In this document: positions 1 through 64,000 of the stretch, piece after piece
Layout: every line of letters starts with the position of its first letter
Position numbering within the stretch: position 1 is the stretch's first letter
The notes under the pieces: generated by a model
What the model was told of the DNA's origin: nothing
What the model saw: the letters and a program-made list of their open reading frames with translations, nothing else
Databases searched by the model: none
Made by a program: the position numbers and the translations under genes
Virus record (IMG/VR): IMGVR_UViG_3300031787_000001
Location: 124,001-188,000 of that record
Strand: one strand, 5' to 3'
DNA: 64,000 nt

Positions 1-495
1 GTCTTTTACTCTACCATCTTTTAACATGTTAGGATGATAATATCCACCCTCAAGTTCTTGTACTACTTTTTGTACAATACCATCAAAATCTGTGGGTATA
101 TTTTTAAATTTTCCCGAACTAAGTTTTTGAGATCTTGATTTTATTCTCCAATCATCTTTCTCATTTATCTTCTCAATTTCTTCTTTAAGGTATTTTTTTA
201 TTATATTTTCTAATCTTAGCTCGTTCATTTTTTTTGAATTTTTTATTTTAATTGTACCTATTGATTTTGGAAAAAACTCAGTAGTATCCACGTCATCACC
301 ATATTTGTTAATTAAAAAAATACCAGTTTTTAATTCACCAATATCCTCTATCCTATAAATTTTATTTTCTTCAACATCAACACCTTCTTTTTGTGGGTAT
401 CCCACGTATTTTTCATCACCGTTTGAATATATTGGAATTTCATATCCTTTGTATGAAATTTTATCTATTTTTTTAAATTTTGGTTTAAAGAACAT
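1..495 (-). CDS. Partial ORF (runs off window), possible GH108-like lysozyme domain
   Basis: ATG at 495, open to position 1; ends ..QELEGGYYHPNMLKDGRVKD (EGGY motif). Confidence 0.5.
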   Translation of the reverse strand, partial: MFFKPKFKKIDKISYKGYEIPIYSNGDEKYVGYPQKEGVDVEENKIYRIEDIGELKTGIFLINKYGDDVDTTEFFPKSIGTIKIKNSKKMNELRLENIIKKYLKEEIEKINEKDDWRIKSRSQKLSSGKFKNIPTDFDGIVQKVVQELEGGYYHPNMLKDGRVKD

Positions 496-615
496 AATAA
501 TAAATATATAAAAAAATAGAACAAAAACAAAATAGGACAAGAGTAGCGAATTCTTGTCCTTGTCGCGGAATATAACCATCCCGGTCCTAATCCGAGTATC
601 TAAACTCGGTGTATC

Positions 616-945
616 TTACCTGTGTTTTATGAGTAACTCACCCAACACTTCTATTTTACCAACTAATTTTTGAAATTCAACTTGACCCAAACTCGGATCA
701 TCTGTTTTACATAATTTATCCAATAGTTCTTTATATTCTTTTTTGGATTTTTCAACATCAAATTTACCTTCAGATGCTTTCTTATAATAAGGTAATTTAA
801 CCACAAAATGATGATAAGTTAACATAGAAGAACCACCCTTTTCTTTTGCGGTATTCGCAATCTTTGTAGCACCTTTTAATCTTTTGCCAGAAAATTCCTC
901 AAACTGTTCTTCTTTGGATTCTTCTAATATCTCTAAAAATTTCAT
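616..945 (-). CDS. Hypothetical protein, MKFLEILEE leader
   Basis: ORF track; leader resembles those of 14068 and 61717 ORFs. Confidence 0.75.
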   Translation of the reverse strand: MKFLEILEESKEEQFEEFSGKRLKGATKIANTAKEKGGSSMLTYHHFVVKLPYYKKASEGKFDVEKSKKEYKELLDKLCKTDDPSLGQVEFQKLVGKIEVLGELLIKHR

Positions 946-946
946 A

Positions 947-1282
947 TTATTCTCTCCACATTGGATTTGCGATTATTAATTTATCACCTTCAACACGAGG
1001 AATCTCACCCATATCTTGATTATCGGCAAATTCTATTTGATCGGGATAAAATTTTTGACCATTAAAAACGGTATAATAAGTGTCTTCGTTGTCGTTAGAA
1101 TTGTCTTTACCCATATGACTATAACCTTGTGATCTTAATGCATCTTTAGCCGCATCCTGAGCTGTAGGTTTATTAAAAAATCTACCAAAACGACCGAAAA
1201 ACCCTTCACCTTCATTAATCAAATTATATTTTTTTCTTATTTCATTTTTTTCGGATTCTGTAATTGTAAAACGTTTTCCCAT
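947..1282 (-). CDS. Hypothetical protein, MGKRFTITESE leader
   Basis: Leader nearly identical to 8796..9320; TATTTAT upstream. Confidence 0.8.
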   Translation of the reverse strand: MGKRFTITESEKNEIRKKYNLINEGEGFFGRFGRFFNKPTAQDAAKDALRSQGYSHMGKDNSNDNEDTYYTVFNGQKFYPDQIEFADNQDMGEIPRVEGDKLIIANPMWRE

Positions 1283-1323
1283 TATATTTCTTTTTATATA
1301 AATATCTCTATTATATTTTTAAC

Positions 1324-2064
1324 TTACATCAAAGATTTTGCATGTCCTAAATCAATAACACCAAATTTTTGTGCTTGTTTTAAATAACCACCATTCACAA
1401 AATTATTTGGTGAATTTTTTATCATTCTCTTCCAACCATTATATTGAGTAGTGTAGTCCCATATTTTTTTTGTGTCACCCCATCCCTTTTTATATAACCA
1501 ACCACCAACATTACCACCAGTTCTATCAGCACCATGATGACAATGAATTAATGTATTTCCTTTATCCAACAATTCATTTACTTTATCTTGATCTTTTGTG
1601 GATGATAATTTATAAAATTTACACCCATTTTCTTCACAAACTCTTTTTTCTTCTTTTATGGATAATCCAGAACTATCTCCACCATCACCATTAAATCTTA
1701 CTACATTTTTTATTCCATATTTTAATATAACACCTTTTAGTGCATCTGCCGTAGGTTCTGCGGAACGATAATTGTTATCACCTAAAGGTATTTTATGGAA
1801 ATTTTTTATACTTTTATCGTTTATATCTTCCGAATCTGTCGAGAACGTAGGTCCAACGTATTCTTTACCATAAACCTCTTCATAGGCCTTTCTGGTCATT
1901 GGTCCCATAATACCATCAACACCATCTTTTTTAGGTCCATATTTACCGATATCTTTTTTATGGACATAAACTAATTCTTTTTGTATATCTTCTATACTTT
2001 TATCTTCAACATCGTCAGTTTCTAAAATTAATTTTAGTTGGCGTTCTGTAATTAAAATCTTCAT
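1324..2064 (-). CDS. Leader + peptidoglycan-binding motif + protein tyrosine/dual-specificity phosphatase
   Basis: DGVDGIMGPMT (PG_binding_1-like); IHCHHGADRTG = CX5R catalytic loop. Confidence 0.8.
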   Translation of the reverse strand: MKILITERQLKLILETDDVEDKSIEDIQKELVYVHKKDIGKYGPKKDGVDGIMGPMTRKAYEEVYGKEYVGPTFSTDSEDINDKSIKNFHKIPLGDNNYRSAEPTADALKGVILKYGIKNVVRFNGDGGDSSGLSIKEEKRVCEENGCKFYKLSSTKDQDKVNELLDKGNTLIHCHHGADRTGGNVGGWLYKKGWGDTKKIWDYTTQYNGWKRMIKNSPNNFVNGGYLKQAQKFGVIDLGHAKSLM

Positions 2065-2081
2065 AATATATATAAATATTA

Positions 2082-2603
2082 TTATAAATCTAAACCACCT
2101 TTATCTAATTTTTCAAAATTTTCTAAATCCCCAAAGTTTGGGTCTGATTTTATTTTTTCTTGTTTTGATAGTTTCATTTGATCCAATCTATGTGCATTCA
2201 TATGGTTTTTAACAATGTAATAAATAATTTCTGGATCTCCACCTTTTTCAACAATCCAATCAGAATATTTTTTTACTAATTCAGCAGACACATCTTCATG
2301 ACCATATGCAGTTGGAAAACCGGTTTTAGGGTTTATAGAATGAGTTTCATCCTTACCAATGTCATGAAACAATGCGGCTAAAATTATGTTCATGTTATTT
2401 GGGTAATTCTTAATTGCTCTTTTAACTACCATTATAACATGTTTTAACGTATTGCCTTCGGGATGATAATCAGGTCTTTGTGGTACTTTCCACAGACCAA
2501 AAAAACGATTTTTTATGTCGTCAGGTAACGAATAAATCAATTTTTTTGCATCAACATCACTTTTTATTTCTTCAAACTGTGATTCTGTTATTATAATTTT
2601 CAT
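2082..2603 (-). CDS. HD-domain phosphohydrolase resembling the C-terminal domain of multifunctional CCA enzymes
   Basis: VPQRPDYHPEG..KH, AALFHDIGK, GHE motifs. Confidence 0.8.
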   Translation of the reverse strand: MKIIITESQFEEIKSDVDAKKLIYSLPDDIKNRFFGLWKVPQRPDYHPEGNTLKHVIMVVKRAIKNYPNNMNIILAALFHDIGKDETHSINPKTGFPTAYGHEDVSAELVKKYSDWIVEKGGDPEIIYYIVKNHMNAHRLDQMKLSKQEKIKSDPNFGDLENFEKLDKGGLDL

Positions 2604-2611
2604 ACCAATAA

Positions 2612-3790
2612 TTATATTATTTTTTTGAAATTATCTAATTCAATTTTATTTATCATATCACCCACTTCTTTACCCGGTTTTAAATTCATTTTTTTCATAA
2701 CATCATCTCCACTAACGGTTAAATTAAAATTAACAAAGGCATTTAATAACTTTTTATCAATACCCTCTAAATTACCAAAAGTCATTATTTGATCGTCAGA
2801 TAAATTTGTGTTTTTTTGTATTCTTTTTAATTGAATTACATTATCTAATGACATATTTTTTAAATTAATTAAGAAAGTAATGTCCTTTATCTCATCAACA
2901 CTATATTTTAGATTATTCAATTTTTTTCCGATTGTAGATAGATCATTGTTTTTTAATAATCTTGATATAACTAAAATCGGATCTTTAATTTCTATAAAAT
3001 CTTTTGACACAGATAAACCTCTGAATATTGAATCAAATAAATTATACTTATCAATCAATTGTAAAAAATGTATTGTTGATTTAGATGATATAATTCCCTT
3101 TATAAATTCATCTCTAATCCTTTCTCCCGATATACCATCTATACTTGAATTTCTCTGTAATGATTGATCAACATTATTATCTAAATCTGAACCGAACCTA
3201 CCAGCAAATCTAATTGCTCTAAGTATTCTTAATCTATCTTCATTAAATCTATCGTCAGGGTTACCAACAGTTCTAACAATATCGTTTTTTAAATCCTCAA
3301 CACCGCCAACTAAATCAACAACTTCACCTGTGTCAATATCATAATAAAGAGCATTTATTGTGAAATCCCTTCTTTTCGCATCTGTTTCAATATCTGTAAA
3401 TTCAACTTTATCTGGTCTTCTTTTATCTGACTCTGAATAAGATTCAGATCTAAATGTTGCTATTTCATATTCATCGTTATCTGTAAAAACATTTATAACA
3501 CCGAACGCCTTTCCCGTCGGTAATGTTTTGTAACCTGAATTATTTAATATTGTTTCAACCTCATCGGGTGTTGCATCCGTGGTCAAATCATAATCTTTTG
3601 GTGTTTTACCCAATACCGCATCTCTAACCGCACCACCAACAACAAATAATTTATAGTTATTTTTTTTGAAAATATCTTTAATTTTAATAATGTCTTCAGG
3701 TATTGATATATTGAATTTTATTCTTTCTTCAACCAATAAATCTGAATACATTATTTTATTTAATTGTGATTCAGTTATAACAATTTTCAT
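2612..3790 (-). CDS. cca: Class II tRNA nucleotidyltransferase (CCA-adding enzyme)
   Basis: VGGAVRD, DYD, RRDFTINAL, EDRLRILRAIRF (EDxxR). Confidence 0.9.
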   Translation of the reverse strand: MKIVITESQLNKIMYSDLLVEERIKFNISIPEDIIKIKDIFKKNNYKLFVVGGAVRDAVLGKTPKDYDLTTDATPDEVETILNNSGYKTLPTGKAFGVINVFTDNDEYEIATFRSESYSESDKRRPDKVEFTDIETDAKRRDFTINALYYDIDTGEVVDLVGGVEDLKNDIVRTVGNPDDRFNEDRLRILRAIRFAGRFGSDLDNNVDQSLQRNSSIDGISGERIRDEFIKGIISSKSTIHFLQLIDKYNLFDSIFRGLSVSKDFIEIKDPILVISRLLKNNDLSTIGKKLNNLKYSVDEIKDITFLINLKNMSLDNVIQLKRIQKNTNLSDDQIMTFGNLEGIDKKLLNAFVNFNLTVSGDDVMKKMNLKPGKEVGDMINKIELDNFKKII

Positions 3791-3849
3791 AATATATAAA
3801 TATAAGAAACATTAACCCAACTATAAAATATTTATATAAAAAGGGGTTT

Positions 3850-4218
3850 ATGGAAAATTTATTACCCTTGACATGGTATATTGAATCTCCAATAGATTTT
3901 GAACATAAGGAATATGTTCTATATTCTTATCTACAAAAAGTCGACCACGATTTCCATAATAAAATGTTATCTCCACACCTTTTACATTTAGAAAAATTAA
4001 TAGATGAACTATTAAATTTTGATGCGTCTTTTAACATGATCAAAAAAGATTTTGACAAAAATAGATATGTCTTTTTTGAAAATGTGAAACTGGTGGGTGA
4101 AGACGACAAACTTATTTATGAAATAAGAAATATCGTGGAATTTGCAATCCCACAAGTAGAACCACGAATTAAATTGGGTTATTCAATCTTAAAAAGGAAC
4201 AATCAAATATTATATTAA
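3850..4218 (+). CDS. Hypothetical protein
   Basis: ORF; TATTTATA upstream. Confidence 0.7.
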   Translation: MENLLPLTWYIESPIDFEHKEYVLYSYLQKVDHDFHNKMLSPHLLHLEKLIDELLNFDASFNMIKKDFDKNRYVFFENVKLVGEDDKLIYEIRNIVEFAIPQVEPRIKLGYSILKRNNQILY

Positions 4219-4501
4219 AATAACCCTCTATTCCACTGTTTAGGTGGTATCATTTTACCCATCTCACCATACTGAAATAATAAACGATTAAAGAATTTAA
4301 TAATAGTTTTCATACCAATAAATAGAAAACTATTATTTGAAAAGTATGACAACTTTTGCTCTAAAATATGATGGCCAAACTTATTTTTTTATAAAGATTT
4401 TAATACTTTATTATTTTCTTTTATTCTTTTAGATGTCTTTAAAGTAGATTTTCTACTTTTCATCGGTTTTTGTTTTTTCTTTGCTCTTGCCATGATTTTA
4501 T

Positions 4502-5272
4502 CTATTTATTTAAATCAAAATCTTTTATAAATGAATCGTGTGATTTTTCATATGATTTTAACGTTTCATCTTTCTCATTACTTGTATATTGCCAATTCCA
4601 ATATAATTTATCATTTATTTTAAAACCGTAAAATTCATGAATTTTACGTTGTAAATCAATTACATTTGTTCCATTAAAATTTTGTCCTACACATATCATT
4701 CCACCCTCAATATTTTTTAACAAATTTGATTCACCTAAACTAGCGTGTCTATTTTCCAACCATGTTAATCTTTCAATTAAATTTTGATAAAACATATTTG
4801 CGGAACCCCATCTAACCGAACTTAAAAATATAACACAATCAGATTCAAATAATTCTTTACTTATTTTCCAAAGTTCATCTGATTTATTATTTATAGACGC
4901 CCAACATCTATGATGTCCCGATGGGTTTTTTTCATCATCTTTTAGAACAGATTTTTTAACACCACATGAATTACCATCAGATCTGGACACATTACCTTCA
5001 CATGGAAATATTTTTAATTCAGAAACATCTATAAGTTTTACATTATCCAATTCATCGGCCAAATATTCTGCAAGTATCTTTGATTTAGGTATGTCAATGT
5101 TACTTTTATCCCAATTGAATCTGTTCGAACAACTCAATAATAAAACCTTTTTCTTAGTTTTTAACACCTCCACCGTATCTTTTAGTTTATCTAATCCGTT
5201 TTTTCTGACGTTTTCTTCAGATAACATCATTTTACGAATTCGATTAATTTCCTCTTTTAAAATTTTTTCCAT
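4502..5272 (-). CDS. Flavodoxin-fold NAD(P)H-dependent FMN reductase / iron-sulfur flavoprotein-like protein
   Basis: IDVSELKIFPCEG..C..C, ESDCVIFLSSVRWG, LIERL motifs; EEINRIRKMM leader. Confidence 0.7.
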   Translation of the reverse strand: MEKILKEEINRIRKMMLSEENVRKNGLDKLKDTVEVLKTKKKVLLLSCSNRFNWDKSNIDIPKSKILAEYLADELDNVKLIDVSELKIFPCEGNVSRSDGNSCGVKKSVLKDDEKNPSGHHRCWASINNKSDELWKISKELFESDCVIFLSSVRWGSANMFYQNLIERLTWLENRHASLGESNLLKNIEGGMICVGQNFNGTNVIDLQRKIHEFYGFKINDKLYWNWQYTSNEKDETLKSYEKSHDSFIKDFDLNK

Positions 5273-5293
5273 ATAAATAAATATATCAAAATA

Positions 5294-5698
5294 ATGATAC
5301 TTATTGTTATGGTGTCTCTACTGTTGTTAGTTAAAAATAAAAAATTTTTATTGCTTAAAAGAAGTCCATCCGAGTACAAATATTCGGGATTTTGGGGATT
5401 ACCTGGTGGTTCTGTCGAAAAAAATGAAACCCCGACGGATGCTTTAATTAGAGAAATTGGAGAAGAACTTGGTATCAGTATCCCTAATTTTATATTATTG
5501 AATAAATACGATATGGGTAATAATTTAATAAATGTTTATGTTTATAATTCACCCGAATTTGATGAAAATAAAATTATATTAAATGATGAACACACCGAAT
5601 TTAAATTCTTCTCTTATTATGAAATTAATAATATGAAAGATATCATTCCAACAACAATCAATTTTGTAATTGATTATTTATCTAATCCAAACCTTTAA
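5294..5698 (+). CDS. NUDIX hydrolase
   Basis: Nudix box GGSVEKNETPTDALIREIGEELG. Confidence 0.9.
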   Translation: MILIVMVSLLLLVKNKKFLLLKRSPSEYKYSGFWGLPGGSVEKNETPTDALIREIGEELGISIPNFILLNKYDMGNNLINVYVYNSPEFDENKIILNDEHTEFKFFSYYEINNMKDIIPTTINFVIDYLSNPNL

Positions 5699-6092
5699 CT
5701 TCTTTATCGTACTTTTTAAATCTATTGGGATTTGACATCATTGCACTTTTTGGAAATAAACGTTTTTTACGTGTAAATGCAAAACTTCTACTACGTTCAT
5801 CGATTTCTTCTTCAGAATCCATCATCATTTCGTCCACCGCATTTGTAAATTTATAACACCTATCAGAAATTTTATTTTTATCGTGATCAAACATTGTAAC
5901 AATCACTTCATTGTATTTTACAATCATATCAGGGTGATGATTTTGTTCTTCCGCAATTTCACCTACTTTATTCACGAAATCTAACACATCTTTATAAGAA
6001 TCAAATTCAAATTTTTTACATAATTTACCTTTCACGACTTTCCAATCGGATTTAAGTTTATTCATTTGAGATTCTGTGATTATTATATTCAT
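5682..6092 (-). CDS. Pterin-4-alpha-carbinolamine dehydratase with leader and basic tail
   Basis: AEEQNHHPDM signature. Confidence 0.85.
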   Translation of the reverse strand: MNIIITESQMNKLKSDWKVVKGKLCKKFEFDSYKDVLDFVNKVGEIAEEQNHHPDMIVKYNEVIVTMFDHDKNKISDRCYKFTNAVDEMMMDSEEEIDERSRSFAFTRKKRLFPKSAMMSNPNRFKKYDKEVKGLD

Positions 6093-6122
6093 TCTTTGTT
6101 TTTTTCTATTTGATTTCTCCCC

Positions 6123-6620
6123 CTACGCTTGTATATCACTGTAACTAGATTTACTCGTTATAGTTATAAATGATTTTAATCCATCAACAATATTTCCCCA
6201 AGTTAACCCCCATTCACTATCTAATTCTTTAAATAAATCTTGTTTTTTTTGTTTACTGAATAATCTATCAACCGCACAAAATTCATTTTTGTTTTTTATT
6301 TGTTTTAGTACATTGACGGTATTTGTTGGTTTTGATAAACCTTGTATTTGATTATACAGATTATTAAATAATTGAATATTTCTATTATTATTTAAGTTAA
6401 GTTGATTGTCACCCATTCTTCTACATTCGGTAAACAAATTAAGAACATCTTTTTTATATTCAATATCACCTGTTGTACCATCATCAGAGCCAGGTACATT
6501 TAATCCGGTATTTGATGGGTCAGCTAAAACATCAGCAAGACCAAGTACAGGTTGTTCTTTTATTGTTAATGATTTAATCACTTTTTTTAATTGTGATTCT
6601 GTTATTATTATTTTTTTCAT
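6123..6620 (-). CDS. Leader + possible single annexin-like repeat
   Basis: LYNQIQGL..T..VL..I....F..V...F....DL..EL.SE pattern. Confidence 0.45.
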   Translation of the reverse strand: MKKIIITESQLKKVIKSLTIKEQPVLGLADVLADPSNTGLNVPGSDDGTTGDIEYKKDVLNLFTECRRMGDNQLNLNNNRNIQLFNNLYNQIQGLSKPTNTVNVLKQIKNKNEFCAVDRLFSKQKKQDLFKELDSEWGLTWGNIVDGLKSFITITSKSSYSDIQA

Positions 6621-6623
6621 ATA

Positions 6624-7271
6624 TTATCTCTTATAATAAGTGTCGTATACATCAGAAGTCAATCCGTAATCAATTAGGACTATTCTATTATTTCCAACTA
6701 ACCCATATGATGATAATCTACACAAATCACCCCAAGGTAATTCGTAATTAACCATAAAATCCATCATATTATAAACAAATTCATTTTCCCATATGTCATT
6801 ATAATTCTCTGGTTTTGATACAGTGAAACCAAAATCAACTGAAATACTATTACGATATTTTATTATGTGACAATAATTTTCAAATGTAACACCCACAATA
6901 TTTTTGAAAATTGACGGAGTCACTTTTTTGGCTAATTCCATTTCAACCCATAGGTTGTTTTCATCGTGATCAAATATTTTTGCAACAACATCATTCACAT
7001 AAGAATCATTACCAAAATCAATCTCAGTTTCATTTTGGGCAATACCCTTCTTGTTTTTGGCGAGCTTTAAGACCTTATTGTCATCGATTTTATACACTAT
7101 TCTACTACTACCCGAAGATAGTCTTTGGAGATGTTGATTACAATAATTAACTCTGGCAGAAAACGATGTTAATTTTTTAAATTCCTCAATACTCCAACTA
7201 GTTGGATAATCCTCATCCAAGTCTTTTTGTATTAGATTATTATATTGTGATTCAGTTATGATTATTTTCAT
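6624..7271 (-). CDS. Protein kinase-like fold protein
   Basis: SSGSSRIVY loop, VLK lysine, NETE, GDL, LIDYG. Confidence 0.7.
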   Translation of the reverse strand: MKIIITESQYNNLIQKDLDEDYPTSWSIEEFKKLTSFSARVNYCNQHLQRLSSGSSRIVYKIDDNKVLKLAKNKKGIAQNETEIDFGNDSYVNDVVAKIFDHDENNLWVEMELAKKVTPSIFKNIVGVTFENYCHIIKYRNSISVDFGFTVSKPENYNDIWENEFVYNMMDFMVNYELPWGDLCRLSSYGLVGNNRIVLIDYGLTSDVYDTYYKR

Positions 7272-7281
7272 ATTAAATTAA

Positions 7282-7869
7282 TTAAAAGTCCATACCACCC
7301 CATTCTTTAGCTCTTACATCATAATCATCTCTATCATCATAATCATCTGGTCCATCATAATCATCGTAATCTCTTTCAATTACACCTGATCCACCACAAG
7401 AACTACATCTTGATCCATCATACTGTCCTTCGCCAGTTCCATTACAATTAGAACACATATCATCACCATCTTCCTCATCATTATCGTCTTCGTCCTCATT
7501 TTTTTCATCATATAATTCAGGATTCGGAGCGAGCTCAACTTCACTTTCCATATATTCTTTCGGATATAAATCTATTCCTTCTGATTTCCAATCAATTAAA
7601 TAATATGTATCATTTGGATCATCATTTCCCAAATATTTAACCGTCAGATCGTATGAAGGTTGATCTTTTGCCGCCTCCAAATTTGGGAAAATATTCAAAA
7701 TCTTACCATAGTAACTTGGATCTTCCGATAACGATACGGGATTCATTACAATGTCTCCAACTTTAAAATTTTTATCACCAGATACATTATCTTCCTGAGA
7801 TTCATTTTCATTTAATCCCATCATTTTTTTTATACGGGAAACTTGTTCGTTTAAGTTTTGTTTTTTCAT
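7282..7869 (-). CDS. Acidic protein with DnaJ-type zinc-finger motifs
   Basis: CSNCNGTG and CSSCGGSG; EQVSRIKKMMGLNE leader. Confidence 0.75.
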   Translation of the reverse strand: MKKQNLNEQVSRIKKMMGLNENESQEDNVSGDKNFKVGDIVMNPVSLSEDPSYYGKILNIFPNLEAAKDQPSYDLTVKYLGNDDPNDTYYLIDWKSEGIDLYPKEYMESEVELAPNPELYDEKNEDEDDNDEEDGDDMCSNCNGTGEGQYDGSRCSSCGGSGVIERDYDDYDGPDDYDDRDDYDVRAKEWGGMDF

Positions 7870-7893
7870 CTTATTTGTTTTTAATAAATATTG

Positions 7894-8778
7894 TTAAGGA
7901 ATCATTATTATTGAGTAATCCCTCGTCCCTCCGTCAAATGTACCATCTTTGATTGATTTAGCACCAGGAAAATCATTTAATATTTTATCTCTTGATGGGA
8001 AGACACCTTTAGTTTTATCGTCTCTAACATTTAGTGCCAATCTTAAATAATTGATTTGTGTTTTACCTGGGCCTATTTTTAAAGAATAGTTATTTGTTTT
8101 AGTATCCAAAACAACTTGAACATTATTTAAATCAATTGAACTGCCTTTTGATTTTATTTGAATGTCTTTAATAAATTGACTTAAATCCGTACTTGTTATA
8201 TTAACACCACTATTTTGTTGTTGGTTTCCTTGTTGTGTTTGACCGCCACAATCACTTTGATAATCTCTGTGTTTCCATTGTATCCAATATTCTTCCAATC
8301 CTTCGGGTGTTTTTGTTAATTGACTAACATCCAATTCGTTATTTAATACTACATTTTCTTTTTTTCCTGATGGAATATAATTTAATATTTCACTTTTTCT
8401 TGCATTTAATTCAGGTGTATGATTCCAACCCCCAACATGGGCAAATCCCGTTCTTGCCTCACATTTATCAGAAACACCAACAAATGGAATAACAACAGTA
8501 TAGACAACATTTCCACTACCCATTCCTTTTGTTGTCATTTGTATACCTTTAAAGTCAACTTTGACATATGTTCCTGATCTATATAATTCTTTTAATTTTG
8601 CTGCAACGTATTGTGTGATCGTGTTAGAATACTTATGTGCAACATCACCCGTATTATCAAACTCAGGTCCAACGTATTTTCCCGAACAACCACCCGCACT
8701 ACATACAGGTGTTTCTGCTTGTTCAATCAATAGACCCATCATCTGTTTTATTCTATATGTTTGTTCTTGTAGGTTCAT
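7894..8778 (-). CDS. Hypothetical protein, MNLQEQ..RIKQMMGL leader
   Basis: ORF track. Confidence 0.8.
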   Translation of the reverse strand: MNLQEQTYRIKQMMGLLIEQAETPVCSAGGCSGKYVGPEFDNTGDVAHKYSNTITQYVAAKLKELYRSGTYVKVDFKGIQMTTKGMGSGNVVYTVVIPFVGVSDKCEARTGFAHVGGWNHTPELNARKSEILNYIPSGKKENVVLNNELDVSQLTKTPEGLEEYWIQWKHRDYQSDCGGQTQQGNQQQNSGVNITSTDLSQFIKDIQIKSKGSSIDLNNVQVVLDTKTNNYSLKIGPGKTQINYLRLALNVRDDKTKGVFPSRDKILNDFPGAKSIKDGTFDGGTRDYSIIMIP

Positions 8779-8795
8779 TTTTAACTATATGAAAA

Positions 8796-9320
8796 TTACA
8801 TTTCAAGATCTTTCATATTCATTTTTTTATCAAATGATGTTTGATTTGTTGGGTTACTATCAATTGCAAATAATTCTTCAAAAAATCTTTTTCCTGGTTT
8901 AGCGATATTACCTAAATCTATAACACCGAGAGATGATTTAAAATTTTTTAAATTTGGTATCTCATCTTTTCTAGTTGAAAAAATATTTTTTATTAATGGA
9001 TGATCCACTCTATATGATGCAAAATATGCATTATTGATTGATTTCAATAATTCTAATGGTTCATGTTGTGGACTGAAAGTTATTGTGTAATCTATATTAC
9101 CATTGTTTTTAACAATGTTAATTGTATACATTGCTCCGTTATATGTTACTTGTAACTTATCTGGTGATACACTAACTTTTCCACCCCATTCTTTAATCGA
9201 TTCTAAAAATGAATCCCAGTATCTCGGAGCATTTGTGGTGGATTCCTCTTCTTTAACTAAATTGTACTGTTTTCTGATTTCATTTCTTTCAGATTCAGTA
9301 ATTGTAAAACGTTGTCCCAT
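8796..9320 (-). CDS. Hypothetical protein, MGQRFTITESE leader
   Basis: ORF track. Confidence 0.8.
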   Translation of the reverse strand: MGQRFTITESERNEIRKQYNLVKEEESTTNAPRYWDSFLESIKEWGGKVSVSPDKLQVTYNGAMYTINIVKNNGNIDYTITFSPQHEPLELLKSINNAYFASYRVDHPLIKNIFSTRKDEIPNLKNFKSSLGVIDLGNIAKPGKRFFEELFAIDSNPTNQTSFDKKMNMKDLEM

Positions 9321-9362
9321 AATATTTTGTTTTTAATATAAATATCTTAAAAAAATGAAATA

Positions 9363-9389
9363 AAAAAAACCTCCCGGTTCCGGAGGTTT
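9363..9389 (-). terminator. Intrinsic terminator; related copies at ~10447-10471 and ~12286-12312
   Basis: A-run + CCTCCCGG..GGAGG hairpin. Confidence 0.7.
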
Positions 9390-9421
9390 AAAAAATAAAA
9401 TCGATTAATAATATTAATTTT

Positions 9422-9694
9422 TTAAGAATTTTCAACTTCGATCTCGGTATCTGTTCCCAAATCTTTTTCTCTGGTGATATCCATTTCCATAAGTTCATCA
9501 TACAAACTATCTGCCCAACTTTCGGATCCGGGTAATGGTTTCATATCTGAAATGTTTTCCTTAATATATTCAGATATTTCTTCATCATCCTTACCCGATA
9601 ATTCAGGATAATTGTCGGTATCAATTTCTACAGAGTCACGAACAACCATTGTTCGTTGATATTCGATTAGTCTTACATTAATTTTCTTTCCCAT
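9422..9694 (-). CDS. Acidic hypothetical protein (no leader)
   Basis: ORF with own terminator. Confidence 0.7.
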   Translation of the reverse strand: MGKKINVRLIEYQRTMVVRDSVEIDTDNYPELSGKDDEEISEYIKENISDMKPLPGSESWADSLYDELMEMDITREKDLGTDTEIEVENS

Positions 9695-9742
9695 AAAATG
9701 TTTTTTGTAAAATATACAAAAAATAATTTAAATAATAAAATT

Positions 9743-10429
9743 TTACAGTTTTGGTATGTTTTGTGGTTTTTTAACAAACGTTGATGATGAGGTATTTTGT
9801 GGTTTATCTAAAACATCATTTTTAACAAGTACTTTATTTTGTTTATTTAACGCTTCTTTATTAACATCGTCGTTAATTAAATTCAATAAAGATTTTAAGT
9901 GATCTCCCTTTGTTAAAAAGGTCATAAATTTATTAAAGTTTTCACGATCATCTTTATTGACAAAATTATCACTGGCCCATTTTAAAAACCCCGATTTTCC
10001 TTGTGAAGTTAAAACGGTAATACCTGATTTATGTATTTTACTTAAAACATTTGCAATATTGGGTTTGATACCCAAAAAATTCATTGCTCTTACCGTTCTT
10101 CCTAATGAAAGTGGACTTGTTAGTAAACCAATTATTCCTTCAGTGTATTTTCCTCTTTTTAAATCTCTATATGCCATCATTGATCCATAACCTGCCGCCA
10201 GAAAACTACCGGCCAAAGGAATTTTCCAAAGTCCAAATTGTACAATTGTATCGATAATTAATGGAAATTCATCTCTTATATCGGCCAAGGCGCCTATGGG
10301 ATCATGTGATCTACCGCCAAACATTGCCGGACCACCTAACATTATATTTTGTTCACCAATAATTGATTTAACATTACCTCTTTCGGACTCCAAAAGATAA
10401 TAAAATCTATTTTTATATTGATCGTTCAT
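9743..10429 (-). CDS. Hypothetical protein with hydrophobic segments
   Basis: ORF; TATTTATA upstream. Confidence 0.75.
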   Translation of the reverse strand: MNDQYKNRFYYLLESERGNVKSIIGEQNIMLGGPAMFGGRSHDPIGALADIRDEFPLIIDTIVQFGLWKIPLAGSFLAAGYGSMMAYRDLKRGKYTEGIIGLLTSPLSLGRTVRAMNFLGIKPNIANVLSKIHKSGITVLTSQGKSGFLKWASDNFVNKDDRENFNKFMTFLTKGDHLKSLLNLINDDVNKEALNKQNKVLVKNDVLDKPQNTSSSTFVKKPQNIPKL

Positions 10430-10495
10430 ATCATTATAAATATAACAAAAAAACCTCCCGGCGGGAGGTTTTAAAATTTAAATCGATTAAATGTG

Positions 10496-10828
10496 TTATC
10501 TAATAAAGAAAGATAATACAGATAATCCACCGATTAATAATGGAAACCATGTTTTCTTTCCACCCATAAGTGATAGGTGTAAAGCCACCGCACCACTCAT
10601 TACAGATACGATGATTAACAAACCGTAAAGGGATGTTGCGGGGAAAATAAATAACAATACTCCGAGTAATTCTAAGATACCGATAGGTACTCTGTAGTTT
10701 TGGAGTTTCATGAATTGAAAATTCTGAACCGATTCATTTGATTTAATAATTTTGTCTGTACCACTTTTAGATAGGGTCCAAACTGCGGGGATACTAAGAA
10801 TCCAACCGATAATTGATAATACTGTCAT
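10496..10828 (-). CDS. DoxX-like membrane protein
   Basis: About four TM helices; IGILELLGVLLFIFP, GAVALHL. Confidence 0.7.
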   Translation of the reverse strand: MTVLSIIGWILSIPAVWTLSKSGTDKIIKSNESVQNFQFMKLQNYRVPIGILELLGVLLFIFPATSLYGLLIIVSVMSGAVALHLSLMGGKKTWFPLLIGGLSVLSFFIR

Positions 10829-10912
10829 AATATATTTGTTTTATAAAGTACAATATAAACAAAATAATTGAAATAAAAAAAACCCCTCACATTGGAGGGG
10901 TTAATATTTTTT

Positions 10913-11854
10913 TTAGAAATTTATTTTAATAGGTTGACTTGATACAGTGTTTATTAATTGTGATGCCGCCTGTTGATCATTTGCAACACTTGCATTTTGT
11001 GTGTTGTAATATGTATCTCCGTTCTTGAAAACGTGTTTATTTTGTATATGTGCGTTTGCCCAATTAATTAAAAGATCATTATCTAAATTAATCATTTTTT
11101 GTCGATCCACCCCTTTATATTCTAAATAAACTAACGCCTTTACCCTATCGGTTATTTCAGGTGGTGCTTGTTGTGGTTGAGTTTGTTGAGTTTGAGTTTG
11201 TTGTGGTTTAGTTTGTTGTGTTTGTTGGCCACCCGAAGAGTTTTGACCTTTATATTTACCAAAAACCCATGCGGTGATTTTACCTCCTTCCCCATGGTAA
11301 CACCAATGTCCACACTTCCCTTTTTCATTAAAGATATCAGCGTGTCCCGATATTCCCGGCCATTTGGGGTTATTGGTTATGACAAAAATTCCTTTGTTAC
11401 CTTTTAGATATTTTTCAATATTTTCTGGAGTGTTATCTATTGAATCAATTGTAGGTTCCCCAAAAGTTCTTGTTAAATAAATTAAACTATTTTTAGCACC
11501 TGTTGTAATATCTTTACCTTTAGTGGGATACGTAATACCTTTAAACGTCCAATCTTTTTCACTTCTAAATGCACGACCACATTCTACACCCATTTTAATT
11601 AATGCCAAACATAATCTGGTTGCACATGCATTTTGGAATGTTTGTGGTGATTGTTTATATTGGTTTGGGAATATACCAGGAAAAATTTCTTCCTCATCCG
11701 CATTAGGAAAATTATTCCATAAGGCATTAAAATCCATACTTGTTACCACATTTTCAGGATTTACTGAAGCCTCGTTTAATACTTTCCTTGTTACTCCTTC
11801 GTATAGACCTCTTATTCTTGTTTTTTCTTCTTCTGTAATTATAAATTTTCCCAT
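10913..11854 (-). CDS. Leader + Tae4-family peptidoglycan amidase + Q/T-rich linker
   Basis: NACATRL (Cys) and GHADIFN (His); start reassigned to MGKFIITEEEK at 11854. Confidence 0.75.
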   Translation of the reverse strand: MGKFIITEEEKTRIRGLYEGVTRKVLNEASVNPENVVTSMDFNALWNNFPNADEEEIFPGIFPNQYKQSPQTFQNACATRLCLALIKMGVECGRAFRSEKDWTFKGITYPTKGKDITTGAKNSLIYLTRTFGEPTIDSIDNTPENIEKYLKGNKGIFVITNNPKWPGISGHADIFNEKGKCGHWCYHGEGGKITAWVFGKYKGQNSSGGQQTQQTKPQQTQTQQTQPQQAPPEITDRVKALVYLEYKGVDRQKMINLDNDLLINWANAHIQNKHVFKNGDTYYNTQNASVANDQQAASQLINTVSSQPIKINF

Positions 11855-11867
11855 ATTGAATTTTTTT

Positions 11868-12260
11868 TTAGGTTGGATAATTGGTTCTAATTTCACTAAA
11901 ATTATACAAAACCAATTTACCGTTTTCACATTTCCATCTACACAATTGATATTTCATTGATGCAGGAAGTAACCTTGCATTATATTTTCCTTCACTGTTA
12001 ACATAAACATCTGTTTTATATAACGTCACATCTTTACCATTATATTTTCCCGACCAACTATCAGGAACATTACGACCTCCTTTTAAAGGTGAGTAATGTC
12101 CTTTTTCAAATTGAAATCCTTTTAAACAAGATATATCATCTTTTTTAGGTACGATAGTAGGTTTTATAGTTGATGTGTCTCTACCCATATTTTGTTCACT
12201 GATCACATTTTTAATCAAGTCGATCAATTCACTTTCTGTTAATCTAACAACTTTCTTCAT
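11868..12260 (-). CDS. Hypothetical protein, MKKVVRLTESEL leader
   Basis: ORF track. Confidence 0.8.
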   Translation of the reverse strand: MKKVVRLTESELIDLIKNVISEQNMGRDTSTIKPTIVPKKDDISCLKGFQFEKGHYSPLKGGRNVPDSWSGKYNGKDVTLYKTDVYVNSEGKYNARLLPASMKYQLCRWKCENGKLVLYNFSEIRTNYPT

Positions 12261-12311
12261 ATTTTATTTTCTATATAAATATAACAAAAAAACACTCCCG
12301 GTTCCGGAGGT

Positions 12312-12554
12312 TTAACTTTTTCTCATCTCTCTATATTTTAGATATACACCGACAAAGAAACCCAATGATGAAGAATATTTTAAACATTCTTCCATAGTCG
12401 AACCCATCAACATAAGAATAATGAATGAGATGACAGTTGTACCGAAAACTTTCCAAAAGACACTAACCAATAAATAAAACAAACCGAATGGTAATAATAG
12501 AATAACAAAAAGAATACTGAGAATATAACCAAGTATTTTCGTTATTATTTTCAT
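12312..12554 (-). CDS. Small membrane protein
   Basis: Hydrophobic ORF followed by terminator. Confidence 0.65.
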   Translation of the reverse strand: MKIITKILGYILSILFVILLLPFGLFYLLVSVFWKVFGTTVISFIILMLMGSTMEECLKYSSSLGFFVGVYLKYREMRKS

Positions 12555-12622
12555 ATCATTATAAAATCATAATTTAATTTGATTATTTCTTTAATCCTTT
12601 GTATGTTTTCTTGTAGATTCAT
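12551..12622 (-). pseudogene. Leader-only mini-ORF MNLQENIQRIKEIIKLNYDFIMI
   Basis: First 13 residues identical to 12625..13503 leader; ATGA overlap with next gene. Confidence 0.7.
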
Positions 12623-12624
12623 TT

Positions 12625-13503
12625 TTATTTCACAATTTCTTTGAATTTATCCAAATAAACAGTTCTTTCGGAATCGACATTTATTAATTTAGTTGTTGGT
12701 GTCATATATTCGTCTTTGACTTTAATATAATATACACCATTGTCCACTACTCCGAGTTCATTCAAAAAGTAATTTATAAATTCATCATCTAAACCATTAC
12801 TTTTTAATAATCCAATCAATCCATCTTTTGTTAACTCAGTAGTTGGGTCTCCAATTGAAATATCAGGTTTTTGTTTTGTCACCTCATACTTAGTTAAATA
12901 TTGTTTCAAAACTTCTTTTGGGTCTCTTGGTTCCGTTAGTTTTCTAGTCTCAACATTTTTTAATAAAATATAAATTGGAGCGTGAAGTAAAACATTTTTA
13001 ATCTTTTCGTTTGGTATATATTGTAAAATACCATTTCCGATATCATCTATTATAATTTTTTTATGTCCACCATATTTTACTTCTTGAGCCATATACCAAT
13101 TTCTATAATCAAGTCCTTTTATTAAATCTTTATTATGTGGGTGCAAAGGGAAACCTACTGTTGTGTCTCCTCTTTTCTCTCCGAACCCTCCTTTTCTTTT
13201 TTCCGCCATTTGTTTATGAAATTCTTCACCTGATTGTGGATTAGGTCCATCACCAGAGTGGTCGTATTTGATTCTGTTTTGAATACATTGATCATCATCA
13301 CATCCAAACATATCACTATCAATTTGAACCCACTGATTGGGGTCTGTTGATTTAAAAAATGGAACCGCATTTAAAATTTTAGCAGTTTGTGATTTTCCCG
13401 CAGATGACGTTCCATCAATCAAAATGATTTCTTTTTCTTGGGTTTCTTCCGTAAGAAGTCCCATTATTTCTTTAATTCTTTGTATGTTTTCTTGTAGGTT
13501 CAT
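12625..13503 (-). CDS. P-loop kinase (chloramphenicol phosphotransferase-like)
   Basis: IILIDGTSSAGKS Walker A; IIIDD. Confidence 0.7.
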   Translation of the reverse strand: MNLQENIQRIKEIMGLLTEETQEKEIILIDGTSSAGKSQTAKILNAVPFFKSTDPNQWVQIDSDMFGCDDDQCIQNRIKYDHSGDGPNPQSGEEFHKQMAEKRKGGFGEKRGDTTVGFPLHPHNKDLIKGLDYRNWYMAQEVKYGGHKKIIIDDIGNGILQYIPNEKIKNVLLHAPIYILLKNVETRKLTEPRDPKEVLKQYLTKYEVTKQKPDISIGDPTTELTKDGLIGLLKSNGLDDEFINYFLNELGVVDNGVYYIKVKDEYMTPTTKLINVDSERTVYLDKFKEIVK

Positions 13504-14022
13504 TTAAGATTTATTAATTAACTCATTAATCAATTCATTGATTTTTTTTAAAGGTTCGTCAGTTCTTAAATCCAAATACATTTCATTTGGATTATCTTTA
13601 TTTGCATCAACAAAACCTAACTTTTTATAATACTCATGAAGTTTTGGTCCACTGAATTCGTCCCTTTTTAATGTAATGATGTTTATTTTATTTCTTTTTG
13701 AGTGTTCAAAAATATTTTTTAATAATATCAATCCAATACCTTTAATTGCATCATTTTTTCTATCTATTCTTTCTAAATAGAATTCTTTTGTTTTCCATGG
13801 AAGTTCAAGTTCGATACCCATTATTTCATCTTCACCGAAATATTTAACTTCCGCAGTTGCATCACCCAAAGAATAATATATGGTTGTCACATCACTTATT
13901 GCTCCTTTATTTACTTTTATATCTGCGGGAGTATTGTTCAATTCTTCTAATGTGGTACTTTCATTTTCTGAAATTAACCCCATCATTTCTTTAATCCTTT
14001 GTATGTTTTCTTGTAGGTTCAT
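13504..14022 (-). CDS. GNAT-like acetyltransferase
   Basis: KGIGLILL and YYKKLGF motifs. Confidence 0.7.
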   Translation of the reverse strand: MNLQENIQRIKEMMGLISENESTTLEELNNTPADIKVNKGAISDVTTIYYSLGDATAEVKYFGEDEIMGIELELPWKTKEFYLERIDRKNDAIKGIGLILLKNIFEHSKRNKINIITLKRDEFSGPKLHEYYKKLGFVDANKDNPNEMYLDLRTDEPLKKINELINELINKS

Positions 14023-14066
14023 ATTACTATGTTTATTTCTTGTTCGGTAATTATAAGTTTTCTCAT
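14019..14066 (-). pseudogene. Leader-only mini-ORF MRKLIITEQEINIVI
   Basis: Matches IITE leader; ATGA overlap with 14022 start. Confidence 0.6.
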
Positions 14067-14067
14067 A

Positions 14068-15117
14068 TTATATGTAATTATTTTCTCTCAACATAAAATG
14101 ACCTAATTCAAATGTTAAAATAGATTTAATATTTTTTTCTTCCCAGTATGGTATTCTTATTAATTGTATGTTGTTATCTTTACAATAATTTGTTTTAATT
14201 AAGTCTCTTTCTTGTAATGACTTAAATCCTTCTTCTCCACCAAAATACTCAATAGGTTCAAAATGTTGGATACCGTCATATTCTATACACACCTCAGTAC
14301 CATCATTTTTTATTACATGAGCATCAAATTTTAGTTTATCACAATATCTTTTACCACCATAACCAAAGCAACCATCGAAAGATTTTTGTTTATTTACTTT
14401 ATAACCTAATTCGTTTAATACACTTATCACCTGAGATTCGCCCTTACTTTCTTTTTTACCACATATAGGGCAACCTGTTTTTCCTTTTTTTAGGTTATGT
14501 ATGTTTATACCTTCTTGAGCAAAAACAAAAGGTGTTGTGTGTTTTGTACATATAACATCTTTAACAAATAAAGTTTTATTTTTTAAACCATCCGTCTTAT
14601 AAAAAAAATTTTCAGGTTTAAATGATAATCCTCTCTCCGCGGGAAAAGAATTAATCCAATCTCTCACATTTATTTTTACTGCAGATATAATTCTATCTTT
14701 ACCACATTTTCTACAACCGTTCCCCCTTATTTTTAAATCTTTTACATTGATGTTATTTGATATACCATGTTCCTCACCATTTTCATCTGTTTTATGACAT
14801 TTTATACCATCAATAAATCTTCTACCGTTTATTAATCTATATTTTACATTGGAAAAATCTAATTCAGGAAATTGTTTAATTAATTCTTGGGTTACCACAT
14901 CGTCATCTTTTTTTTTAGGGGAGATTCTTAACAAATATTTCGTAATATCACCCCATGTATTTGAATCGTAGTTTCTATAAATGTATGTTTTTATGCCTGA
15001 ATATTTAGGATCTTTTCTAAAATCATCCATAGACGAAAATTTAGAAACGTAATCTTTAACATCACTTAAAGTCCATATTTTTTTTTCAATTTCATATAAT
15101 ATTTCTAATAATTTCAT
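14068..15117 (-). CDS. Putative free-standing endonuclease (Zn-ribbon repeats + Vsr/DUF559-like PD-(D/E)xK domain)
   Basis: GCRKC, GCPICG, SKGE, KFD..IEYDGIQHF, IRIPYW. Confidence 0.75.
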   Translation of the reverse strand: MKLLEILYEIEKKIWTLSDVKDYVSKFSSMDDFRKDPKYSGIKTYIYRNYDSNTWGDITKYLLRISPKKKDDDVVTQELIKQFPELDFSNVKYRLINGRRFIDGIKCHKTDENGEEHGISNNINVKDLKIRGNGCRKCGKDRIISAVKINVRDWINSFPAERGLSFKPENFFYKTDGLKNKTLFVKDVICTKHTTPFVFAQEGINIHNLKKGKTGCPICGKKESKGESQVISVLNELGYKVNKQKSFDGCFGYGGKRYCDKLKFDAHVIKNDGTEVCIEYDGIQHFEPIEYFGGEEGFKSLQERDLIKTNYCKDNNIQLIRIPYWEEKNIKSILTFELGHFMLRENNYI

Positions 15118-15168
15118 ATTATCATAAATATTCTGAAAAATTTCCAGAAATTTTTTTTTTCAGTTTTA
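15112..15168. repeat. 57-bp direct repeat, copy 1
   Basis: Identical to 16603-16658 except for T-run length. Confidence 0.9.
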
Positions 15169-16608
15169 TCGATTAAAGTCCAATTTTAGGATTTTTAAGA
15201 ATTGATCAAGTTTATCATTAATGTTTTTTGTACCTATTTTTTCTAATTTTTGGTTTAAGTTATTTATTTTGGTATAGAGTGTTGGATTTGATAATCTTGC
15301 AAGACCTGATTTAAATTCTATAGAAGAGGTTATTTGACTTGGATTATGTTTATAGTTATTTATTTCTTTTTCATAATTTTTTATAATAATACTAACCACT
15401 GAGTTATTGTTTCTTTTTATAAAGTCTTTGATATTTTTAATGATTTCATTATTTTCTATTGGTTTTGTTACTATACCATATATAACATCCATTTTAGATA
15501 ATTCTGTTTCCATTAATTTTTGTATGTTATCATACATTGGGTCAATGATATCTTTAGGTAATTTTTTAAACACATTTATTCCGAATGTACTGATTAAGAT
15601 TGAAGTTAAAAAATCGGGGTCATATACCGATAAGAATTTTTTTAATACATCGTATCTTTTATTTATTACTGATCCCCTTATTATGAATTTAACTTCATCT
15701 AAATTATTTGAATTTGTCTTTATTAATTCTATTATTTCATCAGATGGTTTATTGAATATATTTTTATCTGATCTAATATTTTCTTTATTTGTTATTTTAC
15801 TATATTCTATCATCCATTCTCTAATAAAGTTTTTAAAGTCATTATTAAATTCACCATAAAAATGATAAGCATTTCCAAATTCACAAACACTTGATTCTAA
15901 AAATCTACTTATTGGGTCTTTTATGTTCCAGTCTCCCCTTTTTATAAGATAAAAGACTAATAGTCCATTTTGGACAGTATTAATTATTACTCGACCAGAA
16001 CCTTCACCGACATCACCAAATCCGGCTGATGGTATTCCCGTTTGTAATATATTGGTATATTGTGTTAAGTTTTCACAAGATGTTATTTTCGGTTTTGATG
16101 ACATTTCGGCAATATCATGTGAGTGTCTTGAAATTACAACATATAATTTATCCTCACCTTTATATTCTTTAGTTAGTGCACCTAAAAAATCAGTATAATT
16201 TTTTAAAAGTGTATTGTCATTATCATTTAATACTTTGGTTATTTTTATTTCTTGTCCGTTTCTTTTATTTTTTGCGGTATTTTTATTAAAATCAACAATT
16301 GAGTAACCTAATTCTTCTAAACTTGATGATATTTGATTTTTTAATTTATCATCTAATTTAATGTCTATTTTTAATTTTGGTGTATGTTTGGTTGGTGTAA
16401 TTTGTTCACCAGTTTGTAGATCATAGTATAAACGATAGACATTTTTACCAAATATTTCTGTTAATTTTTCTTCATAATCTGATTTTAATTGTTTTGATCT
16501 AATTTGTTTAGATAGGTTAAGTGAAATATATTCATTAATTAAATTAAAATTAGATAACGTATTTTTAATAATATTTTTAAGTTGCGATTCTTTAATTAAA
16601 ATTTTCAT
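15166..16608 (-). CDS. Hypothetical protein, MKILIKESQL leader
   Basis: 480-aa ORF. Confidence 0.8.
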   Translation of the reverse strand: MKILIKESQLKNIIKNTLSNFNLINEYISLNLSKQIRSKQLKSDYEEKLTEIFGKNVYRLYYDLQTGEQITPTKHTPKLKIDIKLDDKLKNQISSSLEELGYSIVDFNKNTAKNKRNGQEIKITKVLNDNDNTLLKNYTDFLGALTKEYKGEDKLYVVISRHSHDIAEMSSKPKITSCENLTQYTNILQTGIPSAGFGDVGEGSGRVIINTVQNGLLVFYLIKRGDWNIKDPISRFLESSVCEFGNAYHFYGEFNNDFKNFIREWMIEYSKITNKENIRSDKNIFNKPSDEIIELIKTNSNNLDEVKFIIRGSVINKRYDVLKKFLSVYDPDFLTSILISTFGINVFKKLPKDIIDPMYDNIQKLMETELSKMDVIYGIVTKPIENNEIIKNIKDFIKRNNNSVVSIIIKNYEKEINNYKHNPSQITSSIEFKSGLARLSNPTLYTKINNLNQKLEKIGTKNINDKLDQFLKILKLDFNR

Positions 16609-16658
16609 ATTATCATAAATATTCTGAAAAATTTCCAGAAATTTTTTTTTCAGTTTTA
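16603..16658. repeat. 56-bp direct repeat, copy 2
   Basis: tttcatattatcataaatattctgaaaaatttccagaaa-Tn-cagtttta. Confidence 0.9.
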
Positions 16659-16714
16659 CCCCTATTGATCCGATTTTCAGATTTTTTCCGGAAAAATTTC
16701 TGTTACGGCATTGT

Positions 16715-16867
16715 CCCCCCTTTCTAACCCCCCCTAAAAACCCCTATTTAAGGGGGGATACGGGAGGGGGGTGGTATAGGGGGGAGGGGTATGTAGGGAG
16801 ATAGGGGGGTCGCCAGAGAAATTTTGAATCGGGACGGGGGTGGTCGGTCTGTATCTTGGATAGGGGG
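16715..16867. other. C-run then G-run tract (G-quadruplex-capable) at the block boundary
   Basis: C6, C7, C4 followed by ten G3-G6 runs. Confidence 0.8.
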
Positions 16868-16870
16868 TAT

Positions 16871-16899
16871 AAAAAAAAGGTATCGTTTCCGATACCTTT
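16871..16899 (-). terminator. Intrinsic terminator
   Basis: A-run + AGGTATCG..CGATACCT. Confidence 0.75.
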
Positions 16900-16927
16900 G
16901 TGAACTCATTAGAGTCAATTTAAGACC

Positions 16928-17449
16928 TTATCTTTCTACAATGTAGTGAACACCACCCAAAGTAATTTCCTCAATAGAACTCAACTTAAATGATTGTACC
17001 AACACTCTCCTTTCTTGTGGTTGTCTTGAACTCTCACTCACTTTAACAAGGTAACTTTCAAACAATGTCTTTTCAACTTCGTTACCCTCAAAAATGTAAC
17101 TTACATTCGGTTTGATTTCGTCAAATCTTTCAACTTGTAAGTAGTGGGAATTGTGTTTCTCATTGAACAAAACACACTTTGAAATATGAACACCCACCTT
17201 ATTTTCCTCACTCACAAAATTACCCTCTCCACCCTCTTTTTTATCATTGGTATTCACTCTCGTTTCGTACTCATTTCCAATAAGGTAGTTACATTTGTTC
17301 ACTTTGAACACCTTATCATAATAAGGGTTATTTGTTTTGTTCATACGAACTTTTGTTTTGGAAACGATATTAACAAAGGTTGATTTATCAACATTCATTA
17401 AGATTTCCAATAATTCAGTTTGTCCGATTGTTTTTGTTTCTTTGTTCAT
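16928..17449 (-). CDS. Early hypothetical protein, paralog of 23462..23989; no Ala
   Basis: Shared IVSKTKVRMNK, SESSRQPQE; promoter at 17473-17504. Confidence 0.85.
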   Translation of the reverse strand: MNKETKTIGQTELLEILMNVDKSTFVNIVSKTKVRMNKTNNPYYDKVFKVNKCNYLIGNEYETRVNTNDKKEGGEGNFVSEENKVGVHISKCVLFNEKHNSHYLQVERFDEIKPNVSYIFEGNEVEKTLFESYLVKVSESSRQPQERRVLVQSFKLSSIEEITLGGVHYIVER

Positions 17450-17676
17450 AGTTTTAATTTTTAATTGTTTCACAAATATACACCCTCAAAATGTATATTT
17501 CCAAATTTTTTTTTCCCTTTAACAAAACTTTAACATTTCGGGGGTGAAGGTTCGGGGTGACTTTTTTCGTGGCGAGAACCTACAAAGATACAAAATTATT
17601 TGTTAATAAAAAGTTAAAGTTTTCGTTAACAAAATTTTAAGAAAAAAAATTTGGAGGTGAACCCGTGAAGGTTTGG

Positions 17677-17762
17677 ATTTTCTGTGGCGTGTAGGAAAAA
17701 AACCACAAAGGTACGAAATTATTTGTTAATAAAAAGTTAAAGTTATTATGAGCCAGAGAAAA
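17677..17762. repeat. TGGC inverted element (63-bp spacer); extra half-site 17564-17573
   Basis: ATTTTCTGTGGC..GCCAGAGAAAA; 40-bp direct repeats 17582-17621/17705-17744. Confidence 0.6.
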
Positions 17763-17888
17763 AGTTTTCCGGGTGATCCGGGGTTTACCCGTAAAATTCT
17801 TTAACATAACATTAACATTCGGGTTGATTGTTTTGGGGTGTATAAGGTGTATATTTGTATATCGTTCACAAGTTAAAACTCTACTACT

Positions 17889-18263
17889 ATGTTAAAAAGA
17901 ACTCTCACACTCGGACTTCATCATTGGACTGACAATGACTTAATCCTGAACTTTTATGTTACCAAATTCGGTACTCGGTACATTCATTTGAAAACCGAAG
18001 AAGAACTCTCCAAATTCATCGGTACAACTCCTTGTTCGTTTACCAAACAACAGATGAACTTCCGTTACCTTATGGGGTGTAAATCAAATGTCCTGACTGA
18101 CTACTCCAAACTTCAAAAGTTGGTGTTTGAAATGTTTGATGAAATCTCCTTCTACGAATTTCATCAAATCGTGAAAAAGATAGTTGGACAAGATGAATAC
18201 GAAAGAAATAAATTCTTTGTGGAAAATGGATATAACCCTGAACGAATGATAATGATAAGTTAA
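17889..18263 (+). CDS. Early hypothetical protein; no Ala
   Basis: Promoter upstream, terminator downstream. Confidence 0.8.
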   Translation: MLKRTLTLGLHHWTDNDLILNFYVTKFGTRYIHLKTEEELSKFIGTTPCSFTKQQMNFRYLMGCKSNVLTDYSKLQKLVFEMFDEISFYEFHQIVKKIVGQDEYERNKFFVENGYNPERMIMIS

Positions 18264-18414
18264 TCGGGTTGGAAACTGAAACGAAACCTCAACAGAAATG
18301 TTGGGGTTTTTTATTTCCCACAGAACTCCGTGTTCACCAGATTCGCTGGTGGTAAATTTCTTTGGCTTGTAGAACCAGTTAGAAGATGTGGTTGGGGACA
18401 CCGCATGCGAAAAT

Positions 18415-18475
18415 ATTTCTGTGGCGGTTGTCTTACATAATAGGGGTATTACAGGAGGTTACACGCCAAGGAAAT
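18415..18475. repeat. TGGC inverted element, spacer 39 (extra half-site 18356-18366)
   Basis: ATTTCTGTGGC/GCCAAGGAAAT. Confidence 0.85.
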
Positions 18476-18594
18476 TCCATAATCCCGGATCACCTGTCGT
18501 GTCATCGTATTACACATTCACAAAACTTTAACAAAATAAATTTGGATATAAGGGTATAAATTGGTTAACTTTGACGAAACAAACTTTCAAAGTT

Positions 18595-18876
18595 ATGTCT
18601 TACACAAAAGAAGAAATCAAAATGAACTTGTCAAGAAACCCTAAATGGATAGAAAGAGCGTTGGTTGTCTTACATAACCTCCAAACTACCGAAGAACAAA
18701 TCACAAACGAAACAATCAAAGAGAATGGGGTTGGTTTTAATTCATCGGATAGTCGGTATCTCTCCTATTGTGCGAAATGGATAAAGGGTGGTAATCACTT
18801 AAACGAGAAACACCTCACTAAATGTGGTCAGAAACTCCCAAAGTATTGGAAACAAATACACTCAATGATTAAGTAA
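18595..18876 (+). CDS. Early hypothetical protein
   Basis: ATG downstream of promoter. Confidence 0.8.
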   Translation: MSYTKEEIKMNLSRNPKWIERALVVLHNLQTTEEQITNETIKENGVGFNSSDSRYLSYCAKWIKGGNHLNEKHLTKCGQKLPKYWKQIHSMIK

Positions 18877-18964
18877 CTTCACACTCCACTCAAAACATTA
18901 AACCTCCGATAGTATCGGGGGTTTTTTGTTAGAACTCCGTGTTCACCAGATTCGCTGGTAGATA

Positions 18965-19010
18965 TTTTTTGTGGCGGATAGGTACAGATTAACCTACTCG
19001 CCATGGAAAA
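18965..19010. repeat. TGGC inverted element, spacer 24
   Basis: TTTTTTGTGGC/GCCATGGAAAA. Confidence 0.85.
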
Positions 19011-19128
19011 TTATCCTGATCGCAACAGCGGTTCACGGGGAAAATTCGTTAACAACATTTTAACAATAAAAATTTGGAAATATAAGGTATAATGTCGTAT
19101 ATTTGATAAACAATTAAAAACTACTACA

Positions 19129-19308
19129 ATGGACAAAATCACTCTCACACTCCTTCTCCTTACACTCGGACTAATGGGGTTAACAATGTTATTCTCTCAC
19201 TATATGAGGAATGACAAAATCTCAAACATTTTTCTTCGTGTTTTATTCGGTTTGACAATGATGACATTCACTCTCTTTATGATGGACATTTTTCTCTCAA
19301 ACATTTAA
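19129..19308 (+). CDS. 59-aa two-TM membrane protein (not in ORF track)
   Basis: MDKITLTLLLLTLGLMG.. directly after promoter. Confidence 0.7.
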   Translation: MDKITLTLLLLTLGLMGLTMLFSHYMRNDKISNIFLRVLFGLTMMTFTLFMMDIFLSNI

Positions 19309-19320
19309 TAACTACCAACT

Positions 19321-19659
19321 ATGACACACGAACAACTACACAACTTCGTATCGGAAAAAGGTGAAAGGGAATTTAACCCACAAGAAACCTTACAAGTATT
19401 AACCCACAACAGAACAACATATTGGTCTTGGGGTGTATCTAAACTCCTTAATATGTTTAATAAGGGGTTATGTTTGAAAGTATCAGGACATCACCACAAA
19501 GGTTGGGTAATCATCACACTCGGTTTTACAGACACTTACTCGGTGTTTTATGTATCAAACAATGGTAAAGTCAAAGATGAACAACACTTGGTCTATTTTG
19601 ACGAACTCACCGAAAGGATAGATGATAAAATCGAACGAATACCGATTTACAAACACTAA
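19321..19659 (+). CDS. Early hypothetical protein; no Ala
   Basis: ORF track. Confidence 0.8.
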   Translation: MTHEQLHNFVSEKGEREFNPQETLQVLTHNRTTYWSWGVSKLLNMFNKGLCLKVSGHHHKGWVIITLGFTDTYSVFYVSNNGKVKDEQHLVYFDELTERIDDKIERIPIYKH

Positions 19660-19751
19660 TCACGAAATCGTAATACAGAAACCCTCGACAAAAGTCGGGG
19701 GTTTTTTGTTTTTCCACAGAACTCCGTGTTCACCAGATTCGCTGGTGGTGA

Positions 19752-19805
19752 ATTTATGTGGCGGATCGTATTACAGATAAAGGTGGTATTACACGCCACA
19801 TAAAT
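19752..19805. repeat. TGGC inverted element, spacer 32
   Basis: ATTTATGTGGC/GCCACATAAAT (perfect). Confidence 0.9.
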
Positions 19806-19922
19806 TTTTTGGTTCAGATCCAGGTTTCCACCAGTGAAACTCTTTAACAATAGATTAACAAAATAAATTTGGAATATAAGGTTTAATGATGTATATTTGT
19901 TAAACAATTAAAACATACTACA

Positions 19923-20177
19923 ATGGACAAAAACAAACTAATTAACAGAATTGAAAACATTGGTTTTCTTCTCGGTTGTTTTATCGGTTTATTAACACTT
20001 ATGATGTTGGGGGCGGAACCTACTACTTGGGATGAGGATGGGTTGTACGATTATGAACACCTTTGGGATAAAGGAAATTCGGGTTGGTATGTTATGTGGA
20101 CTTGGGTTTGGTCAGTTGTTACTTTGATTGGGTTGATAGTGGTTAGGTCATTCATTAAGAAAAGTTTAACAAAATAA
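19923..20177 (+). CDS. Small membrane protein
   Basis: Two hydrophobic helices. Confidence 0.75.
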   Translation: MDKNKLINRIENIGFLLGCFIGLLTLMMLGAEPTTWDEDGLYDYEHLWDKGNSGWYVMWTWVWSVVTLIGLIVVRSFIKKSLTK

Positions 20178-20234
20178 ATTTGGTTTTACTCGGTATAAGT
20201 TGTATATTTGTATAAACAATTAAAAACAAAAATT

Positions 20235-20429
20235 ATGAAAAAGTTTTTCAGTTCTATTCTCGGTTTTCACTTGACAATTATGGTTGGGTTGGTTGTTATG
20301 TTTTACTTCAACAACTTGGAAGATAACTACCTAACAATCATTAACAACATTTTCTTGGTTATGATGTCTTTATCCGTTGTGTTATCGGTGGTCTTATGTT
20401 ACTTTGACAAACGAATTTCTAAAAGATAG
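20235..20429 (+). CDS. Small membrane protein
   Basis: Two TM helices; own promoter. Confidence 0.7.
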   Translation: MKKFFSSILGFHLTIMVGLVVMFYFNNLEDNYLTIINNIFLVMMSLSVVLSVVLCYFDKRISKR

Positions 20430-20530
20430 TTGTAGTTTTAATTGTGAACGAAACCACTCCGAAAGGGGTGGTTTTTTTATTTGTGGTATTACACAAAACT
20501 TGAATCGCGGTTCGAGCTGGGATTACACCT

Positions 20531-20576
20531 TTTTCTGTGGCGATCCGTATTACAGAAACCCACTCGCCATAAAAAA
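20531..20576. repeat. TGGC inverted element, spacer 24
   Basis: TTTTCTGTGGC/GCCATAAAAAA. Confidence 0.85.
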
Positions 20577-20683
20577 AGTTTACCAGGACGACAGGTATGA
20601 ATATGGTTTTGAAAAATAAATTTGGAATCAAAAAATATAAGTTGTATATTTGTGTATTATCTAACAAATTAAATTTATATCAA

Positions 20684-21025
20684 ATGAAAGAACAAAATGA
20701 ATGTAATGGAAAAATGTTTCCGAAAGGTTTTTGGTCAAAGAATGGTAAGCCCACACAAAACGCCTTAATGATGTATTTTGTGTATTTGACACATTTACCT
20801 GAAAGTTGGAAAAAGAAAGTAGTACACAAACCCTCACTCGAAAAAACACGACAATACTTTGATGTTGATTATGGTATTGAATGTATGTTAACTTGGGGGA
20901 TACAATTTGGTTGTAAAAATTCTAAAACGTCAGATGAAAGACACCACGCAATGTCTTTGGCTTATCACGACGCTTTGGGTATGATTGGTCAAGGTTACCG
21001 ATACACCGAATTGAAAATTAAGTAG
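20684..21025 (+). CDS. Early hypothetical protein
   Basis: Start reassigned downstream of promoter. Confidence 0.75.
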   Translation: MKEQNECNGKMFPKGFWSKNGKPTQNALMMYFVYLTHLPESWKKKVVHKPSLEKTRQYFDVDYGIECMLTWGIQFGCKNSKTSDERHHAMSLAYHDALGMIGQGYRYTELKIK

Positions 21026-21124
21026 TGTTTGGTTTTAATTGTGAACGAAAAGTCCTCAACGAAAGTTGGGGATTTTTTTTGTCAAGTCACAGACCTCCGT
21101 GTTCACCAGATTCGCTGGTGGACA

Positions 21125-21170
21125 TTTTTTGTGGCTGATCCTATTAGAGAAACCGACAAGCCATAGAAAT
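21125..21170. repeat. TGGC inverted element, spacer 24
   Basis: TTTTTTGTGGC/GCCATAGAAAT. Confidence 0.85.
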
Positions 21171-21278
21171 TTCAGGATGGAAGGTGATCCGAATTCACCT
21201 TCACAAAATTTTAACAAAAAAAATTTGGAATAAGTATGTATATGTTGTATATTTGTATAAATAATTAAAAAAAACATT

Positions 21279-21416
21279 ATGAAAAAGATTTATTCAGTTA
21301 TCGTAGTTATCGTTCTTGTATCATTAACAATGTCCTCTTGTAAAACAAGTGGGTATGGTTGTAAGGGGAAAGAAAGTTGGGGTGGATTGATGAAAAGAAT
21401 TAACAAACCTTATTAG
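21279..21416 (+). CDS. 45-aa lipoprotein (not in ORF track)
   Basis: MKKIYSVIVVIVLVSLTMSS-C lipobox; own promoter and terminator. Confidence 0.7.
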   Translation: MKKIYSVIVVIVLVSLTMSSCKTSGYGCKGKESWGGLMKRINKPY

Positions 21417-21532
21417 TAGTATGGTTGGTTTTAACCCGATGTTTTTACATCGGGTTTTTTATTTTTTTTAACATTTTAGATTTGAAATATAATATTTATT
21501 GTTGTATATTTGTTTAACTAAACCCACTCACT

Positions 21533-21736
21533 ATGAATTTACAATTAAGAACTGAACTAATCGGAAAAAGAATTATGATGATTTTTATGGATGACCCTCA
21601 ACCTATTGAACCAAACACAATGGGTACAATTATCGGAGTTGATGGGTTAAATCAATATCAAGTCAAATGGGATAACGGAAGAAGTTTATCGGTTATACCC
21701 GAAGAAGACCAATTCGTCATTATTGACACAGAGTAG
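21533..21736 (+). CDS. DUF4314-like protein
   Basis: MDDPQPI..GT...VD...QVKWDNGRSL.VIP.ED pattern. Confidence 0.75.
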   Translation: MNLQLRTELIGKRIMMIFMDDPQPIEPNTMGTIIGVDGLNQYQVKWDNGRSLSVIPEEDQFVIIDTE

Positions 21737-21832
21737 TCCGTTCGTTCCCTCATAAAGACAAACCTCAACAGAAATGTTGGGGTTTTTTGTTTCTCCACAG
21801 AACTCCGTGTTCACCATGCTCCCGGTATGTCA

Positions 21833-21878
21833 TTTTCTGTGGCTGATCGTATTACAGGAAGTTAGACGCCAAAGAAAT
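21833..21878. repeat. TGGC inverted element, spacer 24
   Basis: TTTTCTGTGGC/GCCAAAGAAAT. Confidence 0.85.
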
Positions 21879-22270
21879 TTCCAACGACCCGGATCAGGAA
21901 ATCGCCTGTCGGTTATCTTCACAAAGTTTTAACAAAATAAATTTGGAATATAAAGTATAATGATGTATATTTGTTAAACAATTAAAAACTACTACAATGA
22001 AACAAGACAATTCTGACCAATGGATTCAAGGATTAACATTAATAATCTGTTTTATTACACTTGTTATTGTAATCTCCTTAAAGTATTATCTAACGGGTGA
22101 AATCTAAAATAAATTTGGAATATAATAAATAATACCTTATATTTGTGTTATGAAACAGAAATACGAAAATAGATTTTACAAAATTTTACTTTTATTTTGG
22201 ATGATGGTATTCACCTTTGTTTACTTTCAAATAAAATATCAATTAGTTTTCCATTTCTAAAAAACGAAAT

Positions 22271-22423
22271 ATGAAAAATAATTATTTAAGTACAATTAAA
22301 AGAAAGGAACAAGTACAACAAGGAATGTACGATGGTCGTTTCCGTAGTCGTGTGGTGGTAGATAAGAAGAAGAAAGAAAGTAAAAACAAATGTCGTGTTA
22401 AACTTAAAATCAATTATGTATGA
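22271..22423 (+). CDS. 50-aa basic protein (not in ORF track)
   Basis: YDGRFRSRVVVDKKKK; ATGA-coupled to 22420. Confidence 0.6.
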   Translation: MKNNYLSTIKRKEQVQQGMYDGRFRSRVVVDKKKKESKNKCRVKLKINYV

Positions 22424-22629
22424 TACTTGAATTACATTCAGTCGGAAGTGTTATTGACACAGAAACACTATTCACATATCCAATGTTACTAAATGGTGGA
22501 TATGATAAAAATCAAAATGTCCATATTGACGATGTTGATATAGAGTGGTTTCATAGTTTGTCTGATGAAGATTTTGGAACAATAAATGAGTTAATCAATC
22601 AAAGAAACATTAAATCGGAAATAGTATGA
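22420..22629 (+). CDS. Hypothetical protein
   Basis: ORF track. Confidence 0.7.
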   Translation: MILELHSVGSVIDTETLFTYPMLLNGGYDKNQNVHIDDVDIEWFHSLSDEDFGTINELINQRNIKSEIV

Positions 22630-22851
22630 ACAGAGATAGACTAAATAAAATTGAAGAAATTGGTTTTCGTATTACAATGATATTGGTGTTTAGTGTTTTC
22701 ACTATTTGGTTGATTGGAACGATTGTCAAGTTAATAATGATATTGTCGTCATAGTTTAGGTTTGGTTTTAATTGTGAAGAAATCCCTCAACGAAAGTTGG
22801 GGGATTTTCTTTTGGAGGAACTTGAGTCGTGGTTCACCGTGTCTTCAGGGA

Positions 22852-22899
22852 TTTTTTGTGGCTGATCGTATTCAGGTCAACCTCACAAGCCACGGAAAT
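22852..22899. repeat. TGGC inverted element, spacer 26
   Basis: TTTTTTGTGGC/GCCACGGAAAT. Confidence 0.85.
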
Positions 22900-23023
22900 T
22901 TGGTAATCCGAATCACCTGTTTTCCTTCAGGAAATCCTTTCACAAATTTTTAACAAATTATTTTTGGAATAAAAATTTATATGGTGTATATTTGTTATAT
23001 CATTAACAATTAAAACAAACATT

Positions 23024-23191
23024 ATGAAAAAGTTACTTGGTCTTATCGTTATCGTGGTTTTATTTTCTTCTTGTAGTCATTATGTAAACGGAGGTGGTGG
23101 AGGTTGTGGGGTATGGTATCCTCGTAAATTTGAAAAAACAAAGGTGTTCCCTACTCGAAATCATCCAATGTATCGACACTTCGGAGGATAG
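23024..23191 (+). CDS. 55-aa lipoprotein, paralog of 24551 (not in ORF track)
   Basis: MKKLLGLIVIVVLFSS-C..GGGCGVWYPRKFE. Confidence 0.75.
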   Translation: MKKLLGLIVIVVLFSSCSHYVNGGGGGCGVWYPRKFEKTKVFPTRNHPMYRHFGG

Positions 23192-23288
23192 TGTTCTAAA
23201 TAAACCTATCAATAAAAATCCCTGACAATAGTCGGGGATTTTTTTTTCAAACACAAGAAGATGTGATCCGGATCAGCTCGACCGTGGA

Positions 23289-23326
23289 TTTTCTCTGGCT
23301 CAGGTCAACCTACAAGCCAAAGAAAA
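23289..23326. repeat. TGGC inverted element, spacer 16
   Basis: TTTTCTCTGGC/GCCAAAGAAAA. Confidence 0.85.
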
Positions 23327-23461
23327 TTAATAATCCAGATCCCGTCCCTGAAATTTTAACAAAACTTTAACACAAAATCCTTTAACAACATTTTAACAAT
23401 AAAAATTTGGAAATAGGTAGTAATAAGTTGTATATTTGTATAAACAATTAAAACAAATTTT

Positions 23462-23989
23462 ATGAAACAGAAACAAAGAGTATTTGTAACAGAAAGAGAG
23501 TTGTTAATTATCTTAATGAGTATTGACAAACCTACATTCACTCACATTGTATCTAAAACCAAAGTGAGAATGAATAAAGGTGGTAATCCGTATTTTGATA
23601 AAGTTACCAAACACTCAAAAGGTAACTACTTCATCGGTGGTAGTTATGAGGATATGGTAAACACTCGTTGTGTGAAAGAGGGTATTGAACCTAATTTTGA
23701 AAGTCAAGAATGTTCAGTCGGAGAACATATTACCAAGTGTGTTCAGTATAATGAGAACTTACAGAGGTACTATCTTCAATACTTCATCTTCCCTACAAGT
23801 AACATCAAGAGTGAATTTACCTATGAGGGAGATAGTATTGAGAGAGAGTTGTTCCGTAGTTATGAGGTAAAGAGGTCGGAGAGTTCAAGACAACCACAAG
23901 AGAACAAACACAAACCACAATCGTTTATGGTATCTTCCATTGAGGAAATGACACTAAACGGAACGGAATATGTGGTGGTAGGTAGATAA
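23462..23989 (+). CDS. Early hypothetical protein, paralog of 16928..17449; no Ala
   Basis: Full-length similarity. Confidence 0.85.
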   Translation: MKQKQRVFVTERELLIILMSIDKPTFTHIVSKTKVRMNKGGNPYFDKVTKHSKGNYFIGGSYEDMVNTRCVKEGIEPNFESQECSVGEHITKCVQYNENLQRYYLQYFIFPTSNIKSEFTYEGDSIERELFRSYEVKRSESSRQPQENKHKPQSFMVSSIEEMTLNGTEYVVVGR

Positions 23990-24083
23990 GGTATTACACA
24001 ACCGAAATATAAGGTAGTCATTTGACTACCTTTTTTTATGTCCATACCTATCCACGAGTCGTAGACAGAAGACGCGTCCGAAA

Positions 24084-24128
24084 ATTTCTCTGGCGGATCG
24101 GTATTCGTATTACAGGAGCCACGGAAAT
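24084..24128. repeat. TGGC inverted element, spacer 23
   Basis: ATTTCTCTGGC/GCCACGGAAAT. Confidence 0.85.
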
Positions 24129-24250
24129 TTCAACATCTCAGTAGACATCTCCTCGTCATCGTTAAATTCATTATGAAAACATTAACAGAGATTTTTTGGA
24201 GATATAAGGTATTACATAGTATATTTGATAAACAATTAAAAACATATACT

Positions 24251-24472
24251 ATGAACAAAGAAACAATCAAAGTGGTGGTGTGTTATTGTAACTCACTTCC
24301 CAAAGGTTTTATGACACTTCGGAATTTCTTAAACTTTACAAATCGTTCGTGGTGGGATAGTACCAAAACTATTGAGATACCAAAAGAGTATTGGGAGAAT
24401 GTCCACATTGGGAACATAGATAGGTATGTTGAAATGTATGAGAATAACCCTAAGTGGTGGAATGTTGTATAA
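24251..24472 (+). CDS. Hypothetical protein
   Basis: Start downstream of promoter. Confidence 0.7.
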   Translation: MNKETIKVVVCYCNSLPKGFMTLRNFLNFTNRSWWDSTKTIEIPKEYWENVHIGNIDRYVEMYENNPKWWNVV

Positions 24473-24550
24473 ATTTTAACAAATTAAATTTGGAATATAA
24501 ATTTATTTGTTGTATATTTGTTCTATCATTAACAATTAAAACAATACATT

Positions 24551-24745
24551 ATGAAAAAGTTACTCGGTCTTATCGTTGTGGTTATCATCTTTTCAAGTTG
24601 TGGAACAACTTATTACGGAACAAGTGGTGGGAATGGTTGTGGTGTGTGGTTTCCCAAAAAATTTGAAAGGGATAGAAGTCATCAAAGAAGAATGAATTGG
24701 ATAAACAATCCAAATTCGGGTAGGTATCGTAGTGGTGTTCATTAA
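24551..24745 (+). CDS. Small lipoprotein
   Basis: IIFSS-C lipobox; GCGVWFPKKFE. Confidence 0.75.
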   Translation: MKKLLGLIVVVIIFSSCGTTYYGTSGGNGCGVWFPKKFERDRSHQRRMNWINNPNSGRYRSGVH

Positions 24746-24785
24746 AAAAAAATTCTTATCTTCGTTAAACCTTAAATCAATTTTT

Positions 24786-24968
24786 ATGAAACAATTACTT
24801 TTTATCTTGTTCGGTATTAAACCTCAACAAAAATTCAGAGAGTTGAAATTTGAAAAGAAACAATATCCTTTAAGGGAGTTCAATCAAACTGACTTTGAAA
24901 AGTGGTGTAACGAATTTAGAGTTGGTTGTATGGATGGAAAAAGGATAGTTCATTTTGAAATTGGGTAA
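24786..24968 (+). CDS. Hypothetical protein
   Basis: ORF before terminator. Confidence 0.65.
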   Translation: MKQLLFILFGIKPQQKFRELKFEKKQYPLREFNQTDFEKWCNEFRVGCMDGKRIVHFEIG

Positions 24969-25063
24969 TCACTTACCTTTGATAACAAAGTCCTCAACGA
25001 AAGTTGGGGATTTTTTTTGTCCAAAACCCAAGAAGATGTGATCCGGATCAGCTCCATCCGGGA

Positions 25064-25108
25064 TTTTACGTGGCAGATCGGTATTCGTATTACAGAAGCC
25101 ACAAAAAT
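25064..25108. repeat. TGGC inverted element, spacer 23
   Basis: TTTTACGTGGC/GCCACAAAAAT. Confidence 0.85.
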
Positions 25109-25231
25109 TCCACTTCAGGACGACAGGTATGATTCTGATTTTTATTTTAACACTTTTTAACAAAAATAAATTTGGAGTGGAATTGTATATGTTGTATATT
25201 CGTGTATTGTTAAACAATTAAAACTAAACGT

Positions 25232-25456
25232 ATGACAAACTTACAAAGAATTGGTAATTGGTATTCAGTTACAATTAATGATACTAACTACAATGTCCTT
25301 ATTCAAAAAGATGATAATAAGGTTACTTGTGAACCTTCCTCAATTATTGTATTTGACGAAGATTTCAAAGAGGTTGACAAACCAAGTGTGTATGATGATA
25401 TGATAAGTATATTTGAAAAAGTTGACTTCAAATACGATATGATTGATGATGATTAA
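25232..25456 (+). CDS. Hypothetical protein
   Basis: ORF track, promoter upstream. Confidence 0.7.
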   Translation: MTNLQRIGNWYSVTINDTNYNVLIQKDDNKVTCEPSSIIVFDEDFKEVDKPSVYDDMISIFEKVDFKYDMIDDD

Positions 25457-25539
25457 CTAATCTTTAACAAAATAAATTTGGAATGAAAGTTTATATCGTG
25501 TATATTTGTGTATTGTTAAACAATTAAAATTAAAAACAA

Positions 25540-25881
25540 ATGAACTTTGTAATCACACACTACGGAAAAAATGTTGATGAACTCAACGAAAAAGAAAAAG
25601 CATTATTAATGGTTGATACCCTTATGACTACTCTTTTTATGAAAAAGAAAGAAGATGGTCTTGAACCGATTGAGGATATTATGTGTAACTCTTTGAGTAA
25701 CAAAAGAAACGGAATTGTCCTTGACATTATGGGTTGGGAACAAGGGGAAACTCGTGAGGAAAAATTGGAACTCCTTGAAAGAATGGAACAGACAAAGTAT
25801 AGTTATACTAAATTCTTAAAGGATATGAGAATTAATGTTAAGAAACACGATGAAATGGAAAGAGTATCATCATTGAATTAA
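25540..25881 (+). CDS. Hypothetical protein
   Basis: ORF track, promoter upstream. Confidence 0.75.
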   Translation: MNFVITHYGKNVDELNEKEKALLMVDTLMTTLFMKKKEDGLEPIEDIMCNSLSNKRNGIVLDIMGWEQGETREEKLELLERMEQTKYSYTKFLKDMRINVKKHDEMERVSSLN

Positions 25882-25974
25882 TTTTGGATTATCGTTTCAT
25901 ATTTACCCCCGATGTTTTTACATTGGGGGTTTTTGTTTCCCCGAACTCACCTTCACAGACAGCTCCATCGGGGA

Positions 25975-26012
25975 ATTTATCTGGCGGATCGGTTTATGGA
26001 CGCCACGGAAAT
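25975..26012. repeat. TGGC inverted element, spacer 16
   Basis: ATTTATCTGGC/GCCACGGAAAT. Confidence 0.85.
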
Positions 26013-26190
26013 TTCTGGATGGAAGGATGCTCCTTCAGAAAATAAAATTTGTTAATAGTTTTTAACAAAATAAATTTGGAATAGGGGTGTATAAGTTGTA
26101 TATTTGTGTTATGAAGAAACTAAAACCTTACATATTTCCGATTATATTGGTTATGTATGTTTTAATTAAAACATTCTTCAAACATTAATT

Positions 26191-26736
26191 ATGAAAACTT
26201 TAATTATTCACCCGAAAGACAGAACGACTGATTTTTTAAGTGTATTTTACCAAAACATACCCGATAAGGTTGTTATTAGTGGTGGGTACTCAAAAGATGA
26301 AGTTAGGGAAATGATAAAGGACTTTGATAGGGTTATTATGTGTGGACACGGAACTCCCAATGGGTTGATGTCCGTAGGTCAATTCAAAAGTAGTTGGGGG
26401 TTTATCATTGACGAAACCTTTGTTGATGTGTTGAGTGAGAAAACTGAAAATATCTTTATATGGTGTAACGCGGACAAGTTTGTTCGTAAACATAACCTCA
26501 AAGGGTTTTTCAGTGGTATGTTTATTTCCGAAGTCGGAGAAAGTGAGTATTGTGGTGTACCCTCTCCACAAGATATTGTAACGGAAAGTAATGATACATT
26601 CTCAAACATTCTCTCAAAGTATATCAATGACAATGTTTCGGTAATTCACAAAAAAGTTACAAAGGAATATGGTAAATTTTCCGAAACTAACCCGATAGGG
26701 TATTACAATAATAATAGGTTGTACCTTACACAATAG
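26191..26736 (+). CDS. Hypothetical protein, possible caspase/CHAT-like His-Cys fold
   Basis: VIMCGHG..GL and IFIWCNA. Confidence 0.5.
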   Translation: MKTLIIHPKDRTTDFLSVFYQNIPDKVVISGGYSKDEVREMIKDFDRVIMCGHGTPNGLMSVGQFKSSWGFIIDETFVDVLSEKTENIFIWCNADKFVRKHNLKGFFSGMFISEVGESEYCGVPSPQDIVTESNDTFSNILSKYINDNVSVIHKKVTKEYGKFSETNPIGYYNNNRLYLTQ

Positions 26737-26838
26737 TTTTTTGTCATAAATAAAATAACCCCCGATGTTTCTACATTGGGGGTTTTTGTTTTTGGGGTAT
26801 TACAACAAGATGTGTTGGGACGGTGAGCAGATCAGGGA

Positions 26839-26876
26839 ATTTCTGTGGCTGATCGTATTACACTCGCCATAAAAAA
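26839..26876. repeat. TGGC inverted element, spacer 16
   Basis: ATTTCTGTGGC/GCCATAAAAAA. Confidence 0.85.
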
Positions 26877-27096
26877 AGTGGAAGACCAGAGCACCAGTCT
26901 TCAGGAAAAACTTGACTAATTAAAAAAAATGTATTACCTTTGTTTTGGTTTTTCACAGGATATTGGATTAATAACCCCCTTATGTTTCTACATTGAGGGG
27001 TTTTTTGTTTTAACAAAGGTTTAACAATAAATATTTGGAAATATAAGATTTTATTTCGTATATTTGTTCTATCAATAACAATTAAAAATTATTTTT

Positions 27097-27315
27097 ATGA
27101 AAACAAAAATTAAGAACATTGTACTCGCAGTAGTTACTTACTTTATTGGTTTATTCATTGTATCGGTGTTTTTAAGTACATTTCAAACTCCCGATAATCT
27201 TAACCTACCGACTTTTGGTTATGTGTTATTTTACCTTTATTTCTTCGGGGGAATGTATTTGGTGTATCGTATTTTCTTAAAGAAAAAGAAAGAAATTAAA
27301 CCCGAAACATTTTAA
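27097..27315 (+). CDS. Two-TM membrane protein
   Basis: Hydrophobicity. Confidence 0.7.
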   Translation: MKTKIKNIVLAVVTYFIGLFIVSVFLSTFQTPDNLNLPTFGYVLFYLYFFGGMYLVYRIFLKKKKEIKPETF

Positions 27316-27441
27316 TCAAAAAGTAACTTAACCCCCGATATTTCGGGGGTTTTTGTTTTAACAAAATTTTAAGAAAATAAATTTGGATTGTGTTTGTATA
27401 ATTTGTATATTTGATTATCATTAACAATTAAATTTACAATT

Positions 27442-27729
27442 ATGAAAAAGTTATTTGTAATATCATTTGTTGTTTTTCTTTTCAGTTGTTCAGTTCAAAA
27501 AGAGTGTAATGTGAAATTTAACCTTTCAAATTTAGATATTGACTTAAAAGATAGTGTTAATATAAAAGTAGAAAGAATTGTTTATACATATCTCGGAAAT
27601 TTTGTTAGGGGTACTAATAATGTTTGGTATCGTCATCGTGGAATAGTTGATTTTAAGGTTGGTGATAGTGTTGTAGTTTTTAATGAGTTCAAAACTTTAC
27701 CTCCTTGTCCTCGTGAGTGGGGGTTTTAA
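27442..27729 (+). CDS. Lipoprotein
   Basis: FLFS-C lipobox. Confidence 0.7.
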   Translation: MKKLFVISFVVFLFSCSVQKECNVKFNLSNLDIDLKDSVNIKVERIVYTYLGNFVRGTNNVWYRHRGIVDFKVGDSVVVFNEFKTLPPCPREWGF

Positions 27730-27810
27730 GAAAACATTAACAAAATAAATTTGGAATATAAAATTTATTGTTGTATATTTGTGTAACATTAACAATTAAA
27801 ACAAAACACA

Positions 27811-28413
27811 ATGGAAGCGATTAACACAATTACCAAAGGAAACTACAAATTAGAAATTTTTCAAGAGGATAGTCCCGAAAGTCCAAGAAGTTGGGATAAT
27901 TTGGGAACAATGATTTGTTTTCACGGAAGATACAATTTAGGGGATAAACACGACTATAATCATAGAGATTATTCGGGTTGGGAAGAACAGAAAAAAGAAA
28001 TTTCTAAACAAGAGAATGTGTGTGTTATCTTACCCTTGTATCTTTACGACCATAGTGGGATAACAATGAACACAACAGGTTTCAGTTGTGGTTGGGATAG
28101 TGGTCAGGTTGGTTGGATAGTAGTATCAAAGGAAAAAGTGAAAAGTGAATACGGAGTAAAAAGAATTACCAAAGATATTATTGAGAAAGTTACCAATGTG
28201 TTGAAAGGTGAAGTGGAAACATACGACCAATATCTTACGGGTGATGTTTACGGGTATAGAGTATCAAAGATTGAAGTGTGTGATAAGGGTTGTGAACACG
28301 ATGAAGAAGTAGATAGTTGTTGGGGTTATTATGGAGAGGAAAGTGTGGAGGCGGAAGGTAAAAGGATATTGGAGTATTACATTAAGGAAGAAGAAAAGAG
28401 TGTTTGTTCATAG
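27811..28413 (+). CDS. Hypothetical protein
   Basis: 200-aa ORF; PLYLYDHSG, WDSGQVG, DSCWGYYG motifs. Confidence 0.8.
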   Translation: MEAINTITKGNYKLEIFQEDSPESPRSWDNLGTMICFHGRYNLGDKHDYNHRDYSGWEEQKKEISKQENVCVILPLYLYDHSGITMNTTGFSCGWDSGQVGWIVVSKEKVKSEYGVKRITKDIIEKVTNVLKGEVETYDQYLTGDVYGYRVSKIEVCDKGCEHDEEVDSCWGYYGEESVEAEGKRILEYYIKEEEKSVCS

Positions 28414-28514
28414 TTTAGTTTTAGTTGTTAAAGGGAAAAGGGTATCAGAAATGATACCTTTTTTTATTGCCCGAATTTGCGCTTAAGCTCGAACCAGTGC
28501 GCAACAGCTCGTGA

Positions 28515-28551
28515 TTTTCCGTGGCAGATCCGTATTACATGCCACAAAAAA
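28515..28551. repeat. TGGC inverted element, spacer 15
   Basis: TTTTCCGTGGC/GCCACAAAAAA. Confidence 0.85.
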
Positions 28552-28814
28552 ATTACCATCCTGAGTCAGCATTTTCCTTCAGAAAAACATTAACAAATTT
28601 TAACAAATTAAATTTGGAATAAAACTATATTAGTTGTATATTTGTATAAATTAAATTGTATGGAACAAACAATTAAAAAAGAAAAGAAAAAAAGTGAACC
28701 GAAGTATTTTACGGATGAAGATGCGAAAAATGTATTTGTTTTTCAAGAACCATATAAAACAAGTGTAAAAGGTAAACCTATTCAAAAATCAATATCATTA
28801 AAATTTCGTAAACG

Positions 28815-29051
28815 ATGAAAAAAAATCTTACTTATTTGTTATTTAGTTTTGTTATCTTTACTACTATCGGTTGTTCAGTTAGTAGGTGTGGATATAAGAA
28901 TAAGGTATCAAAAAGACAATTAAAAGAAAGTATGAAGTATTCCGATTGGAGATATTATTATCCAACTAAATCAATTACTCAAACATATCAAAATAATCAT
29001 TACAATGTATATGATTACAATACTCAAAGAAAAACTGAAAAAGACAATTAA
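28815..29051 (+). CDS. Putative lipoprotein
   Basis: TTIG-C lipobox. Confidence 0.6.
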   Translation: MKKNLTYLLFSFVIFTTIGCSVSRCGYKNKVSKRQLKESMKYSDWRYYYPTKSITQTYQNNHYNVYDYNTQRKTEKDN

Positions 29052-29244
29052 TAATTGTTTTGTTAATGATACTGGATTGGTTGCGAAAGGTATTATCTAT
29101 CAGTACGAGGGTAAACCTTTCGCGGGTTATGTCATTTATCAAACATACAAATTCTTTTGGATTACTCAATATAAGACCATTGACCACATTGATAGTTTGG
29201 AAACATTAAAAGAAGAATATCCAAACATTAAAGTAATATATTAA
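29005..29244 (+). CDS. Hypothetical protein
   Basis: ORF track. Confidence 0.6.
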   Translation: MYMITILKEKLKKTINNCFVNDTGLVAKGIIYQYEGKPFAGYVIYQTYKFFWITQYKTIDHIDSLETLKEEYPNIKVIY

Positions 29245-29351
29245 AGATTAAGACAAGCAATCAAGTGAAAATTCCCTGATGTTTCTACATCGGGGTTTTT
29301 TGTTTTATGACTGTAAATAGATTACAGTCTGGTCCAGTGCGATCAGGTTGA

Positions 29352-29390
29352 TTTTCTGTGGCAAATCCGTACTATTGTTGCCACAAAATA
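29352..29390. repeat. TGGC inverted element, spacer 17
   Basis: TTTTCTGTGGC/GCCACAAAATA. Confidence 0.85.
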
Positions 29391-29520
29391 TTTTCCTGAT
29401 CCGGATCACCTCCTCCTTCAGTAAATTCATTAAGAAAACTTTAACATAAATTATTTGGAAATATAAACAAAATAGATTTATATTTGTGTACTATCTCACT
29501 AACTATTAAACTCAAAAAAA

Positions 29521-30213
29521 ATGAAAACAAAAACAATTAAAATCCAGACAAAAAGTAAAAGAAAATCAACTTATTCAAACCACGATGGAATGTATAAGAA
29601 TAGGGCTAGAATGAAGATAGTTAATACAATTAAGGAGAGTAACTTAAAAAATAGAAGAATACTATCTTTACCGGCTGATAATTGTATTATTGAAAAACAA
29701 CTTTTTACGAATGTATCTAAACTGATTAAATTTGTTTTATGTGAAAACAATGAACAAGTGTATAAAAAATTGTTAATGAATATCGTTACTAGTAAAACTA
29801 GAATCCCACATTCAATCCTTTCTGGTTCAATCGGTGATGAAATTTACAGAAGTCGGGAGAATGATTATACTGATTTAATACTTGACTATTGTGGTCAAAT
29901 CGGAACATACCATAAAGAAATTGAACACGCAATTAAAAATAATATTGTGTGTGTCGGTGGAACAATATCTATGACATTCAATAAAAGAATTTCGGGAGAT
30001 ACTAATATGAAATTCATTGAAGAAATGGAACGACTTAACCCGAATTTTGATAAGAAAGAGGGTGAGAACAGAACAGAACCAGCCGTTATGACTTTTCTCA
30101 ATCGTGTGTGTGGTATGAATTATCAAATTGTTGAAAGGTATTCGTATAGGGATGATGGGGATGATAAAAAAAGATCACCAATGATGTTGGTTATAGTTCG
30201 TAGAGTATCTTAA
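29521..30213 (+). CDS. Hypothetical protein, possible degenerate class I SAM-methyltransferase fold
   Basis: RILSLP, FVLCEN, LILDYCG, GGTISMTF strand pattern. Confidence 0.45.
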   Translation: MKTKTIKIQTKSKRKSTYSNHDGMYKNRARMKIVNTIKESNLKNRRILSLPADNCIIEKQLFTNVSKLIKFVLCENNEQVYKKLLMNIVTSKTRIPHSILSGSIGDEIYRSRENDYTDLILDYCGQIGTYHKEIEHAIKNNIVCVGGTISMTFNKRISGDTNMKFIEEMERLNPNFDKKEGENRTEPAVMTFLNRVCGMNYQIVERYSYRDDGDDKKRSPMMLVIVRRVS

Positions 30214-30304
30214 CATTATCGTATTACATTTAAGGGGTATCAGAAATGATACCCTTTTTTGTTGCTGTCATCATAGCTCGATCGCAGCGCGCAACAGCTC
30301 GTGA

Positions 30305-30351
30305 TTTTCTGTGGCAAAATCGTATGACACAAAGTGACTTGCCACATAATA
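30305..30351. repeat. TGGC inverted element, spacer 25
   Basis: TTTTCTGTGGC/GCCACATAATA. Confidence 0.85.
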
Positions 30352-30468
30352 TTTTACAGTATTTGGGCTGGGGTCGTGATCCGATCCTTTAACAAAAGAT
30401 TAACGTAAATTATTTGGAAATAAAACTATAATAGTTGTATATTTGTGAAACAATTAAAAACAAATATT

Positions 30469-30759
30469 ATGAACCTTTATTTAGAATTTTCAATGGACTA
30501 TTCAGGGGAGTGTGAAGATTATACACTATTCCTTAACGATGAAGATAAAACCTACGATTATGATTTTGAAGATATTACCAACTACATTAAGAAGTTGGAG
30601 GATAATGTTGAAGGGTTTTTCTTATCAGAACACAGAACATCGGGAACTATTACTATCATTGATGATGTAATGACTATTGAATTTAGAACATTCAACGAAC
30701 CCGATTGGGATGAATTTGATGACCACACAATTACCACAACCCCTATTGATTTTAATTAA
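30469..30759 (+). CDS. Highly acidic hypothetical protein
   Basis: D/E-rich; own promoter. Confidence 0.7.
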   Translation: MNLYLEFSMDYSGECEDYTLFLNDEDKTYDYDFEDITNYIKKLEDNVEGFFLSEHRTSGTITIIDDVMTIEFRTFNEPDWDEFDDHTITTTPIDFN

Positions 30760-30834
30760 TAGGGGATAAAAATAAATTTGGTTTTTAATTAAAATAGTTT
30801 TATCTTTGTTCTTTAATCATTAAAATTTATAATT

Positions 30835-31668
30835 ATGAAATTCGCGTCAACCGACAATCTTAATTGGACAGTTCGTCAGGAGCCTGTTCAAACCGAAAGT
30901 GGTATCGTAATTCCTGGACAACTTGCGATAGTTCGTAACGATACGAATGTTCCTTTGTCAATTATGGCTGATGGTTATCAACCGTATCAAAATCACGAAT
31001 TGGTTGAACTACTTGAAAGGGTATCAAACCAAACCGGTATGGAAATTAAAAAATCGGGGTTATTCGGGGACGGAGAGAAGGTGTTTATTCAGTTGAAGTC
31101 AAACGACCTTAAACTCGGTAATGATAGGGTTGAAGGATATTTGACAGGTATCAATTCCTTTGATGGTTCAACATCACTCGCATTCGGACCCAGTAATGTT
31201 ACTATCAGTTGTACCAACTCGTTCTTCGCCGCGTTTCGTGGTCTTAACACAAAGGTTCGTCATACAAAAAATATGGTTGTTCGTATTGACGACATTTGTA
31301 GAAGTTTAATGGGTGTAGTTGAGGAAGAAAAGAAAATGTTTGATAACATTGTGAAGTTGTCGGAAACTCGTGTCGGAACAAAAAATGTTGATGATGTATT
31401 ACGGACATTATTCAACATTGATAAAAGTGTTAATCTCAAAGATATTGAGGCGATATCAACCGTAACTCAAAATAAAATATCTCGTTTCTATGTTGATTTG
31501 AACGGAGAAATGAAGGAGAAGGGAGATAATCTTTGGGGGTTGTTTAGTGGAGTAACTAAATACACAACTCACTCAATGAGTAAGGAAGACAATACCGAAA
31601 AGAAAATGTTTGGTGTGTACGGAAATCGTGAAAGGAAAATCTTTAACGACTTGGTTGAATTGGTATAA
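30835..31668 (+). CDS. DUF932-family protein
   Basis: YQPYQN, NSFDGS, ISCTN, RHT, NLWGLF..VT.Y motifs. Confidence 0.8.
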   Translation: MKFASTDNLNWTVRQEPVQTESGIVIPGQLAIVRNDTNVPLSIMADGYQPYQNHELVELLERVSNQTGMEIKKSGLFGDGEKVFIQLKSNDLKLGNDRVEGYLTGINSFDGSTSLAFGPSNVTISCTNSFFAAFRGLNTKVRHTKNMVVRIDDICRSLMGVVEEEKKMFDNIVKLSETRVGTKNVDDVLRTLFNIDKSVNLKDIEAISTVTQNKISRFYVDLNGEMKEKGDNLWGLFSGVTKYTTHSMSKEDNTEKKMFGVYGNRERKIFNDLVELV

Positions 31669-31758
31669 CCCTATAAGTGAATCGTGTATAACCCCAGCAA
31701 AAAGCTGGGGTTTTTTGTTGCTTTTCACCAGCCGATCGCAACAGCGCAACAGGTGGGA

Positions 31759-31805
31759 TTTTCTGTGGCAAGAAAATTACAGGGGAAACGACTCGCCACA
31801 GAAAT
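31759..31805. repeat. TGGC inverted element, spacer 25
   Basis: TTTTCTGTGGC/GCCACAGAAAT. Confidence 0.9.
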
Positions 31806-31927
31806 TTCAGATGACGCCGGGCTAAAAAGTTCGTAGCCCAGATCATAAAACACATTAACAAAAGATTAGCACAAATTATTTGGAAATAGAACTATAATAG
31901 TTGTATATTTGTATAAATTAAAACATT

Positions 31928-32113
31928 ATGAAAAAAGTAATCACACTATTATCAGTTGTTGTCTTATTGACAAGTTGTTCAACACAATATCAAACAACAA
32001 GTTACAATTCGGAAAAAAGTTATACCTTTAAGAGAGGTGGTGTTCGGTATAAAATAACCGACACTTACACAAGAAAAGTTGAAACCGATACATTAACAAT
32101 TAAAAAGAAATAA
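31928..32113 (+). CDS. Small lipoprotein
   Basis: LLTS-C lipobox. Confidence 0.7.
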   Translation: MKKVITLLSVVVLLTSCSTQYQTTSYNSEKSYTFKRGGVRYKITDTYTRKVETDTLTIKKK

Positions 32114-32114
32114 T

Positions 32115-32309
32115 ATGAAGTTTGATGTAATTTCCCCCGATGGTTTTTCAATTCATTTTTCCGACACTTATAGTAATAAGAAAGAAGCAAAAAAAGCTTT
32201 TGAGAAGTGGAAGAAGAATTACGAAAGACAAGGATATTATAGTTCGGTAAACTATGGTAGAATACCTTTGAACGAATTACACAACTACATTAAAATTGTT
32301 AAACTATGA
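32115..32309 (+). CDS. Hypothetical protein
   Basis: ORF track. Confidence 0.7.
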   Translation: MKFDVISPDGFSIHFSDTYSNKKEAKKAFEKWKKNYERQGYYSSVNYGRIPLNELHNYIKIVKL

Positions 32310-32767
32310 ATTTAGACAAAGCTGAGAAACTCACACTATCTTTGATGCACAAACACAATTTACGTGGTTGGAGTTTTAAGTGGGATAATTCATTGAGGAG
32401 GTTCGGTTGTTGTAGTCAAGGTAGAAAGTATATTGGGTTGTCAAGGAAATTGGTTGAGGTAAATAATGTGGAACAAGTTAAGGACACAATACTGCACGAA
32501 ATTGCACACGCACTTGCGGGACCTGGTGTAGGACACGGGCAAAAGTGGAAAGATATTTGTGTTCAGATTGGTGCAAAACCCGAAAGATGTTATGATAGTG
32601 ACGACACAAACACACCCGAAATGAAGTATTACGCGGTATGTGGTGCTTGTGGTAGAAAACACGAAAAGGCAAGATTAAAACTAAAGCATGTTCGTAGGTC
32701 GTGTTTATGTCAAAGTGGTAAGGATTGGAACAATAGAGTTTTATTAGAATTTCAAACAAGATATTAA
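32306..32767 (+). CDS. SprT-like zinc metalloprotease
   Basis: TILHEIAHA, GHG..WK, C-terminal CxxC. Confidence 0.85.
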   Translation: MNLDKAEKLTLSLMHKHNLRGWSFKWDNSLRRFGCCSQGRKYIGLSRKLVEVNNVEQVKDTILHEIAHALAGPGVGHGQKWKDICVQIGAKPERCYDSDDTNTPEMKYYAVCGACGRKHEKARLKLKHVRRSCLCQSGKDWNNRVLLEFQTRY

Positions 32768-32772
32768 TTCGT

Positions 32773-32973
32773 ATGACACCAGAACAACAAGTAAAAGAAA
32801 TTCAGTTGAAGGCACAATATAGTGTACTATCGGAACTATCGGAATGTTTTGGTAAAGGTAGTAGACACGAAGCGGCAGTTAAGATTAATAAAACGATGAA
32901 TGAAATTTTATACAAGTTAGAACTATTAAATTATGAGTACACACAACAGGCGAGGTCATACACGAAAGGTTAA
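32773..32973 (+). CDS. Hypothetical protein
   Basis: ORF track. Confidence 0.6.
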   Translation: MTPEQQVKEIQLKAQYSVLSELSECFGKGSRHEAAVKINKTMNEILYKLELLNYEYTQQARSYTKG

Positions 32974-33098
32974 AGTTAAAGGAGCCGTTAAGTGTATAAA
33001 GATTAAACCGACAAAAGTTAAAAAGAAAAAGTAACCCAGAGAAATCTGGGTTTTTTGTTGCTTTTCACCAGCTGATCGCAGCGCAAACGCAGCTCGGA

Positions 33099-33135
33099 TT
33101 TTCTGTGGCAGGATCGACACACTTGCCACAGAATA
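33099..33135. repeat. TGGC inverted element, spacer 15
   Basis: TTTTCTGTGGC/GCCACAGAATA. Confidence 0.9.
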
Positions 33136-33251
33136 TTTTCCTGATCCCGGACATCTTTTTCTTCAGAAATCCTTTAACAAAAGATTAGCACAAATTATTT
33201 GGAAATAGAACTATAATAGTTGTATATTTGTCTAAACAAAAACAAATCACA

Positions 33252-33473
33252 ATGGCTATCAAAAGTAAAAACTCAAAGAAATCAAAACTTGAAATTGACT
33301 TAACTGGTCCAGATGGTAACGCCTTCGTTCTTATCGGTATCGCGGGTAACTTATCAAAACAATTAGGTTTGGATAAAAGTAAAATACAATCCGAAATGAT
33401 GAAAGGTGATTATGAAAACTTGATAAAAGTTTTTGACAAACATTTTGGAAAATTCGTAACTTTATATCGTTAA
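33252..33473 (+). CDS. Hypothetical protein
   Basis: IDLTGPDGNAF motif; start after promoter. Confidence 0.75.
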   Translation: MAIKSKNSKKSKLEIDLTGPDGNAFVLIGIAGNLSKQLGLDKSKIQSEMMKGDYENLIKVFDKHFGKFVTLYR

Positions 33474-33487
33474 TAAAACTATTTCAA

Positions 33488-33814
33488 ATGAGAGTAACAA
33501 ATTTAACAGGGGCTATTGTCCTAATAAAAATACAACACAAGGTTGATGTTGTTCCTTCAAATATCAAAGGGTTTAAGTGGCATATTCCAGAAATGGATGA
33601 TGATGGTGGTGTCCATATTGAAACTGATGAAGACCTTATTAAATTATCAAATGAAATTTGTGATTTTGATAAATTGATTGATGAAGTCATTGAACAAATT
33701 AAACACGACATCAATGTAAGTGAGGATTTTACCGCAATTGACGAACTATTAAGAACGGTTCCAGTTATCAACTTAATAAATTATTTACCCGAAACAATAC
33801 AACAAGGAAAATGA
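33488..33814 (+). CDS. Hypothetical protein
   Basis: ORF track. Confidence 0.65.
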   Translation: MRVTNLTGAIVLIKIQHKVDVVPSNIKGFKWHIPEMDDDGGVHIETDEDLIKLSNEICDFDKLIDEVIEQIKHDINVSEDFTAIDELLRTVPVINLINYLPETIQQGK

Positions 33815-34023
33815 GAACAATAACAATTCATATCATTGATAGAGATAGTTCACGAACTATGAGTGAAAGTATCAGGGTTGATGGTGTTAAACCGATAGAC
33901 CTTGAAAACAATATTGTTAAATTACTTTCCGATGTTCCTTTCCGTAAATACTATATGGAAACTGAAACAAGTGATGAATTAACAAAGGAAGAATTGGAAG
34001 TTATTGAAAGGATCATTAACTAA
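33811..34023 (+). CDS. Hypothetical protein
   Basis: ATGA-coupled ORF. Confidence 0.65.
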   Translation: MRTITIHIIDRDSSRTMSESIRVDGVKPIDLENNIVKLLSDVPFRKYYMETETSDELTKEELEVIERIIN

Positions 34024-34218
34024 ATTTTAACAAAAATTATTTGGAAATAGAAAGTATTACATTGTATATTTGTAAAAAAATCGTATGACACTACAAGAAT
34101 TAAAAGAACAACTACAAGAAGATTTAATCTCACACTTGGAGGAATTAATCTCACAAGAAGATTTAGACATCGTTTGTAATATAGTAATCAATAATGTTAA
34201 TCAATTAAAACAATAACA

Positions 34219-34767
34219 ATGGGAGCAACAGATTTCAGAACAACAAAAAGAGGTTGGTCAATGTCCGAAGCGTATGACACCGCAGTTGAATATGCGAGAG
34301 ACGAATATGGAAACGATGGTTACAACGGAACAATATCCACAACTCGTGGGGTTATTGATAAGACCTCAATGTTTAAGTCATCAAAACTTTCTATTGATGA
34401 ATTTATTAACAAACATATTGATAGTTGTCAGAAGTGGGGTTCGGCTTGGGGAGTATGTATTGAAGAACCGACACAAAATAAATCTAAGATAAAATCTAAG
34501 GTTACAAACATTGTAAGTAAGGGAACGAAGAAATGGGAGTTGGTTTATGATGTGATTGTTCGTGGAGATAGTGTTAAGTCATTCAATAGTAAGAACGATG
34601 CGGTTAAACATGGTCGTGATTTGGTTGAGAAGAGTAAAGGAAGAGTATCAATAGAAATGAGGAAGAAACTTGTTAATGGTAACACAAGGGTTGCGGAGAT
34701 CGAATATAAAACCGATGGAAAAGAAAAAGAGGGTAAGTATGTTTTCTTCGGAATTGCAGCATGTTAA
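34219..34767 (+). CDS. Hypothetical protein
   Basis: YGNDGYNGTIST motif. Confidence 0.75.
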   Translation: MGATDFRTTKRGWSMSEAYDTAVEYARDEYGNDGYNGTISTTRGVIDKTSMFKSSKLSIDEFINKHIDSCQKWGSAWGVCIEEPTQNKSKIKSKVTNIVSKGTKKWELVYDVIVRGDSVKSFNSKNDAVKHGRDLVEKSKGRVSIEMRKKLVNGNTRVAEIEYKTDGKEKEGKYVFFGIAAC

Positions 34768-34870
34768 CAAAACTTTAAGAAAATAAATTTGGAAAACTAA
34801 TATAATAGTTATATCTTTGTTACTCATTACTAATCTAACTCGGGGACAGGAGTTCTGAACAAATTATCTT

Positions 34871-35614
34871 ATGAATAAGTTTCATGGAAAAAAAGTAGGA
34901 GAAATCTTTGAGACAAAAGATTATTCAATTTTCAAATTCAGAGAGGACAATCGTCCAATCATTCCAAACCATGTTAAGAAGTTAGCGAAGAGAATGTCTG
35001 AACGTGGTTGGTTACCAACATCAGTTGTCACTATTAATGGAAGTGGTGATATTATTGATGGACAAAATCGTGTGACCGCAGCGATGAGTGTTGGTTGTCC
35101 GATTCGTTACAAAGTAGTGAAAGGAGCAGGAAGTGATGAAATGACGGAAATGAATACACTACAAAAGAATTGGTCTCCGTTTGACCACTTACACAAGTTC
35201 GTTGTGAAGGGTAATAAGAATTATGTTGTATTCAATAATTTCATTACCGACTATCCAATGTATAAGTACACCGAAGTCGCGATGTTTCTCAACAACTCAA
35301 TGTCAAGTGTGAAGAGAGATACTTTTGAAAGTGGTGAATATGTTGTAAAGAACGAGAAGAAAGCTCGTGAGTGGGCTAACAACATTCTTGAACTCAAACC
35401 TTACTTTGAGAAGTATTACAACAAGTCAATCTTTGTGAGGGCGATGGTGAAGATTATGTCAAATAAGAAAGACTTTGTTTTTGAAGAGTTTTTACACAAA
35501 GTAAAGTTGAGACCAATGAAGTTAGTTCCGTGTGGAACGGTGGAACAATATGTGGAAATGATTGAGGGTATCTACAACTACATGAGAAAGGATAAAGTGA
35601 ATTTAAGGTTTTGA
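34871..35614 (+). CDS. ParB/Srx N-terminal-domain protein
   Basis: NR..HVKKL, IIDGQNRVTAA. Confidence 0.75.
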   Translation: MNKFHGKKVGEIFETKDYSIFKFREDNRPIIPNHVKKLAKRMSERGWLPTSVVTINGSGDIIDGQNRVTAAMSVGCPIRYKVVKGAGSDEMTEMNTLQKNWSPFDHLHKFVVKGNKNYVVFNNFITDYPMYKYTEVAMFLNNSMSSVKRDTFESGEYVVKNEKKAREWANNILELKPYFEKYYNKSIFVRAMVKIMSNKKDFVFEEFLHKVKLRPMKLVPCGTVEQYVEMIEGIYNYMRKDKVNLRF

Positions 35615-35707
35615 GTTAGATAGTAAGTGTGAACAAAGACCACTCCGAAAGGGGTGGTTTTTTTTGTTACGAACTCAGAATCTGCGGTCCTGAAGACGAC
35701 GGGGAAA

Positions 35708-35718
35708 TTTTCTGTGGC
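35708..35718 (+). repeat. Unpaired TGGC half-site
   Basis: TTTTCTGTGGC between terminator and promoter of the wHTH gene. Confidence 0.7.
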
Positions 35719-35800
35719 AGGATCAAACTCTTTAACAAAACATTATGAAAATAAATTTGGAAATAGAAAGTATTATATTGTATATTTGAAAAAAAACATT

Positions 35801-36211
35801 ATGATTGAAATGATTAAATCGGAATTGAAGTGGAGAGGAAAAGAAACCTACTCAATAGAAGAAATTATTGAAGTCATTGAGAAGTATAATAAAAAAGAAG
35901 AAACTCATAGAGTTGAAAGTTGTGGGTTTGTTGCCGATATGGAAACCAGACAAATAACTATTGACGATAAAAAACACAACCTACCAAAAAAAGAATTTTT
36001 GATTATTCATTACCTTATGGAAAATAAAAACAAGGTATTGAATAGAGATAAGATACTAAATAAAATTTGGGAAGATGATGTGATTGTAATAAACAGAACT
36101 ATTGATGTTCACATCAGGAGAATTAGAAATAAATTTCCAACAATTCCAATTAGAACAATTAAGGGAGTTGGATATACTTGGAGTGATAGAGAGACTTTAA
36201 CAAATGTTTAA
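35801..36211 (+). CDS. OmpR/PhoB-type winged-helix DNA-binding protein without receiver domain
   Basis: LPKKEF..L, RDKILNKIW, RTIDVHIRRIR.K, IRTIKGVGY; start reassigned to 35801. Confidence 0.9.
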   Translation: MIEMIKSELKWRGKETYSIEEIIEVIEKYNKKEETHRVESCGFVADMETRQITIDDKKHNLPKKEFLIIHYLMENKNKVLNRDKILNKIWEDDVIVINRTIDVHIRRIRNKFPTIPIRTIKGVGYTWSDRETLTNV

Positions 36212-36267
36212 CATAAATTATTTGGAGGTATAATGTTTTAAGTTGTATATTTGTAAAAATTAAAATT

Positions 36268-38256
36268 ATGGTAACTTTACACGAAGAAAAATTTATGGAC
36301 TATAAAATCGGTTTAGCCGGTTCGTTCAAACAATCACTTTACGAAACCTTTTTCAAAGGAGATACGGAGAACAGAAAGAAGTTAATGTCTGTTTTTCCCG
36401 AACTTGAAGTCGCTCAAAGATACGCCTCCGAAAGTGGTTATTGGAAAGGACTTGTGGAGAGATATAATAAACAATACAACACAAACTATAACCCATAAAA
36501 TAATATGCCAACAAGAGAACAAACAGACAAAGTTTTCACTGAATTGATAAGTTTATATGACATCGCCGATGAACTTGAAAACAATGGCGAAGAAGAAAAA
36601 TCAATCGAAATGAGAATTAAACTCAACATTATCGGACAATTTATTCAATCATTAATAAAATAAAATGAAATCACAACAAGTTTTTATTGTAATGTACAAT
36701 GACCGATATGGTAACGGAGACCAGAAGAAAATAGAGGTGGTATTAAAAGATGAAAAAGATTTTAAGAAGTGGTTGAAGAACCATAACTACGATAGGGATG
36801 CAGAACCCGAAACAAAAGAAGAATTTGATTTAATTCCAGTTAACCTTTTAACTTTTGATTAACGATTATTATATTATCTTTACAAATAAAAAAAATTGTA
36901 TGACAACACAACAATTCAACGAGAAGTACAAAGATTACTTGGAGGAAGGACACTATGGTTTAGCCATAGGTGCTGGAGAATTTGTAGAATGGTTAGATAA
37001 AAAGTTTGAGGACTTTGTTAAGAAACCCGGTTTTAGATTTACACAGATTAAAGCGAAATTCGGTTATGGTAGATTTTACGCCGAAGGTTTAACAAGTGAT
37101 GAAGTTCGTGAAGTGGAACAGAGAATTACAGATTTACATTCAGGTACAAAATTAGAATTTTAATTATGGCAAGAGTATCAAAATTAGCACAAAGACAAAC
37201 CTATTCAAACGGACATCAAATTTGTGTTGGATTGACTGGTGATATTGGTTATATATCTATTGAAGATAATAACCTTTATCCCGAAGGTGATAGTCGAGCA
37301 GATAGAAGGGATATGAATTTTAATAGGATAATGGTTCCCGTTATGACAAGGGAAGACCTTAAAGATTTACAGACCGCTATTGGTGAAGTATTAAAAAACT
37401 CAAAATAATGTCATACACAATAGATAAAATAATTCCAGTCAAATACGAATGGGATGATAAATGGACGGTAACCGCAGATCTTCGTGGACTTGAAACCTTT
37501 GAGAACTGCGAAAGTAATTATGATGTGGTTGAAAGATTAAAAGATAATAATGTCCTTTCAAGTAAAACTAGTGAGGATAGTGAATATTGTCAATTCTTTG
37601 CATATTTCAGTACAAAGAAAGCGGCAGAGAACTTTATCAAAAGATTAGGAACTTATATTGAAAAAAGAAAAAAATTAATATCATCTTTGTAATATGGAAA
37701 TTTTAACATTTAGAGAATGGAGTGAGAACTTTGTAAAAGTTATCTTTGATTTAGAGGGTGGAGTAGAAATCAAATCATTTAACAAAACAATTCTTAAAGT
37801 AAAAACCCCAAAGATTGTTAATGGTTTGTTAGAAGAACAAAGTAAAATGTTGTTGAAACATTACACCGATAACTTTGATAAAATACAAAGTCAGTATCAA
37901 GAATTATTAAACGAAGTTATATGACCGCACACCACATAGCAAAAGTTGTTCAAAGTCAATTCGATAAAGTAGATTTCGACGCCATCATTGATAAGTGGAA
38001 ACACATTAAAAGAGAGGATTGTGGTAGAGTATCAGATGAATGGGTTAATACAAGGATTGATGATAAACAATACTATAAGTGGATGAGGGCGTGTTCCTTA
38101 TTAGAGGAACATATTAAAAGGAACTTTGAAACCTTTGAAGAAACTGAATTGGTTTATACTTGGGCGAAAGACCTTTGTATTCAAAAGAACAATGAATTAA
38201 ATAGGTGGCGTCAGTTTGGTGCGTATCAAACATTTTCTCAATTTAGAAAGAGATAA
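36268..38256 (+). CDS. Operon of small hypothetical ORFs (36268, 36665, 36855, 37166, 37408, 37694, 37921)
   Basis: Tightly packed co-directional ORFs between promoter and terminator. Confidence 0.7.
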
Positions 38257-38350
38257 TATGAGAAACCTAATCTGTACCTTTTTAACCCCGACATAATGTT
38301 GGGGTTTTTTGTTGCTTGAACTTTGCTGGTCCTGTGCGCAACAGGTGAGA

Positions 38351-38387
38351 TATTCTGTGGCAGACTAAACACACTCGCCACAGAAAT
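38351..38387. repeat. TGGC inverted element, spacer 15
   Basis: TATTCTGTGGC/GCCACAGAAAT. Confidence 0.85.
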
Positions 38388-38530
38388 TTCAGATGACCGG
38401 GGTCAGGACAGTTTCAGGGTAAAACTATTTATATCTGTTAAGAAAATTTTAACAAAATAAATTTGGAAATACAAAGAAATAAGTTGTATATTTGTAATGT
38501 CATTTAATTATTAACTCAAAACTTTTTCAA

Positions 38531-38800
38531 ATGAAAAGTAAAGTAAAAAAACAAAAACACACCCTACTCAAAGGAGAGGGAGCAAACCAACACACTCTTT
38601 ACGGAGAGTTTAAGATTGATGAAGAAAAGTCCTTTGCAACATTGGAAGTAACAAAGGATAGTGTATTAAAACACGAACAACCTGACGGAAGTTTCTCAAA
38701 CGAACATCAAGCCTTAAAGATTGACAAAGGTAATTGGGTTATGGGAAAACAAGTTGAGTACAATCCGTTTTCTCGTTCAGTAAGTCAAGTTTGGGACTAA
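38531..38800 (+). CDS. Small His-containing hypothetical protein
   Basis: L.GEG..H, LKHE, EH..L.I..G.W....Q.EY.P. Confidence 0.7.
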   Translation: MKSKVKKQKHTLLKGEGANQHTLYGEFKIDEEKSFATLEVTKDSVLKHEQPDGSFSNEHQALKIDKGNWVMGKQVEYNPFSRSVSQVWD

Positions 38801-38826
38801 TTTATTCACACACTAAATCAACTCAA

Positions 38827-39231
38827 ATGGCAAATCCGTTAATTCATTCTAAATCCAGTGTTAAACGCTGGGGTGGAAAGGTAGAAGATTATTTACCTAT
38901 TCACGAACTTATTGATAGTCCAAAAATGACTATGAATAATAATAGTGCGAGGTTACTTACTCACAATACCTGGTTCGCATACCACATTGTTCCGAAAATC
39001 TTTGGTTACAACATTGTTAATTCTGACGGAAAGTCCGTTGATGTTGTAGATATTGCGATGTTACATATTGCAGAAGATTTCCGAATGAAGTTTGTACCGA
39101 CACCACAGGACTATCTTAAACATTTAGAAGTCCAACCCTGGATGAATAATGGAGTTAAGCCCGTTGATAATCCCGAAGCGTACGAAATTGTTAAAAACTT
39201 AAATCAAAAATTACACGATTATGCAAACTAA
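38827..39231 (+). CDS. DUF6915-like protein
   Basis: P..H..SS.KRWGG..EDY..IH; HIAEDF. Confidence 0.7.
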   Translation: MANPLIHSKSSVKRWGGKVEDYLPIHELIDSPKMTMNNNSARLLTHNTWFAYHIVPKIFGYNIVNSDGKSVDVVDIAMLHIAEDFRMKFVPTPQDYLKHLEVQPWMNNGVKPVDNPEAYEIVKNLNQKLHDYAN

Positions 39232-39901
39232 TGAAGCAGTAAAACTCTGGAAGGAGTTAGGTATTACACACGCAAATATGGAGTTCAGTTGTGGTGGAGA
39301 TAGTATGAATGACTACCACTTTACTTTCTACAAGAAAAACGATAGTAAGAAAAAGAATGTCCCCGAAGAAATTGAGGTTAATAGTCCCGAATTGGAAAGT
39401 TACTTTGACAAAGAAGTGTTTGATGAAGTTGAGTTTTATGTAAACTCTGACGGACACTACATTGGGGAGCACGGAAATGTTTATATTGAATTAGATGATA
39501 GTGATGAAGATGAAGAAGAACATACTTTCATTTATTCAAAAAGTGCCAAAAGTGAGTGGTCGGAGAGAATTGAAGAAACAATGGAAATCAAATTATCAAA
39601 GAAGATGTCTAAATTTGTTTCGGAGTATGTTAGTAACATTAACGGAGAAGAAGGGAATTGTACTATCAATTTCAAAAAAGATTTCATAATGTCTGACGAA
39701 CAAGAAAAGTTGGTGGGAGAATTGGAAGAAATTGTATTACAAGAAACCGCAGACTTTGAGCCTTCCTATGATGAAGGGGAGAAAGAAGATTACTATACTT
39801 TCACAACAAATGACGGAGATGATAGAGAAGAATTAACTATCAAAGATGATAAGTTGTTGGTATCTGTTGGAACTTCGTTTATCATTTACAAAGAAGATTA
39901 A
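39221..39901 (+). CDS. Acidic DUF6878-like protein
   Basis: FSCGGDS motif. Confidence 0.55.
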   Translation: MQTNEAVKLWKELGITHANMEFSCGGDSMNDYHFTFYKKNDSKKKNVPEEIEVNSPELESYFDKEVFDEVEFYVNSDGHYIGEHGNVYIELDDSDEDEEEHTFIYSKSAKSEWSERIEETMEIKLSKKMSKFVSEYVSNINGEEGNCTINFKKDFIMSDEQEKLVGELEEIVLQETADFEPSYDEGEKEDYYTFTTNDGDDREELTIKDDKLLVSVGTSFIIYKED

Positions 39902-39929
39902 ATTATTAACAAATTAAATTAAATCAGTT

Positions 39930-40601
39930 ATGCAAATCGTTATCAATAATTTACAATTTCCGTATGACATTGGTTGTCGTATTTTGAAAGTGAAACACAA
40001 AGATTGTCCTTTCAGTCAGTTGGAAGATATTTGGGAAGATATTACCCCGATTACTTTCAAAGAGATAGCCCAATTAGAGAACTTGGAACAACGCCGTGTG
40101 GCTATGTTGAACTATGGGTTAGATAGATTGGTCAAAGAGATTAAACCCGAATTGATTGATAAGAAAACATTGAAGAAAACAACAACTTGGGTTAGTCAAG
40201 ACGGACAACTTGTTACCAAAAAATTCAATGACACTTATGAACTTTACAAAGTTAATGGGGAAGTTTTCGGTAAGGCTCGTAATTCTTGGTCAAAACCTGA
40301 TGATTGTTACTATGTAAAGTGTAAGGACACAAGTACCGACAGAGAGTATTTCATTTGGGTTGATATGAAAAGTGTGGCAAACACAAATGGTCAGGGTTGG
40401 AATTGGGATATTAAAAAGGTCAATGCAATTCAGGCAATTGCTTGGACTATTCAAACGGACATTCCCGAAGGTTGTATTGAGAAGATTGTAAGACAGGGAG
40501 ATTGTGTGTTGATTAAACCGATAGGGAAGAAAGTAAAGTCGGAAAGTACAAGACACTTAACGGAAAGTGAGTACAAAAATCTGTTGGTCGCTGAGAGTTA
40601 G
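39930..40601 (+). CDS. DUF6745-like protein
   Basis: NLEQRRV, C.DTSTDREY..WV, AIAWT, RQGD. Confidence 0.6.
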   Translation: MQIVINNLQFPYDIGCRILKVKHKDCPFSQLEDIWEDITPITFKEIAQLENLEQRRVAMLNYGLDRLVKEIKPELIDKKTLKKTTTWVSQDGQLVTKKFNDTYELYKVNGEVFGKARNSWSKPDDCYYVKCKDTSTDREYFIWVDMKSVANTNGQGWNWDIKKVNAIQAIAWTIQTDIPEGCIEKIVRQGDCVLIKPIGKKVKSESTRHLTESEYKNLLVAES

Positions 40602-40689
40602 TAGTTTTTGACAAATGAAAGGGGGTACAATTAGTACCCCTTTTTTTATGCACTTTTTGTGCACTCGATCTGCATATTAACAGGTGAGA

Positions 40690-40726
40690 TTTTCTGTGGC
40701 GGATCAACTATACTCGCCACAGAAAA
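40690..40726. repeat. TGGC inverted element, spacer 15
   Basis: TTTTCTGTGGC/GCCACAGAAAA. Confidence 0.9.
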
Positions 40727-40835
40727 TTCTTGGTTCAGATCCTGAAATTTTTAGATATAATATCTTAACTAAACTTTAACGAAAATAAATTTGGAATCAA
40801 AATATATAAGTTGTATATTTGTAAAAATTAAAATT

Positions 40836-41600
40836 ATGATTTACACAACTAAAGCTCAAGCAAAAAAATTAACGGGTATCGGTTACCTGGGGTCGGTTAA
40901 CTTAACTACCAAACATCAGAAGGCGTACAAGTACAATGAACTTACTTATAGTTTATACCTCGCACCCGCAAAGTCAAGTGGTTATGAGGTTTGTCCTATG
41001 AGAAGTGAAGAATGTACATTGCTATGTTTGAACGAATCGGGAATGAATAAAATGACACAGAAGGTAAAGGGTGATGTTATTAATGAATCTAGAATTAAAA
41101 AAACGAAATTATTCTTTGAACACAGGGAATTTTTTGTTAATTGGATGATAGATGAAATATACACCGCAAAGAAAAAGGCAGATAAACTCGGTCACAAGTT
41201 CAGTGTTCGTTTAAACAATACATCAGATATAACCCCCGAAAGTTTTTATGTGACATATAAAGGAGAAGTGAGAAATGTATTACAGATTTTCCCCGATGTT
41301 AAATTTTACGATTACACGAAAGTTCCGAAACGAATTGAATTGTTAAAGAAGTACAATAACTACGATTTAACATTTTCATTTAGTGGATATAACTTTCCCG
41401 ATTGTATTAGTATGTTGAATAATGATGTTAGAGTGGCGGTCGTATTTAGAAAAGAATTACCCGAAACTTTCTGGGGTCGTAAAGTTATTGACGGGGATGA
41501 ATACGATATGAGATACTACGATGAAAAAAATGTTATTGTAGGTTTGAAATATAAAAGTGTTAGAAACAAGTTAAAGGATGATTACAAGTTCGTTGTTTAG
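40836..41600 (+). CDS. Phage GP88-like protein
   Basis: LYLAPA, VCP..C..CL, VRLN.TSDI, FYDYTK, IDGD..D.R. Confidence 0.7.
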   Translation: MIYTTKAQAKKLTGIGYLGSVNLTTKHQKAYKYNELTYSLYLAPAKSSGYEVCPMRSEECTLLCLNESGMNKMTQKVKGDVINESRIKKTKLFFEHREFFVNWMIDEIYTAKKKADKLGHKFSVRLNNTSDITPESFYVTYKGEVRNVLQIFPDVKFYDYTKVPKRIELLKKYNNYDLTFSFSGYNFPDCISMLNNDVRVAVVFRKELPETFWGRKVIDGDEYDMRYYDEKNVIVGLKYKSVRNKLKDDYKFVV

Positions 41601-41690
41601 TAGTTTTTGTTTTGATAGAGAACCCACCAGTAAAATGGTGGGTTTTTTATTGCTGTTACCAGAGCAGATCGCAGCGCAAAGCACAGTGGA

Positions 41691-41835
41691 ATTTCTGTGG
41701 CAGAATAGTTTTATTGATTATCAATGAGTTATGAAAATAGCAAAAGTTGCAAAAGTTGCAGCAACACCAGAGCAAGTTGCCAGATTCAGAGCTATGGATT
41801 TTCTGTGGCAGACATTTGTATTACGCCACAGAATA
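41691..41835. repeat. Expanded element: half-site 41691-41701 plus pair 41799-41835 (spacer 15)
   Basis: TTTTCTGTGGC/GCCACAGAATA. Confidence 0.85.
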
Positions 41836-41967
41836 TTTTTACCGTGCCGGGCTGGGGTCGTGATCAAAAATATTTTTGCAAAATTTTAACAAAATATATT
41901 TGGATTATAACTTTATCCGTTGTATATTTGTGATGTCATTAATTATTAAACTCTAAATTTTATTAAC

Positions 41968-42423
41968 ATGGGAACTAGATCTCTCACAACATTCATTGAA
42001 AGATGGAACGATGAAAAGACAGGTAAAAAGAAACAAGTTAAGATTGTAACAATGTATCGTCAAATGGACGGTTACCCCGAAGGACACGGACTTGACCTCG
42101 CAGATTTTTTGGCTGGTGGTACTGTTGTTAATGGTTTGCCGATAGGTGTAATTACAGGTGAAGACAAGACACTTTACTTTAATGGAATGGGTTGTTTGTC
42201 CGCACAGGTAATCGGACATTTCAAAACCAATTCTGGAGGAATTTATTTACACAGGGGAGGAATTACCAACTGTTGGGAACAGTATCGATATGAGGTTATT
42301 GTAGATGAAGACAACCCGAAAGAAATCTTACTCCGTTGTTATGATGTGTATGACCGTAAATGGATATTCGAGGGAAACCCTAAAGATTTTGTTAAAAAAT
42401 ACAAAGAAAAAGAAAAAGTATAA
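41968..42423 (+). CDS. Hypothetical protein
   Basis: MGTRS, YRQ.DGYP.GHG motifs. Confidence 0.75.
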   Translation: MGTRSLTTFIERWNDEKTGKKKQVKIVTMYRQMDGYPEGHGLDLADFLAGGTVVNGLPIGVITGEDKTLYFNGMGCLSAQVIGHFKTNSGGIYLHRGGITNCWEQYRYEVIVDEDNPKEILLRCYDVYDRKWIFEGNPKDFVKKYKEKEKV

Positions 42424-42496
42424 AAAATATTTTTGTATTATAATTTAAAACTCCGTATATTTGTATCACATTATCTAACAATTTAAATTTTATTTT

Positions 42497-43039
42497 ATGG
42501 GATTAGACCAGTATCTCTCCAAGAAAACTTATGTTAAAAATTGGAGCTTCCACACTAAGGAACAAAAACACACTGTCACCGTTAAGAAGGGTGGTAAGAA
42601 AAGAACCGACATTAACCCTGAAAAAATCTCCTACATTGTTGAGGAAGTAATGTATTGGAGAAAAGCAAATCAAATTCATAATTGGTTTGTACAGAATGTT
42701 CAGGATGGTGAAGATAATTGTCGGGAACATTATGTGGAGAAAGAAAAACTGAAAGAACTTGTTGACACCTGTAAGAAAGTTCGTGACAGTTTATTGAAGT
42801 CCGAAATCAAATTGGTTCAAGCTGAGGTTGGTTGGGCTAATGGTGAGAAGATGTATGACAATATCGAAGTTTACACCGACACGGAAGTCGCGGAGGAATT
42901 GTTACCACCGAGTCCAGGTTTCTTCTTTGGTTCATATGAGTTCGATAAATGGTATCTTCAGGATATTGAAAATACTATTAACGCGATCGAACCACTATTA
43001 GACAGTGACGGTGAATTTTATTACGACTCGTCTTGGTAA
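42497..43039 (+). CDS. Hypothetical protein
   Basis: MGLD.YL, YWRKANQIH.WF, GFFFG motifs. Confidence 0.8.
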   Translation: MGLDQYLSKKTYVKNWSFHTKEQKHTVTVKKGGKKRTDINPEKISYIVEEVMYWRKANQIHNWFVQNVQDGEDNCREHYVEKEKLKELVDTCKKVRDSLLKSEIKLVQAEVGWANGEKMYDNIEVYTDTEVAEELLPPSPGFFFGSYEFDKWYLQDIENTINAIEPLLDSDGEFYYDSSW

Positions 43040-43113
43040 AAAAATATTGGGGATATTGTTTGGTAAAACGATATCCCCTTTATATCTTTGTATCACATTT
43101 TAAAATAAATCTT

Positions 43114-43982
43114 ATGACAAAAGAATTGTTACAAACTTGGACAACCAAAGCGAAAGAAGTATTAGAGGGACGAACTATTATATCAGTCCGTTATCTTAAT
43201 GATAAAGAAATGGAAATGATGGGTTGGTATAAACGACCTGTCGTGTTCTTCCTCGACAACGGAACATCCTGTATTCTCTCTATGGACGACGAGGGTAATG
43301 ATGGTGGTGTTTTATTCTATGGTAAAGATGGTGTATTACCTACACTTTAAAATAAATCTATATGAGAAGTTTTTTAGAATTAAAAACAGCAATAACAAAC
43401 GGTGTTCCATTAGTATGGAATGACCCTGACCCAATCAAAGGTACTGATTATACAATCACATACATTGAACCACTAGATGAAATTGATGATGATGAAGACC
43501 CAATGGGTTATCCAATTCTAATTCAATATGGGGGTTCAGAAGCTCAGGTTTATTTACATGAAATCATTTTAAAATAAATCTATATGAAAAAACGAATTAA
43601 AGTTAGGTTCAATCTCGGTAGAGGTAAGAACTATCTAAAATGGAAAATCGAATATCCATCAGGTGAGGTAGAGTATCATTATCCTATCAATGTACAACTC
43701 GTAATGAAGAACTGTCAGCTTAAGAACAACAGGAATGCCGCTGAGAAGATTTATAAAAATCAATCACACAAAGTCGTTTGTGCTTGGGTACTCTGTGAGG
43801 ATATCGATGTGAAGTTCGATAAATTTAAGGCGTATGACACGATGGATCTGGATCGATTAACATACAATCCAAGAAGATTACCATATTGGGTGAAAGATGA
43901 TGGTTATCTAATGTGTATGGATGGAGTAACAGTAAATGAAATTGGAACAGTGGATTATAAATTATTCATAACTAAAAATTAA
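43114..43982 (+). CDS. Three hypothetical ORFs (43114-43350, 43362-43577, 43584-43982)
   Basis: Each preceded by aaataaatct. Confidence 0.7.
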
Positions 43983-43986
43983 AACT

Positions 43987-44583
43987 ATGCCAAATTGGTG
44001 TTCAAACTCAATCACCATAACAGGTGATGAGGAAAAAATTAAATTCTTAAAGAATGTAATTGAGAATGGTATCCCCACTGAAAAACGACAGGAAGCGAAT
44101 GTTTTCATGACTCTCGTCGGAATTCCTCCTGACATGAATCTGTATGAATATGAACAGAAGTGGTATGGAACCAACATAGATAATTGGGGGACCAAATGGG
44201 ATGTGGCATATAATGAATCTTATTTCTCTTTTGAGGATACTGAAATAACCATGTCACCTGATACAGCTTGGTCACCACCAATTGGATTTGCTCAAAGTTT
44301 GGCAAGGAACTATGGGGTAAAGGTGGAGATGTACTATGAGGAACCAGGTTCCGACTTCTGTGGTAAAACTATAATCACTGAAGATGGTACGTTGACGGAG
44401 GAGGATTATGATTTTGTACATGGGAAATATGTCTTTGATAAAGAAGGTTTTTGGAATGAAATTATAAATAATATAGAGTTTGCAAAAGAAGATGATGTAT
44501 CTTTGGAAAACTTCATATTGGATTATGGTTATGTGAATGAAGAAGACAAAAAAGAGATTGAGAAATTATATAATGAATCATAG
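43987..44583 (+). CDS. DUF1281/YubB ferredoxin-like domain protein
   Basis: MPNWC.N, NWGTKWD, TAWSPP, Y.EPG. Confidence 0.75.
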   Translation: MPNWCSNSITITGDEEKIKFLKNVIENGIPTEKRQEANVFMTLVGIPPDMNLYEYEQKWYGTNIDNWGTKWDVAYNESYFSFEDTEITMSPDTAWSPPIGFAQSLARNYGVKVEMYYEEPGSDFCGKTIITEDGTLTEEDYDFVHGKYVFDKEGFWNEIINNIEFAKEDDVSLENFILDYGYVNEEDKKEIEKLYNES

Positions 44584-44628
44584 TTTTTATTTTTAACCAG
44601 CTGTTTATACAGCACAAATCAAACAAGT

Positions 44629-45108
44629 ATGGGTAGAGTTAACAAACTTACAGAGGGTGTGTTCACCAGTATCGTAGGTAATCAAACAATCATTCCTTCG
44701 TATGACAAATTCTTAAATGTTCAGGACGATTTAAAAAAACCGAGTCAGGAACTTAAGAAATTAATCACACAATACAAGAAAGAAATAACATCAAATAAAA
44801 CAATATTTGAGAAGTTAGCAAAGCTTGAGGATGTGATTATGCAGATCCGTACACGGGACAACCTGTCCAATGATATGATCAAATTGAACATTGTCCGTGA
44901 GTACATCTACGCTCGTATTCCTTTCCATCGTAACGATAAGGAATCAAACGACATCCGTGTCATCGTTGGATTAACTGAATTCAATGGTGTGGAAGTGGAC
45001 AAGATGTATGACAACAAAGAGTTTATGGACAAAGCCAAGAATAAATTGGTTGAGGCTATGAACGAGATTATTAACCAAAATTTGGAAACTGTAAATAAAA
45101 TAGATTAA
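44629..45108 (+). CDS. Hypothetical protein
   Basis: ORF track. Confidence 0.75.
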   Translation: MGRVNKLTEGVFTSIVGNQTIIPSYDKFLNVQDDLKKPSQELKKLITQYKKEITSNKTIFEKLAKLEDVIMQIRTRDNLSNDMIKLNIVREYIYARIPFHRNDKESNDIRVIVGLTEFNGVEVDKMYDNKEFMDKAKNKLVEAMNEIINQNLETVNKID

Positions 45109-45109
45109 T

Positions 45110-46027
45110 ATGAAAAAGATTAACAATGTATTATCATTATGTGACGGTATCTCAATGTTCCAATACGCATTGAAAAAATCAGGAATTGAGTACAAGAATT
45201 ATTTTTCAGGTGAGATCAGTGAAACTGCTATGAGTATAGCAATGAAGAATTTCCCGAAAACAAAACAACTTGGTGATATCCGTAACATCAAAGGAAAAAA
45301 TTTACCTGAGATCGATATTATGGTTGCGGGATTTCCTTGTCAACAATTCTCAAGAGCAGGTAATGAAGATGGATTAACAGATATTCACGGAAATGTTCTC
45401 GACACATACAAGAAGTATCGTGAAGCCGATAAAAAGGGATGGATTAGAGAAGGATCTCAATCACACATTTTTTGGGAAGTATATAGGATCTTCAAAGAAG
45501 TTAAACCGAAGTATTTCATTTTTGAGAATGTTAAAATGGATCCAAAGTGGATGTACATCATATCAACATCTTTCGGTGTTAGTCCCATCTTAATAGATTC
45601 AAAATTGGTTTCCGCTCAACATCGTGAGAGATACTATTGGACAAATATTCCTGGTGCTATAATTCCAAAAGATAAAGGAATTCATCTTTCAAGTATTATT
45701 CCTGATGCGATCGGTGGACACGGTGTTAGAAACATTGATACAGGTAAGAAAACTCCTGAAGGTAAAAAAGTTTGGCGTAAGAACGCTACAACAAGAAAAG
45801 ATGGTAAGGCCAACTGTTTAACAACAAGAAAGGGTAACTGTTCCAAAGTGGAATTAAAGGACGGAACCATTAGACAAATCACCATCGAGGAAGCTGAACA
45901 ACTTCAAAATCTCCCGAAGAACTATACCAAAGTTCCTGGTGTTGCTGAAGGTAAGAGGTGGCACGCCATCGGTAATGGGTTCACCGTCAATGTATTTGTT
46001 CACCTATTAAAAGGTCTTAAAAAATAA
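45110..46027 (+). CDS. DNA (cytosine-5)-methyltransferase
   Basis: GFPCQ (motif IV), FENV (VI), Q.RER (VIII), IGNG (X). Confidence 0.9.
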   Translation: MKKINNVLSLCDGISMFQYALKKSGIEYKNYFSGEISETAMSIAMKNFPKTKQLGDIRNIKGKNLPEIDIMVAGFPCQQFSRAGNEDGLTDIHGNVLDTYKKYREADKKGWIREGSQSHIFWEVYRIFKEVKPKYFIFENVKMDPKWMYIISTSFGVSPILIDSKLVSAQHRERYYWTNIPGAIIPKDKGIHLSSIIPDAIGGHGVRNIDTGKKTPEGKKVWRKNATTRKDGKANCLTTRKGNCSKVELKDGTIRQITIEEAEQLQNLPKNYTKVPGVAEGKRWHAIGNGFTVNVFVHLLKGLKK

Positions 46028-46078
46028 ATTTTGTGGAAAACATTTCACATATTATATTTGTAATCTAAATCCAAGTGT

Positions 46079-46426
46079 ATGACAAATAGCAATAGAATGT
46101 TAGTTCAGGATCTACAGAAACAACTGATCAATAAGGTTCTTTCCTTTATGGATGAGAATGATTTAAATATGGTGGAATTAAAAACCCCACTCAGGATCTT
46201 TGTTGAAGAACCATCATTTGATGATTATGTTATGGTTCCAATTGTGGCGAGGTCATTGTATGCTGATGGTTCCATCGGAGCTTATGATGAAGAAATAAAG
46301 ATCGAGAACTGTAGTATCTACGAGATCGCATACATAATGGATGTTCTCGAGAGTGGGGACTACACGGTAGATGAAGACGACTTTATCGATCCCGCTGGTG
46401 GACGAGGATTACATTCTCACATTTAA
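46079..46426 (+). CDS. Hypothetical protein
   Basis: ORF track. Confidence 0.7.
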   Translation: MTNSNRMLVQDLQKQLINKVLSFMDENDLNMVELKTPLRIFVEEPSFDDYVMVPIVARSLYADGSIGAYDEEIKIENCSIYEIAYIMDVLESGDYTVDEDDFIDPAGGRGLHSHI

Positions 46427-46451
46427 ATTTCGTAACTCAAAACTCAAGTAT

Positions 46452-47024
46452 ATGCACACTATCAATCTCGGAAAAAAAGTGGTCGTATCCGACCCTTGTT
46501 ACACCATCCCAACTTGGTGTCAAGCTGTAATCGAAAATGTAAAACCCGGCGTGTATCACACGACAGTCAGGAAACACGACGCTGGTGATTGGGGAAATCG
46601 TTGTTCAATGGTCTTTGCAATCCACGAGGAGTATGTTAACTTTGATCACCTGTTACACGGGAAATGGGAAGAACACCCAGCATCCATCGGAGTTGACTCG
46701 GGTCAATGTGGGATCTTTTCTTTTGAATCCTACAGGAATGACGAAGTTAAGTTCGATTTCGAACCATATGACTTCGGTAATGATTACCTTAGTAATAATG
46801 AGGGTGGTGACCTGTGGTATCGTCATATGTGTAAACACACATTGAGTGATCAATCTTGGGGAGTGTATGACAGTGGGATTGTTTCCAGTTCAGGATTCGG
46901 AGATGGAGCTTATCAATTGTATGTTGTTAAGAAACGAAACAAGATCGTGGCCTTCGCCATTGACTTTGGAGTTGAGGAGGGTAAGTACATCGACTTCGAT
47001 TACAGGAAGAAAGAATTAGTTTAA
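46452..47024 (+). CDS. DUF4241-like protein
   Basis: VSDPCY, GVDSGQ, SGFGDG.Y. Confidence 0.65.
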   Translation: MHTINLGKKVVVSDPCYTIPTWCQAVIENVKPGVYHTTVRKHDAGDWGNRCSMVFAIHEEYVNFDHLLHGKWEEHPASIGVDSGQCGIFSFESYRNDEVKFDFEPYDFGNDYLSNNEGGDLWYRHMCKHTLSDQSWGVYDSGIVSSSGFGDGAYQLYVVKKRNKIVAFAIDFGVEEGKYIDFDYRKKELV

Positions 47025-47090
47025 GAACTTGGTGGTCAAATGACCACCATTTTCATTTAAACCCTATTATAAAAATATAAATCTAATATT

Positions 47091-47519
47091 ATGTACTCAG
47101 ATAACTTGATCAGAATCATCAGACCATCTCAGTGGATTAATTTAATCTATATCGTTCTTGGTATTGCTTTGATCCAAACTATCTTTGTTCCCCTTCTTGC
47201 TGTCATCAAGATGTTGGATGTATATTTTTGGAGATATGAATTCAGGGAGAGGACCATCATTGAAAGAAGGGGAATATTATCCGTGACAAGGAAGGAGGTT
47301 CACTTCTACAGGATTAAATCCATCAGAATCGACGAACCACTGTGGATGAGAATCTTCGGACTGTCCAAAGTATCCATAATCACCTCCGATCAATATCATC
47401 CTGAATTGGTTTTATACGCTGTATCCGACGGACATTACCTCCGTGAGTACATTAGATCTAACACCGATCAGTGGAGAAAGCTCGAAGGAGTTAAAGAATT
47501 TGACCTATATAACCTATAA
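47091..47519 (+). CDS. Membrane protein with bacterial PH (bPH_2) domain
   Basis: TM pair; RGIL...EV..YRI......PL..RIFGL. Confidence 0.75.
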   Translation: MYSDNLIRIIRPSQWINLIYIVLGIALIQTIFVPLLAVIKMLDVYFWRYEFRERTIIERRGILSVTRKEVHFYRIKSIRIDEPLWMRIFGLSKVSIITSDQYHPELVLYAVSDGHYLREYIRSNTDQWRKLEGVKEFDLYNL

Positions 47520-47672
47520 TTTATGATAAGTAAGATTGCTTGGTTCTTTGATTACTACATCTTGTACTTCCTGTACAATGAGAGAAAGATCAACAGGTAC
47601 CATCGTAATATGATCAACAAGTACGGGGACAAATACAGAATACGAATCGACAGGTGAGATATGACCCCTCGA

Positions 47673-47683
47673 TTTTCTGTGGC
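47673..47683 (+). repeat. Unpaired TGGC half-site (another at 48160-48170)
   Basis: TTTTCTGTGGC. Confidence 0.55.
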
Positions 47684-47807
47684 AAATCCATATGGGAGAG
47701 GTATGCCCCGACAATAAGTTCTTTGAAATCCTTACTGGGATAAAGTTTTGTTAAAAAAAGTTACGGCAAGATTTTGTTTTCTACCATTCATTTTGTATGT
47801 TTATGAT

Positions 47808-48020
47808 ATGAAGAAAACAACAACCAAGGCTACTCGTGGAACAGGTTCCAAGACAGCCAACAAGACCCGCCGCACCACTTATGTTGCGGTAACGAACAAT
47901 GTTTACCATGACGGTACTAGTTACCGTGTACGTGTAAGTGTTGACGGTATCAAGTACAGCAAGAACTTCACTTCGAAGAAGAATGCTATTGCTTACCGCA
48001 ACCAGTTGTTGTCCGCTTAA
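47808..48020 (+). CDS. Small basic protein, AP2-like DNA-binding fold
   Basis: NVY....YRVRV..DG..YSKNF...A..YR. Confidence 0.55.
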   Translation: MKKTTTKATRGTGSKTANKTRRTTYVAVTNNVYHDGTSYRVRVSVDGIKYSKNFTSKKNAIAYRNQLLSA

Positions 48021-48112
48021 TTCGGACACAACCTCACACAGGTAAACAATCTCAGTAAGACCTTCGTGGATAAATCCTATACAGGTGTATGGGACCCACG
48101 GGGTCTTTTTAC

Positions 48113-48142
48113 ATTACGGACCTCCCTTCGGTCGGTCCTTCA
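48113..48142. repeat. 30-bp hairpin repeat, copy 1 (copy 2 at 49034-49063)
   Basis: attacggRcctcccttcggtcggYccttca. Confidence 0.85.
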
Positions 48143-48203
48143 GGAAAATGAACATCAGATTTTCCGTGGCATAACTATGCTCATTAATTAACCAAATATA
48201 TTT

Positions 48204-49034
48204 ATGTGTATGACAAGACTTAAGATGTATGACATACTGAGAGAATCAGAAAAAAGGGAAGAGATAGAAAATAAACTTGATAAGTATATAAAATATGAAT
48301 TAAGTTATGAAGACCAAGACCGAACTTATGAACCCATTGTAATGATGTATAAATCAATGTCCGATGGTGATAAGGTCCATGTCACTTTTGAAAACGTACC
48401 ATTGAATATAAAATCAAATACAATTGATCCAAATATATTCAACACCGCCCTGAACAAACTAGTTGAAAAGTTAAAAGGTAGCGGGTACACAAGTGAAGAT
48501 TTTGGTGACCGTAAATTTAGAGTTATCGGTTTTCATGTTATCGTACCAAATCCAGATTATAAATATAGTATTGACTTAGGTGCACTTAGTTTTAATTTTC
48601 TTAAGTTTGATCTAACCGATTACCTATCCACTTCTCTTAACAATATCGTATACCGTCAGGAATATTCTTTTAAAGATTTATATTCAGGTGACCTACTTAA
48701 AGATGTTGGACCGTTACCAAAGGTAGATGTGGACCTAAAAAAATGGAACGATATTGAATATAAAAAGATATTAACCGCAACAAAACACCTTCTTAAAGGT
48801 AAGGTTGATGATACCACGTATGACATAAATAATTCACACGTACATATGTTTATTCAGTTGGATCGTAAACTATACAGGGAATCGGAAAACTATATTCACC
48901 CGGTTTTCAAAAGTATGTTAAAGATAAACCTAAGTAAATATTTTTATGAGGATACCGACGAATATGATAAAGTAAAAAATCACATCGAGAATAGACTTAA
49001 AAAGTTCGGTATAGACAATGTAGAGTTTAATTAA
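48204..49034 (+). CDS. Hypothetical protein of late type
   Basis: TATTTAT upstream; YDILRESE leader-like start. Confidence 0.75.
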   Translation: MCMTRLKMYDILRESEKREEIENKLDKYIKYELSYEDQDRTYEPIVMMYKSMSDGDKVHVTFENVPLNIKSNTIDPNIFNTALNKLVEKLKGSGYTSEDFGDRKFRVIGFHVIVPNPDYKYSIDLGALSFNFLKFDLTDYLSTSLNNIVYRQEYSFKDLYSGDLLKDVGPLPKVDVDLKKWNDIEYKKILTATKHLLKGKVDDTTYDINNSHVHMFIQLDRKLYRESENYIHPVFKSMLKINLSKYFYEDTDEYDKVKNHIENRLKKFGIDNVEFN

Positions 49035-49483
49035 TTACGGGCCTCCCTTCGGTCGGCCCTTCATCCCCGAATATAGTGACCCATATGTATGACAAATATA
49101 TATGGGTTTTTTTGTGACCGTTCCCCCTGAAGTCCGACCATCGTGAAACGAGGGAGGACGATAATCTATTCCACATATACATATATAAAACGTATACTGA
49201 AGACGTATAAATGTATGACGTTTATAAATTTTTCAGAAAGTGGGTCGTGATTCGGACAAGGGACAATCCTACACTATCTCCCACAAAGTTACACTTTTCC
49301 CCACTTTTCCACTCTGTCATACATAGAACCAAAAAAATGTGGGTTACAGGTATCTGTAGAAGGGAAAAAATAGGTACGACAAAAAAGGTGACAAAATGTC
49401 TGGTTTTTATAGGTTATTTTAATAGAAATTTGTAATACACTCGGTCCCCCATAAAGTGGGTGACCTCGTTTACTGGTACCCAA

Positions 49484-49882
49484 TTAGTTATGTATATAAT
49501 ACCTAAACTTATACTCAACCTTCCCCAAGAGTCCCATGGGTAGAACATTAATGAACATATAGAACCTTACCTTATAGACATTCTCTTCCAGTAACTTCTT
49601 TACGATCTGACGAGCAACTCTGTGGAACTCATATGGACCACTTAGATAAGACTCCCCCTTTAATGTGACGACCACCTCATCTGTGTGAGGGAGTGAATAA
49701 GGGTCCGTCTTAACCGTTCCTTGTATATCTAATTTACCCAATGTTTCCATTAGACTCTTCTCACATTTCCTTTCAAACTCTTCTATCTTCTCTACATACT
49801 TTTCCTGTGTATGAACTTTCTTACTGTGTCCGAGTAGAGGAAATAGTATGGAGAGGTTCAGATCTACTTCTGGTCGTTCCAT
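49484..49882 (-). CDS. Hypothetical protein
   Basis: ORF track. Confidence 0.7.
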   Translation of the reverse strand: MERPEVDLNLSILFPLLGHSKKVHTQEKYVEKIEEFERKCEKSLMETLGKLDIQGTVKTDPYSLPHTDEVVVTLKGESYLSGPYEFHRVARQIVKKLLEENVYKVRFYMFINVLPMGLLGKVEYKFRYYIHN

Positions 49883-50678
49883 TGTTTTAATTCTTCAATT
49901 ATATTATTATTCATCTCTGTACAGAAATCTCGTTCAAGTATATTCTTTAGTGCTTGTTCTGCATCAACACCTGTTTCACTTGTGGCCATTTCAATACACT
50001 CATCATCTGTTTTATTATGCCAAAATGTTAAGTGTTTCAATAACTGATTTCCGTCTATTTTATTCATAAACTTCTTCGATTTTAAGTATTTTACAATCTT
50101 TCACATTTACACATTCCAACATTTCTTTTTTCCATTCTTTAAGTTTTTCTAAGTTGGATGTTTCTCTATAACCCATTTTATAGTAGTCATCAAATTCATT
50201 TTTAAATAATCCAATGTATTTTTGTTCGTTATTCATAAACTTCTATTGTTTTATCTTTGTATGTTACTGTAATTAGTTGAGTTGGGATGTTTATACCTTG
50301 ATTTGACTGAATGCCTTCGTATTGTTCTTGAATATACTTTTCCCATTCATGTCCATAAATTATCCTATCATTCTCAATATCATTTATACAATTAGTTTTT
50401 TCCAATTGCCATTCTTTTTCTTCCAAACTCAACTCTCTTTCTTCAATCTTTAATCTCCACTTTTCAGAGAACTCTGTGTCGGTTTTGATTTTGTTGATGA
50501 ATTCTTCTTTGGTTAAATGACGAGTTGGATGTGGAGATACCATAGAACGACCATTCAACATACACCAACCTTTACCTATATTTTGATAAAGAAGATTTGT
50601 ACGATGGTCGTGTATTGTTGCTAATGGATAGTTTTGGTAATTCTCATAAGCCTCATCAATGATCTGTTCTTTATTCAT
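49864..50678 (-). CDS. Hypothetical ORFs 49864-50067, ~50060-50236, 50229-50678
   Basis: Junctions share AGAAGTTTATGAATAA. Confidence 0.65.
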
Positions 50679-50684
50679 AAACTT

Positions 50685-51680
50685 CTATTGTTTTGATTTT
50701 ATTTGTTCCCTATACCATTTGGCTCCTTCTTCGAATGCTATTGAAGATACTCCATGAATTCTATTTGATTCTTTTAATATCTCCTCATCTGATATTTCTG
50801 TTTGATCCTTCTCCATTTGTTTGGCTTGTTCTTCCTTTTCAGCTAAAACCCAAGCAGGTATTTTGATAATATAGTTTTCATTATCTTTTATATCGGCAAA
50901 ATCGTATTCTTTTAATTGTTCAACCAACCATTCTACTGCTGTCATAGTTATTTCTTTTTAAATTGTTCAATAAAATGCACTAATGTTTGTACATCTATAC
51001 AAGAATTTCCTAATTCTCCTTCTGTGTGGTTATCTTCATCAAGAATAAATTTTAACATTCTTTCTTGTTGCCATTTAACAATGTGAATAAACATTGATTT
51101 TATCCAAGTTTTTTCATGAGGATCTATTGTTTTTGCTTCCAACAATTCTAAGCTATACTTTTCAGCAGCTTCTTCAAGTTCATTTTCCATTTCTATTGCT
51201 TGTAATTTAGGAGAATTATATATCCTCATTGGTCTACCATCCTTATATCTTAATTCAGGTAAACCTTTCCCATAAGTTTCTTTATAGTATCCTTCCCCCG
51301 TACTATATTCTAATAACACATGACCATTCCTTCCGAGAAGATTACCATCATTCCAAGATTCTTTTATCTGATCCTTAAACATTTGTTTAACCTGTTCTTG
51401 TATATCTAATGGAATATCTCCCATGTTATCTTGTACTTGGTTTATTAACCATTCTACTGCTGTCATGTTTTTATTTTCCATATCCTTTATTTACTAAGTT
51501 TATACCATCTAATCTTGCAATATTTAGTTGTTTCTTCTCCATTTGTTTGGATTGTTCTTCAAGTTCATCAATCATACCTTGTGTAACTCTCACATCACCC
51601 ATTCCTATATGTGTGGTTGGATCATGTGCAAGTTGACGTAATTGATTTATAATCCACTCTACCGCCGTTTGTTGTGACAT
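50685..51680 (-). CDS. Three TAVEW-family ORFs (50685-50945, 50948-51481, 51471-51680)
   Basis: Shared TAVEW(L/I)..Q and Q.KQM.K.Q. Confidence 0.75.
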
Positions 51681-52206
51681 TATTTATATATTTTATCGTA
51701 ATTGATATCGTACATTTGATCGTAGAACTCGATCAGTTCTTTATACTTTTCCTTATCCTGGTAAATCTTTTCCATTAAAATATTGTTCATCTTATACCCG
51801 AATTTTAAATCTTTCAAATAAGTTTGACAATAAGAACCCTCGGAACTTTGTTCACATCTTAATGGACTACAACACCCCTCTTCACCACATCCATCACATA
51901 TAGGACAATATGGATTATGTATATCTTCTGTTGTTTTCATATCAATTCGACTTTTTCTTTATTATACTCCATAATCTCCTCGGTTTGATCGGGTATCTCA
52001 AGGAACCTAATATGATGATGTTTACCTTCCACCTCCAAGAATTCATACCAAGGACCGGGTGCAAAGTTAATACCCGTTTCCTCCCTCATTTCCTCACCAC
52101 TGATCACATCAATAACATGATATATCGATCCTTTATGGGTATAGACTTTACCCTTGTCTTCACCCTCATCAACACATAACGAATTCTCAATACAAATCAC
52201 TCTCAT
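51680..52206 (-). CDS. Two hypothetical ORFs (51680-51940 Cys-rich; 51937-52206)
   Basis: ORF track; CPICDGCGEEGCC. Confidence 0.65.
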
Positions 52207-53167
52207 GTTCTTTTAATAATTTATTTGGATTAACACAATAGGATTCACTCCAATTTGGAACCGTATAATGACAATTCCATGGTAATTTTTTATGAACCTC
52301 CTTAAACTCATTACACCCAATCATTAAAGAAAAACAATAATCTATTTCATCTAAAAGATGTTGAATTGTATCAGGTGGATTACCATAAAGTTTTTCAGAT
52401 TCTTGTACATAACACTTAAACCCACCAAATCCAATGTAATCTATAAAAAAGTTAGATGTTAAAACATTGATCGGTGTGACAATATACTTCTTATGTTTAT
52501 TATAGGTAGTATAATTTATTTGAGTATCACCAATCTTTTCAATATTCCATTTTATCATTTGTTCATAGTTCACCGGTTCGTGAAAGATAAGAAGATTGGC
52601 GAACTTTCTAACATTATGTGTACATAGATAATTTGCAAAATGTATAAAAGACATTTTGTTCTTACCACAGAAAGATTTTAAATTACGTTCACTGGTGAGA
52701 ACCACCTCATTGATAAAACACATATCCTCAAAAGTGATTTCCGTCTTATATCTCATATACATTAATCTCGAATGTTTATCTTCGTTCCAATACCCATATT
52801 CTTTAATATCATAAATAATATTATCAATCTCCCTGAGTATCAATTGAACAAAGATTTTAGATAGAACATTACTGTACTTCACATGATAAAAGATACCATT
52901 CATTCCATCCAAATATTTTTCAACCTCACATGTCTTTTGGTCAAAATACATAACCGGATCATATAGAAGAAAATCTCCCCTGTTTTTGTGTACCCCTTCA
53001 GTTGGATGTAAATGTTTAAACATTGACATAGATATCTCCTCCGCGAAACTCGTTGTTAAATCCATTTTATCAACAAATTCCTTCCCATAAAAAGATTCAA
53101 TAGAATAAAATTTACCGAACTCAGGTCTCCATTCAAACCTATTTGATCTTGGAATAAATTGTGACAT
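52187..53167 (-). CDS. Hypothetical protein
   Basis: 326-aa ORF. Confidence 0.75.
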   Translation of the reverse strand: MSQFIPRSNRFEWRPEFGKFYSIESFYGKEFVDKMDLTTSFAEEISMSMFKHLHPTEGVHKNRGDFLLYDPVMYFDQKTCEVEKYLDGMNGIFYHVKYSNVLSKIFVQLILREIDNIIYDIKEYGYWNEDKHSRLMYMRYKTEITFEDMCFINEVVLTSERNLKSFCGKNKMSFIHFANYLCTHNVRKFANLLIFHEPVNYEQMIKWNIEKIGDTQINYTTYNKHKKYIVTPINVLTSNFFIDYIGFGGFKCYVQESEKLYGNPPDTIQHLLDEIDYCFSLMIGCNEFKEVHKKLPWNCHYTVPNWSESYCVNPNKLLKEHESDLY

Positions 53168-53172
53168 AACTA

Positions 53173-53421
53173 TTAATTGTTGTTTATAAATGTATCATTA
53201 CACCATATCGGTGTTTTCTCTCCAACGTAACTACCAGCAACATTATACCAAAAGTATTCTATCGCATCATCTTCCGTCATTCCCTCCTTAACCAATATAT
53301 CAATACATTTGGTGACAGAATATATAAGACGATAGGTCGATTCCTCAATACCAATTATTGCGTCATCAAACCCATCGGCTTTTAGAATGTCCTCATCAAT
53401 TGTATAATGTGATAAATCCAT
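53173..53421 (-). CDS. Hypothetical protein
   Basis: ADGFDDAIIG..EYF.YN..GSYVGE.TP. Confidence 0.75.
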   Translation of the reverse strand: MDLSHYTIDEDILKADGFDDAIIGIEESTYRLIYSVTKCIDILVKEGMTEDDAIEYFWYNVAGSYVGEKTPIWCNDTFINNN

Positions 53422-53537
53422 ATCAATATTTTCAACAAATATAAGAGAAATAATTTTAAAACAAAAAAAATATTTATTAAAGGTCCGATATCCGCGTTTT
53501 CATCTCACTCGGACCAACATGAGCTTCCGACGGGTTG

Positions 53538-53681
53538 TGGTCAGGACAGGATTCGAACCTGTTTTGTAATAAAGGGTCTCACGACAGTTATTTCTAACCT
53601 ACATTTCTGTAGCGTGGTTTGAGTAGTCCCTAAACTGTTCTCTTTTATATTACAATGGCGTACCAATTCCGCCACCTGACT
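53538..53681 (-). ncRNA. tRNA-like RNA with ~90-nt structured insert in place of the anticodon/variable arms
   Basis: 5' AGTCAGGTGGCGGAATTGGTACGC; 3' ACAGGTTCGAATCCTGT-CCTGACCA; acceptor and T stems pair. Confidence 0.75.
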
Positions 53682-53856
53682 ATTTTAGTTAATATAATTT
53701 TATTTTTTCAACTGAACAATCCAACCCATAATTTTCTTTAATTAAAGACACAAAACTATCCTTTTCTTGCTCACTAAATCTGGTGATAGTTTGACCATTC
53801 CAAGTACCACCAATAATCGTAATAATAAATTTGTATGCTGGCATATTTTTTAATTT

Positions 53857-54326
53857 TTAGTAGTCTACTACAAACCATTTAATGTCAGGTCTAGTTTCAT
53901 TTAACCTTTTTTTCCATGGGTTAAGAAACTCAATGGCTTCTTTCTCATTATTAAATTTCTTTGCATGTTCCAAATTTTTCGGTCTCAAATATGGATCTTT
54001 ATGTGAGGCGTAAAAGTATTTTTCACAAAAGAAATAGTGCATGGATTTGTTTATCTCACTTTTCCCAACTATCATTTTCATACTCTCTTCTTTAATGTTA
54101 TGTTACCATTTACACTTAATATCACCCTACCGTCACTGAATACCGCTGGTCCCTCTCCTTCATATGCAACAATATCTTGATTAATTGTTACAGTGGGAGG
54201 TTTATTAAATGTTTTTAACCAATACCATTTATCTTTAATCCAATCTTTGATACTCATAAATAAGTTTTTATTTGGGTTTTCAGTTGTAAAATATGTTGTC
54301 CCGTCTTCTCTTTTTATTTGAAACAT
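53857..54326 (-). CDS. Two hypothetical ORFs (53857-54081, 54078-54326)
   Basis: ORF track. Confidence 0.6.
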
Positions 54327-54475
54327 TTGAGTTTATTTTTTTATATAAGGTTTCTTTGGTGAATACTTGTTCTGTGACATATTAAACTTTCTCATAAACA
54401 TTCCATTCAAATGTAGTCCAGGTGAACAGGATGTTATAAACATAACAAATATAATAAAAAATACTAATAACTTTC

Positions 54476-54712
54476 TCATTTTCCATATGTTTTGTTATAG
54501 TATTTTATTGAACTTTTATCGATCATTTCGTCAGTACATCCGGCATGTTTCATATATGGTGATTCTCTTTTGTATGCCTCAATTATCTGATCCTTCTCAA
54601 TTTGTTTGGCTATTTTTTTCAATTCATATAACCTTTGGGTTGTTAATATTTTCTCTATTTTAGCATGATTAATTCTTTCAACTAACCAATCTACTGCTGT
54701 TTCCTGTGACAT
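54476..54712 (-). CDS. TAVEW-family protein
   Basis: QETAVDWL..AKQIEKDQIIEAY. Confidence 0.7.
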   Translation of the reverse strand: MSQETAVDWLVERINHAKIEKILTTQRLYELKKIAKQIEKDQIIEAYKRESPYMKHAGCTDEMIDKSSIKYYNKTYGK

Positions 54713-54915
54713 AAAATTTTTATATTTGTTTCTTAAAATATGTTAAAGGTAATTTAACATCGTTAGATTTAACATAATATGAATTGATGTTCATCCATCT
54801 TTCCTGTTTATTGTTTTCACAAATGAAATATAATTTTGAAAGTGTGTGAAACACAATGTCACCTACGATTATCATTTTTATTTTTACTTTATGGTATTAT
54901 ACCTTTTAGTATAAA

Positions 54916-55179
54916 TTATTGTTTGGGATACGTTTTCGCATCTGAAAATGATTCTATTGAAACGAATTCGGAATGAAGATGTTCAATAATTTCTTTCATT
55001 AATTCATGATCGGGTTTACCGTCATCTTTTTCAGAAAGTTTAACCAATAAAGATATTCCCGATACAAGTATATGAGACATTTCACTAAAACTTAATTTTG
55101 GTTGAGTTGGTGGTAACTTAATAAAAACATTTGATTTACCATCTAAAATTTCAGTCTCAACAATTACACTTAAATTCAT
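54916..55179 (-). CDS. Hypothetical protein
   Basis: ORF track. Confidence 0.65.
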   Translation of the reverse strand: MNLSVIVETEILDGKSNVFIKLPPTQPKLSFSEMSHILVSGISLLVKLSEKDDGKPDHELMKEIIEHLHSEFVSIESFSDAKTYPKQ

Positions 55180-55700
55180 TAGTCTTCATTTTTTAAAATT
55201 TTTATTAATTTTTCTTTAATTCCACTTTGTTTAATACCTTCACTTTCTTTGGGTGTTAAAACAAAATTGTCACCAAGAAATAAACTCATATCTAAATCAT
55301 CAACACTAACCCAACTTGTGATATCATTTTTATCTTCCAACCATTTTTTTATTTCTAATGATCTAAGAAGTTCTAATGTACCTGATTGATTGATTATGGG
55401 TGTGAAGTCTATTGGTTTTTTTATTACACCCATAAGTTCATAATACTTACCAATATCTTCTAATGATCCGTGAAGTTTCCAATCTGAACTAACAACTATC
55501 TCAGCATCGGTTTCAGTTAAAACTTCATTTAAAACTTTAACTGCCTTCTTATCAAAATTATCAAATCTAAATTCAATCGGAACTTCTCTTAATGTCATAG
55601 ACATTTTCATTCTACCCCACTTCTTTTGTTTCTTATAACGAGAACCAAAATTATTTGATAGACAAATTACACCATCGTGATCCAAGAATAGAATCTTCAT
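55179..55700 (-). CDS. HAD-superfamily phosphatase (Swiss-Army-Knife RNA-repair-like)
   Basis: FLDHDGVI, IVVSSDWK, VSVDDL. Confidence 0.8.
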   Translation of the reverse strand: MKILFLDHDGVICLSNNFGSRYKKQKKWGRMKMSMTLREVPIEFRFDNFDKKAVKVLNEVLTETDAEIVVSSDWKLHGSLEDIGKYYELMGVIKKPIDFTPIINQSGTLELLRSLEIKKWLEDKNDITSWVSVDDLDMSLFLGDNFVLTPKESEGIKQSGIKEKLIKILKNED

Positions 55701-57283
55701 TTATTAAAATTAGTTTTGGATTCAAATAAATCACAAGTGTGATTTTTACTTGGTATTGATTCCAGTTTAATTTCTTTTTTTGGATTACAACATTTTAAAC
55801 CTTGCCCTACACCAACCAACCAAGCAATATACTTACAGTTATAACAAACTTTATCTTCTGATTTTATTTCATTTGTTGTTTCCATTTATAACATTATTTA
55901 AATTATATTTCTCTTTAATATTATTTAACTGTGGACATTCTTTATTTACAAGAGTTTCGTCTGAATCTATCGAACCATACATATGATGACCACACTCATA
56001 TTCCCTATCCCATGCATGGAGTGAACTACCTTCTCTTTTAAGTTTGGATCCACACACACTACATATTGTCTTATCAAATACTTCAACTTTTCTTGGAATG
56101 ACACTATCAATCATTCTATTTACAATTGCTTCAGACATAGAAACATTTTCTTTTTTCAAATTTTTAAGTTCTTCCGTAGTCATTACAACAACTTCACCAT
56201 AACTTGTTATTGAATGATTTGGGTTGTTTGTATAAACATCAACAATTCCATTATCCCCATAATATTCGTCACAAAGTTCCTGAACGGAAAAACAATTGTA
56301 GTGTATATCCCAATTTATAGAACCATAGCACCTAAGTTTAGTCAAATATACAAATCCGTCAGAATATTCTCTAATCTGTCCTCTAACTTCATGAAGTTCA
56401 TCCTGCAACTTATTCATCTTATCTAGTAGATCTTGTATTTTCATTTTACACTTTTTAAAAGTTTTACTTTACATATTTTTATAAAAAAAATCACCAACTT
56501 TCGTAGTCTGTTAAATTAATATCTAATTCAGGTACATCATCTCTACCTGCCAATACAATATCTCCTATTCCAGTTGGAATAAACTTAAACCAATAACCAC
56601 CACCCGCCGCACCGAACTTACCCTCATCTACTTTAGGTAAATTCTTTTTCCACTTATTATACTTTTTAATTTGTTTATCGGTAAGTTCAAATATCATAGT
56701 ATATGAATTTAATATAAAATCATTTATCTAATTTAACTTTTATTTTATTACAATCTTTACTTCTTAAATGTACAGACGAATCAACAGTAATTGAACTTCT
56801 GTCGGGATCCGATTTCCAAAATTCATGTCTTATTACCTGATGAATATCATAGGCGACCCTACAACTTTCATCTACATCTGGACTATATATGCCGTAACTT
56901 CCGTTATTGGGGATTTCTTCTTGGAGAAGCACATTTCTTCCTTGATTAAGAATTCTTTCTGCCTTGTCTCTTATATCGTGATATAAACCATAATCAATAG
57001 ATAATTTAATATTCTCAACATCAGTCCATTCTCTAATCTCTTCTCCATTTCCCCAACTTCCCTTTGTTTTAATATACCCATCACCAATTTCAACAACATC
57101 ACCTCTTTCTGTTCTATCACCGACTTCTAATTTCTTTTTTGGTCTGAGTTTGTCGGCCAATATTCTTTCGTATGTGGGATGTTCTTTGATTGCCCACATT
57201 TGTCCGATACCAACTCTTGAATAAAAATCAAGCGCTTTTTGTATGAGTTGTAATTGTTCGTTGGTTACAGTTAATGTTGCCAT
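55697..57283 (-). CDS. Hypothetical ORFs 55697-55885, 55869-56444, 56491-56697, 56720-57283
   Basis: ORF track, co-directional. Confidence 0.7.
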
Positions 57284-57312
57284 GGTTTATTTTTTGCCTT
57301 CTGATTTTTCTT

Positions 57313-58212
57313 TTATTTTTTTATATTTTCATAATTTTTAACAAAAAAATCTATTGTTTCGTTCAATCCATCTTCTATATTAGTGAACTTAAAATCTTTT
57401 AATATTTTTTTTAGTTTTGTGTTATCAGATGGTTTTCTAAACTGACCGCTAGGTTTTGTTTTATCCCATCTTATTTCTTTTTTATATCCCATTATCTTTG
57501 TCACCAAATTTGCAACTTCTTTTATTGATATTTCTTCAGAGTTAGATAATATTATCGGTTCTGTTTTATTATATTCGTTTAATAACCTATCACATATATT
57601 GGATACATCTCTAGAAAATATGAACTCTCTTAAAGATTTACCGTCTCCCCATAATTCTAAAATTGTATCGTATTTTATAGATAAATAACATTTATGAATT
57701 ATTGCAGGTAAAACATGACCATTTTCTAAATTATAATTGTCTTTTGGTCCATAAACATTTGTTGGGATTACACAAAAATATTTTGTACCATATTGTTGAT
57801 TATATGACTTTATTTGAATATCTGACATTCTTTTTGAATACGCATATGCGTCATTTGAATGATGTGGTGGACCAAAATGTATTTTTTCCTCAATCAATGG
57901 ATATTCAATATCATCGGGGAAAACACAAGTTGACAAAAAAGCAATTAACTTTTTAACGTTAAATTCTTTTGCGTAATGAATAACATTTGTATTCATTATT
58001 ATATTTTGATAGAAAAAATCGCCTTTATGTCTCATATTAGAAAGAACTCCTCCGACTTTAGCCGCAGTATGAATAACATAATCTGGTGTATGTTTTTCGT
58101 ACATTAATTTCACTTGGTTAGAATCGGTAAGATCGAATTCTTTTCTACTTATTTTTGTTCCTTCTTTGAATTCACTGGCAATCAAACCATTTCCTGTTAT
58201 TAATTTTTTCAT
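57313..58212 (-). CDS. fcl: GDP-L-fucose synthase
   Basis: AAKVGG, LSTCVFP, YAYSKR, PTNVYGP.DN, HVLPA, WGDG..LREF. Confidence 0.9.
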   Translation of the reverse strand: MKKLITGNGLIASEFKEGTKISRKEFDLTDSNQVKLMYEKHTPDYVIHTAAKVGGVLSNMRHKGDFFYQNIIMNTNVIHYAKEFNVKKLIAFLSTCVFPDDIEYPLIEEKIHFGPPHHSNDAYAYSKRMSDIQIKSYNQQYGTKYFCVIPTNVYGPKDNYNLENGHVLPAIIHKCYLSIKYDTILELWGDGKSLREFIFSRDVSNICDRLLNEYNKTEPIILSNSEEISIKEVANLVTKIMGYKKEIRWDKTKPSGQFRKPSDNTKLKKILKDFKFTNIEDGLNETIDFFVKNYENIKK

Positions 58213-59177
58213 TTATAATAATTTAACCAATAGTCTATCATCTCGTCGAGCATTGTTTCAAAAGTGTATTCATTATCCCATTTAGTTATATCTCTAAGTT
58301 TTGTTGAATCTCCTTTAAGGTCCTCTAATTCTTCTGGTCTAAAATATTTCTGATCTTGTTCCACATATTTCTTCCAATCTAAACCTAATTTTGAAAATAC
58401 ATATTCACATAGATCCCTAACTGAATGTGATATACCTGTTGAGCAAACAAAATCATCTGATTTATCTAATTGTAAAATCATCCACATTGCTTTAACATAA
58501 TCTTTAGCGTGGCCCCAATCTCTTGTTGCCTCTAAATTACCTAATTTTAATTTATTAGATAATCCAAGTTTTATTTTAACCGCTTCTTTACAAACTTTGT
58601 TTGTTACAAAATTGGTTCCCCTTCTTGGTGATTCGTGATTAAATAAAATCCCATTTGATATGAACATGTTATATGAGTTCCTATAATTCCTTGAAATATT
58701 ATAAGAAAAAACTTTTGCACATCCATATGGTGAAACGGGATTCATTGGTGTTGTTTCTCTTTGAAAACCATCGGAATCAATACTATTGCCGAACATCTCC
58801 GAAGAAGAGGCTTGGTATATTTTTGTGTCAGGTTTAATTAACCTAACCGCTTCAAGTAGATTTAACGTTCCTAAACCCGTGACTTGTGATGTATATATTG
58901 GTTGATCAAAAGATATTCTGACATGTGATTGTGCCGCCAAATTATATATTTCATCTGGTTGTATTTTTTGAATCACATAAATCAAAGATGATAAATCGGT
59001 CATGTCCGCATAGAATAACGTAATCTTATCGTAAATGTTATCTAATCTATACGTTTGATTTTCAGCAACAGAATTTCTTTTTAATATCCCATAAACTTTA
59101 TATTTTTTTTGAATTAAAAATTCCGATAAATAAGATCCGTCTTGCCCATTTATTCCGGTTATTAGTGCTTTCTTCAT
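58209..59177 (-). CDS. gmd: GDP-mannose 4,6-dehydratase
   Basis: ITGINGQDGSYL, NLAAQSHV, YQASSSE, NGILFNHESPRRG, RDWGHAKDYV. Confidence 0.95.
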   Translation of the reverse strand: MKKALITGINGQDGSYLSEFLIQKKYKVYGILKRNSVAENQTYRLDNIYDKITLFYADMTDLSSLIYVIQKIQPDEIYNLAAQSHVRISFDQPIYTSQVTGLGTLNLLEAVRLIKPDTKIYQASSSEMFGNSIDSDGFQRETTPMNPVSPYGCAKVFSYNISRNYRNSYNMFISNGILFNHESPRRGTNFVTNKVCKEAVKIKLGLSNKLKLGNLEATRDWGHAKDYVKAMWMILQLDKSDDFVCSTGISHSVRDLCEYVFSKLGLDWKKYVEQDQKYFRPEELEDLKGDSTKLRDITKWDNEYTFETMLDEMIDYWLNYYK

Positions 59178-59188
59178 TTATTTTATTT

Positions 59189-59716
59189 TTATGCTTCATT
59201 AGTTGAAATTATACCATTACTTGCTAACATTATTCTACGAATATTTGTTGGTTGTAGTTTGTATTCTGGTCTTCTTGCTTGTGATAATCTAGATTTTGCA
59301 ATTCTTGAAACACAAACTTTGTTTCCTTGATTACCACCAAGAACATGATATGCAGTTTCATCTTCTCCAACGTAGAAACCAACATGACCACCACTTTTTC
59401 TTGTGAATGTTAAGATGTCCCCTAACATAGGTGTTTGTACTCTAACACCAAACTTATTCCAATTTAAAGCCCATAGTGGACCTTCGACAACAGGTCTAGC
59501 GGCCCTGTGGATAACAATTGCAACATATAATCCACACCATGGAATTTCATCTGATTTATAGACGTTATCTAATCCAACTTCTTTTGCCCATCCCATGATG
59601 ACCGGATTGTGTTTAGGACCAACAATTTCTGTTACACCATACAATTCAACTGCCTTTAATAAATGTCTTGGTGCAGGTTCCTGTACTAACCAACGATAAG
59701 ATTTTGAAATATTCAT
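59189..59716 (-). CDS. TIGR02594-like NlpC/P60-CHAP peptidoglycan hydrolase
   Basis: DEIPWCG, GHVGF, LGGNQ. Confidence 0.85.
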   Translation of the reverse strand: MNISKSYRWLVQEPAPRHLLKAVELYGVTEIVGPKHNPVIMGWAKEVGLDNVYKSDEIPWCGLYVAIVIHRAARPVVEGPLWALNWNKFGVRVQTPMLGDILTFTRKSGGHVGFYVGEDETAYHVLGGNQGNKVCVSRIAKSRLSQARRPEYKLQPTNIRRIMLASNGIISTNEA

Positions 59717-59765
59717 ATTAAATGTTTTGTTTTAAAATAATGAAAAATTTCTAATTAAACAAATT

Positions 59766-60479
59766 TTAATCAACATTTGATATAATTTCCTTTATTTTTT
59801 TAAGACCCTTGTATTCTAAAATCGAATCGGACATTGAATTAATACTTTCTCTTATTATTTCTTTATGTTCCACCCATATCTGATTCAATGGTGTCATTTC
59901 AACTCTAACAAAAAATAAACTAATGTTATTACCCATACCAACTGTGGTTTGAACTTCTGTTCTAAAGTATATATCATCAATACTTTCCGGTATGGGTCTT
60001 TCGTATCTTGGGTGTTGACTTAATGAAGATAAGGATGAAAGTGTCCAAACATATCTCCTATATTTTGATCCCTCCCTTGACATTGCTGTCGTTATATTAT
60101 CACTAGACTTTCTTAATCTTTCAGATTCGGGTACTGGTTCATGAATTTGATAAAAGGATTTACCGACAATTTCATCAGGTGAGAACCCACTTGGAAAACA
60201 AAAACATATTGCAGATAATTTACCATCCTTCATAACCGCAACATCTTCCTCTAACCTAAGTCCAATATCTTTTATATTAAATGAGTTAACACCACAATAG
60301 TCACCAAGAATACGAACAACACTTTCGTCTTCTTGTTTACATAGATACTTTTCAAGTCTAAATAATTCTTTTTCTTTTTCTCTAATATAACTTTCACTAA
60401 TAACGGGACTAAAAACTTCACCATCGTACTTAACAATATCGGGACCGATGGTGTATTTTGGTTTTACCGGAAATACCAT
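59766..60479 (-). CDS. DUF3445 (heme-dependent oxidative N-demethylase alpha-like) protein
   Basis: EDVAVM, CFPSG, IHEPVP, RYVW, FRTEVQT. Confidence 0.7.
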   Translation of the reverse strand: MVFPVKPKYTIGPDIVKYDGEVFSPVISESYIREKEKELFRLEKYLCKQEDESVVRILGDYCGVNSFNIKDIGLRLEEDVAVMKDGKLSAICFCFPSGFSPDEIVGKSFYQIHEPVPESERLRKSSDNITTAMSREGSKYRRYVWTLSSLSSLSQHPRYERPIPESIDDIYFRTEVQTTVGMGNNISLFFVRVEMTPLNQIWVEHKEIIRESINSMSDSILEYKGLKKIKEIISNVD

Positions 60480-60489
60480 GTAAATTATT

Positions 60490-60612
60490 TTATCTTAAAC
60501 GATTCTTACCACATTTCATTCCACCTTTCTGTGATGCTTGATATGGTGTAAGATTCCTACCACAAGAAATTAATAATGTGGTTATGAGAAGGGTTAATAA
60601 TATTTTTTTCAT
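60490..60612 (-). CDS. 40-aa lipoprotein (not in ORF track)
   Basis: MKKILLTLLITTLLIS-C. Confidence 0.6.
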   Translation of the reverse strand: MKKILLTLLITTLLISCGRNLTPYQASQKGGMKCGKNRLR

Positions 60613-60791
60613 TTTTTACTAATTTTTATAATTTGGATCTCTTTCACGTTGGATCCAATATTACCTGTTGCCCTGATTTTTCTTTCCGCTTCGGAACTTG
60701 AATCAGATTCCATAATTAATGTTGTTCCTTGTGATAATTTACTATTGTTCGCATAAACTAAATAGTAAGTAACTTCATAATGATTTGCCAT
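60609..60791 (-). CDS. Hypothetical protein
   Basis: ORF track. Confidence 0.6.
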   Translation of the reverse strand: MANHYEVTYYLVYANNSKLSQGTTLIMESDSSSEAERKIRATGNIGSNVKEIQIIKISKK

Positions 60792-60826
60792 AATTTCTTA
60801 TTTATTTCAACAAAGATAAGGTTATT

Positions 60827-61459
60827 TTATTTAATAATCTTAAATAAATGATAATCGTATGTTTTATTTTCTATATATACAGAAATAAAATTCATTCCCC
60901 TTACTAAGAAATCATTTAAATTAATTTCATATTGTTTTTTAACCCAACATCTGTGTTTAAACAATATTCTACCGACACCATCATAAATGATTGTTATTTG
61001 ATTATCAGATAAATTACCAAAATCACTTTTTAGTATACCACCGACAAACGATACTTTGTATGTACTTGATGATCTAATTGGTTTTATCACATTAGTTTCA
61101 TTAAGAGATAGGACAACTAAACTCGTGTTAATTTCTAACCAACCCATATCTGGTCTAGTTATACAAGCTGTTTCGGCTTTAGCTCTAAATAATATGTTTA
61201 TATTAGTTGGTCGTGCAACATATACTGTTTCACATTCTAATGCTCTAACTATTATATCAATAGCAGAATCTTGATCAGCTTTTGTTCTAATTCTTGCTTC
61301 ACAATCTTGTTTGTTACACACTATAAAAGTGTGTTGTTCATTAGAATATCCTAAATAGTTTATTCTAATTACATTATTTTCAAAAAACTGACCTCCGTTT
61401 TGGGAGAAAGAAAAATTTGATATTAATAGTAATAAAAATGTAATTAAATGTGTTTTCAT
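60827..61459 (-). CDS. Secreted protein, possible T9SS C-terminal-domain-like end
   Basis: Signal peptide; IYDGVGRIL, G..FI.V, KIIK terminus. Confidence 0.5.
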   Translation of the reverse strand: MKTHLITFLLLLISNFSFSQNGGQFFENNVIRINYLGYSNEQHTFIVCNKQDCEARIRTKADQDSAIDIIVRALECETVYVARPTNINILFRAKAETACITRPDMGWLEINTSLVVLSLNETNVIKPIRSSSTYKVSFVGGILKSDFGNLSDNQITIIYDGVGRILFKHRCWVKKQYEINLNDFLVRGMNFISVYIENKTYDYHLFKIIK

Positions 61460-61716
61460 ATTAAAGGTATATACTATATATATATCTTAATTATTCATTT
61501 TCGTAAGGATCGGGTGCACAAATATACTTTCTCCACCACCTACCAAATTTCGTGTCTTCATTGTTAGCAACATATACCTCACCAACAATCAAACCAAATA
61601 AAAAAATGAATGAAATTACACATAAAATGAAAAAAATGACAAGACTTTTTAACATAAAAATAATTTTAATCCGAAGTTAATAAATATTTTCAATAAAAAA
61701 AAATATTTATTTAGAT

Positions 61717-62541
61717 ATGAAACTATTAAAAACGGTATACGATATATTATTATTAGAATATAGTGAAAAATTAATTGGGGGTCTTGTAAATAAATTTACA
61801 GAGGAAAAACCCGATTTATCAAGTGAAATTGCTAGATTTTATATAAAAAGATTTAAAGAACTTAAGGATTCCCCAAATATTGGAGAAAAGGACATAACAA
61901 GGTATTCTTGGAATGAATTGGAAAAAGTGGTCGATAGTAACCAAAAAAGAAAAATAAAAACAGGTAAAATTGATTTAACATCAGATGACCCAAATTTAAT
62001 CTACAATAATAATGGTATTAGATTATATAAGTCAAATACATTAGAATCATGTGTAAAATATGGTGCGGGTTATAGATTTTGTATATCATCAAGAGGTTTA
62101 AAGAATCAATATCATGAATATAGGGTACATAAAGGAGGTACGATATATTTCATTTTCAACGATAATTTACCAAAAGAAATGGATGATCAAAGTAATTTTG
62201 GTGATCCGAGACATGTAATGGTTATTATTGTTTATAAAAACAAATACACAGTAACCGACGCCACAAATAGACAGGAAGAAGAATATTATAATTTAGAGGA
62301 TATGGTTAAAAAATATCCTTGGATTGGTGAGATAAAAAATTATCTTGTTGAGGTTAAACCAAAAAACTTCGACACCGAATTAATGAATTTAAAAAGAAAT
62401 TACGAAAAAGATAAAAGAGAAATCGAATCTCAGTTACAAAATGATCCGACCAACAACGAACTAATTTTTAAATTAGATGACTTAACAAAAAACTTTAGAT
62501 CTGAAGTTCAAAAATTAAGAATTGAATTTAATAAATTTTAA
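61717..62541 (+). CDS. Late-type hypothetical protein, MKLL..ILLLE leader
   Basis: TATTTAT upstream; opposite strand to neighbours. Confidence 0.8.
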   Translation: MKLLKTVYDILLLEYSEKLIGGLVNKFTEEKPDLSSEIARFYIKRFKELKDSPNIGEKDITRYSWNELEKVVDSNQKRKIKTGKIDLTSDDPNLIYNNNGIRLYKSNTLESCVKYGAGYRFCISSRGLKNQYHEYRVHKGGTIYFIFNDNLPKEMDDQSNFGDPRHVMVIIVYKNKYTVTDATNRQEEEYYNLEDMVKKYPWIGEIKNYLVEVKPKNFDTELMNLKRNYEKDKREIESQLQNDPTNNELIFKLDDLTKNFRSEVQKLRIEFNKF

Positions 62542-63551
62542 TTTTTTCTTTTCGGTGGATTAAAGTTTCTTCTTAACCATTCAATCAATGGAATTGCGTC
62601 TGTAAATGGGCCACCGAATGGTGGGTAATTTTCATTAGAATATTCCTCATAAATTTCATCCCATTTTTCATTTGATATCATATTTTCATATGATTCTCTA
62701 AGATTTGAATTTGGGTCTTCCGGATTTTCCAAAGAATCCATAAAAATAGACATATCTCTCTCAAGTAATTCTAACATACCAATTCTTTGTAATATTTTCG
62801 CCCTGTATAAAGTTTGATCACTTAAATAAATTTTAATGATGTCGAAAATAACATTGGAACCTATATCTGATTCTAAACAATAAAGTTCATCTTCTGGATG
62901 AAGTTGTATTTCATTTTTTGTTTTGTCTTTAATTGATTCGTATTTTACAAACCAATTTTGATCTTTTTTAATTAACAAACCGACCATATTATTTATATAT
63001 TTTTACCGCATACATTTGACCTCTTCTATGATAATGAGTTATTGATATGGCATATATCTCAGGTTGATCAACAATGTAAATCATATTATCAACCCTATCA
63101 TTACTTAAAATATGGTAATTTTCGTTTATTTCTTTATAGTATCCAATTTCATTATCACCCGTAATATCTAAACTATCTTTACTTAATTCCTGATAAGTTT
63201 GAATGTTATCTAAATTAGGTTTAAATATGTCTTCGGGTAAATAGGAAAACACCTCTTGTATTGTCATATTTTTGCTTTTTTATAAACAAGTTTTATTGTG
63301 TCACCAATTTTATAAATATCTCTTCTTGTTGTTGTAAACTTGAAATCACAATCTGTGATATACACATATTTTGGTTCGATGTCCATTACAGATACTTGTG
63401 GTAATCTATAAAACGTATCTATAATACAATTCTCCACACGGTCACCCTCTTCAATTTTTGGTGGATCAACACATCCAACAAATAATATTGCGAATATTAA
63501 AACTGCGATAAACCAAATAATAACAATGTAAGTAAATAAATTCTTTTTCAT
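62538..63551 (-). CDS. Hypothetical ORFs 62538-62987, 62989-63267, 63264-63551 (last lipoprotein-like)
   Basis: ORF track. Confidence 0.7.
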
Positions 63552-63552
63552 T

Positions 63553-63894
63553 TTATAAAAATATTTGAGTTAAAATTATTAACAGACCCAAGAATAAACA
63601 TATATAACTTTTTAATGTTAGAGGTTCGTTAAATATTAAAACACTTAACCATGTGAAAACTATCACACCAATACCAAAACCAATAAGTCTAGATGGCCAT
63701 ATTTGTCCATCATAACCATCAATGAGATAATTGGTTGATTTTATAAAAAACCAACCTATCGGGATACTTGACAACAGGACTAACCAAAAATACTTTTTAT
63801 TCCAATCATATTTGTAGGAACATTGTAACTGTAAAAATGTTGCAACTTGCCCGAGTATCCCGTAAAATACACCAAGTATTATTTTATAATTCAT
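63553..63894 (-). CDS. Small multi-TM membrane protein (DMT/SMR-like)
   Basis: Four hydrophobic helices; F.EPL motif. Confidence 0.6.
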   Translation of the reverse strand: MNYKIILGVFYGILGQVATFLQLQCSYKYDWNKKYFWLVLLSSIPIGWFFIKSTNYLIDGYDGQIWPSRLIGFGIGVIVFTWLSVLIFNEPLTLKSYICLFLGLLIILTQIFL

Positions 63895-64000
63895 TTGTTA
63901 TTTTTTCTAACTCTTGGTATGTTTTATTTGTTTCTTCTTTAAGAAAATGTAATTTAGAATGAGATAGATTTTTATATTGCGATAACATATATAAAATTGA

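Follow-up and report, generated by a model that had tools for sequence, protein, structure and literature searches.

Do the presumed early genes of a large phage with Bacteroidota-type promoters answer only to RNA polymerase, or are they tied to a host signalling protein? We addressed this question for a phage genome of 286,785 bp, starting from a 64,000-nt stretch (hereafter the window; positions 124,001 to 188,000 of IMG/VR record IMGVR_UViG_3300031787_000001). The original prediction, made from sequence alone, was that about 25 early promoters carry a tandem TTAACA-like repeat of 11-bp (sometimes 10-bp) period ending about 7 bp before the -33 TTTGG. It held that these promoters are wired to a host two-component regulator, possibly sensing phosphate, and that the phage produces a phosphorylation-independent mimic of this regulator to lock them on or shut them off.

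To test whether the repeat is real, motif occurrences were counted against expectation. The exact motif TTAACA-N5-TTAACA gave 8 hits against 0.10 expected, and the degenerate motif TTMASA-N5-TTMASA gave 19 hits against 0.63 expected, the latter within window 17.5-38.5 kb; all hits of both motifs lie on the + strand. Genome-wide, at 11/12 or better and a period of 10-12, there were 83 tandem hits against about 31 in shuffled sequence. The whole excess lies in window 17.5-38.5 kb on the + strand at 11-bp period, and elsewhere in the genome tandem boxes occur at chance level. In this stretch 24 hits are followed by TTTG at 7 nt, while no hit outside it is.

The promoters in window 17.5-42 kb were then tabulated (30 rows). 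Both boxes match at 5/6 or better in 24 plus-strand promoters, of which 7 are exact. The proximal box ends 7 bp before TTTGG in 27 of the 30 rows, and the period is 11 bp in 24 rows and 10 bp in three. No third box is present. Information content is about 1.0-1.8 bit per box position, with a low-information, A-rich 5-nt spacer. The core elements are of the Bacteroidota sigma-A type (-33 TTTG and -7 TAnnTTTG): TTTGG and TATATTTG are separated by 19-20 nt (20-21 nt counted from the TTTG core) in 28 of the 30 rows. This assignment rests on sequence, and metatranscriptome contigs are only compatible with it. The observation on which the original prediction rested is therefore confirmed, and its example sites at 19049, 19844 and 36197 are exactly as it gave them. 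The features are collected in the table.

Coordinates (window positions) of the box-bearing promoters and of the winged-helix gene
Position	Strand	Feature	Boxes	Remarks
17519..17535	+	Box pair in the divergent control region	exact pair	Inverted relative to the leftward promoter (-33 at 17505, minus strand)
17626..17655	+	Box pair followed by A7 and TTTGG	TTAACA/TTAAGA	No recognisable -7 element
17801..17857	+	First rightward promoter	exact pair	Variant -33 (TGATTG); -7 TATATTTG 32 nt after the proximal box
18517..18573	+	Boxed promoter	TTCACA/TTAACA	
19049..19105	+	Boxed promoter	exact pair	
19844..19899	+	Boxed promoter	exact pair	
20155..20210	+	Boxed promoter	TTAAGA/TTAACA	
21200..21255	+	Boxed promoter	TTCACA/TTAACA	
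21456..21512	+	Promoter	proximal box only	
21918..21973	+	Boxed promoter	TTCACA/TTAACA	
22939..22994	+	Boxed promoter	TTCACA/TTAACA	
23356..23438	+	Two box pairs before one promoter	two exact pairs (23356 and 23382)	
24171..24227	+	Boxed promoter	TTATGA/TTAACA	
24466..24520	+	Promoter	proximal box only	
25147..25202	+	Boxed promoter	exact pair	10-bp period; gap 8; -7 TATATTCG
25453..25508	+	Boxed promoter	TTAACT/TTAACA	
26052..26106	+	Boxed promoter	TTAATA/TTAACA	10-bp period
27010..27066	+	Boxed promoter	exact pair	
27358..27413	+	Boxed promoter	TTAACA/TTAAGA	
27726..27781	+	Boxed promoter	TTAAGA/TTAACA	
28590..28644	+	Boxed promoter	exact pair	10-bp period
29430..29486	+	Boxed promoter	TTAAGA/TTAACA	
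30389..30445	+	Boxed promoter	TTAACA/TTAACG	
31855..31911	+	Boxed promoter	TTAACA/TTAGCA	
33174..33230	+	Boxed promoter of the conserved 73-aa gene	TTAACA/TTAGCA	
34016..34072	+	Boxed promoter	TTAACT/TTAACA	
34764..34819	+	Boxed promoter of the ParB-like gene	TTAACA/TTAAGA	
35732..35788	+	Promoter of the winged-helix gene	distal exact, proximal TTATGA (4/6)	
35801..36211	+	Receiver-less OmpR/PhoB winged-helix protein, 136 aa		Two N-terminal helices, then the canonical DNA-binding domain
36197..36253	+	Boxed promoter	exact pair	Overlaps the last five codons and stop of the winged-helix gene
38438..38494	+	Boxed promoter	TTAAGA/TTAACA	
40765..40821	+	Boxed promoter	TTAACT/TTAACG	Gap 8
41875..41930	+	Promoter	proximal box and weak distal box (TTTGCA)	

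We next examined the winged-helix protein. A profile search matched Pfam Trans_reg_C over residues 57-126 (1.1e-20; 74 bits against a cut-off of 26.2), and no Response_reg match was found. It is the only such gene in the genome. The best PDB matches are the DNA-binding domains of RegX3 and PhoB, with further hits to ArlR and others. The AlphaFold2 model (pLDDT 83) predicts the canonical fold, with strands at 37-60, helices at 63-74, 82-93 and 99-111, and a C-terminal hairpin wing at 117-127. The protein has 136 aa, compared with about 230 aa for host regulators, and its alignment to the Aquirufa regulator starts at residue 121 of the latter; it thus lacks the N-terminal receiver domain that defines a two-component response regulator. 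The recognition helix, RTIDVHIRRIR, is nearly invariant with the host regulators. In a phylogeny, the receiver-less proteins form one phage clade apart from host regulators (99/98 support), which includes members in phages without boxes. One detail of the original prediction, that the gene's own promoter has the box, requires correction: only the distal box is perfect there and the proximal one is degenerate, while the perfect pair at 36197 belongs to the next gene.

To investigate whether the boxes could be sites for a host regulator, the 250 nt upstream of the 79 Bacteroidota response-regulator genes closest to the phage protein were searched. A TTAACA tandem at 11/12 or better and a period of 10-11 occurs in 30% of these regions, compared with 0-2% for controls with a reversed motif, wrong periods or shuffles. 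An unbiased scan of tandem hexamers, leaving out those with fewer than three different bases, placed TTAACA first, in 24 of 79 regions, while the best hexamer at control periods reached 7; the 79 loci are not phylogenetically independent. In these hosts the tandem lies at variable distances from the -7 element. All 25 exact sites in five host genomes are intergenic (25 against 11 for the reversed control). By contrast, 0 of 21 host rRNA upstream regions, a set that does not include the true host, carry the TTAACA tandem, and 10 of 21 carry phased A6. The composite of boxes and promoter is not enriched in host genomes, occurring once in 401 Bacteroidota genomes against 7 for the control.

No link to phosphate was found. 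The nearest host regulator is an orphan without phoR or pst neighbours, and the genes at exact host sites are not Pho genes (E1 dehydrogenase, FkbM methyltransferase, NrtR-type regulator, Sua5, POT transporter, MarR, rhodanese and others). The phage protein scored 81.5 and 71.4 bits on the PhoB models NF053854 and TIGR02154, over the DNA-binding domain only, far below the equivalog cut-offs of 270 and 296 bits. The box also matches the E. coli ArcA repeat at least as well as a Pho box (PMC4173790).

We then asked whether boxes and protein occur together. The same boxes are present at the same place in the relatives L005/L006 and L011, whose winged helix is 50-53% identical, and at least 33 further viral stretches carry 2-12 composite hits each. 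However, four 90-100% complete phages of 173-178 kb (and a fifth, 87% complete) have 14-18 such boxes and no Trans_reg_C gene. Conversely, two complete 34-kb phages, and the relatives L001 and L014, have the gene and no boxes. This weakens the idea that the phage protein is the reader of the boxes. Overall, the interpretation in the original prediction is partly supported: the tandem geometry, the receiver-less nature of the protein and the comparative link to host response regulators hold, the phosphate connection is not supported, and the role of the phage protein as reader is weakened.

We tentatively favor the following explanation. The boxes are a real cis-element of one promoter class, namely host sigma-A-type promoters driving a run of small, individually terminated, presumably early genes. 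If the TTTG is placed at -36 to -33, the boxes lie at about -60 to -55 and -49 to -44, and an A-rich stretch (AAATAAA) fills the space down to -33. The repeat unit, (T)TTAACA plus AAAn at an 11-bp period, is the recognition pattern of an OmpR/PhoB-family dimer bound head to tail, and tandem dimers are the rule in this family (PMC11825685). The most likely reader is a response regulator conserved in Bacteroidota whose own genes carry the same tandem upstream. The phage protein, which keeps the recognition helix and wing of the family, would be a constitutive copy, most likely binding the same sites without needing phosphorylation, both on the phage promoters and on the host regulon. What the analysis establishes is the element, its fixed geometry, its conservation in related phages and in many unrelated ones, the nature of the protein, and the enrichment of the same tandem at host regulator genes. 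Binding itself, the identity of the binder, and the suggestion that binding helps RNA polymerase from an upstream (class I-like) position are inferred, the last because the core elements stay intact and the spacing to -33 is rigid; repression remains possible, and the phage protein may add to the effect or shut it off later.

Several findings argue against this explanation. The promoters already have near-consensus core elements, so that an activator seems unnecessary. In canonical OmpR/PhoB activation the box displaces the -35 contact (PMC11825685), but here the -33 element is intact. C-to-G changes at box position 5 are tolerated (TTAAGA, 7 boxes), which would suit minor-groove or shape readout as well. 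Host rRNA promoters carry phased A/T elements at the same position and period, and the boxes could be a variant of those. The phage protein and the boxes are, as described above, not needed for each other.

Phage early promoters are usually thought to depend only on the host polymerase. A whole early promoter set wired to a host two-component regulator would mean that the infection program senses host state at its first step, and a receiver-less phage copy of that regulator would add a new kind of takeover factor. The composite element also provides a searchable signature for early regions in uncultured phages, a defined strong-promoter module for Bacteroidota genetics, and a predicted recognition sequence for an uncharacterized, widespread Bacteroidota regulator. 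A bolder and less likely extension is that many lineages of uncultured phages with Bacteroidota-type promoters, including this one, gate their early promoters on one conserved host OmpR-family response regulator, whose own genes carry the ArcA-like TTAACA tandem. Exact tandem sites precede 2-oxoacid dehydrogenase E1 genes in two of five host genomes, and the start of infection would then read the physiological (perhaps redox or energy) state of the host. A subclade of these phages would have added a receiver-less copy of the regulator to override or prolong that signal.

The main rival, which we consider less likely, is that the boxes are an RNA polymerase-intrinsic, UP-type element, with two subsites read by the two alpha C-terminal domains and optimized by phages for very strong early promoters, as in T4. 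No transcription factor would be involved, and the winged-helix protein would act elsewhere. The position between about -40 and -60, the one-helical-turn period and the rigid distance to -33 are those of UP subsites, and T4 early promoters are UP/-35/TGn/-10 promoters with extra conserved positions (PMC2988021). The consensus core elements are as in strong factor-independent promoters, a Chryseobacterium rRNA P1 promoter has TTAAAA-N5-TTAAAA-ATAAAG-TTG in the same register, many box-bearing phages lack any OmpR-type gene, and C/G interchange at box position 5 is tolerated. Against this, a conserved C (1.2-1.8 bit) in each box breaks the A-tract, the host rRNA upstream regions examined use phased A-tracts instead of the TTAACA tandem, and the composite is not enriched in the 401 host genomes. 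The same genome has sigma-A-type promoters with plain A/T upstream elements and no boxes (genome 87-89 kb; window 42.4, 43.1 and 46.0 kb), so two upstream types coexist. In the box-less relatives L001 and L014 only the AAATAAA next to -33 is conserved, making that stretch the better candidate for the UP subsite. In hosts, moreover, the tandem is enriched at regulator genes, without a fixed distance to the -7 element.

A second, unlikely alternative is that another, unidentified phage protein, shared by the box-bearing phages and possibly delivered with the virion, reads the boxes, while the winged-helix protein only reprograms the regulon of the host regulator. This would suit the dissociation of boxes and gene in both directions and the presence of members of the receiver-less clade in phages without boxes. 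Most early-region proteins have no recognizable family, and a few small proteins are shared between this phage and box-bearing contigs. However, no candidate was found: the most widely shared small protein (window 33252-33473, phrog_1933) is also present in Methylophilales phage Melnitz, which has no box excess. In addition, the box has the exact architecture of an OmpR-family site, and that family is what the phage encodes.

That the boxes have no function of their own and merely travel in promoter cassettes spreading by duplication and gene conversion, like the promoter-stem-loop cassettes of T4-type phages, is very unlikely: long conserved intergenic cassettes (terminator, two further hairpins, boxes, promoter) do recur in the region, but the boxes are conserved while the 5-nt spacer and the flanks vary, are kept in short intergenic regions without the cassette and inside the 3' end of a coding sequence (36197), and are conserved in distant phages whose surrounding sequence differs.

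Comparison with characterized systems shows both parallels and differences. The E. coli ArcA site consists of direct repeats (ATGTTAAAAA) 11 bp centre to centre (PMC4173790); its core TGTTAA is the reverse complement of TTAACA and, leaving aside orientation relative to transcription, both are tandem direct repeats with A/T-rich flanks, the ArcA site being read by an OmpR/PhoB-family regulator. ArcA sites mostly overlap the core promoter and repress, whereas here the pair lies upstream of an intact -33, and the phage protein scores lower on the ArcA model (48 bits) than on the Bacteroidota PhoB model (81.5 bits). Pho boxes of E. coli PhoB and B. subtilis PhoP likewise combine a 6-7 bp core with a 4-5 bp A/T-rich spacer at an 11-bp period, and the B. 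subtilis PhoP half-site is TT(A/T/C)ACA. The best named families of the phage protein are PhoB models, and its recognition helix equals that of PhoB at the contact positions. However, the E. coli core is CTGTCAT, and Pho boxes replace the -35 element, which the phage boxes do not.

UP elements and T4 early promoters share with the boxes a conserved sequence between -40 and -60 on dozens of very strong phage early promoters that use unmodified host polymerase (PMC2988021), but UP elements are A/T tracts without a conserved C. T4 MotA with its MotA box (PMC2988021) and the phi29 protein p4 exemplify one phage DNA-binding protein plus one box shared by many promoters defining a temporal class. 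The p4 protein binds upstream of -35 and activates or represses through the alpha subunit. Here the candidate protein instead belongs to the host two-component family, and the occurrence of the box in phages without the protein points to a host reader. SARPs, ToxR/TcpP and ChxR are receiver-less or phosphorylation-independent OmpR-type winged-helix regulators acting on tandem repeats. None of these is known to be phage-borne, and the phage protein keeps only the tail of receiver helix alpha-5 plus a new 22-residue N-terminus.

The window is bases 124001-188000 of a single 286,785-bp viral record. The record is linear, 86% complete by CheckV, and has a G+C content of about 30%. A nucleotide search of GenBank phages with window 30-42 kb, and with loci of box-bearing contigs, returned no useful match, and an Rfam scan of the window returned no family. 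The genome encodes a single OmpR-type gene (35801-36211) and two sigma-70-like ORFs elsewhere. Gene orientation flips near window 17.5 kb, and from there to about 47 kb small plus-strand ORFs follow one another, most of them without any Pfam family. Terminator-like hairpins are in excess in this stretch (35 against 9.9 expected in 17.4-37.3 kb). The designation of these genes as early is inferred from this layout. Metatranscriptome contigs contained pieces 100% identical to parts of 34.2-38.9 kb, for example 34839-35631, which lies between the predicted start and the terminator, but at a depth too low to map starts, and with no cover over the winged-helix gene.

We first examined whether the TTAACA tandem is a real feature of these promoters, and the observation made in the original prediction was confirmed. 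Exact TTAACA-N5-TTAACA occurs 8 times against 0.10 expected, and the degenerate form 19 times against 0.63, with all hits on the plus strand. Anchoring on the core promoter revealed one repeated architecture, consisting of box, 5 nt, box, AAATAAA, TTTGG, 19-20 nt and TATATTTG, which is the -33/-7 promoter type of Bacteroidota. Of the 30 promoters tabulated, 24 have both boxes at 5/6 or better and 7 are exact. The proximal box ends 7 bp before TTTGG in 27, and the period is 11 bp in 24 and 10 bp in three. No third box is present. The boxes carry 1.0-1.8 bit per position, while the spacer carries little. Over the whole genome, the excess of tandem boxes lies only in this stretch and strand, and elsewhere counts equal those of shuffles. 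Other sigma-A-type promoters of the same genome have plain A/T-rich upstream sequence and no boxes. In each boxed promoter, the conserved sequence around -33 itself matches the -7 consensus TAnnTTTG, so that each holds two such motifs about 28 nt apart.

Features of the early region and of other parts of the same genome. Coordinates are those of the window unless stated otherwise.
Position	Feature	Details
17450-17880	Divergent control region	Outward-facing promoters, a 123-bp-spaced direct repeat (17577 and 17700), and five TTAACA tandem pairs in both orientations; lies where gene orientation and GC skew flip
18326-18352, 18937-18960, 19722-19750, 21099-21125, 21805-21830	Second conserved hairpin	GTGTTCACCAGATTCGCTGGTGG plus a T-run, directly following the intrinsic terminator in five cassettes
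18.9-41.9 kb, e.g. 31755-31810, 33095-33140, 38347-38392, 40686-40731, 41795-41840	Inverted repeat	(A)TTTCTGTGGC - 12 to 27 nt - GCCACAGAAAT; in at least 15 intergenic cassettes, 40-60 nt upstream of the boxes
19066-19077 (example; each boxed promoter)	Conserved sequence around -33	ATAAATTTGG
33252-33473	73-aa protein	phrog_1933, unknown function
34871-35614	ParB-like protein	phrog_12305, 1.1e-28; encoded just before the winged-helix gene
35801-36211	Winged-helix protein	136 residues; Trans_reg_C domain at residues 57-126, no receiver
36197-36213	Box pair of the next gene's promoter	Encodes the last residues (TLTNV) and stop of the winged-helix protein
42.4, 43.1 and 46.0 kb	Sigma-A-type promoters	No boxes
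Genome 87-89 kb (87.6-89.1 kb; outside the window)	Four sigma-A-type promoters next to tRNA genes	AAAAAGTTTTAAAAAGAT before TTTG, no boxes

The promoters next to the tRNA genes closely resemble those of the relative L014 and host rRNA promoters, and represent a second, A-tract type of upstream element in the same phage.

Next, we analyzed the winged-helix protein. Its closest solved structures are the DNA-binding domains of RegX3 and PhoB. An AlphaFold2 model (pLDDT 83) shows two N-terminal helices followed by the canonical sheet, three helices and wing. The local alignment to the nearest full-length relatives (Aquirufa and other Bacteroidota regulators, 45-55% identity) begins at the end of receiver helix alpha-5, and the recognition helix and wing are nearly invariant between phage and host proteins. 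The C-terminal tail encoded by the box pair of the next gene is lacking in relatives P0002-P0004. In a tree, 18 receiver-less phage proteins form one group split from host regulators with 99/98 support, and the box-bearing phages form a supported subclade inside it (96/85). This is therefore an established phage family, not a recent capture.

To investigate whether the boxes and the gene occur together, related phages were examined. Relatives whose protein is 50-53% identical (loci L005/L006 and L011) have the same boxes at the same place, including perfect pairs before their own winged-helix gene. More distant phages with a family member at 39-46% identity (loci L001/L002, L003/L004 and L012-L015) have no recurrent tandem hexamer and no box near the gene. 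The search of box-less relatives for any other recurrent tandem hexamer, or for a box before the winged-helix gene, covered L001 (as the locus rather than the whole record), L003/L004 and L012-L016, and none was found. Two of the more distant phages are complete 34-kb genomes with no site at all, even with one mismatch allowed.

Conversely, a scan of IMG/VR for box-N5-box-N7-TTTGG found at least 118 stretches. Single hits are near chance by our estimate, but 33 stretches not from this phage have 2 to 12 hits, all with the same gap, the same -33 and a -7-like TAnnTT element 19-20 nt further on. The composite TTAACA-N5-TTAACA-N7-TTTGG-N19/20-TAnnTT is a widespread promoter type in uncultured phages of 32-37% G+C (IMG/VR loci L154-L271, for example L158, L186, L195, L209, L216 and L221). 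In some of them the spacer is also fixed (ATTTC), and the -7 reads TAnnTTTA or TAnnTTAG instead of TAnnTTTG. Five phage records of 167-178 kb (87-100% complete, four of them 90% or more) carry 14-18 strand-biased tandem boxes each, against 0-4 for the control pattern. These have no Trans_reg_C in six frames, and no match to a profile of the phage family at E up to 1. Four partial contigs likewise have none. The boxes and the phage gene are therefore dissociable in both directions, and the primary reader of the boxes should be something these phages share, most simply a host component.

The 73-aa protein was considered as an alternative reader. It is present in all five of these large box-bearing phages, and 54-67% identical homologs are found in 17 box-bearing viral stretches. 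However, it is also present in Methylophilales phage Melnitz (60.6% identity), which has no box excess, and this candidate was rejected.

We next asked whether the boxes reflect the host polymerase or a host regulator. The composite is not a general host architecture, giving 1 hit in 401 Bacteroidota genomes, against 7 for the reversed control. Host rRNA promoters, the best place to see the polymerase's own upstream preference, carry phased A-tracts, for example TTAAAA-N5-TTAAAA-ATAAAG-TTG in a Chryseobacterium. None of 21 distinct rRNA upstream regions has the TTAACA tandem, while 10 have tandem A6. The position and period resemble the phage boxes, but the conserved TTAAC core does not.

By contrast, in the 250 nt upstream of 79 Bacteroidota regulator genes found with the phage protein family, a TTAACA tandem at 11/12 or better and period 10-11 occurs in 30%. 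Controls give 0-2% for the reversed motif, for periods 8-9 or 13-14 and for shuffles, and 11% upstream of other ORFs of the same loci. In an unbiased count of tandem hexamers, leaving out those with fewer than three different bases, TTAACA ranks first, in 24 regions. The next hexamers are its shifted versions, and the best hexamer at control periods reaches 7 regions. These loci are related to one another, with several Chryseobacterium among them, and the distance from site to -7 varies in hosts, being about 10 nt in Aquirufa, and 20 and 31-32 nt elsewhere. Exact sites in five host genomes number 25 against 11 for the control, and all 25 are intergenic. Autoregulation is common in this family (PMC4913102, for PhoB). 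The simplest reading is that this regulator subfamily recognizes TTAACA-N5-TTAACA. The best hits to the PhoB model NF053854 in 41 genomes gave only 2 of 18 upstream regions with the tandem, and the signal therefore belongs to the subfamily nearest the phage protein, not to PhoB-like regulators in general.

Comparison with known sites shows that the E. coli ArcA site is two repeats ATGTTAAAAA spaced 11 bp centre to centre, with TGTTA as the conserved core (PMC4173790). TGTTAA is the reverse complement of TTAACA. The unit of a core plus four A/T-rich bases is also that of Pho boxes, and the best named models of the phage protein are PhoB models, but with scores far below their cut-offs. The original prediction had suggested that a host two-component regulator, possibly responding to phosphate status, controls the early genes, and that the phage makes a phosphorylation-independent mimic of it. 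This interpretation was supported only in part. Nothing ties the system to phosphate. The nearest host regulator is an orphan, and the one genome with a bona fide Bacteroides-type PhoB has no tandem before it. Genes next to exact host sites include 2-oxoacid dehydrogenase E1 in two genera (host loci L130 and L134), FkbM methyltransferase (L132/L147) and an NrtR-type regulator (L137/L144) in two Chryseobacterium-like genomes, a cytochrome c, MaoC, rhodanese, Sua5, a POT transporter and a MarR. The dehydrogenase and cytochrome hits fit an ArcA-like theme, but this is only a lead. At these host loci, together with L017 and L030, exact tandem sites lie before the same kinds of genes in related genomes, and in Aquirufa and a Spirosomataceae genome they lie 10-20 nt before the -7 element of the regulator's own gene, as in class II activation. 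This hints at a small conserved regulon of an uncharacterized regulator.

We found no description of this composite promoter, or of phage-borne receiver-less OmpR-family proteins, in the searchable literature, and papers on large aquatic phages of Bacteroidota say nothing about promoters (PMC12619734; PMC9723584). The parts are of known kinds, while their combination and its spread among uncultured phages are new.

Placing TTTG at -36 to -33 puts the boxes at -60 to -55 and -49 to -44. The AAATAAA between them and -33 is conserved also in the box-less relatives, and is the better candidate for a proximal UP subsite. In this family, activation usually works by tandem dimers that displace the -35 contact, and upstream-only binding can repress (PMC11825685). 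Here the core is intact and consensus, so strict dependence on an activator is unlikely. The rigid 7-bp gap argues for a direct contact with polymerase rather than simple occlusion. We therefore tentatively favor recruitment or stabilization from an upstream position by the host regulator, in which case the receiver-less phage protein would act as a signal-independent copy on the same sites and on the host regulon. While the promoter element, its geometry and its distribution are established by the sequence analysis, binding by either protein and its effect on transcription are inferred. An UP-type element read by the polymerase retains substantial weight as an alternative, because of the position, period, promoter strength and the tolerance of C/G exchange at box position 5. 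A later shut-off role for the phage protein, of the phi29 p4 kind, cannot be excluded.

The intergenic cassettes contain further conserved elements. With the second hairpin following the intrinsic terminator, each early gene seems to be insulated by two or three hairpins in a row. The inverted repeat upstream of the boxes gave 12 strict matches against 0 expected, and five copies have GCCAT, which keeps pairing only as G-U in plus-strand RNA. With this sequence it is absent from L011/L005, and Rfam has no match. The ParB-like protein could be its reader.

Follow-up and report, generated by a model that had tools for sequence, protein, structure and literature searches.

What kind of gene preserves the acceptor, D and T regions of a tRNA and carries a long insert at the place of the anticodon arm? 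The question is raised by a locus in a lake-water jumbo phage (IMG/VR record IMGVR_UViG_3300031787_000001, 287 kb), within positions 124,001-188,000 of that record, the 64-kb stretch of DNA analysed here and referred to as the window.

Identification of a tRNA-like RNA gene

The first-pass annotation had described the locus as the gene of a 144-nt minus-strand RNA that mimics a tRNA, and this description was borne out by two covariance searches. The Rfam tRNA model (RF00005) aligned with the RNA from end to end at 26.5 bits (E 0.0027 in a 601-nt stretch), which falls short of the 29-bit cut-off of that family, and the alignment has an 85-nt insertion where the anticodon arm belongs. A covariance model of the family described below (R1), which was built from an alignment of 60 units with the window unit left out of training, gave 59.8 bits (E 7.5e-11) for the unit, compared with at most 35 bits for genuine tRNAs, and the unit was its sole match in the window. 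Judged from its sequence, the locus is predicted to encode a tRNA-like RNA on the minus strand (Table 1).

The acceptor stem, a D arm with G18G19 and a T loop with U54-U55-C56 are all present in the RNA. A decoding tRNA would have a 5-bp anticodon stem and a 7-nt loop, and the RNA has 92 nt there instead. In its default mode ARAGORN reported zero tRNAs or tmRNAs across the window, and no Rfam family passed the gathering score in a scan of the window. At E values up to 10 the locus gave only weak or sub-threshold tRNA matches to Rfam and no ribozyme, riboswitch or intron; at E values up to 0.1 ten loci of the family likewise gave only weak or sub-threshold tRNA matches.

The termini of the family are defined as AGTCAGGTGGCGGAAT at the 5′ end and, at the 3′ end, GGTTCGAATCCTGTCCTGAC followed by N72 and A73. 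The window unit agrees with them at 16 of 16 and 20 of 20 positions, respectively. It is off the family norm in its A1.C72 pair, its missing U48 and its shortened D loop, and it is solitary, lying 93 kb away from the tRNA cluster of the phage.

Table 1. Features of the tRNA-like locus and of the putative maturation genes in the window
Feature	Position	Strand	Details and basis
tRNA-like RNA gene	53538..53681	minus	144 nt; A1 = 53681, discriminator A73 = 53538
Acceptor stem, 5′ strand AGTCAGG	53675..53681	minus	pairs with 53539-53545
Acceptor stem, 3′ strand CCTGACC	53539..53545	minus	sequence
D arm	53657..53673	minus	GCG/CGC stem and one extra G-C pair; loop GAATTGGTA with A14 and G18G19
Inserted module	53564..53655	minus	92 nt, RNA positions 27-118; replaces anticodon and variable arms
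Module-closing 8-bp helix TTGTAATA/TATTACAA	53648-53655 with 53564-53571	minus	predicted in MFE and centroid folds
T arm ACAGG-TTCGAAT-CCTGT	53546..53562	minus	sequence and RF00005 alignment
3′ trailer CAA	53535..53537	minus	straight after A73; CCA not encoded
Inverted repeat GGTCCGA...TCGGACC	53482..53515	minus	7 bp (53515-53509 / 53488-53482), 20-nt loop
Class-II nucleotidyltransferase, 392 aa	2612..3790	minus	PF01743 138.5 bits, and PF12627
HD-domain protein, next to the nucleotidyltransferase	2082-2603	minus	ORF

Conservation of the acceptor, D and T regions

That these three regions are intact had been claimed from the letters alone, and both the sequence and the RF00005 alignment confirm it. 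The acceptor stem consists of 6 bp (GTCAGG/CCTGAC) plus the A1.C72 mismatch, exactly as had been described, and the T arm is indeed canonical. The 5′ region had been assigned to a Leu/Ser type. The Leu half of that assignment stands, since positions 8-21 of the D arm equal those of the phage's own tRNA-Leu; the Ser half does not, since the tRNA-Ser of the phage differs there, as does its tRNA-Tyr. Among all the co-resident phage tRNAs, tRNA-Leu is the nearest to this D arm.

The same frame recurs throughout the family. U8 and A15 are invariant in the 60-unit alignment, and A14 and G18 are kept there in at least 90%. The T-loop nucleotides U54, U55, C56, R57 and A58 are kept in all units compared (190 listed), whereas pairing in the T stem of the units listed is seldom broken, its variation including 25 G-U changes and 17 double compensatory ones. 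The frame of the family is under constraint at the RNA level, its helices being preserved through G-U and compensatory changes. The discriminator is A73 in 171 of the 190 units listed, and the 1-72 pair is A1-U72 in 175 of them and A.C, as in the window, in five. The acceptor-stem sequence itself is almost fixed across the units listed and does not drift by compensation, which points to sequence-specific recognition that a chassis serving processing and stability alone would leave unexplained; part of the invariance of the frame is ascertainment, because the units were retrieved by near-exact end motifs.

The inserted module and its counterparts in the family

Nested stems had been proposed for the insert of the window RNA. 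All three inverted repeats are in the sequence, but the ACAGTT/AACTGT stem does not hold, being missing from both the MFE fold and the centroid fold and struck by two uncompensated changes in the sole known variant of the module. Both folds contain the closing helix TTGTAATA/TATTACAA and a hairpin, CTACA-GAAA-TGTAG, and these are identical in the variant, so that covariation neither backs nor contradicts them. The variant belongs to another phage (L330/L332/L335), where the homologous module has four substitutions and a 5-nt insertion and lies between unrelated flanks; the L330 unit has A1-U72 in place of the mismatch. Further viral scans and one metagenome scan for this module gave the same two versions only. 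The best antisense matches of this phage's two modules to its own genome were no better than those of shuffles.

Across the family, the middles form many discrete classes, each of which is conserved across phages whose flanks cannot be aligned: in 59 pairs of units the shared modules are 60-100% identical, and the 150-nt flanks are mostly at random level. Among the 28 pairs predicted for the best-sampled class (7 sequences), 9 covary; they include five double changes within an 8-bp helix that stands where the anticodon stem would be. That discrete classes are conserved speaks against a middle that only fills space. A few members carry a second module in the D loop, at position 16/17. The shortest members (70 nt) carry tetraloop hairpins and have no room for an anticodon arm, and the anticodons called by ARAGORN are inconsistent from member to member.

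As to features common to the modules, no enriched k-mer was found as a shared motif. A closing helix of at least 4 bp is predicted in 14% of modules and in 10% of shuffles, so a general "closed rod" architecture was rejected, and the median fold z-score is -0.63 under pseudoknot-free folding. With closing helices and z-scores this near to those of shuffles, many modules are not obviously compact domains under such folding.

Distribution of the family

Members with variable inserts, which the first-pass annotation had thought worth seeking, turned out to be numerous. At least 179 IMG/VR loci contain exact copies of the 5′ 16-mer and 3′ 20-mer, and the loci listed yielded at least 194 distinct units of 70-273 nt with many module classes; a family of this size refutes the notion of a unique decayed pseudo-tRNA, which had been named beforehand as a finding that would overturn the first reading. 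Twenty large contigs, seven of which are at least 90% complete, carry 1-9 units each, often inside tRNA clusters and among genuine tRNAs. Contig depth summed over the conserved ends was about 5-280 times that over the middle in four lake metagenomes, varying by run and end, and many contigs have other letters between the two conserved ends of the family.

A search of 50,697 GenBank phage records gave no family member. In bacterial genomes, 15-mer matches were mostly chance hits in coding sequence, and real units were found on contigs L220 (binned as Sediminibacterium), L248 (binned as Flavobacterium) and L322 only. No paper describing a tRNA-like family with a Leu chassis was found in the literature. 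The family is large, it belongs to uncultured phages, and it is apparently undescribed. It is abundant in freshwater viromes and is overlooked or wrongly labelled by standard tRNA finders and by Rfam; a default tRNA finder labelled 39 members in the loci listed as assorted or undetermined-type tRNAs.

No companion protein emerged within about 7 kb of the units: the best ORF cluster, found at 24 of the 179 loci listed, is terminase, and the other top clusters near units at these loci are DUF932, GIY-YIG and similar. Endonuclease genes of the GIY-YIG (SegE-like) and T5orf172 types lie near units in 10-13 loci listed. When close relatives of the phage were sought for synteny, the neighbouring 326-aa protein matched identical copies only.

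Flanking sequences and probable maturation

The window unit is preceded by a leader ending in ...AAAAT directly before A1, and an A/T-rich leader ending in T is common to genuine phage tRNAs and family units. On the 3′ side, the absence of CCA after the discriminator had been recognised correctly. The trailer begins with C in 186 of the 194 units listed, and among the phage's 23 genuine tRNA genes 21 read N73-C-A with no CCA. Since genuine phage tRNAs share this CCA-less trailer, the family units are probably matured like tRNAs.

It had been suggested that the RNA may need a CCA enzyme, which is reasonable given the CCA-less genuine tRNAs and the nucleotidyltransferase encoded in the window. 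The latter belongs to the CCA-adding / poly(A) polymerase family and is a candidate CCA-adder for the CCA-less tRNAs and tRNA-like RNAs of the phage. As a general partner of the family the enzyme was rejected, for just one of the 20 other large contigs with units encodes it; a host enzyme must therefore usually serve. The phage also encodes a protein with a HAD_SAK_2 domain and, adjoining its tRNA cluster, an Rnl1-type RNA ligase. TROVE/Ro60 (searched in the 287-kb record), RtcB, LeuRS and L/F-transferase are all absent from the phage.

A hairpin just 3′ of the RNA had also been pointed out. The inverted repeat is present and precedes an A/T-rich tract ending in T8, but its significance did not hold up: the region has no folding advantage over shuffles (z +0.93), a terminator scan did not call it, and it is not present beside the homologous unit in the other phage (L330/L332). 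The repeat may be a weak terminator of a solitary gene, and its belonging to the tRNA-like element is doubtful. A sigma-70-like match, the sole one of its kind, ends right at A1 and is hence implausible as a promoter; the search for promoters and terminators at the locus gave nothing convincing.

Interpretation of the tRNA-like family

It is proposed, with moderate confidence, that the window locus specifies a non-decoding RNA in which a tRNA-Leu-derived chassis carries one of many interchangeable modules. Of the ideas put forward in the first-pass annotation, a tRNA-scaffolded ncRNA is the best fit to the constrained frame, the conserved non-anticodon modules and the flanks like those of genuine phage tRNA genes, which were computed here together with the family membership and the missing anticodon. 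Transcription, processing, CCA addition and module activity we infer as follows. Once transcribed, the chassis would be a substrate of tRNA maturation, with RNase P cutting at A1 and 3′ trimming after A73, and CCA would be added by a host enzyme or, in this phage, by its own nucleotidyltransferase. It would fold as an L-shaped elbow, giving a stable RNA with precise ends. The module, projecting at the anticodon-arm site, would be the acting part and most likely binds a host or phage factor. Against this proposal weigh the near-fixed acceptor-stem sequence, which it leaves unexplained, the many modules that are not obviously compact, the lack of a co-occurring partner gene within about 7 kb, the fruitless search for a promoter and terminator, and the ways in which the window copy is off the family norm.

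Several other explanations have to be weighed against a scaffolded module. An unlikely one, though still a serious candidate and akin to the nuclease decoy of the first-pass annotation, is that the RNA is an uncleavable tRNA-Leu decoy or sponge whose chassis titrates a host factor that reads tRNA 3′ ends or the upper part of tRNA(Leu); a tRNA nuclease directed against phages, a toxin that modifies acceptor ends and LeuRS itself are the candidates, and it is just as tentative that the missing anticodon loop would then avoid translation and anticodon nucleases. The near-invariant acceptor, D and T sequences suggest the sequence-specific recognition that a decoy calls for, several units occur per genome, and the tRNA-repair toolkit of the phage (Rnl1-type ligase, nucleotidyltransferase with HD protein, HAD_SAK_2) indicates a conflict over tRNAs. 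However, a decoy has no need of dozens of module classes, each conserved in unrelated contexts and with covariation. No target was found here, and we know of no tRNA-Leu-specific defence. A more doubtful idea is that host LeuRS, blind to the anticodon, charges all members and that the modules direct the leucyl/CCA end elsewhere; stalled ribosomes, in a tmRNA-like manner, or aminoacyl-transfer enzymes might, with no better prospects, be the destinations. Put generally, and with the same considerable doubt, the family would be a second adaptor set, encoded by phages, in which all members share one acceptor identity, being charged by host LeuRS or recognised by a single common factor, and the module classes would address the charged or CCA end, or a factor bound to it, to different targets. 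One acceptor identity with many lower halves does have the logic of an adaptor set, and the D arm is of Leu type. Bacterial LeuRS relies on A73 and on the core contacts U8-A14, G18-U55 and G19-C56, the anticodon arm being dispensable for aminoacylation, and the conserved positions of the family coincide with these determinants (PMC2377443). Yet the window copy has A1.C72 and lacks U48, the phage encodes neither LeuRS nor L/F-transferase, and there is no tmRNA-like tag frame, no G3-U70 and no tmRNA call by ARAGORN; the idea is purely inferential. If true, it would make the family a modular RNA effector library for phage-host conflict and not a set of stabilised aptamers.

The remaining explanations are less probable than these. 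In one of them, which we regard as improbable, the units are elements at the DNA level: homing endonucleases would target their ends, or the ends would be hot spots of recombination within tRNA clusters, and the middles would be shuffled passengers that have no function as RNA. The endonuclease genes near some units would suit this, as would the way whole units reappear in unrelated flanks like mobile cassettes, but the changes in the chassis keep RNA pairing and the nucleotides of tertiary contacts, the helices of modules covary, and every unit is oriented with a tRNA-like leader and trailer. It is very improbable that the RNA is an interrupted functional tRNA from which the middle is removed to leave a decoder. 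The insert does sit in the anticodon region, and ARAGORN run with -i proposes a tRNA-Phe(AAA) with a 71-nt intron there; yet the proposed site is 40/41 and not 37/38, an anticodon AAA with A34 is implausible, and the phage already has tRNA-Phe(GAA). As had been noted beforehand, the insert is too short for a group I intron (71-95 nt), and it matches no intron family, group I included. Moreover, the 70-nt members have tetraloops in place of a 7-nt anticodon loop, and predicted anticodons differ wildly despite one acceptor identity. Hardly credible, finally, is a decayed, non-functional pseudo-tRNA specific to this phage. The score under the Rfam tRNA cut-off, the A1.C72 mismatch and the solitary position would fit decay, but the members number in the hundreds and have conserved ends and module classes, another phage retains this module, and R1 gives the unit 59.8 bits.

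A chassis with interchangeable modules could help to explain phage tRNA mimicry, whether through stability and processing, through the sequestering of host tRNA-binding factors or through anticodon-independent aminoacylation.

Comparison with known systems

Knowledge of stable, tRNA-like phage RNAs goes back to species 1 and 2 of T4, and such RNAs looked like single-phage curiosities. The two T4 RNAs, rnaC and rnaD, are phage-encoded like the family, have 119-139 nt, adjoin tRNA genes and are annotated as small stable RNAs. As in the family, rnaC has a canonical T arm and an acceptor-like 3′ strand at its end and a long non-anticodon middle, but it is without the Leu-type D arm; it scores 19.7 bits with R1 (E 0.05), below genuine tRNAs, and has no sequence relationship with the family. 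T4 rnaC is an analogue only and not of the same lineage. To our knowledge, species 1 and 2 have no assigned function, and no family with swapped middles of multiple classes is known for them.

In tmRNA, a tRNA-like acceptor/T domain has its anticodon arm replaced by a long helix that leads to a pseudoknotted RNA, and charging is independent of an anticodon. The window unit, in contrast, has U3-A70 and not the alanine determinant G3-U70, carries a full Leu-type D arm and is much shorter; it has no consistent tag reading frame, and the tmRNA search of ARAGORN was negative.

The TMERs of murine gammaherpesvirus 68 (MHV68) form an array of tRNA-like units that are not aminoacylated, each joined to different small-RNA hairpins, and the tRNA part provides expression and processing. 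They belong to a eukaryotic virus and are transcribed by polymerase III. Their hairpins lie downstream of the tRNA-like unit, whereas the modules of the family lie inside it, and there is no homology.

YrlA (RF02553), a Y RNA of bacteria and phages, is an ncRNA in which a tRNA-like acceptor/T/D module is joined to a second functional module via the anticodon-stem position, as in the window unit. In most YrlA RNAs a loop closes the acceptor-like stem and the Ro-binding stem holds the two RNA ends, whereas the window unit has the topology of a normal tRNA. The YrlA gene adjoins that of Ro60/Rsr and the RNA binds Ro60, whereas this phage is without a TROVE protein in the 287-kb record, and RF02553 gives no match at the window locus. 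The tRNA-like part of YrlA is modified by tRNA enzymes. RNase P cleaves it in M. smegmatis, where CCA is also added to it (PMC4201824), a precedent for the maturation proposed for the family.

In architecture the family equals the engineered tRNA scaffolds that carry inserted RNAs for recombinant expression in E. coli (PMC3753655): a foreign structured RNA replaces the anticodon loop, and the chimera gains the processing and stability of a tRNA. The scaffold is a laboratory design, whereas the family is natural, with a fixed Leu-type chassis, many conserved inserts and a second port in the D loop, so that two insertion ports, the anticodon region and D-loop position 16/17, are tolerated. The family would thus be a natural counterpart of the engineered scaffold, and its many modules on one chassis make a tractable comparative data set.

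The tRNA-like RNA and its locus

The window covers bases 124001-188000 of its source record, an IMG/VR virus of 286,785 bp with about 30% G+C that is 86% complete according to CheckV. In the window, default ARAGORN called no tRNA and Rfam gave zero matches at the gathering score. The relaxed Rfam tRNA model aligns to the whole minus-strand RNA, with 85 nt inserted at the place of the anticodon arm, at 26.5 bits (E 0.0027), below the Rfam tRNA cut-off of 29 bits. This alignment and the sequence of the parts agree with the first-pass annotation, which had described a tRNA frame with acceptor, D and T regions and no CCA. The fold of the entire RNA is modestly more stable than those of shuffled sequences (z -2.4). 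The ACAGTT/AACTGT stem placed by that annotation in the insert is absent from the MFE and centroid folds, carries two uncompensated changes in the sole known variant of the RNA, and is dropped here. The GGTCCGA/TCGGACC repeat noted on the 3′ side is present, but its stability is at chance level, the terminator scan does not call it, and it is not conserved.

In the 3′ trailer, TCGGA is able to pair with TCCGA within GGTCCGA, so that the middle segment has a possible partner upstream as well as the TCGGACC that lies downstream; the arrangement resembles a pair of alternative hairpins, but may be chance. A 44-codon open frame with a GTG start spans the tRNA-like RNA and is taken to be fortuitous; gene callers could label it as a hypothetical protein.

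Features of the phage, its tRNA-like sequences and related loci (G000:C1, the phage's own genome; L-numbers, fetched loci)
Feature	Position	Strand	Details
tRNA-like RNA	window 53681 to 53538	minus	144 nt
Acceptor 5′ strand		minus	AGTCAGG
U8, then D stem and loop		minus	GCG/CGC; loop GAATTGGTA
Middle		minus	92 nt; 8-bp closing helix
T arm		minus	ACAGG-TTCGAAT-CCTGT
Acceptor 3′ strand		minus	CCTGACC
Discriminator		minus	A; next bases CAA instead of CCA
44-codon frame	window 53541-53675	minus	GTG start
3′ trailer	window 53509-53530	minus	TCGGA, 53530-53526; TCCGA, 53513-53509
Nucleotidyltransferase, class II	window 2612-3790	minus	392 aa; PolyA_pol head, RNA-binding domain
HD-domain protein	window 2082-2603	minus	173 aa; ORF after nucleotidyltransferase
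HAD 'Swiss Army Knife' RNA-repair protein	window 55179-55700	minus	173 aa; HAD_SAK_2, PF18143, 71 bits; 1.5 kb from tRNA-like gene
Rnl1-type RNA ligase (T4 type)	G000:C1:77634-78200	plus	PF09511, 76.5 bits; 360-aa frame; ~3.5 kb upstream of tRNA cluster
Paralogue of window RNA	G000:C1:84285-84487 (L002:1323-1525)	plus	inside tRNA region
Third odd tRNA-like sequence	G000:C1:86303-86403	plus	tRNA cluster
Conserved leader	L330:1297-1325; L332:7865-7893; L087:13738; L141, L115, L026, L056, L103, others		

A family of units with a common frame

IMG/VR was searched with the exact 5′ 16-mer and, separately, with the exact 3′ 20-mer, and each motif matched at least 120 stretches. When a unit was defined as the 5′ motif followed downstream by the 3′ motif, 179 fetched loci yielded at least 194 distinct units of 70-273 nt (median 107), the family statistics being biased by this motif-based retrieval and by the limited number of matches taken up. 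Relatives with variable inserts, as the first-pass annotation had envisaged, thus form a large family whose middles fall into discrete classes, and membership in it argues against that annotation's alternative of a unique decayed pseudo-tRNA. The consensus opens with an A/T-rich leader whose last bases are AT, continues with AGTCAGGTGGCGGAAT(T)GGTAGACGC and, beyond a stretch that varies, closes with TACAGGTTCGAATCCTGTCCTGACTA and CAAA. With a covariance model trained on 60 units, that of the window left out, the window RNA scores 59.8 bits (E 7.5e-11) and is the sole match in the window; genuine tRNAs reach at most 35 bits.

One locus has nine units among genuine tRNAs within 3.5 kb, and between one and nine are found, clustered or dispersed, on each of 20 large contigs (92-271 kb), seven of which are 90% complete or more. 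In contigs on the locus from four lake metagenomes, the summed depth at the two conserved ends is ~5-280 times that of the middle, varying with the run and with the end considered, and many contigs link both ends through differing middle letters. Among the GTDB matches listed, three contigs bear real units (L220, binned as Sediminibacterium; L248, as Flavobacterium; and L322), and the remaining listed 15-mer matches lie in apparently ordinary, mostly coding, sequence. There are zero family members in 50,697 GenBank phage records.

Default ARAGORN labels 39 members (L026-L204) as Leu, Ser, Tyr, Ile, Pro, Cys, others, or undetermined, and virome tRNA counts are likely inflated or mislabelled by the family. 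Genes for GIY-YIG (SegE-like) and T5orf172 endonucleases are frequent neighbours of units. Directly 5′ of the first unit, about 12 loci share the leader TGAC(A/G)GCT(T/C)GGAAAGAC(A/G)AGCAA(A/C)AT, which folds into a small hairpin, its loop GAAAGA, and shows T/C-A/G covariation. The leader is also found upstream of non-family sequences (L144, L167), is missing from the window's phage, and could be a phage promoter or processing element.

The frame is under RNA-level constraint. Across 190 units, the acceptor pairs keep 92-99% sequence identity, the T stem is very rarely broken and accommodates 25 G-U changes and 17 double compensatory ones, and U54, U55, C56, purine 57 and A58 of the T loop are kept throughout. 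A73 is present in 171 of them; the A1·C72 mismatch of the window RNA is a minority state (5/190). In the 60-unit alignment U8 and A15 never vary, and conservation of A14 and G18 is 90% or more. Some of the invariance that the frame shows stems from fishing with near-exact end motifs. When the 5′ 26 nt of the units were compared with ordinary tRNAs of the same loci, tRNA-Leu was closest (mean score 8; others ≤3.3), and positions 8-21 match the tRNA-Leu of the window's own phage, unlike its Ser and Tyr tRNAs. A genuine phage tRNA-Leu(UAA) in L102, with acceptor ACTCAGG/CCTGAGT, suggests a tRNA of this kind as the probable ancestor.

Discrete classes of middles

The middles match no Rfam family and have no k-mers in common. 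In 59 unit pairs, they are 60-100% identical, while for most of these pairs similarity over 150 nt of flank to either side is at random level; by sequence comparison, the middles are therefore discrete classes that recur across phage contexts, akin to tRNA species. For the best-sampled class (seven sequences), RNAalifold gives a cloverleaf-like fold in which covariation is seen at 9 of 28 pairs. The helix of 8 bp that stands where an anticodon stem would be has five double compensatory changes and an inner hairpin has one, and the T and D stems are compensated. Over the modules as a whole, folding energies are mildly better than those of shuffles and a closing helix is predicted for 14%, so far as modelling goes a structurally heterogeneous set.

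Only two versions of the window module are known. The other belongs to a phage contig of 125 kb (L330, L332, L335), where its unit is one of two in an array, flanked by unrelated sequence and with A1-U72 perfectly paired. Its differences from the window version (A39U, U48A, A55C, U96A and GACCA inserted after position 67) spare the outer 8-bp helix and the CUACA/UGUAG hairpin.

On the plus strand, at 81.7-89.0 kb of its genome and 93 kb from the window RNA, the phage carries 23 ordinary tRNA genes. The paralogue among them (48.8 bits with the family model) shares the acceptor stem with the window RNA, with a perfect A1-U72, is identical at positions 8-16, and has a nearly identical T arm with one G-U change in the stem. 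Its D loop contains an inserted 93-nt hairpin (AGAATGTAA...TTACATTCT); its variable hairpin is of class-II type, and no anticodon loop is recognisable. At least five other units have a second insert, placed in their D loop between 15/16 and G18, which gives the frame two ports of insertion, both at points where the L-shaped tRNA fold can accommodate extra sequence. The third tRNA-like sequence, with T arm TCAGG-TTCAATT-CCTGA and a GGTCCC/GGGACC stem around ~32 nt, is called tRNA-Leu(CAG) with a 25-nt intron by ARAGORN -i; the family model has no match in its locus (L003), which places it outside the family, and RF00005 misses it too.

Probable maturation and possible function

Of the phage's own tRNA genes, 21 of 23 end in N73-C-A without CCA; the leader is in most cases A/T-rich, with T as its last base. 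Since the units share this signature and sit among tRNAs, they would be processed likewise: RNase P and 3′ tRNA-processing enzymes would excise them from transcripts, and CCA would then be added. In this phage the nucleotidyltransferase would supply it; an enzyme of this kind is encoded in only 1 of the 20 other unit-bearing contigs, so that the host enzyme must usually serve. In the E. coli CCA-adding enzyme the nucleotidyltransferase and HD domains are fused in one protein, whereas in the phage they are two split ORFs. The small ORFs beside the HAD_SAK_2 gene match no family. Together, the ligase, the nucleotidyltransferase/HD pair and HAD_SAK_2 show a tRNA-repair toolkit, and that tRNAs are contested in this system.

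What, then, are the units for? In intron mode ARAGORN reads the window RNA as 'tRNA-Phe(AAA)' interrupted at 40/41, a non-canonical site, by an intron of 71 nt. We reject this reading on account of that site, of the shortest members, in which a 5-bp stem and tetraloop stand in the middle, and of the more than 12 different 'anticodons' that ARAGORN assigns to members of a single acceptor identity. The middles are neither anticodon arms nor introns nor filler. Intron, pseudogene and purely DNA-level readings are all disfavoured by the family, the RNA-level constraint and the recurring middles. We put it at about an even chance that a chassis derived from tRNA-Leu delivers and stabilises interchangeable RNA modules, the module being the acting part. 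Module delivery leaves unexplained why the sequence of the chassis, and not only its pairing, is fixed, which points to a sequence-specific reader. LeuRS is a candidate, given that its published determinants (A73 and a core of U8-A14, G18-U55 and G19-C56, the anticodon arm being dispensable; PMC2377443) coincide with conserved chassis positions; however, the same study also requires a variable-arm orientation that is not conserved in the family. Another candidate is a host factor that would be titrated by the RNA. Decoy and adaptor readings of the units stand as rivals to module delivery.

Comparison with known systems

In kind, the family belongs with phage and bacterial tRNA mimics. Full-text literature searches returned no description of it, the 2023 IMG/VR catalogue being accessible in part, and its characteristic sequences appear in none of the searchable papers. 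The accessible part of that catalogue, whose candidate structured RNAs number about 8,500, has just five tRNA-overlapping motifs, of other isotypes; some subclass of the family may already be listed there. The window RNA is not a tmRNA by ARAGORN, nor a YrlA RNA, with no model match at the locus and no Ro60 gene in the phage record. YrlA shows that the tRNA-like module of a bacterial ncRNA can be a substrate of RNase P and of CCA addition (PMC4201824). The nearest analogue is T4 species 1 RNA, of 139 nt, which adjoins tRNA genes and combines a long middle with a canonical T arm, but it scores below ordinary tRNAs with the family model and is therefore an analogue, not a relative. Engineered tRNA scaffolds stabilise, in bacteria, RNAs that are placed where the anticodon would be (PMC3753655).
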